A DNA stretch of 64,000 nucleotides from the human T2T-CHM13v2.0 reference genome, Homo sapiens. The number at the start of each line of letters is the position of its first letter. Position 1 is the stretch's first letter. Location of the stretch: assembly GCF_009914755.1 (NCBI RefSeq), contig NC_060932.1; one strand, given 5' to 3'. Both the position numbers and the translations under genes were made by a program. The notes beneath the pieces were generated by a model. That model saw only the letters and a list, made by a program, of their open reading frames with translations. It was not told where the DNA came from and made no database searches. Positions 1 to 64,000 of this stretch are shown here, one piece after another.

Positions 1-3000
1 AGACTTTGAGTCTCACACGACAATAGTGGGAGACTTTAACACTCCACTGTCAATATTAGACAGATCAATGAGACAGAAAATTAACAAGGATATTCAGGAC
101 TTGAACTCAGCTCTGGACCAAGTGAACCTAATAGACAGGTACAGAACTCTGCACCCCAAATCAAAAGAATATATATTCTTCTCAGCACCACATAGTACTT
201 ATTGTAAAATTGACCACATAATTGGAAGTAAAACACTCCTCAGCAAATGCAAAAGAACAGAAATCATAACAAACAGTCTCTCAGACCACAGTGCAATCAA
301 ATTAGAACTCAGGATTAAGATACTCACTCAAAACTGCACAACTAAATGGAAAGTGAACAACCTGCTCCTGAATGACTACTGGGTAGATAACGAAATTAAG
401 GCAGGAACGAATAAGTTATTTGAAACCAGTGAGAACAAAGACAAAACATACCAGAATCTCTGGGACACAGCTAAAGCAGTGTTTAGTGGGAAATTTATAG
501 CACTAAACGCGCACAGGAGAAAGCAGGAAAGATCTAAAATCGACACCCTAACATCACAATTAAAAGAACTAGAAAAGTAAAAGCAAATACATTCAAAAGC
601 TAGCAGAAGACAAGGAATAACTAAGATCAGAGAAGAACTGAATGAGGTAGAGACACAAAAAACCCTTCAAAAAAATCAGTGAACCCAGCAGCTTCTTGTT
701 TGAAAAGATTGACAAAATAGATAGATGGCTAGCGAGACTAATAAAGAAGAAAAGAGAAAAGAATCAAAAAGACACAATAAAAAATGATAAAGGGAATATC
801 ACCACCGATCCCACAGAAATACAAACTACCATCAGAGAATACTATAAACACCTCTATGCAAATAAACTAGAAAACCTAGAAGAAATGGATAAATTCCTGG
901 ACACATACACCCTCCCAAGACTAAACCAGGAAGAAGTCGAATCCCTGAATAGACCAATAACAAGTTTTGAAATTGAGGCAGTAATTAATAGTCTACGACC
1001 CAAAAAAAGCCCTGGACCAGATGGATTCACAGCCGAATTTTACCAGAGGTACAAAAAGGAGCTGGTACCATTCCTTCTGAAACTATTCCAAACAATAGAA
1101 AAAGAAAGACTCCTCCCTAACTCATTTTATGAGGCCAGCATCATCCTGATACCAAAACCTGGCAGAGACACAACAAAAAAAGAAAATTTCAGGCCTATAT
1201 CCCCGATAAACATCAATGCAAAAATACTCAATAAGATACTGGCAAACCGAATCCAGCAGCACATCAAAAAGCTTATGCACCACAATCAAACTGGCTTCAT
1301 TCCCGGGATGCAAGGCTGGTTAAACATACGCAAATCAATAAACGTAATCCATCACATAAACAGAAGCAATGACAAAAACCACATGATTATCTCAATAGAG
1401 GCAGAAAAGGCCTTTGATAACATTTAACACCCCTTCATGCTAAAAACACTCAATAAACTAGGTATTGATGGAACGTATCTCAAAATAATAAGAGCTATTT
1501 ATGACAAACCCACAGCCAATATCATACTGAATGGGCAAAAGCTGGAAGCATTCCCTTTGAAAACCGGCACAAGACAAGGATGTGCCTTGTCACCACTCCT
1601 ATTCAACACAGTATTGGAAGTTCTGGCCAGGGCAGTCAGGCAAGAGAAAGAAATAAAGGGTATTCGAATAGGAAGTGAGGAAGTCAAATTATGTCTGTTT
1701 GCAGATGACATGATTGTATATTTAGAAAACCCCATCATCTCAGCCCAAAAACTCCTTAAGCTGATAAACCACTTCAGCAAAGTCTCAGGATACAAAATCA
1801 ATGTTCAAAAATCACAAGCATTCCTATACACTAATAATAGTCAGAGATCCGAATCATGAGCAAATTCCCATTCACAATTGCTACAAAGAGAATAAAATAC
1901 CTAGGAATACAACTTACAAGGGATATGAAGGACCTCTTCAAGGAGAACTACACACCACTGCTCAAGGAAATAAGAGAGGACACAAACAAATGGGAAAACA
2001 TTCCATGCTCGTGGATAGGAAGAATCAATATCATGAAAGTGTCCATACTGCCCAAAGTAATTTATAGACTCAATGCTATTCCCATCAAGCTACCATGGAT
2101 TTTCTTCACAGAATTAGAAAAAACTACTTTAAATTTCATATGGAACCAAAAAAGAGCCTGTATAGCCAAGACAATCCTAAGCAAAAATAACAAGGCTGGA
2201 GGCGTCACGCTACCTGACTTCAAACTGTACTACAAGGCTACAGTAACCAAAACAGCATGGTACTGGTACTGAAACAGATATATAGACCAACGGAACAGAA
2301 CAGAGGCCTCAGAAACAATACCACAAATCTACAACCATCTGATCTTTGACGAACCTGAGAAAAACAAGCAATGGGGAAAGGATTCCCTATTTAACAAATG
2401 GTGTAGGGAAAACTGGCTGGCCATATGCAGAAAACCAAAACTGGACCCCTTTCTTACACCTTATACGAAAATTAACTCAAGATGGATTAAAGATTTAAAC
2501 TTAGGACCTCAAACCATAAAATCCCTAGAAGAAAACCTAGGCAATACCATTCAGGACATAGGCATGGGCAAAGACTTCATGACTAGAACTCCAAAAGCAA
2601 TGGCAACAAAAGCCAAAATTGACAAATGGGATCTAATTAAACTAAAAAGCTTCTGCACAGCCAAGAAACTATCATCAGAGTGAATAGGCAGCCTACAGAA
2701 TGGGAGAAAATTTTTGCAATCTATCCATCTGACAAAGGGCTAATATCAAGAATCTACAAGGAACTTAAACAAATGTACAGGAATAAAAAAAAAAACATCA
2801 AAAAGTGGGCAAAGGGTATGAACAGACACTTCTCAAAAGAAGACATTTATGCGGCCAAAACATATGAAAAAAAAGCTCATCATCACTGGTCGTTAGAGAA
2901 ATGCAAATCAAAACCACATCTCATGCCAGTTAGAATGGCGATCATTAAAAAGTCAGGAAACAACAGATGCTGGAGAGGATGTGGAGAAATAGGAACGCTT

Positions 3001-3945
3001 TTACACTGTTGGTGGCAGTGTAAATTAGTTCAACCACTGCGGAAGACAGTGTGGCGATTCCTCAAAGATAGAGAACTAGGAATACCATTTAACCCAGCAA
3101 TCCCATTACTGAGCGTATACCCAAAAGATCATAAATCATTCTACTATAAAAACACATTCACACATATGTTTATTGTAGCACTATTTACAATAGCAAAGAC
3201 TTGGAACCAACCCACATGCCCATCAGTGCTAGGCTGGATAAAGAAAATGTGGCACATATACACCATGGAATACTATGCAGCCATAAAAAAGAATGAGTTC
3301 GGCCAGATGCTGTGGCTCACTCCTATAATCCCAGCACTATGGGATGCCAAGGTGGGCAGGTCATGAGGTCAAGAGATTGACACCAATCTGGCCAGCCTGG
3401 TAAAACCCCATCTCTACTAAAAAATTCAAAACTTAGCTGGGTGTTGTGGCGCATTCCTGTAGTCCTAGCTACTCTGGAGGCTGAGGGAACAGAATCGCTT
3501 GGATCCGGGAGGTGGAGGTTGCAGTGAGCCGAGACTGTGACAATGCATACCAGCCTGGTGACAGAGCGAGGCACCATCTCAAAAACACAAAAACAAAAAC
3601 AAAAAAGAATGAGTTCATGTCCTTTGCAGGGACATGGATGAAGTTGGAAACCATCATTCTCAGCAAACTAACACGGGAACAGGAAACCAAACACTGCATG
3701 TTCTCACTCGTCAGTAAACACTGAACAACGATAACATATGGGCAAGGGGGGAACATCATACACAGGGGCCTGTCGGGTAGTGGGGGACAAGGGGAGGAAT
3801 AGCATTAGGAGAAATGCCTAACGTAGATGACTGGTTGAAGGGTGCAGCAAACCACCATGGCAAGTGTATACCTATGTAACAAACCTGCAGGTTGTGCACA
3901 TGTACCCTAGAACTTAAAGTATAATAAAAAGATTTATAAAAAAAA
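1..3945 (+). mobile_element. LINE-1 'L1-A', L1PA7-like; 5' part lies outside the window; disrupted ORF2, 3' UTR and A-tail
   Basis: ORFs 26-580, 696-1427, 1437-1859 (LFADDMI RT motif), 1856-2272 and 2680-3366 are ORF2 pieces broken by stops and frameshifts. The 3' UTR (agcattaggagaaatgcctaacgtagatgac...gcaaaccaccatggc...aacttaaagtataataaaaa) resembles L1PA7. Confidence 0.95.
3301..3600 (+). mobile_element. AluS (AluSc-like), decayed, inserted in the ORF2 3' end of L1-A
   Basis: Alu dimer with gaggtcaagagattga; perfect 16-bp TSD aaaaaagaatgagttc at 3285-3300 and 3601-3616. Confidence 0.93.
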
Positions 3946-4954
3946 TTAAATCCTCCAAGCTGTAAGTATAACTCAGCAAAGAAAAAGGCATGATAATTGT
4001 TAGGCTATTTTTAAAATATACTGATCCATTTTGTTGCCATTTTTTTCTGAAACCAAAGAAATAATGAGCTTATCAACATGAATATTAGAAGTGGAAGAGA
4101 ATATTATTTAATAAGTTTATCTCGCAGGCATACCAAAAATGTTACATTAAGAAACTTGAAGAAAATATGAAAAGCATGAAAGAACCAAAGACAAATCACC
4201 TTTATTAATAAAAGATGAAGACTACAAGTTAGTTGATTTGCTAATGTGTATGAGTAGAAATTGCTGAACGAAATAGTACAAAGTACAGCAGCTAGGAAAA
4301 CAGATAAGAAATAATATCTAATCAAAATCCAATAAATCAGAAAAAAACATGAAGTAAACAGTTTCCAAATTATTTCTCAATAGAAAAGTGCAACATCAGG
4401 CTTTGGAAAGGTACTTTTAGCACGAAAGAGTTATTATTTCATATTTGGCTCAATTTTGTGCTTTCTTGAAATAATATATGTATAATGACTTAATATTTTC
4501 ACTAAGATTTTGCTCAAATTTTTATAATTTACTTTAGATAAATTTGTTTAGAACTCTTAGCTCAAAATACCATGAATATATTAATAATGCCATATTACTC
4601 AGCCTTTGCATTGAAATGTTAATGACATACAGATATGTTAAAATTTTGGTAATATTCAGGCCGTAAACCAATTGGTACCCAATTTTTGGCCGAGATGTGT
4701 ACGTTTGGGTTCCTACCTGTTTATTTCATCCACCAAGAATGTACTGTGTGTTTCTGATATGCCATACATGGGCACAATATAGAGTGTACTGTCGGATGAA
4801 ACATGATTATAAACAAAATCAAACCAAACAAGGTAAGTAGATACAGACTGATGAGGGTTACAGGAGCATTTTAAATAGAGGTTGGAAACCTGAAAGAAGT
4901 AAAGGATGGAGTGTCGCAGGTGTTCTGGTGCCTGGAGAGATGGGAAGAAGGAGG

Positions 4955-5210
4955 TTATCAGGTCATGGGCGTAGAGCCCTCAGGATGGGGTTTGTGCCCT
5001 TTTAAAAGAGGCCCCAGAGAGAGCCATCACCCTTTCCCACACAGCCAGAAAGCGCTGGCCATGAACCAGGACACTGTCTTCAGCAGACACCATGTCTGCC
5101 ACGCTTTGATCTAAGACTTCGCCCTCTGGAACTGTAAGGAGTAAATCTCAGCTCTTTATGAGCCACCAGCCTATAGTATTCTGTTAGCAGCCTGGATGGA
5201 TTATGATAAG
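4955..5210 (+). mobile_element. MaLR LTR fragment (MLT1A-like)
   Basis: gagccctcaggatgggg...cccttttaaaagaggccccagagag...ggaactgtaagg...agcctatagtattctgttagcagcc resembles the MLT1 LTR 3' half. Confidence 0.6.
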
Positions 5211-6102
5211 ATGTGATTTTGGTTTTTCTCTGTTTTTAAAACATTATGAGAGACAGAGATGACTTCATTAAGCCATATGCACATACGTGGGTTTTTGTGT
5301 TGTATTTTATATATACATATATAATTTTAATTTTGAATACATGAATTCTAATATATACACAAATATTGATATCAGTGATTTTCAAATTTATCCTGCCCAA
5401 TTCATCCTTTTTATATGAAACGTTTTATCAGCCCTTCTCTTTGTCCTCTATTGAAATTCATACTGACCTAGGCATATCATAAAAAAGTAAAATCAAATCA
5501 AAACATTTATAAATATAATATGCATAAAAAATTTAAAAAAAGGACAGTTTACAGCAGAATGGGCATGCATTTCCCTCTAATTGACCACTGTGTTTTACAC
5601 TGAAAACAATGAAATTGTTGGCTGCTTGCAGCTTTGTGAGGAACTCTTAAGAACGCTGCCTAGAGAAACACAAATGGGAATTGCTTCAATAACAAATAAA
5701 ATGCCATCATGTCATTGAAACTGGACGTATTTTTTTCAAGAAAAAGGAACTTGTGCTAAAGTTCATAATCAAAGATTACACAGCGTTTTCTCAACCTATT
5801 TTTGTGTGCAAAAACCATGTAAAAATGATTTATCTCATATGAAAAAGAAGTGCAGTCATATTCTGGACTCAGGTAGTTACAAGAAGGTTTTCTCATCTTC
5901 AGAAAGATTCGGAAGTTTTATAGAAATGGGATGTGGTCCTGCACTGGAAACCTACTCATCCAGCGGTGTGGAGCATCCCAGCATAGCTGTTCCTGACACT
6001 GTAAAGAACAAAACTGCCCATGAAGTTCCCAAGCTTAGAGGGCAGGTGAGTCATCATTAAAAACCACCAATTTAGGTAAAAATAATGTATTCTTTTGAAT
6101 TA

Positions 6103-6450
6103 TGTGTCTCTGTGTGCGAATGTGTCTGTGTGTGTGGTGTGTGTGTGTAGGTGTGGGGCTTGGGTGTGTCATCTGTGTATGTTTATGTGTGTCTGTATGT
6201 GTAGTGTGTGCATGTGTATATATGTAGTGTGTGTGTGAAAGGGTTGTGTGTGGGAGGTGTGAATGTGTGTAGGGTGTGCATGTGTGTATATGTAGGGTCT
6301 CTGTGAGAGGTGTGTGTGTGTGTATGGTGTGTGTGTGTGTCTGTGAGAGGGGTGTGTGTGTATATAGTGTGTACATGTGTGTATATGTAGGGTCTCTTTG
6401 TGTCTGTGAGAGGTGTGAGTGTGTGTATTTATATGTGGGGACTGTGCATG
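6103..6450. repeat. Imperfect (TG)n-rich low-complexity tract
   Basis: About 350 bp of interrupted TG repeats with recurring gtctgtgagagg; explains the His/Thr and Cys/Val ORFs here. Confidence 0.9.
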
Positions 6451-9400
6451 CTTGCATTGGTAAGACACTGCACTAGATTCATTGATGTTGAGGGGACCAA
6501 GTTTACTTCTGCTCATGTTCTTTGCCCAACCTGGAAATCCTTGTGGAAAGCCCATCCCTTCCTTAATTCTATTAAACTTCAGTCTGTCTTGTGATGCTTT
6601 TCAATTCTCACGCATTCCGGAAAGTCAGTCCTGATTCTTCTGATCCAAACATTCCTTTCTTCTCTGCATTCTCCGGAAACTTAGACTTTACACCTACTGT
6701 TTAGCCATCAACATATGTCTTCTTTTTCCAAGTAGATTGTTGGCTTTCTGAGGGCAAGGACTGACTGCTTCTGTCATCCGCCAGGCTGTCACCTGTAATG
6801 GCAGGTGGAGGTGGAGGCTTCCTGTTTGTCATCATTGAGTGCTTTCCTTGCACATGCAGCTCATCTCAGATTTGGCTTTATGTTGAATATTATCTCACAG
6901 TATGTGTGCATTGTCCATTTTCACAGCCAGCAGATTTGAAAAGAGGAAATAACCAGCACTGATTACAAAGTATGAAAGTCATGGATACCTTTCTGTTTTT
7001 TCAGATCCATAACAATGTAGCTCAGCAGTGCAACAGATTCGAGAAGCAATTAGATTCAACTGCTTCAGTATGATTTTTGTGCATCATTAAGAAGTTACAT
7101 AAATTGTCTTTATTCCTTACATCTGGGCTTCTTACACATACAGACACCTACTTACAGAAGAAAATAAAGGCTTTCCATCACATTTTCTAACTGTAATCAA
7201 AATAAGTGGTTAGATGCCTGCTGATATAAAGGTACTCTTTTTTTTCTAAGTTAACATGGGAAATTGATCATTTCCATTTATGCATTACATTTTTATTAAA
7301 AATTTATTATGATATCATAGTTTGATTATTGAAGGATGAAGTCCTTGCTACTCACTAAAGGTGGTCAACTATCACAGCATTTTCTGAAATAATAAATTGG
7401 ATATTGGAGTGAAAAGATTAGTCACATCTGTCACTTACTGAGACAAATTCTCTTGACAGCTCAAAAAACTCACCCTCTTTTGCTTAACAAAGGAAACCCA
7501 CAGTTGCAGCACTCCTGCATTTTGAAATTAACACAAATAAGTGCAGCAATCTAAATACCACCTGCGATGTTCTCCCACTGTATGTCCACACCCTTTGCTG
7601 CTTGTGAGTCTGTGTCCCCCTGGCAGACCCATAAGTGCATGGAGACCTTCTCAATGTGTAGAAAGTGCTTTCCTATAATATCCTTGCTATTTATTATATT
7701 TCTTACATTTACTTTTTCTCCATAAACCAATTAATGTCCTTTGTTAGTGGGACATCACCTCAACACAAGCTCAACCCCTGCAGGTATTAAAATTTCCCCC
7801 GTGCCACATTGAACTCAGCACAAAAGTCCTGAAACAAGCAGTAAATATAGTTGTGATAACATTCACTCTAGGGTTTTGCATAAATAGATTTTGAAAGTCT
7901 TGGGCTACACAGAATGTTCTGTAATTCTAAACTTCCTATCTGAATGCATTTTGATTTAATGCAGGCAAGTGTACCAGCCTCAGATGCAAAGACCCAGTGA
8001 CTAAAGACATTAATGCTCATCTGAAGCAAAGACAAGAGTAGAGGAGCAGATTTTGAAAAAGGCAAAAATGGAAGGGGAAAGGTAATGCAGATGAGGAGAA
8101 AAAAGGAATCAAAAAGAGAATAAATAGCTGTGCATATGCTTATCTGTGTGTGTACTTGTGCACATACACAAGACCACAAAAGCCATGTTATAGTGATAGC
8201 CTCTTATTAGAAAAACAGGGATACATTTTCATTCAATTCTAATATCTACTGTAAAATAAAACGTGAAACATTGCATAATTCAGCAAGAAAATTAGAATTC
8301 AGTCCAGTTTCTATAAATTAAGGGGTAGAGTTTAGTTTTCCTTTCAGAAGCCAGACCACACCAGCACAAAGAAGACAGACAACTCGCTCAGTGCTTCTGG
8401 CATGACTCTGGCATTGGAAATCCGGATGAACGATTTCTTGTCACTGACATAATTGCATTATTCAAGCTTTATGGTAAAGTCAGGCTTAGGTTAATAACAT
8501 TAATCTCCCCTTTATTTCCCTAGATCTTATATATAATTCCTAGGGTGCATAGACGTGTGAGGATGATAAACCAAAAGGGTTTCTAAAAGCACATGAACCT
8601 CTGTGTGTATCGTGTGAAATCAGTGAAGAAAATCAGTGAAGAGTTGGTCCCACCATATTAAGCCATATTTGAATTGTTCTGGACTATTCCATGGCCTGGC
8701 TCACTCATCAGATACTGGTTTAATTTTAAAAAGAAAGATAATCTTATGACGGTGCATTCATACCCAGAATAGAGCCTGGGTGGGCCAGGCTGTCATACGG
8801 GAAAGAAAGAAATAGAAAGCCAGCCATGCCTCTGATGCTGTTTCCAGAAAGAGGTATCGGCATTGGTGAGAGTTGATGGTTCTTTAGAAACTCAGAGGGA
8901 GCCCTATTCAAGGTCTCCAGGATCAGCCACTGGGGGATGGGGGGTCCTGCATTTGAGTTATCAGGAGCCCTGCAGGTGATTCTCACGTGCCCTGAAATCC
9001 CAGAATCAGAGAACCACTGCTCTAAGATCCTGCCCCAGGCTCAGGGCCCATGGGAAGATGCTATGATTCTTGCCACAGCTTGCTCACCCAGGCGACCGAA
9101 TCACTTAACCAGCTCTGACTTACCACCCCCAGCCCGTCTGTAGGACTTGGCCTGGAACAGCACATATCCACCTTGATGGAGGGATGCAGAGCCTGTAGTC
9201 AGGCATACGGAGGTGCTGAAGGCTGTCTGGCTTGCTGTGTGGGCCAGGCATAGTGGATAGTCACACTATCAGACCATCAGAGAGTGAGGCTGTCCTTTGC
9301 ACAGACATGAATATCGTCACGTGTCCCTGCAGGAAGAGAGTTTTATGCACGCTACCTTAGTATTGACTTCATATACATAGGGGAAAATTCTATTTAAAAT

Positions 9401-10117
9401 GCTTCTGGTCAATGATTTGAGCTCAGCTTGCCTGGAGTGTAATTTACCAGAAAGAAAAAAATGGACTTCATTAAAATTAGAGACCTCTGCTCTGCAAAAG
9501 ACACTGTTCATACAATAAGAAGACAAGCCAGAGACTAGCAGCAAGTGTTTTTAAAAGGTGTGTCTGATAAAACACTGATACCCAAAATATACAAAGAATC
9601 CTTAAAACTCAGCAATAAGAAAATAACCCAATTAAAACATGGACAAACAATCTGTACATATCACCAAAAAAAAAAAAAATATGCTGATCGGAACTAAGTA
9701 AATGAAAGAGACTTTAGAAAAGCTCATGTTAAAATAATGACATACTGAACACACCTACTAGAATGGCTAAAATCCAAAGCACTGACAATACCAAATGCTG
9801 GTGAGGATGTGGAGCAAAAGGAACTCTCATGCATGGCTGGTGGGAAGGCAAAATAGCACAGTGGCTTTGGAACACAGTTTGAAGATTTCTTATAAAACTA
9901 AACATATTATATGATCCAGCAATCATAGTCCTAGATATCTACTTAAGTAAGCTAAAAACTTATGTCCACACAACAACCTTCACATGGATGTGTATAGTAG
10001 CTTTCTTCATAATTGGCAAGAGTTGGAAGCAATGAAGATTTCTTTAATAGGTGAATGAATAAACAAGCTGTGGTACATTCGTGCAATGGAATGTTATTCA
10101 GTGATATAAAGAAGGGA

Positions 10118-10410
10118 GGCGAGGGGCCGTGGTTCACATTTGTAATCTTAACACTTTAGAAAACCAAGGCTGGAGGATTGTTTGAAGCCAGTAGTTCAAG
10201 TCCGGCCTGGGCAACATAGTGAGATCCTGTTTCAAAACCAAAAAACTTAGCCAGGCGTAGTAATGCACACCTGTAGTACTAGCTACTCAGGAGGCTGAGG
10301 CAGGAGGATTGTTGGAGTAGAGTTCAAGGTTACAGTGAGCTATGACCATGCCACTGCATTTCAGCCTGGGTGCCAGAGCAAGACTTTGTCTCTAAAACAG
10401 GAAAAAGGAG
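10118..10410 (+). mobile_element. AluJ
   Basis: AluJ-type segments ggaggattgtttgaagccagtagttcaag, gggcaacatagtgagatcc and gtgagctatgacc; heavily decayed. Confidence 0.85.
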
Positions 10411-10471
10411 AAAGAAAGACAAACAAATGAGCTATCATGGCCACAAAAAGGCATGTAGGAACCTTGAATGT

Positions 10472-10845
10472 TGATATGGTTTGGCTGTGGCCTCACCCAA
10501 ATCTCATCTTGAATTGTAGTTCTCATAATCCCCATATGTCATGCGAGGGGCCCAGTGGGAGGTAACTGAATCATGGGGGCAGCTACCCGCATGCTGCTGT
10601 TCTCGTGATAGTGGGTGAGTTCTCACGTGATCTGATGGTTTTATAAGGGACTTTTCCCCATTGCTCAGAACTTCTCATTTCTGTCACCATGTGAAGAAGG
10701 ACCTGTTTGCTTCCCCTTTCACCATGATTGTAAGTTTCCTGAGGCCTCCCCAGCCCACAGAACTGAGTCCATTAAACTGCTTTCCTTTATAAATTACCCA
10801 GTCTCATGTATGTCTTTATTAGCAGCATGAGAATGAACTAATACA
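10472..10845 (+). mobile_element. THE1 (THE1C/D-like) MaLR solo LTR
   Basis: tgatatggtttggctgtg...aactaataca with TG...CA ends; 5-bp TSD aatgt/aatgc. Confidence 0.92.
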
Positions 10846-11906
10846 AATGCACACTACTAAGTGAAAGGAGCCCATCTGAAAAGGTTACATACTGTGTGAT
10901 TCCAACTCTACGACATTTGTTGGAAAGGAAAACCATGAAGACAGTAAAAAGATTGGGGGCTACTGGAGTTTGCGGGAAGAGAGGGATGAACAGGCAGAGC
11001 ACAGAGGATTTTTCGGGCCGTGAAACTACCCTGTATGATACCATAGTTGTGGGTACATGTCATTACACATTTGTTAAAACTTCTAGAGCCCTACAACACC
11101 AACAGTGAACCCTAAAGCAAACTGAGGACTTTAATTACTAAAATGTATCATGCTAGTTCATCAGTTTTAACAAATGCACCTCACTAGTGCAGGATTTTGA
11201 CAGAGTGGAGACCCAGGGGTGGTGTCAGAGGATACAAGGGACTCTGTACTTTCTGTTTAATTTTTCTGTAAACCTAAAACTGCTCAGAAAAGAAAGTCTA
11301 TTAATTTTTAAAAAGATATGAAACTTATGTCTTCAAAAGATTTTTTTCTCAAATAAGATACTCTTGGTATATGTTACAAACTTAAAACCATTACATAAAT
11401 ATTTTAAACTTCTGGGACCAAATTTCTTTTCAAGTAGATACAAAGATCTATTTTCTTTGAGGCACACTTATTCCTTCTTTGTGAAACCACTATGGTTTAA
11501 AATCTTAAGCACATAAACTTTAACTCGTCTACAAGTCTACATTTATGAACTGCGTAGGAAATGACCCTCAGGAAGAATAAGTGGAGTTGAAGGGTTAATG
11601 AGACATCATGCAACACACGCATCTATAATAAAACAGGTGAAAAAGACCCATTCTCCTGTATGATTGTAGACATTGTAAATATGTTACAGAAGATTGATTT
11701 ATGATAGAGAATTTGAAAAACATGGTGTTATCATCAGACTTATAAATCAAATATTAAATGAGAGAAATCTGCATTGATATTAAATCTACAATGGAAGGCA
11801 ATTTCACACAAAATATCTCATTGTCTCTATTTCATTGCCCATTATGCTAATGTCCACATGTGTGGGAGGGTGTTTGAGACTCTGGACCTTGGAGGGGAAT
11901 ACTGAA

Positions 11907-11912
<6 letters not shown>

Positions 11913-11938
<26 letters not shown>
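11913..11938. repeat. (GT)13 microsatellite
   Basis: Perfect dinucleotide run. Confidence 0.95.
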
Positions 11939-14876
11939 TTCAATTCATATCTAAGTCTTACAGGATTCCAAAAATGTAAATTCAAGGTGGAAGTCAGGTT
12001 TAAATTCTGCTTATGAAGAAATTCTTGGTTTGGGAATCAGACTTTTCATTTTCTTACTAACTCCTTAGAAATATATTATGCACAAACTGGGGATAAAAAG
12101 TCTCCTTTTGCTTTAAAAATGATCATCACATGCATTTTTGATACCACAGCAAGTTGGATCCCTGGGCCATACCTCCTCATGGAATCAACCTCAAATCCAG
12201 ATAAAATTCAATAATTTCTTAAACGCCACCACTTGCTGGCAATTAAGTAAGGAATTCTTACCTTTAGGGTAAGAGAAAGCCACAAGTAGACCACTGAAGT
12301 TGTCTTTCCCCGCAAGGTAAAATGTGAGTGTTGGTTCTCACAGGCTCCAGCGTCTGAAACCAGAACCCACTAAGTAAGGGAAATCCAATTGGAGATTTTC
12401 TCCCTGACTGCAAAGGTGAGCCTCAAAAAGCTGTACCCCCAGTCTGGGGTAAATCAGAAATGAATCCATTCGCCGTTAGTAGCAGTGTCACCAGGAAATG
12501 CAGCATCTACAACTCCAGTGTTGAGGGGGCATGGTCAGGAGAATATGAAGCATGGGAAAGTCCGAAGCCAGTTTGCAACCTGACTTCAAGTCAAAAACTT
12601 ACAGTCAAGCTCCAGGCACCGGAGAGAAGCAAACCCTTACCCCTGCAAACATGCCTGGAGCCCTCAGCTTCTTCAGAGGCCTGAATCAATTCCCACAAAC
12701 AGGCTTCCAAGGTACTGAGCAATTCTTAGTCAAATACTGTTGAAATAATGGTAAAAGGAGGAAAACTAATAGGATTGAAATAGTGACATCATTTTATTCA
12801 GGAGTTCCAGAATCACTGAAAAATCTGAGAGGTGAGTTTAGGCTGATGATCCCTTTGCAAAATGTCTGTCAATGACCTGGAATGCATTTTCCCAGCACAT
12901 TTTCTTCATAAAGCCTTCAGGCATCCCTCCCATTCGCACGGATTGAGTCTTCTCTGAGCTCCTCTTTTCACTTATTTATAGATGTACCGATTCACTTATC
13001 ACCTCACTGGATATTTATTGAATGCCTGTGTCACCGGGCACCTCTATTCCAAGCACCATCCGGGCCTCCTTCACTTCATCATCACGCCATGTGTCCTGAC
13101 GTCCTTGGGTTTTACAGCCCTGCTAGCCTGAGTGCTCAGCGAGGACCTTTTCTCTAGATAGCTCCAGTCCCCACACAATGCTTGGTTCATTCAACTCATC
13201 GAATGAACACTGTGCTTATTTCCAGCCCTTTCTCAACAAAATTCCAAGTAAGTTGTCTACTCGTACTTTCATGTGTTAACTTATGTTTCTCCATTCAGTG
13301 AGCACTGTAGACTCACGTAGGCAGAGAAAAGGATTCTCATCTCAAAAAGATTTAAGATTTGAAAATTTAAGAGTACATAATTGGCAAAGTGAAATAAAAT
13401 GAAATAAAGACACAAACGATAATGGAACGGAATGGTAACTAACCATGGCTCTTACTCTGCAGTTCTTGATTGAGGAAAACACTTACCTAGAAAAACGAGT
13501 TACCATGAGGAGGCCGCAGTCATGAATGAATTCCATTCCATGCTTGAGTGCACGGCACTGCATTGCTTATTTTCTAGGCAAATTGTGTCTCCTCTCACAG
13601 GACTGCTGTGAGGTGCACCTGCCCCAGGGAAGGGGGTGCCTACAGCTTTGCTGACACAGATATGTGAAGTAACTAGGATCCCTCTTTCCAATTCGCCAAT
13701 GAGGTGCTTCATCTGAAATCTTGGAGGCATATATCTCAATCTGTCATTGGACGAATATTTCTCTCTGTTACAGCCCAACTGTAGGGGCAAATCAGCTGTC
13801 CACCTTGCACTCCTGCTGCTGCCAATGAAAAGTTCGTGATGTTCTATTAATATCTGTATCAGGGTGTCCTCTTTTGATCCTCCCATGTAATGCCTCATGT
13901 TAGTCTAGTTATCCTGAGCCTATGACTGACATGTGTCAATGGGCTGGAAAACACACTCTGCTGCAGACCAGATTCTTGTAGGTGGGCTCCTGAGGTATCC
14001 TTAAGGCATCAGAAAATTTGAGAAATGTACAAAACCATCTGCAGAAGTTGAAGCTGATCACCACCAATGAGAAAGTCCAGCAAATTGGAATCCTCATAAA
14101 TGTACTCACATATTTTACACAGTAAAATCCTTAAAATCCTTGAATAATTCAATTGCAGAACATAACCCCCTAATTAAATCACATACTACAGTATATTTAA
14201 CTGGATCTATTATGTCATTACACAAATTGTATAATATTCAAAATTACGAGTATTGTACTCTGTATAGAACTTAAAAGAATTTTTGTATAAAACTGTGACT
14301 ATATGCATTTTGTCACTCTAAGGGCCACTATCATTTATAATCTCCACAATGGCCAAGCGTTCTTTGACAGGGAAGCCTGTACTCAGGACGACAGTTATTT
14401 AGTTATTCTGTGATGTAAAAATTACTGTTGGAAAAACCATCTTAACCTGCTACTCTAGTGCTCAAACCACAGTGGAGCCTTTGTATAGCACCTTCGTGCA
14501 GCTGCCAGCCACGGCTGCGGGGTTAAAGAAGAGGACTATACACCCCTGCCACCAGGTTCAAGGTTTTCCTTGCCAAGATCTACCGCAGGGCTGCGAGGAG
14601 GCCACGTGACTTGTCAGGTGCATTCCAGGGTTCAGGGGGCCTTGGTGGCCTTGACTTCTTCTAAATGGAGATACAGGAAAAAGCCTCCAGATGTTATCCT
14701 GGCAGGTTCTGGACCCGCTTTTGAACAGTGAGCCGGGAGTAGTTAAGTAACAAAACCTCTGCCAGCTTTGCCGGCCAATTTCCTCTTAAGGCCCACCTGG
14801 GACAGCAGAGGCTAGATGGGCTCCTCCTGCTGCGAAGTAGAAGTGCAGGAGTTTACATGTGTCTTGCAGTTGTCTA

Positions 14877-15254
<378 letters not shown>

Positions 15255-16154
15255 TAGCCCATATGTGCCTTGCTTTAGGACTTGGCTTTCTGAGCACAGT
15301 GCTTCTGTGTCTTACACGGTGCATGTCTGCATTTGCTGTGAATCTTGCAGGCAGCCAGTTCTGTCACTCTTTCCTTGCCTCTGCTGCCAGCTCCCGACCC
15401 CATGGGCCTCCCTGCCCTGCAGGCTCCCCCTGGCTGGCGTTTCTGCCTTTGCTCTGAGCTGCTCCTTCTGCAGCCACCTTCAGGACAGCACCTGTCATGA
15501 AGGATACGTCTTCATATGGCCCTTTCTAGTTCTCCCACCTCGAGAGTAAGTCCGGAATGCCACAGAGGACACCCAAGACCACACATGTAGAAATAATTAG
15601 TATGTTTAGAAACCAGACTATAAACTCCTCTTAAAAGTTATGTACAAAGAAATTATGAGACATGATTATGAATAGTGTTATTATTTCTATGGTTAACTAC
15701 AACAAAAAGAAACAATAACTTCTGCTAGGATAAACCAGGCGATATTAAATTCCAAATCATAATCAGCTTGGGAAATAATTTTCTTAACTTTCTGGATCAC
15801 AGACATTCCTCTGAATTACAAATTTGGACTGGAACCTCAATGATGGAAAGAAATATTGAGAGCTATCCTTAGAGAGTCAAGCTACTGAGGAAAATCAAAG
15901 CTGAGAATATAATGCTTGAAAATGTATTCGACGGGGCTATCCAAATTACTTTTAACTCATGGATGAGTTAATATTCTTTAGCAAAAATAATACTTATTTT
16001 ACATTTTAGAAATACGTGTGCTCTATTGAGGGACTGTAGCAATACAGCAAGGGCAAGAACCAGAAGCTATGGCTGCAGTGTGTGGGGTACGAGCCATGAG
16101 GTGGAAGACGTGCTGCCAGGGAAGATAGACAAGTACCTGACAACAAGATGTGCA

Positions 16155-16530
16155 GACGGTGACACTGTGTGGGACCTGGGAGTGAGGCGCACAGAGGGGG
16201 ACACTGTGTGTGACATGGGAATGGGGTGTGAACAGAGGGGGACACTGGGTGGGACCTGGGAGTGAGGCACACAGAGGGGGACACTGTGTGTGACATGGGA
16301 ATGGGGTGTGAACAGACGGGGACACTGGGTGGGACCTGGGAGTGAGGTGCCCAGAGGGGGAAACTGTGTGGGACCCTGGAGTGAGGTGCACAGAGGGAGA
16401 CTCCGTGTGGGACATGGGAATGGGTGTGCACAGAGGGGGACACTGTGTGGGGCCTGGGAGTGAGGTGCACAGAGAGGGACTCTGTGTGGGGCCTGGGATT
16501 GGGGTGTGCACAGAAGGTGACATTGTGCGT
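16155..16530. repeat. G-rich minisatellite, about 9 units of 39-41 bp
   Basis: gacact-type unit starts at 16161, 16200, 16241, 16280, 16321, 16360, 16399, 16439, 16478, 16519; two unit types (ggacctgggagtgagg and gacatgggaatgggg). Confidence 0.92.
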
Positions 16531-16539
16531 GTGACTATG

Positions 16540-16622
16540 CGCACATTTACATATATAACAAAGCTGCCCATCCTGCACACGTACCACAGAACTTAAAACA
16601 GAAGTTCATGGAAAAAAAAACA
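16540..16622 (+). mobile_element. Short L1 3'-terminal remnant (old L1PA type)
   Basis: ataacaaagctgcccatcctgcacacgtaccacagaacttaaaa followed by an A-run matches the L1 terminus. Confidence 0.7.
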
Positions 16623-17884
16623 AAGACAATTCTAAATCTCAATTGGAAGGCTTCCTGTGAGTACAGAGAATTTCCCTCCCGCCTTCGCACCTCTGGTGTG
16701 CTCTGGGACGGCATTGGACCGTTATGGGGTTTCCAGTATTTGCATCACACTGCTTGAGCTCTTTACATCACATGTATATGGCCTTTCCCAAACCAGATGG
16801 CCTGAACTAATTCTGCAGTCACTCTGGTCGTATCATCTATTTTTGTTCTGTTTATCTCTCGATGAAAGTTGCTCGCCATGAAAATATTTTCCGTCATGTG
16901 AGAAAACCATAATCATTCCATGTTAAATAAGGCCTTTTAAATATCTGTAGCTTGGGTGAAACCACTCACCATATGACAGAATTTTAGAAAAATTACTTTT
17001 TTTAAAATGGCATTGAGTGTAAGTATTTTTGAATCGTATCTGTCATTATCTATGATAAATTGAATTACTTTTAAGAAAATCGAAAAGTATTGTCCTAATA
17101 TGGCCACTCTTTAGGGTAAATTCCTGACATTGGTGACTGGTAACCAATACATTGGGGATTGGTTTAAGTTTGAACTAGTTTTATGCCAAAAGTACAGCTT
17201 TTGTTGCTACAACCTGAAAATCTTTTAAAATGAGACCAGAGCATGGACTGATATATTTGGCAGGATGTGTCCCCTTGCCATCAAAATTGAACACCAGATG
17301 ATGACAAAAGTGGTGAGCTATTACCGTGTGGCCAGAGGCCTGGCAGCAACTCCATGCTCAAGTGAGTTATTGCAGAATAGAGGCCACAGAGTGTCACAAA
17401 AGAGCTAATAATAAACCTGGGACTTATTATAAAGGAGGAAGAAAAAAAATTACTGACTGAAGGGGACAAAGGGAGACCCATTTTTTTTTTCACTTTTGAG
17501 AAACCTATTATTTAACACACATGCTGAACATAAAGCCCATTAAACAAATATGAAACCCCATCTGGGTTAGCAAAATGCAAAATGCAGTGCAGACAGAACC
17601 ACGAGCCGCAGCAGCCATGTCTGAGGGATGTGAAGTCTTGTGTTTCAGAACCAATAGGGAATTTTGAGTGCTCTTTAAGGCCCCAATCCAAATCAGATCC
17701 CTTCAAAGACCTCACTTCATAGCTCATTTTCACAAGAATTTTTTAAAACCATTTTTGAAGGTAGATTCCTAAAGTGACATTTAATCAAATTCATTCAGTA
17801 AGATGACATTTCAGTATTTTCCGCTAAGTTAGTAGTCGTGAATGATTGTCACATCTTCCCTCAAAATTGTTTGTTTCGTTGGTT

Positions 17885-18011
17885 TGGTGGGAACTGGCAT
17901 ACATCTGTGTGACACTGGTCGGAACTGGCATACATCTGTGTGACACTGGTGGGAATTGGCATACATCTGTGTGACATTGGTGGCAATTGGCATACATCTG
18001 TGTGACATTGG
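17885..18011. repeat. 31-bp tandem repeat x4
   Basis: Unit tggtgggaactggcatacatctgtgtgacac at 17885, 17916, 17947, 17978. Confidence 0.95.
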
Positions 18012-18191
18012 CACTCAGCATCTTGGACATTCCAAGATCACACAGAAGAGCAAGAAATGTCACTGCTTACCTAGGAAGTGAGATTGGTGATGGCTTTCTT
18101 GATTTGCCAGGCCAGTATCACTGATATTTCCATTCCACCTGGGAAACCATGCACTGGATGATCACCCAGCTGCAAATAGGAAATTAATACT

Positions 18192-18581
<390 letters not shown>

Positions 18582-20439
18582 TTATTGTTATTTATTGTGG
18601 CAGAGCCAGAGATAAACTTGACAATAAATGAAGTATACATAACCAGGTCATTGCCCTAACATCTAATGAAATTCAGTACTTATTGTAAAAGAAGAGTGAT
18701 GGCTGATTCAAATAGATTCTGCCCTTGAAATAAATGAGCTTTCATAAAAGAAACAGAAAAAAAAATGAATAGGATTCTTGGCAAATATTGACTTTAAAAA
18801 TGCAGTATTATAAAAAAAAAAAAGACTTGGATTGGATTCGATTTTTCTGCTTCATATGGAAATTTTCTTTTTATATGAATATTTCAGTGCAGCTTTCTTA
18901 AAATCTTAAATTCTACTACATAAAAGAAGAAGAAATAGAAAGGAACCGTAGTGTCATTTAGCGTAGTCCTCTACTCGAGTTTAGAAACATAAAACACTCT
19001 TTTTAGAAAAAAAAAATTCAAATTCATTCTGATCAACCTGTAACAAAACTAGATCAGCCAGTTACTAAAATATCATTGAGACCTACTTTTATCCTAGATG
19101 GTCAGGGTTTGGGGTCAGTGGTGACTGAAGGGGGAAGCATTTTGAGCAGGTGTCAAAGGAGGAAGACATGAAGGGCAAGTTTCGGGAAAAAGACTCTCAA
19201 CCTGTGGCCTGGGGCGGTAGACACATAGAGGAGACACAAGGAAAAGCTCAGATTATCCAGCCAGATGGAAGGAGGAATTAGCAAATGGCAAAGTTTTAAA
19301 TTATGACTTGCGACATCTACTGCACTTGAGCAAATAGAAGGAAAATAGATTCAGATAACACAGTACCATCCAGTCAAATAGATAAGCTGGTTGAATATCT
19401 ACATTGTAAAGATATTAGATTTGTCAGAGTAACTACAAACCCACTGAGATTACTAAAGAGAATATGCTGAAATCGCCGATTTAAGATTTAAATAGACAAA
19501 AGATATGCATTTCATTGTTATCAATGCACTCCTAGGTTCACCGTTATTTCCTAGTCCCTTTTACTTTTAATGATCATAGCAACTTGAATCTCGTCAAAAT
19601 GTACAGTCTTCTAATGACCTTATGTCATACTTAGAATTCGCTCTGTACTGAAAGGTGAAGTGTTTAATGTTGTTCACATTCCATATAGTTATTTGCAATG
19701 TGGATGACATCATCAATACGATTTGGAAAATTAGCTATGCTCCATCCACTTTAATGGCTACTGGAGCCTTCCTGTTTGGAGGAGCATAAAGGAGAAAAGC
19801 AGGTGAATGCTCCCTACAGTGCGGTGTGCAGAAGCGCCCGAAGGGAGCAGGTGCATAGGTGTAAATGGAGAATTGGGGCCTGTGAGAACAGCTGGGATGT
19901 GAGCAGCTGCTCCAGGGATGTGTGCAGGTGTCACCAGCAGATGGAGCTGCGCAGCAGGGGCTGCCTGATGTTGAGCTGGGATTGCTGAACAAACACGCTT
20001 TGCCGGCTCTGCAAGCGTAGACAAGTCACAAAGTCAGTGGGACCCAAATTAAGTACAAAAATCTTTGAGAGTTTCTTAAAGAAGCGTGGACTTGATTTTC
20101 ATTTTGGTTTCTAAGGAAGATAGTTAGGCATAAAATGATATCATTAGCCTTGTGTTAGGGAAGGACATTTCTTTAAAAGGTCTAAGCTAACAGGAGGGAG
20201 AACTGGAGGGACTCAAAAAGGTAAGCACCCAGCACGACAGTCCAGTGGAAGACGATGCAGCCGTAGCTGGAGAAATCAAGGAGGGGAGGAAAGGCAGGGA
20301 AAATTTGCGATGAGCTCAGCTTAGAAGAGACGGTCATGCTTTCAATACGAACGAGTGCTAGTATTTGGTGGGAGACGATTTTTGTGCTTACTGCTGTGTA
20401 TGTATTGCCTGACTTTCTCCTGCTGAGCAACTTTTAATT

Positions 20440-20520
20440 ACAGAGCTTATTTCACATCTGAGGAAACTGAGGATCCAAGTGTCTTGACCAAGGCCATACG
20501 GCTGTAGAAAACGGCTGCGC
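20440..20520 (-). mobile_element. MIR fragment
   Basis: tgaggaaactgagg...cttgaccaaggccatacggct MIR core. Confidence 0.55.
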
Positions 20521-20743
20521 CCACGGGAGACTCTGCTGTGTTTCACTGTGAAGCCACTGCTCATAAACATTGTGCTATGTTGCTTTCATGTGCACAATTT
20601 GCTTGTGGTCAAAAAAATGTGGGCAGCAGGAAGAGGGGGTGATGGGAGGGATAGTGTGGTGTTAGGAGTACCTTTGAAATAACTGTGTTCCAACAAGTCA
20701 AAGACTTATGAAGATGAAATTAGTTATGCAGGTAAATAAGTAA

Positions 20744-21692
<949 letters not shown>

Positions 21693-21780
21693 GATGTTTG
21701 GAAATCATCAGTACATAGAAGCTATGTAGTCTGACACTATAGGGAAGTAAAAATATGGCAAACAATTAAAACAAAAATGA

Positions 21781-22105
<325 letters not shown>

Positions 22106-22639
22106 CTATTAAAATGGCCAAAGCCTCAGAACATGCCTGTTGGTATTTGCCCAAAGGAGTTGAAAACTTATGTCCACACAAAAGCCTGCTGCACATAGAT
22201 GCTTATAGCGGCTTTATTCATCATCTTATTTTCTCTTCTCAAACTTTCAGATTAACCTTTGGCATTCCTTCTCTCAGTAGAAAAAACTTGTTTGTTCTTC
22301 CCTGTAGGGACAAATAAATAAAATGCCTAATAAAATACATCTCTCTTTCCATTTTGTAAGTGCCTGCATGGTGGCAGAAAGATGCTTCAAAATCTTCTTT
22401 TGGGAAGTGTCTGTTTATGTCCTTAATACACTTTAAATACAGCATCTTCCAGCTCTGGTGAGACTCCATCCTGTTCTCTGCTTCTCTCATTGCCGTACGA
22501 GACCTGCCCATCTTCCAGGCAAAGGCAAGGCGCCCCTCATGCCCTCCCGAAATCCCCATCCTTTCTTCCACATTTCTCCTGCATCACTTTTCATAACTAC
22601 ATCATTTCCATGTGCATAGAAAGACACTGCCAATATTTT

Positions 22640-23790
22640 TTTGTAAAATCAAGAAACGTGATGCCATGACTTCAGCCACAGTTCAGTTTCCCTGATCCCT
22701 TCCTAAGAAAAACTCTTCAAAAGGGGGCATGTCTATGGCTCCAACTTCTCTCTTTCCCTTGGCTGTTGAATAATCTCTCATCAGTCTTTCTTCCTGAAAC
22801 ACCCCTTTGGAATGTCACGATGGCCCCCACATGGCTACATCAAATAAAAATGTCAGTTCTTAATGCCACTTACCCCATCAGCTGCACTGGGAAGAGTTCA
22901 CAACTCTCCCTTGAAGCCCCACCTTCATTGGACTTCTGTTGCCTCATCCTCTCCTGGTTTTCTTCCCACTAGCTTTGCCCTCAACCTTCCCACAACAACA
23001 GCCCTTCAGACCCCATTTGTGTAGCTCAGTCAAAAAGCATGGAAGACGTTCCTGACGCTTGTCTTTCTCTCACATTCTACTTTCAATTTAACCAGCAAGT
23101 CCCTTTGGCTCCATCTTGAAAGTGAATCCAGAATCTGACCATTCTTCACCCCACACCGTTTTCACTGTGAACTTCCTGCTGGTTTACTGTGATTCCCCAC
23201 AAGCAGCTCCCCAGGGGCTCCTCCTCCCACTGTCTGTCCTCAGTGCAGCAGCCAGAGTGACTCTTTGACCTGTACTAAGTCATGGCCCCCTCTGCTCAAA
23301 GCTTCCAATGGCTTCCATGCATCTAAATAAAGACCCTAGAATGGTCTGTCTACAAGGGTTGCATGCTCCATCACTCTGCGTCCCCTGCTGTGACTATACC
23401 CACTACCACTCACTTGCCATTATGAGCACCCCACTCCTCCCTCCATCAGGTCCATGCACAGAACTCCTGCCTCTGGGTGTCACAGCTGTCTCTACCTCTG
23501 CCTCCCAACCTTGGTCCTCAAATGACGGCAAGGCTGGCTCCCCACTCCATCAGGCTCTTTCTGACATCCCCTTTCCCTTTTCTTCTATTTCTTTTTTTTT
23601 CTCCATAGTAATTACTGCCTTCTGACAGGCTATACAGTTATTTCTGTATTTGCTTATTGCTAATCTCTGTTAATGAGAATGGAACTTTCAGGAGAGTAGA
23701 ACATTACTGTTTGGGTGTTTGTGTGTTTTTCCCATTGCTATAACTGATCAAATGTAGGTTCTTATTATTTGTAGTTGAAAGAGTGAATGA
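22640..23790 (+). mobile_element. LINE-2 fragments (3' region)
   Basis: ctcctggttttcttccc, atccagaatctgaccattcttcacc, cagcagccagagtga, ctgctcaaagcttccaatggcttcc; ends in a tgaatga-type tail. Confidence 0.7.
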
Positions 23791-24469
23791 TAAATAAAGA
23801 TTCTGTAGTCCTACAATGGTGTGTTTGCTGTTTTTCATTTTAGAATAACAGAGCTGTGGAGCTAGGCAGAATTATAGTCATCATTAAGTTGATATATGAG
23901 AAAACAAGGCCCCAGGTGATTCAGCTTTTTGAGGATGGGAGAACAGATGTGTGACTGGAATTCAAAACTCCAAGTCGTCAGCCAAAATTTTATCTGCCAA
24001 TCTCTTTAACATACAATAGTTGTTCCATCAGTGTTTGCCACATGTGTTTAAAGTGGCATTATTCTATAGTAATGTTAATATCATTTTTAGCCTGGCAAGT
24101 TCTTGAAGGAAATCACTCAATGATTACCTGTCCAAAATATAAATGTACATTTTAATGCCTATGATCTGAGCCCCAACATCTGTACAAATTTCACAAGCTT
24201 TTAAAAATTGATTTTAGAGCATTTCTATGTGCGTTTCAAAACATCAGGAATGACATTGGGAGTGCACGTGTGCATGTGTGTACGTTTCTGGAATCTCCTC
24301 ACTCTTAGTGAAGCTCCTTGGGATGTGTTGGAGTAGATGCCTGGCCTCTCACCAGCAGGAAAGCCATGTTTATTGAATGAAAGCACACATCTGTGGATGG
24401 ATGAGCCCTTAATGACACAACCTCTTATATGTGAATCAGCTTTAAACACGAGATGCAGGCTCACAGTGG

Positions 24470-24700
24470 AAAATGCTTGATTTTTAGCTTCAGTCATTTG
24501 GGATTGGGTTCTGGTTTGAAGCGTCACTAACCATACAGCCTTGGACAAGTAAGTAAACCTCTTTGAACCTCAGGACCCTAATTCTTCTAATAAGGTAGAA
24601 CAGTGGACCTATTTTGCATGTTTGAAATTAAGGTGATTTATAACAGATGAAAGGAATTCAATCACATATGCTATCGATAAATGACATGTTTTGTTCCTGT
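24470..24700 (+). mobile_element. MIR
   Basis: cactaaccatacagccttggacaagtaagtaaacctctttgaacctcag MIR core. Confidence 0.6.
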
Positions 24701-24994
24701 TATTGCTTATAAATTTCTAACACATACCCAAGGTTTTCTTAAACTCCTCTTATATTAGTTTATTGTTAGCAAGCAAAGGAAGCAAGGCAAAGTACTAAAA
24801 AGCTCATCAGCAAAGGAAAACGTTTTGAAAAGCAAAGATAAGAATGAAGGCAAACATAAAAATGAAAGGATGTCACATTCAGCGGGTTAGCGACTGAGTA
24901 GGTGCTAATGAGGGTAATGAAGACAGAAACGTGGAGATGCAAAGTGTTTCTCTCAGACAGAGATCCTGGGCCTGGATAGGACCCCAGAAAACTG

Positions 24995-25370
24995 TGATAT
25001 GGTTTGGCTGTGTTCTCACCCAAATCTCATCTTAAATGGAGCTCCCATAATCCCCATGTGTCATGGGAGGGGCCTGGTGGGAAGTAATTTAACCATGGGG
25101 GCGGTTACCCTCATGCAGTTCTCATAATAGTGAGTGAGTTCTCACAAGATGTGATGGCATTATAAGGGGCTTTTCCCCCTTTTAGCTGGGCACTTCTCCT
25201 TCCTGCTGCCATGTAAAGAAGAACATGTTTGCTTCCCCTTCCACCATAATTGTAAGTTTGCTGAGGCCTCCCCGGTCATGTGGAACTGTGAGTCAATTAA
25301 ACTTCTTTCCTTTATAAATTACCCAGTCCTGGGTACGTCTTTATTAGCAGCATGAGAATGGACTAATACA
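24995..25370 (+). mobile_element. THE1 (THE1C/D-like) MaLR solo LTR
   Basis: tgatatggtttggctgtg...gactaataca; flanks aactg and aacca are consistent with an AACCG TSD decayed at its CpG. Confidence 0.92.
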
Positions 25371-26602
25371 AACCATAAGAAAGAAAGAAATTATTATGCC
25401 CTCACATATAAATAATAACTAAAAATAATTCCAATTAAAAAAAATCTTGGCAGTACAACTTTTTTTTTACATCCTTGCATCTGCATTTCTCGAAGGAGAC
25501 CATTGCCGGCCATTTTACAGTCTACTTCTTCATGCATTGACACATGTAAGCAAAGTCTGTTTTTGATGTTTTGTTTGAAACTTGCCGAAACACAAATGCA
25601 ATGGTCTCCAGTTTTCACTTGCCCCCCGCTTTCAGAGTGATTTTTTTTGGTGATTAAGGAACAGGGTGTAAACAGAATATCCATCAGTACTTTCTCTCCT
25701 GGCATTATCAATTAAGATCACAGTAGAGATTTCTGTAGCAGATATTATGTTTATATTAAGTTTATGAAAATACATCCATCACCAAATCTCCTGGCACACA
25801 TGTTAAGTAAAACGCAAAAGACAAAGCCTACCAACACGATGATAATCATGCTATTTTATAGACTGCAGATGGATTTGTTTGAAACAGAAAGCAGAATCCC
25901 AGTGGAGACACAGCCACATCATTCCCTGAAGAAACCTGTTTGGTGCTTACTGTGGGCCAGAAAAATAAGTGAGAGGAAAAGGAAGGTGTTTCGTCAAGCC
26001 TGACTCTTCTAAGCTACAGGGTAAAGAAATAGAGGGAAAGGGGGAAAATAGCTCTGGCGTCCTGTTATATGTGGTATGTTTCTATTCATAAATGCTTCTC
26101 ACTTTGCAGTTACTATGGGTCACACAGCATCACATCTGATAGTTTTGCATTTGTTAGAAGATGAAAAAGACAATTTAAATTTATATTCTACTATTCACAT
26201 GGCCTTTTGAAATAATGTTATAAAATTCTCTCCATCTTCCCTTTTCTTCACCCTTTCCCTTGTTTTTGCATCATTTTCCATGGTGTTCATCATTGTCCTC
26301 GCTGCATTATTGCTTTTGTTGTCTGATGTAACTCTCTGTCTACTTCATCTTTCTTGCTATTTGATTCCTGTTTTTCATACTTTTCATATATTATTTTACT
26401 CCAGAAGTTTCAAACTAGCTGCCTTCAGGCCACATCTGGTTTGTGTAAATATTTCATTTTATTTACAGATGTTTATAAAACAATATCAGTTCACAGACAA
26501 GATTTAAAAGTTAGATGATATCCCTGAAAATGTGCTATTATAACTTGTCTTGAAAAGTTAGAAATCTGGCAAAATTGGACCTACCATCCAGATCGTCAAC
26601 AA

Positions 26603-26742
26603 CTGGATGCTCAGTGTCCCTGGGGTGGTGTTTGCAGTTGTCCATCCCCTGGATGCTCAGTGTCCCTGGGGTGATGTTTGCAGTTACCCATCCCCTGGAT
26701 GCTCAGTGTCCCCGGGGTGGTGTCTGCAGTTGCCCATCCCCT
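26603..26742. repeat. 46-bp tandem repeat x3
   Basis: Unit ctggatgctcagtgtccctggggtggtgtttgcagttgtccatccc at 26603, 26649, 26695. Confidence 0.95.
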
Positions 26743-27754
26743 CGACCTGGGTCACTTATTTACTGCACCAAGCTGGCCCCTACAGGCAATGGGACTTAAG
26801 GTCCTTTGTCTAAATTTGTGTATATTTAGCACTCTATGCCAATTGTATTTTTGTTGTTGTTGTTGTATTTATTATTAGTCCATGACCTTTCGATATAAAA
26901 AGTTGTATACAGAATATTGTGTACAATATTCTTCTCTATATATGCATTGGCTCTATGAGCAAAATAAGATACAGGTCTTCCTTTTTAGAAGGCTACCTTA
27001 CAAATGAAGAGACCAGCACATCACCAAGTACACGGGCCAGAGTCTAATCTGGGTGGTAAATTCTTTCTTTCCATGGTTCATTAGTAAAGAATGAGTTATT
27101 GTGCATAGCCCTGCCTAGAGACGCTGAGTAAAGTGTTTCCCTTGTCCCCTGAAGGAATTAATGTGCCTTTGTTTATGAAAACCTAACCTTAAAAAGGCAA
27201 AGCTCTCAGCCACTCTATAGGAAAGAGGGATCAAGGCATTAATGAAGGTGAGGGGCGGGGGCTCAAATGCAGAGACAAACATACTTGCTAAGACGGTCAT
27301 AGGGTGGGAGCTGGAGGGGAGGGTGCCTGACGGCTGGACTTCAGCTCCCCGGTGGCTCTGAGGAGGCAGCAAGGGACATCCGGGGGCCTGTGTGGTTGCT
27401 TGGAGATGTGGGGATGTCCCAGGGGCTCTGTTACCAATGATCACCTAATGACACGGGTGGCTTCCTTTTAGAAACCCTTAGAACCCAGAGAAAGGAGGGA
27501 ATGCTTGAAATACTGAATATCCATCCACATGCATGGAGGACTCTTCACTTGGTTTAGATAATTTGCCTTAGAAAATTAAAGGAATACATTTCACGAGCCT
27601 TGCACCTCAATGGCTTGAAACAAACTCATACCTATTTCATTAGATTGCAAAACTATCACGGATGCTGTTATAGACATTGTTCAAAATATGCAGTATTCTC
27701 AAAGGAAAAACGAACCCACAGGAGGTGAAATTTCATTTGCATCGTTAGAAATGA

Positions 27755-31004
<3,250 letters not shown>

Positions 31005-31772
31005 AGAAATGATTGTCAAGTTTGAGATAGGAAAGTAGGTCGCTAGAGAGGCTATTTCAGTTAAAGGTTTCGGCATAAGCAAAGATCCCTAATTGTGAAA
31101 ATGACTATCTGGGGGGAAAGTGGAATGGAAAGTGAACGACCGACCACGGATCTCACTGGGAGACGTGGGGAATGAAGCCGGGAGGACTTGGGAGCAGAAT
31201 ACAAATGGCTGAGCCTATAAAGGTAGAAACGATGGGCTTCATTCATTCAGCCAATGCTGAGCCACCATCTTTCAAGGATACACAGCTCGTTGAGTGACTG
31301 AGCCCTTCTCCATCTGTGGTCTTGTCAACTATATGCAGCGTTGGTCATCCTTCATCTTTCATCAACATCCTTTATAACACATTAATGAAAGTGCCAGGGG
31401 CAGTCCTGACTCCAGTCATGGGTGATCCCAGGACTTGTACGATATCATGGCCGCTGAGAGAATCTCCCCAGTCTCTCGTTCCTGCTCACGCATCTTCTCC
31501 ATTGCAATAGCCAATTGCTCACTAACAACTCTAGGCTTTCACCAACATCACCAAGTTCGGCAATAGGAGATAAATTCTCTCTTGAAACCCTGATCTCAGG
31601 CCTTACTGAGTGGTCCAGGCCATATATCCATCCCTGAACCAGTCAGCACTGAATGAAGTGTGAGAATGAAACCTGAGTCTTGTCTTTAAGTGCAAGTAAC
31701 CTGTCAACCCCTCCAAACACATGAAGCCAGAGGGTGTCAGAGCGGTAGGAGGAATGGGAGCAAAGAAGAAAA

Positions 31773-32408
31773 ACACATGTGCATGCACACACACTCACAC
31801 TCTCACACACACATGCTCTCTCACTCACACACACACACTCACACACACATGGTCTCACACACATTCACATGCTGTCACACACACTCACATGCTCTCTCAC
31901 ACACATTTGCACTCACACACTCACATGCTCACACAGTCACACACACTCACATACTCTCCCATGCTCACACTCATATGCTCTCACACACATGCTCTCTCAT
32001 ACACTCACACACTCACACTCACATGCTCACACACACATGCTCTCACACACATGCTCTCTCACACTCACATGCTCTCTCACACTCACATGCTGTCTCACAC
32101 ACACACTCACACACATGCTCTCACACACACTCACACTCACACACATGCTCTCTCACACTCACACACACATACTCTCCCATGCTCTCTCACACACACATGC
32201 TCTCTCCTACACACACACTCACACTCACATGCTGTCTCTCACACACACACATGCTCTCTCACACACACATGCTGTCTCACACACACTCACATGCTCTCTC
32301 ACACACACTCATATGCTCTCTCTCACACACACATGCTCTCTCAACTCATTCACACATTCACACACACATGCTCTCTCACACACACTCACACACACACAGT
32401 CACACACA
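31773..32408. repeat. Complex (CA)/(CT)-rich repeat with recurring cacatgctct
   Basis: About 630 bp of low complexity; stop-free in three frames because of its composition. Confidence 0.93.
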
Positions 32409-35400
32409 AACATATTTCCACCAAAGAGGTATTTGTCAGTATGAGAATGGATTGTAAATTTGAGAAAAAATTAAAAAGCTAAGGGCTATAACTCAGGAAC
32501 GGCTCCCAACAGAGAGGGCAGAAAGAGTCTAAACAAGGGCTGAAAGACTGGGTACAAAACTAATGTAAAGGACTGTTTCAGCCTTAAGTATAACATTGCA
32601 TCCACCCTCCATCGTGGCCATGGGCCTGCAGCTGGATTAGAAACCATGATAGCTCTTGGCAGCGCGGATGACGTAAAAGGGACTACATCACCATGTCTGA
32701 TGCGTTCATTTATAAAACCATCTGAGAACTCTGGGGCATGTTCTTAATAAAGTTCAGAACTTTGTGACTTTTCTCTTTATCCCTGTAGGTCAGTTAATTC
32801 CAACAGATGCTAACAGGTAAGGATTGGATGTGGAGTTCTTAAGGATACATTTTTTATTTTATTACATTTAATCTAAAATTTAATTGAGATTACCAAGACA
32901 ATTGGGACTTTAAACTTAAGATCCTAGAAAATGGATGAAACTTGCTCACATTTTAATAGAAAACCAAATATTTCAGTCATTCATTTTAGGCTTTGACATT
33001 GTTTTTGATCTTAATGGACTCATGGAAAGTTTGTACAAGGTTTAAACCCAGGAGCTCTAAGTATACATTAAGTTGCATGTGGTGTTCCCTGTGTAACTGA
33101 ACTTGTCAAATGAGATCCACCCACTGCACACAAACAGGGAACAGTAGCACAATGGAAAATGATGTGCTTTTGCAAAAAATAAGGAGGTAGCACCTCATCT
33201 TGTTCCCACCTCCACCACTGGACAGTCAAAGAAGCTCAGTTTCATAGAGCAATCCCCAAAATGAATAACCACCTTAACTAGGAGAATTACGACAGCGGAA
33301 GTATTGTGTATTGATGTCGTCTTTCACTGTCATCATCCATCCCAATTATAAACCTTAGCCCACTGAATATTTCACACTGAAATTACTTCTGTAATTTATT
33401 GTCTCCTGTGGAAGGGCCAATAAAGGAGCTGAAAAATATTCTTCTTGTATTTGCCTTACACTGGGCAAGTCCACTAGCAAGGAACTTCTCTACCACATGT
33501 ACTGATTAAGACATTAGCATTTTTTCATCTTGATTAGAGAGAAGAAAGTTGCTTTAAAGCTTTTGCAGAAATATTGTTGCAGACCATCTAAGGCACAAAG
33601 CTTAAGGACCACATTCAGCTTAGAAATGGTGAGAAATGGTGACAAACTGGGGAGATAGGCAGCGTCCCATCTAACAGGTAAGGAGCAGCTGTGAGAAGCC
33701 CCAGTGAATCTTGTCCCCAGTAAGCTGAAAACCAGCACCTGATGGAACAGGAGGAGAGATCCAGCCCATTACGAGAGGGGTGGCAGCAGCTAGATGAGTC
33801 TTTGGGTCTCAGACAGAAAACATATTCATGAGTTGGATGTCCTTTTCCTTTTAAGATATACATTTATTCCATTTCTTGAGAAATTGCTAGGCAATTCACC
33901 AACTAATTCTTCACTGATTTATTCATTTTACTTAAGGTTAAATGATGTCAATTTTCCCCCGAGGTACTTAACTGCGGAAAATTCACCAAAGCTTTTAAGA
34001 TAGAGGTTGAAAAGGAACCGATGTGCTCTATGAAGTGCTAGAAAAGACTTCTTAAACTTCTAGATGTAGTTACCCAGTTTTGGAAAATAGGTTACAACTT
34101 GTGTATACAAACTTTACTAAGGATCATTTTAGGTTTCTTCCACTGGAAAACCAGAACAGAAAGCCATGCTTAATTATGCTTTCCATTTGATATTTATTGA
34201 ATGTTGTTTTTTTAAAATTTTAAAAGGAGCACATAAATGGGTCACCCAAGTGAGTGCCAAAGTGAGATTCTCTCCTTAACGATGTCTCTGTAAAGCTGAC
34301 CCGAAGAGATTGAGTGGGAAGGCTAGAGGCAGGAAGGAGATAAAGTGGTTCACTATCAAGAAAGAGGAAAGTGGACGTTATAAGGGGGCTCTGAAGTGGC
34401 AGAGACTTAAGGAACAATGCAGAAAGGACTTGGAGGTTAACCTGTCGTTAAGTACAGAATCCCTCTCAATCCATCACCTGGACAGCTGTAAATTTCCCAC
34501 AACAAGAGAGACGGGCATTTGGAAAACTTGCTGGAAGTGAAAACGCGACAGATGAAATTATTTTCTTGACCAAACAGAAAGTGTGAAGACTTTATTAAGA
34601 ACAAAATCTCAGATAAACTCCCAACAATTTGCATTGTCTTGTATTGGTGGTGGTGGAGGATTAATGAAGCCATCCACTTGTCTGTAGTAATAAAAGACTA
34701 TAACATTTCACCATTTTAACAGAGAAGCCAAAGAATGACCCCACCATACTCCTCATTTACAACAGGAAAAACTAGGATGCATGTAGAATTCATTCCTTGC
34801 TTCCGTCCCAAAACCCAATCAGCCAGAGGAGGCTGTTGCATTTCCAAGCACACTGCTGTTTCTTTGTTCAAGACTTAATAATTTATTATCTGGGTTAGGG
34901 CATCAGTTTCCCAGATGGCCTTCCTTCCTGGAGTCAGCTGGAAGTCCTGATCATACAAGAATCACCTTTGCCTGGCTTTCCTCATTCATCCATCACCACT
35001 CATCACTCATAGGTGACCATCAGCTATGTTGACCCACACGCAGGCACCTGGCTTTCCCCCCTCATCTACCACCACTCCTCACCCATAGGTAATTATCTGC
35101 TAAATTGAACATACAATTTCATCTTGAAGAGTAAAGAATTATTACAGAAATGCAATCTATCTCCATTCAGTCCCTGAAGCCAACATGTTTTTTTCCATGT
35201 TTGGCCTCTGGCTCATGTTACCTTTTTCTGCTCAGGATGTTCTATCTTTATCCCATTTTTTAGCTCACCATGTATTCCTTGTCATCTAAGATTCTGCTCA
35301 GACATTATCTCCTCAAGAAGCTTTCATAACCCACCTTCTCCCACATGCAAATCTCTATCCCCACTGCCTGGAATTGAACACCCTCCATGTCACATTACAA

Positions 35401-36074
35401 TATAATTTCAAGTATCAGTGACTAGCCTGGGCTTGAAGATTCTTGAGGACAGGATACAGCCTTATTCACCTTTATTTCCCTGCCAAATGGCTTGAGATAC
35501 AACTGTTGCTGAATTAATAAGAGAATGAGGTTACCTAAGGAAAGACAGAGCAAGTCAAACTAAGGAAGCTGAATTAACTTGAGACACATCTAAGTCCACT
35601 GAGCATTTTAAATTAAGGAGTAACATGGTAAACCTTGTTAGCAAGATGGGAGGTTCCCCATAAATTCTTTTGGAATTTAAGTCATTTAGAAATATCACTG
35701 CAAGAGTAAATTAGGGGAGAAAGGAAAAATTAGGAGGCTTTGCATTAATCCAAGCAGAAAATTTTGCATGTCTGAAGGCAGACAGCGGCAGCACAGACAC
35801 CCAAAAATTCTTGAAAACTGATTATATGCTAGAGATGAAGAAGAAAGTGTGGTGATGGCCAGGACTTTGACTTCAGGGACTGAATGGATATGGGTTCCAT
35901 TTCTGTAACAATTCTTTACTCTGCAAGACAAAACTATTTGTTCTTCTCGTTTGAGAACCTAGTTGGGTCCACTAAGAAGGGACATTTTAAATGAGAGATA
36001 TCCGAGCTTCATCTACTGCCTCTCTTCCATTGTTGTCTCAGATACCTTAAATAGAACCACAATTATTTTCACAG

Positions 36075-36780
36075 ATTCATTCATTCACCCATTCAACTGT
36101 TCATTTATTTTCAACAAATATTTATTAAATGCCTCTTTATGTGTGGAGTGGTGTTCGATTCAAGGCAGTGGGGATAAATAGTTTCTTCATGGAATTCCTA
36201 CCATGGTTTGGAAGATCAAAATGAGTACGATAAGTAAGTAAAATACACGATATGCCAGGTGGTGGTTTGTACAATGGAAGATAATTAAACCTGGGTGGAA
36301 TAAGGGTAATAAGTTGGGGGCACTTGTGGCCGTTGATTAGAGCGGCTTCCACCCCTATAGAGAGGTCATTGGAAGGCTCTCTGGTAACGTAGAGTTTCGC
36401 TAGATGCATGAAGGAATCTACGTGGTGATATGAAGGTACAGAGGCATCCACAGTGAAAAGCCCTTAAGCAGGAGGGGACGGGGACATGGGCTGCTCAAGG
36501 AGGAGCAGGCATGGACTAGACATTCAGGCCTGGGAAGTAGAGGGTGTACAGAACAGGATAGAGAGGTCAGAGGGGGATGGACATCTAATACAGAGAGCCA
36601 CATAGACCACGGTGAGGACATGGGCTTTTACACTGAGGTTTTAACCATGATCATGATAGGACAATACTCATTGCAAAATTGAGAGTAGATTAATGGGAAA
36701 GGAAGTGCACATGCAGGAAGAGCTGCTGGGAGGCTGCTCTAGCCATCCAGACAAAAGACGGTGGTGGCTTGGCCCAGGGA
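36075..36780 (-). mobile_element. LINE-2 3' end fragment
   Basis: attcattcattc...caacaaatatttattaaatgcct is the antisense L2 tail; further L2-like sequence to gggaggctgctctagccatccagacaaaagacggtggtggcttgg. Confidence 0.7.
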
Positions 36781-37189
36781 CATGTCAGGGGAGTGGATGC
36801 AGTAGGGTCCGATTTTTCGAGGTGGCTTACCCTCTTCACTGTGGCCACAAGGGTTTCCCACTCCAACAGCGTCCTGGCATCTCAGGGGACTCAGCGCTAC
36901 CAAAAAAGTATTCTCAGATGTGGGCAGCTGCCACATTGGTGCTTCTGTGGCACTGACTCTGCCATCTTGCTGAGGTCACCAGCCAGGGAAAGGTTCTTAG
37001 GGGAACTCTAGGTCTGGAGGCAGCTTTCCCTGCATCATCCCGGTCAAGATGTGATGACCTCCAGGAATTCGCAGTCCTGAGTCAATCCACAGTCCTCTGG
37101 TGAAGGGGAAGCTGGCAGGTCTGAGGGGAGTGCTGGGGTCATCATGCAAGTCCATCCTGTGAACCCTCCTCTGAAAGGTCACCACAGCC

Positions 37190-38330
37190 CTTTCTTAGGG
37201 TGAACCTGCCCTGGGGAATGGAAAATACCCAGACATTCCAGATCTGTTGGCGCTGACACTGACTTAATGGGAATGAATAGCCTCCAGAATATGCAGGGGT
37301 CACTGGCAAGAGTGGTCGAGCGTCTCTTCAGGGATCAGAGAGTTTGGGGCCTAAGCGCTCGCCCTAGGAACTCAGCAAACCATGGACACATCTTGCAGTG
37401 TCTTTCAAGTTCAGCATGCATCCATGGAGCAAACACAACCAGCAGTTGGCAGATACCATGCTGGCCTCTTAAAATCTGGCTATTGAAGCAAAGACTTGGA
37501 ACCAATCCAAATGCCCATCAATGATAGACTGGATACAGAAAATGTGGCACATATACACCATGGAATTCTATGCAGCCATAAAAAAGAATGAGCTCATGCC
37601 CTTTGCAGGGACATGGATGAAGCCAGAAACCATCATTCTCAGCAAACTAACACAGGAACAGAAAACCAAACACCTCATGTTCTCACATACGGAAGAACAC
37701 GTGAGAGTTGAACAATGAGATCACCTGGACACAGGGAGGGGAACATCACACACTGGGGCCTGTCGGGAGGTGTGATCAAGGGGAAGTAAAGTATTAGGAC
37801 AAACACCTAATGCAAGAGGAACTTAAAACCTAGATGATGGGTTGGTAGGTGCAGCAAACCATCCTGGCACATGTATACCTATGTAACAAACCTGCACATT
37901 TATCCCAGAACTTAAAAAAAAAATGGCTATTGAGTTAAGAGGTCCAAGTGGAAACCCCCGAAGCTCCCTCTCCCAGTCAAAATTGTAAACTAAAACCAAC
38001 ATGACATGGCCAAGGGGACTGCAGAGATTACTGCCACCATCAAAGTCACCCTGTATGCAGAGACTAGCAATCCTATTACACGCTCATTTAACCCTTTTGA
38101 TTGGCTGGTAAAAAAGACAGAAGTATCTTTGTGGAATTCAGTGTATTACACAATTATTGACTTCAGTTGCTTCTGTATTTCCAGATATTTTCTTCTATAC
38201 TAAAGCAAATCAGTGCATCTACATGTGTTATATATCACAGAGCTACTGATGCAGCCAGTACATCCCTCTGCTCCAATAAGCAGAGAAAGAGAGCTTGAAT
38301 TTTTATTTTAATGTTTTCTTTCACTTAGCA
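37190..38330 (+). mobile_element. ERVL-class internal (pro/pol) remnant, split by an L1 fragment
   Basis: ORF 38006-38203 (GTAEITATIK...PITRSFNPFDWLVKKTE..W) resembles the ERVL RT N-terminus (GIAEISATIK...PTTSPFNSPIWPVQKTDGSW); 37205-37265 resembles the protease region. Confidence 0.65.
37487..37923 (+). mobile_element. 5'-truncated L1PA7/8-like 3' fragment
   Basis: ORF2 C-terminus ([15 protein letters not shown]), 3' UTR and A-tail; TSD tggctattga at 37477-37486 and 37924-37933. Confidence 0.92.
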
Positions 38331-39006
38331 AGGATGGCAGTAGCTGGCTGTTACCTCAATGGTATAGGTAATTTTTTAATATGAGCTTCACAGCTGCTTC
38401 AAAATCTGAGTTTAAATGACTCTAGACTGAATATAACCTAATTATATCATGGTCTCTAAATTATTCTTGTAATACTTCATATTTTTGTCATCACAGTTGA
38501 AAGCAACTTTTCAAATAAAGGTCAATGGCTATGAAAGTGACTAGAATTTATAGGGAAGCATGCAGTGTGAAGTGTTTCGGTGAGGCTGGTGGCCTAATGA
38601 CCTTAACATTTCTACTAAGATAGATACAATTACTGGCTTACTTTCACTAGTTTCTATCTAGTATATAATTGTCTGAAGAGTGTTTTTTCATTACTTTCAA
38701 AAGAGAAAAAAATGCTTCTCAGAGTAAGTTTCTATGTTTTTGATGAATAACTTTATCACACTCGAGATGGAAATATTATCTCTTCACAGCTTGTCTAATG
38801 GGCTGTAAAAATGCTAAACTAATAACTTATTTGGAGCACAGTATATAGGATTAATTTTTTTCTCTCCAAAACAAAGTGTATTGTCAAGGCATAATTTTTT
38901 TCACAAACTAATCAATTTTTGACCCTAAAAATGTCTACATTTAAAGTCCCAAAGCACCAATACTGCCAAGATTGTAGACCAACAAATGACAGTTTCCATA
39001 TATTTT

Positions 39007-42000
39007 TAGTTTTTTTAATTATACTTTAAGTTCTGGGATACATGTGCACAACATGCAGGTTTGTTACATAGGTATACACTTGCCATGGTGGTTTGCTGCA
39101 CCCTTCAACCAGTCATGTACGTTAGGCATTTCTCCTAATGCTATTCCTCCCCTTGTCCCCCACTACCCGACAGGCCCCCGTGTATGATGTTTCCCCCATG
39201 CCCATATGTTATCGTTGTTCAGTGTTTACTGACGAGTGAGAACATGCAGTGTTTGGTTTCCTGTTCCCGTGTTAGTTTGCTGAGAATGATGGTTTCCAAC
39301 TTCATCCATGTCCCTGCAAAGGACATGAACTCATTCTTTTTTGTTTTTGTTTTTGTGTTTTTGAGATGGTGCCTCGCTCTGTCACCAGGCTGGTATGCAT
39401 TGTCACAGTCTCGGCTCACTGCAACCTCCACCTCCCGGATCCAAGCGATTCTGTTCCCTCAGCCTCCAGAGTAGCTAGGACTACAGGAATGCGCCACAAC
39501 ACCCAGCTAAGTTTTGAATTTTTTAGTAGAGATGGGGTTTTACCAGGCTGGCCAGATTGGTGTCAATCTCTTGACCTCATGATCTGCCCACCTTGGCATC
39601 CCATAGTGCTGGGATTATAGGAGTGAGCCACAGCATCTGGCCGAACTCATTCTTTTTTATGGCTGCATAGTATTCCATGGTGTATATGTGCCACATTTTC
39701 TTTATCCAGCCTAGCACTGATGGGCATGTGGGTTGGTTCCAAGTCTTTGCTATTGTAAATAGTGCTACAATAAACATATGTGTGAATGTGTTTTTATAGT
39801 AGAATGATTTATGATCTTTTGGGTATACGCTCAGTAATGGGATTGCTGGGTTAAATGGTATTCCTAGTTCTCTATCTTTGAGGAATCGCCACACTGTCTT
39901 CCGCAATGGTTGAACTAATTTACACTGCCACCAACAGTGTAAAAGCGTTCCTATTTCTCCACATCCTCTCCAGCATCTGTTGTTTCCTGACTTTTTAATG
40001 ATCGCCATTCTAACTGGCATGAGATGTGGTTTTGATTTGCATTTCTCTAACGACCAGTGATGATGAGCTTTTTTTTCATATGTTTTGGCCGCATAAATGT
40101 CTTCTTTTGAGAAGTGTCTGTTCATACCCTTTGCCCACTTTTTGATGTTTTTTTTTATTCCTGTACATTTGTTTAAGTTCCTTGTAGATTCTTGATATTA
40201 GCCCTTTGTCAGATGGATAGATTGCAAAAATTTCTCCCATTCTGTGGGTTGCCTATTCACTCTGATGATAGTTTCTTGGCTGTGCAGAAGCTTTTTAGTT
40301 TAATTAGATCCCATTTGTCAGTTTTGGCTTTTGTTGCCATTGCTTTTGGAGTTCTAGTCATGAAGTCTTTGCCCATGCCTATGTCCTGAATGGTATTGCC
40401 TAGGTTTTCTTCTAGGGATTTTATGGTTTGAGGTCCTAAGTTTAAATCTTTAATCCATCTTGAGTTAATTTTCGTATAAGGTGTAAGAAAGGGGTCCAGT
40501 TTTGGTTTTCTGCATATGGCCAGCCAGTTTTCCCTACACCATTTGTTAAATAGGGAATCCTTTCCCCATTGCTTGTTTTTCTCAGGTTTGTCAAAGATCA
40601 GATGGTTGTAGATTTGTGGTGTTGTTTCTGAGGCCTCTGTTCTGTTCCGTAGGTCTATATATCTGTTTCGGTACCAGTACCATGCTGTTTTGGTTACTGT
40701 AGCCTTGTAGTACAGTTTGAAGTCAGGTGGCGTGACGACTCCAGCTTTGTTATTTTTGCTTAGGATTGTCTTGGCTATACAGGCTCTTTTTTGGTTCCAT
40801 ATGAAATTTAAAGTAGTTTTTTCTAATTCTGTGAAGAAAATCCATGGTAGCTTGATGGGAATAGCATTGAGTCTATAAATTACTTTGGGCAGTATGGCCA
40901 CTTTCATGATATTGATTCTTCCTATCCACGAGCATGGAATGTTTTCCCATTTGTTTGTGTCCTCTCTTATTTCCTTGAGCAGTGGTGTGTAGTTCTCCTT
41001 GAAGAGGTCCTTCATATCCCTTGTAAGTTGTATTCCTAGGTATTTTATTCTCTTTGTAGCAATTGTGAATGGGAATTTGCTCATGATTCGGATCTCTGAC
41101 TATTATTAGTGTATAGGAATGCTTGTGATTTTTGAACATTGATTTTGTATCCTGAGACTTTGCTGAAGTGGTTTATCAGCTTAAGGAGTTTTTGGGCTGA
41201 GATGATGGGGTTTTCTAAATATACAATCATGTCATCTGCAAACAGACATAATTTGACTTCCTCACTTCCTATTCGAATACCCTTTATTTCTTTCTCTTGC
41301 CTGACTGCCCTGGCCAGAACTTCCAATACTGTGTTGAATAGGAGTGGTGACAAGGCACATCCTTGTCTTGTGCCGGTTTTCAAAGGGAATGCTTCCAGCT
41401 TTTGCCCATTCAGTATGATATTGGCTGTGGGTTTGTCATAAATAGCTCTTATTATTTTGAGATACGTTCCATCAATACCTAGTTTATTGAGTGTTTTTAG
41501 CATGAAGGGGTGTTAAACGTTATCAAAGGCCTTTTCTGCCTCTATTGAGATAATCATGTGGTTTTTGTCATTGCTTCTGTTTATGTGATGGATTACGTTT
41601 ATTGATTTGCGTATGTTTAACCAGCCTTGCATCCCGGGAATGAAGCCAGTTTGATTGTGGTGCATAAGCTTTTTGATGTGCTGCTGGATTCGGTTTGCCA
41701 GTATCTTATTGAGTATTTTTGCATTGATGTTTATCGGGGATATAGGCCTGAAATTTTCTTTTTTTGTTGTGTCTCTGCCAGGTTTTGGTATCAGGATGAT
41801 GCTGGCCTCATAAAATGAGTTAGGGAGGAGTCTTTCTTTTTCTATTGTTTGGAATAGTTTCAGAAGGAATGGTACCAGCTCCTTTTTGTACCTCTGGTAA
41901 AATTCGGCTGTGAATCCATCTGGTCCAGGGCTTTTTTGGGGTGGTAGACTATTAATTACTGCCTCAATTTCAAAACTTGTTATTGGTCTATTCAGGGATT

Positions 42001-45000
42001 CGACTTCTTCCTGGTTTAGTCTTGGGAGGGTGTATGTGTCCAGGAATTTATCCATTTCTTCTAGGTTTTCTAGTTTATTTGCATAGAGGTGTTTATAGTA
42101 TTCTCTGATGGTAGTTTGTATTTCTGTGGGATCGGTGGTGATATTCCCTTTATCATTTTTTATTGTGTCTTTTTGATTCTTTTCTCTTTTCTTCTTTATT
42201 AGTCTGGCTAGCCATCTATCTATTTTGTTAATCTTTTCAAACAACCAGCTGCTGGATTCATTGATTTTTTTGAAGGGTTTTTTGTTTATCTCATTCAGTT
42301 CTTCTCTGATCTTAGTTAATTCCTTGTCTTCTGCTAGCTTTTTAATTTAAAAGAACTTTTCTAGTTCTTTTGTGATGTTAGGGTGTCGATTTTAGATCTT
42401 TCCTGCTTTCTCCTGTGGGCATTTAGTGCTATAAATTTCCCACTAAACACTGCTTTAGCTGTGTCCCAGAGATTCTGGTATGTTTTGTCTTTGTTCTCAT
42501 TGGTTTCAAATAACTTATTTGTTCCTGCCTTAATTTTGTTATCTACCCAGTAGTCATTCAGGAGCAGGTTGTTCACTTTCCATTTAGTTGTGCAGTTTTG
42601 AGTGAGTATCTTAATCCTGAGTTCTAATTTGATTGCACTGTGGTCTGAGAGACTGTTTGTTATGATTTCTGTTCTTTTGAATTTGCTGAGGAGTGTTTTA
42701 CTTCCAATTATGTGGTCAATTTTAGAATAAGTACTATGTGATGCTGAGAAGAATATATATTCTTTTGATTTGGGGTGGAGAGTTCTGTACCTGTCTATTA
42801 GGTTCACTTGGTCCAGAGCTGACTTCAAGTCCTGAATATCCTTGTTAATTTTCTGTCTCATTGATCTGTCTAATATTGACAGTGGAGTGTTAAGGTCTCC
42901 CACTGTTATCGTGTGAGACTCAAAGTCTCTTCGTAGGTCTCTAAGAATTTGCTTTCTGAATCTGGGTGCTCCTGTATTGGGTGCGTATAAATTTAGGATA
43001 GTTAGCTCCTCTTGTTGCATTGATCCCTTTACCATTATATAATGTCCTTCTTTGTCGTTTTTGATCTTTGTTGGCTTAAAGTCTGTTTTATCAGAGACTA
43101 GGATTGCAACCTCTGCTTTTTTTTTTTCTTTTTTTTGCTTTCCATTTAGTTGGTAAACATTCCTTCATCTTTTTATTTTGAGCCTATGTGTGTCTTTGCA
43201 TGTGAGATGGGTCTTCTGAATACAGCACACCGACGGCTCTTGACTCTTTATGCAATTGGCCATTCTGTGCCTTTTAATTGGGGCATTTAGCCCGTTTACA
43301 TTTAAGTTTAATATTGTTATGTGTGAATTTGATCCTTTCATTATGATGCTAGCTGGTTATTTTCCCCATTAGTTGATGCAGTTTCTTCATAGTGTTGATG
43401 GTCTTTACATTTTGGTTTGTTTTTGCAGTGGCTGGTACTGGTTTTTCCTTTCCATATTTAGTGCTTCCTTGAGGAGCTCTTGTAAGACAGGCCTGCTGGT
43501 GACAAAACCCCTCAGCATTTTCTGGTCTGTAAGAGATTCTATGTCTCCTTCACTTATGAAGTTTAGTTTGGCTGGATATGAAATTCTGGGTTAAAAATTC
43601 TTTTATTTAATAATGTTGAATCTTGGCCCCCCCCCCTCTTCTGGCTTGTAGGGTTTCTGCAGAGAGATCCACTGTTAATCTGATGGGCTTCCTTTTGTGG
43701 GTAACCCAACCTCTGTTTCTGGCTGCCCTTAACATTTTTTCCTTCATTTCAAACTTGGTGAATCTGATGATTATGTGTCTTGGGGTTGTTCTTCTCCAGG
43801 AGTATCTTTTGTGGTGTTCTCTGTATTTCCTGAATTTGAATGTTGGCCTGTCTTGCTAGACTGGGGAGGTTCTCCTGGATAATATCCTGAAGTGTGTTTT
43901 CCAACTTGGCTCCATTCTCCCCGTCACTTTCAGGTACACCAATCAAACGTAGGTTTGGCCTTTTCACATAGTCCCATAGTTCTTGGAGGCTTTGTTCATT
44001 CCTTTTCATTCTTTTTTCTCTAATCTTGTCTTCATGCTTTATTTCATTAAGTTGATCTTCAATCTCTGATATGATTTCTCCCACTTGATCAATTCTAGTA
44101 TTGATACTTGTATATGCTTCACGAAGTTTTTGTGCTGTGTTTTCAGCTCCATCAGTTCATTTATGTTCTTCTCTAAACTGGATATTCTAGTTAGCAATTC
44201 TTCTAACCTTTTATTAAGGTTCTTAGCTTCCTTGCATTGGGTTAGAACATGCTCCTTTAGCTCAGAGGAGTTTATTACCCACCTTCGGAAGCCTACTTCC
44301 ATCAATTTGTCAAACTCATTCTCTGTCTAGTTTTGTTTCTCTGCTGGTGAGGAGTTGTGATCCTTTGGAAGAGAAGCAGCATTCTAGTTTTTGGAATTTT
44401 CAGCCATTCTGTGCTGGGTTTTCCTCATCTTTGTGGATTTATCTACCTTTGGTCTTTGCTGTTGGTGACCTTCTAATCCTTTTTGTTGATGTTATTGCTT
44501 TCTGTTTGTTAGTTTTCCTTCTAACAGTCAGGACTCTCTTCTGCAGGTCTGCTGGAGTTTGCTGGGGGTCCACTCCACACCCTGTTTGCCTGGGTATCAC
44601 AAGGGGAGGCTGCAGAACAGCAAAAATTGCTGCCTGCTCCTTCCTCTGGAAGCTTCATCCCAGAGGGGAACCTGCCAGATGGCAGTTGGAGCTCTCCTGT
44701 ATGAGGTGTCTGTCAACCCCTGCTGGGAGGTGTATCCCAGTCAGGAGGCATGGGGGTCAGGGACCCACTTGAGGAGGCAGTCTGACCCTTAGCAGAGTTT
44801 GAATGCTGTGCTGGGAGAGCCGCTGCTCTCTTCAGAGCCAGGACGCAGGAACGCTTAAGTCTGCTGAAGCTGCACCCACAACTGCCTCTTCCCCCAGGTG
44901 CTCTGTCCCAGGGAGGTGGGAGTTTTATCTATAAGTCCCTGACTGGGGCTGCTGCCTTTCTTTCAGAAATGCCCTGCCCAGAGAGGAGGAATCTAGAGAG

Positions 45001-45744
45001 GCAGTCTGGCTACAGCGACTTTGCAGCTTGGCAGGGTTCTCTGCCCAGTCTGAACTTCTGGTGTCTTTGTTTACACTGCGAGTAGAAAACCGCCTACTCA
45101 AGCCTCAGTAATGGCAGACACCCCTCCCCCCACCAAGCTCAAGCATCCCAGGTTGACCAGACTGCTGTGCTGGCAGCTAGAATTTCCAGCCAGTGGATCT
45201 TAGCTTGCTGGGTTCTGTTGGGGTGGGATCCACTGGAGCAAGACCACTTGGCTGCCTGGCTTCAGCCCCCTTTCCAGGGGAGTGAATGGTTCTGTCTCGC
45301 TGATGTTCCAGGCGCCATTGGGGTACAAAAAAAGACTCCTGCAGCTAGCTCGGCGTCTGCCCAAATGGCGGCCCAGTTTTGTGCTTGAAACTCAGGTCCA
45401 TTGTGGTGTAGGTACCCGAGGGAATCTCCTGGTGTGTGGGTTGTGAAGACTGTGGGAAAAGCATAGTATCTCGGCCTGACAGCACCATCTCTCACAGCAC
45501 AGTCCCTCACGGCTTCCCTTGGCTAGGGGAGGGAGTTACCCAGCCCCTTTTGCTTCCTGGGTGAGGCAATGCCCCACCCTGCTTCTGCTCACCCTCCATG
45601 GGCTGCACCCACTGTCTAACCAGCCCCAATGAGACGAACCAAGTACCTCAGTTGGAAATGCAGAAATCACCCACCTTCTGCGTTGGTCTCGCTGGGAGCT
45701 GCAGACTGGAGCTGTCCTATCTGGCCATCTTGCCTGGGAATCCC
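39007..45744 (-). mobile_element. LINE-1 'L1-B', full-length L1PA7-like, ORF1 and ORF2 disrupted
   Basis: 5' end gggattcccaggcaagatggcc on the minus strand; ORF1 remnants about 44428-43405; ORF2 remnants from about 43341; 17-bp TSD cagtttccatat(a/c)tttt at 38990-39006 and 45745-45761 with a TT|AAAA endonuclease site on the minus strand. Confidence 0.96.
39343..39642 (-). mobile_element. AluSc-like element inside L1-B; same insertion site and sequence as 3301-3600
   Basis: TSD gaactcattctttttt at 39327-39342 and 39643-39658; its reverse complement matches 3301-3600 except at 3360. Confidence 0.95.
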
Positions 45745-46313
45745 CAGTTTCCATATCTTTTAATCTAGGCAACATTTTGCTTCACTAGACATGGAAAATA
45801 CATCTGTGGTATATTAAAGTGATGAATGCACATTGGTGTAGTAATCTCAGCAGGCTTCAGTCATTTTTTTGTTAGATATTAATTTCTTGAAGGAAAAGAA
45901 AATAGATTATTTTGGATATATGATCTGTCTTCTAGGAGAAGTACTAATTAATCCCGAAAAACAGATGTACTGTAAAGAAAATCAATAAAAGCTCTCTAAA
46001 AACTCACAGACTCAGGGATTAGATTTGTCCAATATTTCTTTGTTACATTGAATAAACTCTCCACTTCATGATTCAAAATCAATAATAAACTGTATTACTT
46101 ATGTATAAACAAACTCACTGTGAGGGATTTCACTCTTCATATATGTTTTATAGATGAATTTTAGAAGCAGCCTACTTGTTTGTAGATTATGAAAATATTA
46201 CTTTAACATACAAATAGGAATACAGAATATTTGAATAACAACAATATTAGAATATAGCTAAATGTGCTACGAAAATACTACTGTTCACTCATTCAGCAAA
46301 TAGTTATTGAATA

Positions 46314-46460
46314 CTGTCCTGAGCTTTTCCTGCTGCTATAACAAAATTTCTTAGACTGAATAATTTATAAAGTCCTGAAATTGATTTTTCATAGTTCCGG
46401 AGGCTGGGAAGCTCAACGTCAAGGTGCTGGCAGATTTAGTGTCTGACGAGGGCTGTCTTC
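46314..46460 (-). mobile_element. MaLR (MST/MLT1) LTR 3' fragment
   Basis: gctgctataacaaaat...agactgaataatttataaa...catagttccggaggctgggaag...tcaaggtgctggcagattt. Confidence 0.7.
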
Positions 46461-47844
46461 ATTCCAGCCAATCAGAAGAGGAAAAGAGCACAGATGCTCA
46501 AACATGCAATTTTTCATGAGCCAAGTTTGAAAGAGGTATAAATCTTGTATACTCACATCCCATTGGTCAATTCCATCTTAACGTATCACCCACTTAAAAG
46601 GGGATGAGAAATGTGGCTTCTGGCTGAGTGTTCATTTTCCAGCATTGTCTTACATTACGAAAGTGGAAAAAGGGAATTTTGTGAACAGCAAAACGTGGCT
46701 CCTCCAACTTCAACCTTCTTGAGTTTTGTAAGGTTGGTGGACTGGACAGGAATTTTTTTTTAATATTTTTATTCCTTCGTAATATTTATTGCCTCGTAAT
46801 ATTTATTCCCTTTTCTGTCTTGTATGGTTTTGGCATCTGAATTTTCCTAGTGTTACAGAATAAAATTGAGAGTTTGCCCTCTCTTTCTGTACCTTAGAAT
46901 TATTCATAGAAAGTATATTGCTCTGTTCTGTGACAACTTGGAAGAACAACTCTGTAAAACAATTTCAGCCAATTGTTTACTTAATAAAGAATTTTTAAAC
47001 TGATTCCAGTGATATTTTGGTTTTCTATTTATTTCTTTTTTATTCAATTTTGGTAAAATATTCTTAGCTATTTGGACATTTTATCTCAATTTTCTAATTT
47101 TATGGCAAAATAGCCTTTTATTACCCTGTCAATCTCTGTTGAATAGATGGTATGTCACTTTTTCATTTTTACAATTATTTATTCTGGAATTTCTCTTCCT
47201 TTTTTCTCCTAGATCTAGCTCAAGATAGGCCTATCACGATTTTGTTTGTTTGTTTTGTTTCTTTGTTTCAGCTTTTCAGAGGACAAAATTTTCACATTAA
47301 TATTTTTATTTTTCATATACCTATTTTATTATCTTTATGATCTCCTTTATTAATTTGGATAATTGCGTTTTACTTTTTCTAAATTACTCTGTTGAACATT
47401 TTAAAATATAGTACCCATGGTATCATTTAGTTTAAAATACCCGATGAATCTATAACGTTAGTTATTCTTAAACCATAAATTGTTTAGTGTACATGTAGCT
47501 TTAATTTCTAACGTGTTGTTGGTATTTTCCTCTTTGTTGCTAAATATTAATTATTTATTTTATGGTTTGACAACATAGCTAGGATTTTGCTGATTCTATG
47601 TATTGTGTAGCAACTAGTCTTATGAACTAATACAACATAGATTTTTATAATAGTTCATATAACTCTAAAATATGTATATTTCCTAAATTAAGACTACAAT
47701 TATTAAAAAACAAAAAATTACAATTATATTTATATGAAATAAGTTTGTTAATCATGTTTAAATTTCTATTTTACCATTTTTATGTTCTTGCCTCCCTAAT
47801 CAATAATGGGGACAGGGAATTCTTCTGCTGTCAGAATATACAAA

Positions 47845-47882
47845 CGCACGCGCACGCACAGACACACACACACACACACACA
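47845..47882. repeat. (CG/CA)n microsatellite
   Basis: cgcacgcgcacgcacagacacacaca... run. Confidence 0.85.
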
Positions 47883-47892
47883 ATTTTATTTT

Positions 47893-48185
47893 GGTCAGGA
47901 ACCATGAATCACACCTATAATCCCAGCACTGTAGAAGGCCAAAGTAGGAGGACTATTTGATCCTAGGAATTTGAGACCAGCCTAGCCAACATAGCAAGAT
48001 CCCATCTCTACAAAAAATTAAAATTAAATATTAGCCAGCTGTGCTGGCACCTGTAGACCCAGGTAGCCGGGAGGCTGAAGTGGAAAAATTGCTTCGGCCA
48101 GGGGAGTCTCTGTTGCAGTGAGCCCTGATCACACCACCGCACTCAGCCTGGGTAACAAAGCAAGACCCTATTCCCCCCCAAAAAT
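47893..48185 (+). mobile_element. AluJ
   Basis: ggaggactatttgatcctaggaatttgagaccagcc...aacatagcaagatccc; heavily decayed. Confidence 0.85.
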
Positions 48186-48295
48186 TTTTAAATTTCTAGG
48201 TTTTCAATAACCTCACATTATTTTACATGTGGCTACAAATTTAGATTAGTATATCCTTCAAGAAAAATGATTACTATACCATTTTGTAATACCTC

Positions 48296-48604
<309 letters not shown>

Positions 48605-48896
48605 TCTTAATAGCTTTTTATCCCTCTTAATGATTTTCTCCTAAAGTCAATTTTTCTAATATTACCAAGTTATCCAGTTTATGTTGTTATCATTTGTGTT
48701 ACATATTTTTAAACCACTTTTCTCTGTTGTTTTGACGTGTGTTTTTGTAAACGGCACATACTAGAACTTAGTTCTCAAGTATAATCTGATAATCCTGCCT
48801 TTTAACTAATAAATGTTTTCATTTTCATTTATTATAATCAGTAATAACTGATAGAGTGAGACTTGTTTTTACTATAATTTTAAAATGTAGGTTTTG

Positions 48897-49200
48897 GGCC
48901 AGGTGCAGTGGCTCACGCCTGTAATCCCAGTACTTTGGGAGGCCGAGGGAGGCAGATCATGAGGTCAGAAGATCGAGACCATCCTGGCTAACATGGCGAA
49001 ACCCGTCTCTACTAAAAATACAAAACATTAGCCAGGCATGGTGGTGGGTGCCTGTAAGTCCCAGCTACTCAGGAGGCTGAGGCAGGAGAATGGCGTGAAC
49101 CCAGGAGGCGGAGCTTGCAGTGAGCTGAAATCACGCCACTGCACTCCAGCCTGGGCCACCAAAGGAGACTCTCTCTCAAAAAATTAAAAAAAAAAATAAA
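48897..49200 (+). mobile_element. AluY
   Basis: gatcgagaccatcctggctaac and gaatggcgtgaaccc; TSD aaa(t/g)gtaggttt. Confidence 0.93.
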
Positions 49201-50743
49201 GGTAGGTTTCTTTCTATTTTCTGTCTTTCCTTTTCTCTTTCTAGTATAATTAGGGTTTTTGTTTGTTGTTACTTTGTTACTTTTTGTTGTTGAAATTCAA
49301 TAACTTAGATGTTACTATTCTTATTTTGGTTACACTTGATATTTTATATTGCACACTTAAGTTAACCAAGTATAAAATAAAATTATACTCGCTTTCACAA
49401 AATATAAAATCTTAGGTATTTTAATTCTTATTTCTTTCTCTTGAGTTACGACTTGTTGGGTTTTTTCTGTCCAATATTTTAATTTCGTCTTTCCAAGAAC
49501 ATAGAATTTTAGACATCATTGCTTTTCTTCTCTTCAACGATATTTGTTTTTATTTACAAGCAAGTTTATAAGTTTGTTTGCTTGCCATTTCCTCCTTTAT
49601 CTCAGATATTCCTCCTGGGATCATTTTCCTTCTTCTTGAAGTGTGTTCCTTATAACTTTTCACATTAAAATCTGTTGTGGCTATATTACAATACCTTATT
49701 CATCATAATTGCTGAAAAAGTAACTACTTAGAGCTGTTTATCTCCACACTATTCCATTGCCTCTGCCACTTATTGTTCCTCTTGAGAGTCCTCTGTGTGT
49801 TAATTTTCAGGCTTTTCTGAGTAACACATAGTTTGTTTTCATTCTCTGCTTGCTTTTAAGAATTTCTGCTTTGATGTCCTGCAGTTAAGGACTACTTCCT
49901 CCCCTCCCAGGTTTCAGTGGAAACCATTTGAAGGACAGGACTTGACAACAGTCCTGGAGTAACAGGTTTTCCACCCAACCCCACTGAGACAGAATCAAAC
50001 AAGAGTGGGGGCTTCACCCTGCCCAGCAATGAAATGGTCAAGGCTCACAAACACACAGGAAGCCAGTGAAGGCCATGTGCGTAACAACTAGTGAGACACT
50101 TTCACCTTTCCCAGCAAGAAAGGTAGCAATGGCAACTAGTGAGGAGCCAGAAATCCTACCCTGGCCAGAAGTTACAAGCAGTAACCCTCACTGGGTGTCA
50201 ACAGAGGAACCTGGATTTCTACCCTCACCTGATGGTAGTGAGTAGCACCTGTCCTTCACATATTAAACAGTGTCAAGAGAAATAGCTAAAATAAGGAAAT
50301 GAGTTAGACTACGCTATATAACATAACTTCCAAAGCGTACAAATTTCAATGAAAAAACTCATTCATCATACCAAGAACCAGGGAGTTCTCAATAGAATGT
50401 TTAAAAATGAATAGATACCAACACTGAGATGACAGATAATTGGAATTACATTATAAAGATTTTAAATAGCCATTCTAAAAAATGAAAAATTGTGAACACA
50501 ATTGAAACAAAATAAAGAAGCCTCATCAAATAGAAAGTCTGAGCAAAAAAATTAGAAGATATAAAAAGGAACCAAATGGAAATTTTAGAACTGAAAAGTA
50601 TAACCACAATAAAACACACACATGAACATACACACAATAGATGAGCTTAACAGCAAAACGGAGGAGACAGGAAAAAAAGTGGAAAAAATATAGAACAATA
50701 GAAATAATATTGTTCTAAATAGAGAACAATAGAAATTGCCCAT

Positions 50744-51281
50744 TGTGTAATATTGAGTGTCAACCTGATTGGATTGAAGGATGCAAAGTACTGTTCCTGG
50801 GTGTGTCTGTGGGGATGTGTTCAAAGGAGATTAACATTTGAGTCAGTGGAGTGGAAGAGGCAGACCCACCCTCTATCTGGGTGGGCACCATCTAGTCAGC
50901 TGGCAGCACAGCTAGAATAAAGCAGACAGAAGTTGGAAGAGCAGACTTGCTGAGTCTTCTGGTCATCATCTTGCTCCTTTGCTGGATGCTTCCTGCCCTT
51001 GAACATCAGACTCCAAGTTCTTCAGCTTTTGGTCTTTGGGACCCACACCAGTGATTTGCCAGGGGCTCTTGGGCCTTCGGCCACAGACTGAAGGCTGCAC
51101 TGTCAGTTCCTCATTTTTGAGGTTTGGGACTCGGACTGGCTTCCAGGCTCCTCAGCTTGCAGACAGCCTATTGTGGGACTTCATCTTGTGATCGTGTCAG
51201 TCAATTCTCCTTAATAAAGTCCCTTTCATATAGACGTCTATCCTATTAGTCCTGTCCCTCTAGAGAACCCTGACTAATACG
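50744..51281 (+). mobile_element. MLT2A-like (ERVL) solo LTR
   Basis: gagtgtcaacctgattggattgaaggatgcaaagta...ctagagaaccctgactaatac; 5-bp TSD cccat at 50739-50743 and 51282-51286. Confidence 0.9.
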
Positions 51282-52858
51282 CCCATTCTAGAACACAGAG
51301 GGAAAAAGCATACTGAATATAACCTTAGGAACTAGTAAAAATATAAGAAAAAAATAACATTTACATTATTAGAGGTCCAGAATGAAAAGAAAAAAAGTTG
51401 GTCTAAAAAAGCACTCAAATAATGATTAAAATTTTTCCCAAATGGCAAGAGACACAAAACCCACAGATTCAAAAAACTGAATGAACCCCAAAGAAATTCA
51501 CTCATTATAGTCATAGAGTGAAAAATATAAAGATAGAAAAATACCTGAAAGTGGTGACAGAGTAGTAACACCTTACCTATAGATAAAAAGTGATTCTAAT
51601 TACAGTGGATTTGTTCCTGGAAATTGTAAAGACCAGAAGGAAGTATTACATTTCTCAAGTGCTAAAAAATGTCAAACCAGAATTCTGTGTCCTGTAATAA
51701 TATCATTCTGAATTAAAGAAAAAAATCAAAATATTATGAGACAAAAGTATATCAAGAGAATATGTCTCTAGAAGGCCTATTTTAAAGAATAGCTAAAGGA
51801 AATCATCTGAAAAGAAACAAAATGACTAAAAAAGGAAACTTAAATCACAGGGAAATAAGAAAAAAGATGGTAATAAAAAATATAGGTAAATATAATACTT
51901 TTTTTCTTCTCTTTATAGTTGAAGCAAATATTATGGCATAGTTTGATGTCATTCCAACCATATATATATGTATATAGTATAGACAAAATACTTAAGAGAA
52001 TTATATAATAAATGGAGAAAGGTAAAGAAATTTAAATGAGGGTAAGGTTCCTATAAATCAGTCAAACTGGTAATATAACAGCAGTACATAATGTTAAGTT
52101 GTGTCTGTATAAAGACCTAGAGAAACCACTAAAAACACTATACAAAGAGATACATTCGAAAACGCTAGCAATATATCACAATAGAATTTGGGACCAAAAT
52201 TTAACTCAAAAGAAGACAAGAAAAAACACAGAGAAACAGGAAATATAGAGACCAAATAGAAAACAAAAATAAAATGGCAAAATTAAGTCCTAGTATAGCA
52301 ATAATTACACTTAACACAAATGGTCCAAATACACGGATTAAAAGACAGTGTTATAACACATGACCAAACTGTACGCTTCCTACAAGAAACACACTTCAAA
52401 TATAATAGTTTATGAAGGTTCAAAGTAAAAGAATAGAAAAATGATGTATCATGCACGCATTAATCAAAGGAAAACAGGAGTGGCTACATTAATCAGACAG
52501 GGATACTGAAGACTGACAAAAGGGTCAATCCACCAAGAGGACATAGCAATCTTAAATGTGTATGCCCCAAACAACAAAGCTGAAAAATATATTAAGCCAA
52601 TCCTAATCTAACTGAAAGAAGAAATAGACAAATCCAAATTAAAGTGAGAGTTCAACATCCTTCACTCAATTAACAGACCAACTTAAAAATAGCAATGATA
52701 TAGGAGAAATCAACAACATCATCAACCAACAGGATTTAACCAATATTTGTAGAACACTCCACCCAAAAACAAAAGAATACACATTCTTTTAATGTGTCGA
52801 ATGGAGTATTCACCAAGATAGACCACGTATGAAACAAATTTTAAAAATAGAAATTATA

Positions 52859-53170
<312 letters not shown>

Positions 53171-54339
53171 GAAATTATACAGAGTGTGTTCTCTACCCAA
53201 AAGGAAATCAAACGAGAAATTATAACAGAAAGATTACAGAGAAGTCTCCACACATTTGAGAACTAAATATGATACATCTAAAACATTCAGAATAAAAATG
53301 GAAGCCTCAAATACATTTTTAAAAGACAGAATGAAAATTAAAAAGAAATATATCAAAACGTGTAGGGTAGAGCTAAAGCAGAGCTGACAGGGACATTTAA
53401 AGCATGAAATGAATACATTCAAACACAGAAAAAGCCTCAAATCAATAATATCAGCTTCTACCTCAAGAACTTAGGGAAGAAATGAGCAAATAAAGCCAAA
53501 ACAATTAAAAGGAAGTAAATAACAAAGATAATAACACCCCCATGCCTCAGCCGAAGCTCGACCGGTGCAACTTCATCTAATTCACCTGTATCTTGCCCAT
53601 CCCAGCTCCACTGAACCCAAATATGTCATGCTTTCATACACCAGTGAGCCCATGAGTGTGCCACTTCCTCAGCTTAGAATGCACACCCACCATTGTCTAC
53701 TTGGTTAATTATTCATCAACCTGCAAGATTTCAAAGCCCTCAGAAGGGTTCTTTATCACAGGCTACAGCACACTGCAGAGTAACTGATTTCTTACCTTTT
53801 TCTTCCTCTTTGACTCAAAGCCATCTGAGAACAGATATTGCCGTCAAATTTATTAAACAAAAGATAAATATCAAAGCATATAAACACATTAGGGTGTGAT
53901 AAGTGCTTCTGAGCAAAAGCTTCCAGATGCATTAGATACACTTAATAAATTATTATTGAAATAATTGCATTAAAGATACACTTTGCAGTCATGCAAATTG
54001 ATACAACGATAATAAGGAGGAGCATCTATAAACACAAAATTATAGTTTCGCCAAAGTTTCTTCATAATCATCAGTGGATTTTTTCATACACAATTACCTT
54101 CAACCTTCATTTTCTTGTCAAATTAATGTTTAAATATTTAAATTTAAATTTGAATTTTAAATGGAAATATAAGCACATTGAATCCTATTAATAATATAAT
54201 TCCCACAATGAAAATATCACATATCTCCTACATACACACACAGAGCCATAAAACATTTCTAAGGAATGTATGTAAATATCGATGCTATCACTGTGTATAT
54301 GACCATATGTGCATATTACAGGCTTACATAGGAAGGCAG

Positions 54340-54520
54340 AGACCACAGAATATAATGGTGCACAAACTAGTTTTGAGGGCATGAGATCTGGAGTTGAACC
54401 CCATTTCTATTACTTACTATTGATAGAACCTTCCTGAGCATGATTTGCCACCTTAAAAACGTGGGCACAGTACTCAATGCCTATCTTATAATATTATGAA
54501 AACATTTTAAAGATGACACC
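54340..54520 (+). mobile_element. MIR
   Basis: agatctggagttgaaccccatttctattacttactattg resembles the MIR B-box/core. Confidence 0.55.
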
Positions 54521-55517
54521 CGTGAGTTTTTTTACCAATTATTATATTGATGTCACGTGATACTACTGGAACTATATTTATTGGTAAATGAAGCTCCTTT
54601 TCAAACTTTATCCAATTTCTCTCTCACTCACACTTATTTCCAACTTGTTTTGTCATATTATGCTGTAAATTAGGTGATTAAATCTTTTTTCACTTTGAAA
54701 AATATGGTGAGTCATTTATAGAAACATTTGTAAGACTGATCACTGGGGTAGCTCATAAATGATTTCCAGCTTATACTCCTTTTGTCTGCCCATCATTCAT
54801 AGACAATTTAAAATATCACTGGCCAATTTAACATTTATTAAATAACCCAATGCCTCATCATTTACCTTGAATGAGAGTGGGGTAACCTTTTTTAATAGGA
54901 ATGTTAGAAATTCCTGGACCCATGGTTCCTATTTGGCTAGCTCCTGTAAAAAGCCTGGAGAAATAGTTGCTTTAAAGCATTATATTATTGCACTGTATTT
55001 TGAAAGAGCATTAAGAGGGCACTGCAGATATATCTAAGAAATGACAAATACAATGGAAAGAATATTTTTGAGAATTTTTAACACCTTAAAATCTTAGAGA
55101 AAGTAGCTAGGAAAATCATCTCTTAAGCTTTTGTCATTAATAAATAAATGAGTAATGTCATTACTCATTTGACCTTAGAACTGCATATTTCAACCAAATG
55201 ACCGTGTTGCTTAAGGCTGCAGAGCTAAGATGCTCGGAATGTCCCTTATCAATCATCCTCAGAACTGTCAAATAAATTTATACTGTAGAATCACTATCAT
55301 CAGCTTTGAAATCTGAGAGAAGAACACAGCTTGAGTTTTCAGATTGCAGGTTAAAACTCTGGGAAAAGTCTTTTCATTTATAAGCTAATCTTTGAAATTC
55401 AATTCAAGTTAAATTCATATTTGCCGTTGCACATGAGTATATTGAATGTTTTAGTTACCTTTCCTGGTCTGCCACCAGCAAGCTAGAGAAGACCTCTGTT
55501 TTGCGGGTTGGGATCTG

Positions 55518-55548
<31 letters not shown>

Positions 55549-55615
55549 ATATAAAAATGTATATATATAAATATTATATAATATGTAATATGTATAAATA
55601 ATACATATATATATT
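55518..55615. repeat. Poly-A plus (AT)n low-complexity tract
   Basis: A-run followed by degenerate TA repeats. Confidence 0.9.
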
Positions 55616-55932
55616 TCCTATTTTGTGGACCCTGCAAATGTCTGAACCCTCTAAGCTCTGAACGATTACTGCTATAAATACTCTTCAGTGAGAAAATATA
55701 CCTTTTATATAAAATGATACTTTTCTTTATTACACAAAACTTACTCGTCTTTGCAAAACTGTAATCTAAAATAAGCACCAAAAATGGAAAGAAAGCATTC
55801 CTCCTGTTTCTGCAGAGTATCAGTGCCTTAGTATACCCTTTATCGTTTCTCTAGAGGAAGACACACAGTGTTGCATTTATCTGCTCTATTTAATTAATAT
55901 ATTGTGAACCAGCTAATACGTTCTTAGTGATG

Positions 55933-56059
55933 ATTTGGGGGAAGTTCTGGGATAGAGAGTTTTTTGAGTAAGTTCACATGGAGCTAATGGGTCCTCATTC
56001 ATGTCGTTGTTCTGATTCTATTTATGCTGTCCTTGAATACTATACTAGGATCCTTGGCC
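55933..56059 (+). repeat. 127-bp direct repeat, copy 1
   Basis: Matches 58710-58836 with 4 mismatches. Confidence 0.95.
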
Positions 56060-56689
56060 TGTGTTTTCCTCCAGAAGAAAGTCAAGGCAGAACAGCCTGT
56101 CTTCTGACACCGAATAAATTCTCTGAAGCTTCTGCCTTTCTGACACCAAGGTCCTTATGCCGTAGATGCCCCTGGACTCCCTGTATTCCCATCATTCTGC
56201 ATTATCTTGAGGTCTTGCTTCATTTCTCTTGTAAGTTTTGCTTCTAACTTTGCAACGTGCATCTTACACTACCCCTGTCCGCAAACTTCCCAGCCCTCCT
56301 TTCCTCATTGCAGCTGATGATGGGACACGGCTGTTCCCACAGAAATGCTCCATCTTCCCATCGCTGACAGACAAGCACAGCGTCTTTCTATTCTGCAGTA
56401 GGATGAAGCTCCCTTCCTGTCACTAACCATAAATACCCGACCCCACCTCCTCTCCCTGCCCAGTGACTTCTCTTCCTGTTTTCCCTCTCTCCTTCCCTGA
56501 TCTCTCATCCATTAAACTGTCCCAACCTAGCCCACAAACAGCTCACTCTTCCCCAGCTTCAAATAACAGCCCTCACTGATCCCCAAGTGTGTTCAGAGAT
56601 ATTCATCCGATCCTCCTGCTACAAGCTCCATGACTCAGCCTCCCCACACTGTGCCCAGCACAGAGAGCCCAGGCATCGACAGATCCCAG

Positions 56690-57002
56690 GACGGACAGCC
56701 CCCAGCATGGACAGCCGCCAGCATAAACAAACCCCACCATGGACAGACAGCGGCATAGGCAGCCCCCAGCATGGACAGACCCTGGACATGGACAGCCCCC
56801 ACCACGGACAGACTCCATCGTGGACAGCCCCCAGCATAAACAGACCCTATCATGGACAGCCCCCAGCATGGACAGACCCTGGACATGGACAGCCCCCACC
56901 ACGGACAGACTCCATCGTGGACTTCTCCCAGCATAAACAGACCCTATCATGCACAGCCCCCAGCATGGACAGGCCCTGGACATGGACAGCCCCCAGCACG
57001 GA
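56690..57002. repeat. Minisatellite with a ~16-bp monomer and a 97-bp higher-order period
   Basis: Monomer ggacagcccccagcat; higher-order unit starts at 56761, 56858, 56955. Confidence 0.92.
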
Positions 57003-58709
57003 GAGCAAGTCTGAAATCTCCAGGGCAGATTGACAGGCTAGAAATATAGGCAAAAACTTGATCATGCAATCTTTTAGGCAGATTGTGTTCTTTGGGTAAC
57101 CCCAGTCTTTGGTTTTCAATTATTTGGAGGAAACCTACCCATGTTACGGGGGACAATCTGCTTTACCCAAATTCTCCTGACTCGAAACCAAGTCCCTTTC
57201 ACATGGTAACTTCACAGCACATCCAGACGACTGTGTGACGGAACCACAGGCGCCACCGCCTCGCCAGGCTGATGTAGAGTCAGCCATTCCGCTTCTCAAA
57301 GGAGCCGAGTCTGCTCCCACAGGAGGTGATTCTTCCTGAGCTCCCCCCTTAGAAGGTGCAGGATTGTATTTGTCACGCCATATGGTCCCTAAGCCAATGA
57401 GGTCTCCCGTGTCTTCAAAGTTGGCACTTGTTAAATGAAACATGCTCCAACTCATTTGGAAGCAAGGTAGGGTCCTTATTTAAATTTGATTCATGTGTCT
57501 ACATTAGACAGATTTTCAGGGGGACACCACACCGGGAGCATGACTCTGTTTCTGTGTATCTACTAGATGTGTGTCTGCTAGAATAATCATTACAGTATCG
57601 TTCTTCCAGGAGATATAAGGGAAGGAAAATAAAAGGATAAATCACATGCTTAGATAAAAGAATGGGAGGTGACTTGGTTTTAGGGGAGCATTTTGGACTT
57701 TAAATCTCTGCAGACAAGCCAGATTCCAGCAGAGGTTCTGAAACTCACTTTCTGCATGGTGAAATCACATAATTTACTCATATCTCAGAATCCCCGAGCA
57801 TAGAAAACAGCTTGCTTTCTTTTCTTGCCAAACTCCCAAGAATACACAGAAAAATCCTCTAACAACTTCAAATCTTCTTGAACAAGATGGAAAGGGATAA
57901 ACAATGAAACTTTAAGCCCTTTTGGAAATTCAAATCCAAATTGTTGATTGACGTCAAACTCAGAGAGAAACAAATTAGGTTCTGACTGTGAGGCGGCTTA
58001 TTTTATACATTCTCGTCTGGCATAAAGAAATTATACTCTGACCTGGCTTCATATTGCCTATCAGTAAAATACATAAAACAACCTCCACTTAATCATGTTT
58101 AGGAAGGAATAGGATTTAGTTCCTTTGAAATTATATATTTGATTTTAAAAAATTTATGTACCTTCATTTGCACATTTGAATAGATTGCTTTCACAGTTAT
58201 ATTTTTATAGGTTTCTTATTTTGTGGTAAGGAGGGGATTATAGCTGTCTTCCCTAAAAAAAGTATCCATTTTACACTATATGTGAAGGGAATGGGATGGA
58301 GTTGATATTTCTAGTTTATATTATTAAAATAAATCATTGCTTACCATGTGAGATTTCAAATTCACACTTTCAGTTCATATTATTTATAATTTAGGAAATC
58401 TGTTTGCAGTACAATTCACTGCCCTACAAAGGCATGCCTCTTGCTAATGAACTGGTAACTCCGTCTTCCTCAAAAACATATGTTTAAAAATTAATGTTTA
58501 ATTTTCAATTTAGAAAATGTGTAAAGACAAAAAGGAAATTTAAAAAACAGCACGAGAGATTTAATAGTAAACATTTTTGCCTAAAATTTCTCACCAATGG
58601 TCTCCTCTGAAAAGATTAATGCCATCTTATTAAAGACATTGAAAATGCCTCAAAGATAGTATTACAGTTTTTTAATGGCTGTTTAATATTCATCTAATCT
58701 CATCGTAAA

Positions 58710-58836
58710 ATTTGGGGGAAGTTCTGGGATAGAGAGTTTTTTGAGTAAGTTCACATGGAGCTAATGGGTCCTCAATCATGTCATTATTCTGATTCTATTT
58801 ATGCTGTCCTTGAATACTATACTAGGATACTTGGCC
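58710..58836 (+). repeat. 127-bp direct repeat, copy 2
   Basis: Matches 55933-56059 with 4 mismatches. Confidence 0.95.
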
Positions 58837-58893
58837 AGTTTAAACTTCATGAACATTTAACATCATTGAACATTTACATATGAAAACCGTGCA

Positions 58894-58950
58894 GCCACTG
58901 CACTTCAGCCTGGGCGACAGAAGGAGACTCCATCTCCAAAAAAAATAAAT
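58894..58950 (+). mobile_element. Alu 3'-terminal fragment with A-tail
   Basis: gccactgcacttcagcctgggcgacagaaggagactccatctc followed by an A-rich tail. Confidence 0.88.
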
Positions 58951-58951
58951 A

Positions 58952-59857
58952 GGAGGGAGGAGCCAAGATGGCCGAATAGGAACAGCTCCAGTCAACAGCT
59001 CCCAGCCTGAGCGACGCAGAAGACAGGTGATTTCTGCATTTCCATCTGAGGTACCGGGTTCATCTCACTAGGGAGTGCCAGACAGTGGGCGCAGGTCAAT
59101 GGGTGCGCGCACCGTGCGCGAGCCAAAGCAGGGCGAGGCATTGCCTCACTCAGGAAGTGCAAGGGGTCAGGGAGTTCCCTTTCCTAATCAAAGAAAGGGG
59201 TGACGGACGGCACCTGGAAAATCGGGTCACTCCCACCCGAATACTGCGCTTTTCTGACGGGCTTGAAAAAAGGCGCACCACAAGATTATATCCCGCACCT
59301 GGCTCAGAGGGTCCTACCCCACGGAGTCTCGCTGATTGCTAGCACAGCAGTCTGAGATCAAACTGCAAGGTGGCAGCCAGGCTGGGGGAGGGGCGCCCGC
59401 CATTGCCCAGGCTTGCTTAGGTAAACAAAGCAGCCTGGAAGCTCGAACTGGGTGGAGCCCACCACAGCTCAAGGAGGCCTGCCTGCCTCTGTAGGCTCCA
59501 CCTTGGGGGCCGGGCACAGACAAACAAAAAGACAGCAGTAACCTCTGCAGACTTAAATGTCCCTGTCTGACAGCTTTGAAGAGAGCAGGGGTTCTCCCAG
59601 TACGCAGCTGGAGATCTGAGAAGGGGCAGACTGCCTCCTCAAGTGGGTCCCTGACCCCTGACCCCCGAGCTGCCTAACCGGGAGGCACCCTCCAGCAGGG
59701 GCACACTGACATCTCACACTGCAGGGTACTCCAACAGACCTGCAGCTGAGGGTCCTGTCTGTTAGAAGGAAAACTAACAAACAGAAAGGACATCCACACC
59801 AAAAACCCATCTGTACATCACCATCATCAAAGACCAAAAGTAGATAAAACCACAAAG
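58952..59857 (+). promoter_or_regulatory. L1 5' UTR internal promoter with YY1 site; antisense promoter region
   Basis: caagatggcc YY1 motif at about 58964-58973; partly CpG-retaining 5' UTR. Function is inferred from established L1 biology. Confidence 0.75.
59314..59403 (-). pseudogene. L1 ORF0, truncated by a frameshift
   Basis: MAGAPPPAWLPPCSLISDCCASNQRDSVG* matches the ORF0 N-terminus but stops after 29 aa. Confidence 0.8.
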
Positions 59858-60873
59858 ATGGGGAAAAAACAGAACAGAAAAATTGGAAACTCTAAAAAGC
59901 AGAGTGCCTCTCCTCCTCCAAAGGAACGCAGCTCCTCACCAGCAACGGAAGAAAGCTGGACGGAGAATGACTTTGACGAGCTGAGAGAAGAAGGCCTCAG
60001 ATGATCAAATTACTCTGAGCCATGGGAGGACATTCAAACCAAAGGTCAAAAGTTGAAAACTTTGAAAAAAATTTAGAAGAATGTATAACTAGAATAACCA
60101 ATACAGAGAAGTGCTTAAAGGAGCTGATGGAGCTGAAAACCAAGGCTCGAGAACTACGTGAAGACTGCAGAAGCCTCAGGAGCCGATGCGATCAACTGGA
60201 AGAAAGGGTATCAGCAATGGAAGATGAAATGAATGAAATGAAGCAAGAAGGGAAGTTTAGAGAAAAAAGAATAAAAAGAAATGAGCAAAGCCTCCAAGAA
60301 ATATGGGACTATGTGAAAAGACCAAATCTACGTCTGATTGGTGTACCTGAAAGTGATGGGGAGAATAGAACCAAGTTGGAAAACACTCTGCAGGATATTA
60401 TCCAGGAGAATTTCCCCAATCTAGAAAGGCAGGCCAACGTTCAGATTCAGGAAATACAGAGAACGCCACAAAGATACTCCTCGAGAAGAGCAACTCCAAC
60501 ACAGGTAATTGTCAGATTCACCAAAGTTGAAATGAAGGAAAAAATGTTAAGGGCAGCCAGAGAGAAAGGTCGGGTTACACTAAAAGGGAAGCCCATCAGA
60601 CTAACAGTGGATCTCTCGGCAGAAACTCTACAAGCCAGAAGAGAGTGGGGACCAATATTCAACATTCTTAAAGAAAAGAATTTTCAACCCAGAATTTCAT
60701 ATCCAGCCAAACTAAGCTTCGTAAGTGAAGGAGAAATAAAATACTTTACGGACAAGCAAATGCTGAGAGATTTTGTCACCACCAGGCCTGCCCTAAAAGA
60801 GCTCCTGAAGGAAGCGCTGAACATGGAAAGGAACCACCGGTACCGGCTGCTGCAAAATCATGCCAAAATGTAA
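59858..60873 (+). pseudogene. L1 ORF1p, disrupted
   Basis: MGKKQNRK start; in-frame TGA at 60002 and a -1 frameshift near 60048; C-terminal ORF1p (WDYVKRPNLRLIG, ARREWG, YPAKLS) remains open. Confidence 0.9.
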
Positions 60874-60921
60874 AGACTATCGAGATTAGGAAGAAACTGC
60901 ATCAACTAACGAGGAAAATAA

Positions 60922-64000
<3,079 letters not shown>

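What the first reader, a model, noticed from the sequence alone, without database searches (positions are those of the whole stretch)
3946..39006. The 35-kb spacer is a candidate polymorphic or recurrent inversion, and TSD pairing reports its orientation
Established: multi-kb, highly identical inverted repeats mediate inversions by non-allelic homologous recombination, and conversion is the non-crossover outcome of the same process. Seen: one copy of L1-B's TSD lies inside the spacer (38990-39006) and the other outside (45745-45761), and they match. Inference: this sequence is in the ancestral orientation, or has flipped an even number of times. An inverted allele would pair the 45745 TSD with L1-A's 3' flank (aaattaaatcctcc...). 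I cannot tell from the sequence whether an inversion here is already catalogued.
Basis: inference. Interest (0 to 1): 0.78.

Follow-up and report, generated by a model that had tools for sequence, protein, structure and literature searches.

The report
Known recurrent chromosome 8 inversion HsInv1111

Summary
The inversion is real but known. It is HsInv1111 (T2T chr8:2,111,948-2,146,988 = window 3948-38988), inverted in 44 of 88 Strand-seq haplotypes. It is published as recurrent: 4 events, maximum r2 0.32, 0 fixed and 240 shared SNPs.

The arms are not two L1s but a 96/93-kb inverted segmental duplication, 99.2% identical, whose inner edge is an L1 tail. The TSD match is real (16/17), but a third copy lies 5' of L1-A (-2827..-2811). 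Inverting the spacer only moves the matched pair to the other arm, so it cannot show ancestry.

A TSD that can: at the outer edge of the left arm a 275-bp L1 and its TSD run into unique DNA, while the right arm holds only its last ~40 bp. The left arm is therefore the likely donor and T2T (O1) is likely inverted relative to the pre-duplication state. No gene is annotated in the spacer. Low interest.

The parts
3946..39006 (.). Invertible 35-kb spacer = HsInv1111; T2T-CHM13 carries orientation O1. No annotated gene.
   Evidence: Porubsky 2023 Table S1 row chr8:2111948-2146988; InvFEST row; ddPCR primers B1 at 4849 and C1 at 38484
1..3930 (+). In-window end of the left arm of the inverted segmental duplication, and of L1-A. 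The arm runs -92033..3930 (chr8:2,015,967-2,111,930, ~96.0 kb) and is likely the donor copy. L1-A runs -2810..3930 (6,741 bp, 98.0% to L1-B). Outside the window it holds the third TSD copy (-2827..-2811) and, across its outer edge, a 275-bp L1 (-92269..-91995) with a TSD (15/17) reaching into unique DNA.
39012..64000 (-). In-window part of the right arm. It runs 39012..132402 (chr8:2,147,012-2,240,402, ~93.4 kb) and is likely the duplicated copy; at its outer end only the last ~40 bp of the short L1 remain, followed by unrelated unique DNA.
   Evidence: primer D1 at 132423
39012..45744 (-). L1-B, full length (6,733 bp), with the same Alu at the same site as L1-A; longest ATG ORF 275 aa, so not an intact element
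38990..39006 (-). 3' TSD copy of the long L1: single copy, travels with the spacer; marks the original L1/spacer junction
45745..45761 (-).
3931..3960 (+). Inner junction without a TSD mate: L1 tail joined to the other end of the spacer; likely a duplication breakpoint
50681..64000 (.). Tract almost identical between the arms, running on to 68880 (18 kb; exact runs of 9,185 and 4,161 bp); likely recent inter-arm exchange
62730..62745 (+). Junction inside the arm L1 (58.9-64.9 kb), present in both arms; likely the published 15.8-kb deletion
   Evidence: position projected from hg38, not shown directly

Best explanation
The 35-kb spacer is the known polymorphic inversion HsInv1111, which sits between two ~95-kb inverted copies of one duplicated block and likely flips repeatedly by non-allelic homologous recombination between them. 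The block likely arose once: the left copy, bounded by two L1 tails in direct orientation, was likely duplicated in inverted orientation to the far side of the spacer, carrying the long L1, its Alu and its 5' TSD with it. A crossover anywhere in the arms would reverse the spacer without changing either junction sequence; exchange between the arms would keep their middle near 100% identical. Before the duplication, the spacer end with the TSD (38990-39006) likely abutted the left arm, so T2T (O1) is likely an odd number of flips from that state. Shown here: arm extent and identity, three TSD copies, junction anatomy, primer order. Taken from print: polymorphism and recurrence. Inferred: NAHR, donor arm, parity.
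For: Arms 96/93 kb, 99.2%. Same interval in Porubsky 2023 Table S1, 44 of 88 haplotypes inverted. InvFEST HsInv1111: 35,033 bp, repeats 110,841/108,492 bp in hg38; CHM13 = O1 with ~16-kb deletions at both breakpoints, which brings the arms to 95.3/92.2 kb, close to the measured sizes. All 4 ddPCR forward primers map once, in O1 order. 10 of 10 samples called by both methods agree (12 shared). Recurrence: r2 max 0.32, 0 fixed, 256 private, 240 shared SNPs, 4 events all O2>O1. Identity is patchy, 0% to ~4% per 2 kb. Donor arm: the short L1 is continuous over 275 bp against other genomic copies, its TSD pair matches 15/17 (19 of 200,000 random positions do as well), and the right copy is cut; 41.6 kb right of the right arm has no match of 88% or more to 38 kb left of the left arm beyond three 57-68 bp hits.
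Against: No O2 sequence and no ape or monkey sequence could be examined, so crossover inside the arms and the polarity are not seen directly. No split element or TSD links the 3946 end of the spacer to the DNA beyond the right arm, so only one side of the pre-duplication model is evidenced. 9 of the 10 concordant samples are heterozygous, so only one tests polarity between the two call sets. Arm edges differ by ~3-4%, so the duplication is probably old; Puig's ancestral O2 was assigned from human haplotype diversity and may agree with the junction evidence by coincidence.
Confidence: 0.85

Rival explanations
1. T2T is in the ancestral orientation: the right arm is the original locus, the left arm the copy, and a later deletion cut the right arm's outer end.
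For: The intact TSD pair of the long L1 is on the right in T2T. A post-duplication deletion at the right outer edge cannot be excluded from one genome.
Against: The TSD pair is symmetric under inversion. The deletion would have had to remove all remaining homology to the left flank. Puig 2020 assigns O2 as putative ancestral, with all 4 events O2>O1.
Confidence: 0.1
2. Two independently inserted L1s in opposite orientation mediate the inversion, homogenised by gene conversion.
For: Both inner edges fall at an L1 tail; the last ~190 bp differ at 8 positions.
Against: The L1s share the 5' TSD, the 5' flank, an Alu at the same site and ~90 kb of further sequence. L1-A has no TSD of its own. ~4% divergence is also seen in other patches of the L1.
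Confidence: 0.03
3. The two orientations are an assembly or mapping artefact of the long repeats.
For: Puig 2020 lists the locus as predicted from an alternative BAC tiling path.
Against: ddPCR linkage at both breakpoints, Strand-seq with Bionano support, and ultralong reads each report both orientations.
Confidence: 0.01

Closest known systems
HsInv1111 (InvFEST; Puig et al. 2020, PMC7263195; PMC13629690 Tables S1, S3, S4); chr8:2111948-2146988 in Porubsky et al. 2023 (PMC10150506 Table S1)
   Same: It is this locus: same interval and size, published primers map in order A-B-C-D around it, CHM13 is listed as O1.
   Different: Nothing in identity. The passages and tables I saw give no junction anatomy, donor arm or TSD argument.
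Recurrent inversion toggling by NAHR between long inverted segmental duplications (Porubsky et al. preprint 10.1101/2021.12.20.472354)
   Same: Long, highly identical flanking inverted repeats, allele frequency near 0.5, weak linkage to SNPs.
   Different: The spacer has no annotated gene; repeat/inversion ratio is high (3.1). Whether that preprint's Table 1 lists this locus could not be read (image).
Inversions between two separate inverted L1 insertions (class recalled, not looked up)
   Same: Inverted L1 copies face each other across the spacer.
   Different: Here the two L1s are one insertion duplicated inside a ~95-kb block; the L1 is about 7% of the homology.

Membership tests
HsInv1111 | Same interval and inverted length (~35.0 kb) | tested here: met
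   35,041 bp at window 3948-38988; 35,033 bp in hg38; 35,062 between arms
HsInv1111 | Published amplicons A and D outside, B and C inside the spacer ends | tested here: met
   A1 -92744, B1 4849, C1 38484, D1 132423, one exact hit each in 304 kb
Recurrent NAHR inversion between inverted segmental duplications | Long, highly identical inverted repeats on both sides | tested here: met
   96/93 kb, 99.2%
Recurrent NAHR inversion between inverted segmental duplications | Both orientations segregate | tested here: met
   From published tables: 44 of 88 haplotypes; ONT 13 O1/O1, 15 het, 7 O2/O2, CHM13 O1, 18 uncalled of 54
Recurrent NAHR inversion between inverted segmental duplications | Weak linkage, SNPs shared between orientations, several events | tested here: met
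   Read from Puig 2020 Tables S7-S8, not recomputed: r2 0.32, 0 fixed, 240 shared, 4 events
Recurrent NAHR inversion between inverted segmental duplications | Crossovers lie inside the repeats with no new junction sequence | not testable with these tools
   No O2 haplotype sequence available; the patchy arm identity is only indirect
Inversion between two independent L1 insertions | Each L1 has its own TSD and flanks | tested here: not met
   Shared 5' TSD and flank; no mate for L1-A's 3' flank
Inversion between two independent L1 insertions | Homology confined to the L1s | tested here: not met
   Homology continues ~87-89 kb beyond the L1 5' ends

The most novel reading that the evidence does not exclude
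The whole ~110-kb block was copied by a process guided by L1 3' tails: both of its breakpoints lie at L1 tails that are in direct orientation at the donor locus. The junctions then fix the pre-duplication orientation as O2 from a single genome, and the arms still trade sequence, having copied a 15.8-kb L1-L1 deletion from one arm to the other. Outer-junction TSDs would be a general way to polarise recurrent inversions without an outgroup.
Probability: 0.35. Interest if true: 0.4.

Novelty: already known. Interest (0 to 1): 0.2.

Why it matters
Little as a discovery: the inversion, its frequency, weak linkage and recurrence are published, and no gene is annotated in the spacer. HsInv1111 does not occur in the expression or trait tables of Puig 2020's supplement (all 10 mentions lie in other tables). 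What remains useful is a correction and a small addition. TSDs inside a duplicated arm cannot polarise an inversion, whereas an element crossing the outer edge can; here that gives a sequence-based argument that the reference orientation is derived.

Tried and rejected
1) A 12-bp exact mate of L1-A's 3' flank at 141693, right of the right arm, looked like the TSD of a target-site L1. Rejected: it does not extend beyond 12 bp, and no L1 lies between 132.4 and 141.7 kb. 2) An old repeat split between the spacer's 3946 end and the DNA beyond the right arm: none found (4000-4600 matches only itself; no match elsewhere in the first ~370 bp at the right junction); inconclusive without a repeat library. 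3) The arms first seemed to end at 120871/-78059; this was a minisatellite of unequal length. 4) The spacer L1 (27766-31009) as a second duplication of the arm L1: rejected, it has its own TSD (19/20) and is ~97% identical, as expected of a related element. 5) Ape orientation: not obtained. The Cell 2022 and Nature Genetics 2020 papers are not held; the ape-genome supplement was unreadable; PMC12485790 has no chr8 mention in the text and no readable supplement. These unseen tables may already state the ape orientation and a recurrence count. 6) L1-A's tail as coming from a different L1: not resolved; its divergence equals that of other patches.

Full report
Coordinates are window coordinates; values below 1 or above 64000 lie outside the window (chr8 = window + 2,108,000).

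1. The observation. Inverted homology flanks a 35-kb spacer: 1-3930 matches 42928-39013 at 98.3%. The 17-mers at 38990-39006 and 45745-45761 match at 16 of 17 bases and bracket a full-length minus-strand L1; 1 of 200,000 random positions in the region matched that well.

2. What the arms are. With 240 kb of flanking T2T sequence the homology extends from -92033..3930 to 39012..132402, about 96.0 and 93.4 kb. The five long blocks hold 716 substitutions in 92,244 aligned bases, 99.2%. L1-A (-2810..3930) and L1-B (39012..45744) are 98.0% identical and share an Alu at the same site and the same 5' flank. They are one insertion carried inside a segmental duplication. Identity is patchy: 0-0.2% divergence per 2 kb over 50-68 kb, with exact runs of 9,185 and 4,161 bp; 2.4-3.2% at 42-46 kb; 3.7% in the outermost bin. 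Bins at 96, 116, 120 and 128 kb are also high, but at least three of them hold minisatellites. I infer an old duplication homogenised by repeated exchange.

3. It is catalogued. Porubsky et al. 2023 (PMC10150506; I saw passages and one row of Table S1) list chr8:2111948-2146988, 35,041 bp, balanced inversion, Strand-seq and Bionano support. 44 of 88 haplotypes are inverted; 41 of 82 after dropping three trio children, whom I identified from recall. PMC13629690 (passages; rows of Tables S1, S3, S4) lists it as HsInv1111, hg38 2,343,351-2,378,385, repeats 110,841 and 108,492 bp, minor allele frequency 0.41, CHM13 = O1, with ~16-kb deletions at both CHM13 breakpoints. Puig et al. 2020 (PMC7263195; passages, rows of Tables S1, S2, S4, S6, S14, and Tables S7-S8 whole; Table 1 not held as text, one supplement file not searchable) typed it by ddPCR in 95 people: maximum r2 0.32, 0 fixed, 256 private and 240 shared SNPs, 4 events, all O2>O1, putative ancestral O2 assigned from haplotype diversity. 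Their four forward primers map once each in O1 order. Of 12 samples shared by the Strand-seq and long-read tables, 10 were called in both and all 10 agree, 9 being heterozygotes. One passage of PMC13504282 notes that most imputation methods did poorly on it in African samples.

4. A third copy of the TSD lies directly 5' of L1-A at -2827..-2811. In T2T the left L1 matches its inner flank at 11/17 and the right L1 at 16/17; with the spacer reversed the values swap. The two alleles are mirror images at both inner junctions and can be told apart only with anchors beyond the arms.

5. A test that does polarise. At the outer edge of the left arm a 5'-truncated L1 (-92269..-91995) runs across the boundary. 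It aligns continuously over ~275 bp with other genomic L1 copies (39 non-self rows, 84-87%). Its TSD has one copy in unique DNA (-92287..-92271) and one in the arm (-91995..-91979), 15/17 identical; 7 of 5,000 shuffles reached the alignment score and 19 of 200,000 random positions matched as well. The right arm holds only the last ~40 bp of this L1 and then unrelated DNA. So the left outer junction is original and the right one is likely a breakpoint. Since the 38990 end of the spacer is the original neighbour of the long L1, the pre-duplication order was likely left flank, block, long L1, spacer in O2, right flank. T2T (O1) is then an odd number of flips away. Against this: the second half of the model (3946 end next to the right flank) has no direct support, a later deletion at the right edge cannot be excluded, and no primate outgroup was seen.

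6. Mechanism. Shown: anatomy and junctions. In print: polymorphism and recurrence. Inferred: (a) inverted duplication of the left block to the far side of the spacer, probably by two template switches; (b) repeated NAHR between the arms, the accepted driver of such toggling (preprint 10.1101/2021.12.20.472354, passages); (c) continuing exchange. Both duplication ends fall at L1 tails. One search finds 12 tail hits in 304 kb, 8 distinct after pairing arm copies; by my arithmetic 100-bp zones round them cover about 0.4% of the non-redundant sequence, so the coincidence is unlikely by chance, although noticed after the fact. For (c): Puig's 15.8-kb deletion (hg38 2,401,778-2,417,633) projects to 62,381 from the inner edge and 63,162 from the outer edge. 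Between them, at 62,737, the arm L1 has a junction that skips 133 bp of L1 sequence; its halves differ from the spacer L1 by 4.4% and 2.9% (P = 0.04) and I found no convincing TSD for it. The junction is present in both arms inside the near-perfect tract. I read it as a two-L1 hybrid made by that deletion and copied between arms; this is not shown directly.

7. Novelty. The inversion is already known. I did not find the donor-arm or TSD argument in print: searches for HsInv1111 (two papers), the locus genes, TSD with ancestral orientation, L1 at duplication junctions and InvFEST with chimpanzee listed nothing on it; I saw those hits only as listings and abstract starts. Subscription papers and several supplements were not visible and may cover it. 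I assign no L1 subfamily names, as no repeat library was available; the L1, Alu and LTR-like labels are by eye, from recall, or by self-alignment.

Interest 0.2.

Noticed in passing
window 62730-62745 and its mirror in the left arm: Junction inside the arm L1 that likely marks the published 15.8-kb deletion; present in both arms within an 18-kb near-identical tract.
   Followed up: partly
window 27766-31009: Independent 5'-truncated L1 in the spacer with its own TSD (19/20), ~97% identical over 2.1 kb to the arm L1; direct to the right-arm copy and inverted to the left-arm copy, so a minor possible substrate for nested rearrangements.
   Followed up: partly
L015 (window -80000..-77800) against L009 (window 120600-120870): G-rich minisatellite of very unequal length between the arms (over 2 kb on the left, about 0.27 kb on the right).
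   Followed up: no
L021 (window 132402-132425): A short tandem duplication of about 10 bp lies right at the right outer junction, as often seen at template-switch or end-joining junctions (recalled).
   Followed up: no
window 42000-46000 and its mirror: The 5' half of the long L1 keeps 2.4-3.2% divergence between arms while its neighbours are under 1%: an island that seems to have escaped conversion.
   Followed up: no
window 16153-16527, 31786-32396, 56668-57006: Tandem repeats (39/80-bp, CA-rich and 16/97-bp units); the first two account for several spurious ORFs. The longest ATG ORF in the window is a 522-aa L1 fragment at 29211-30779.
   Followed up: no
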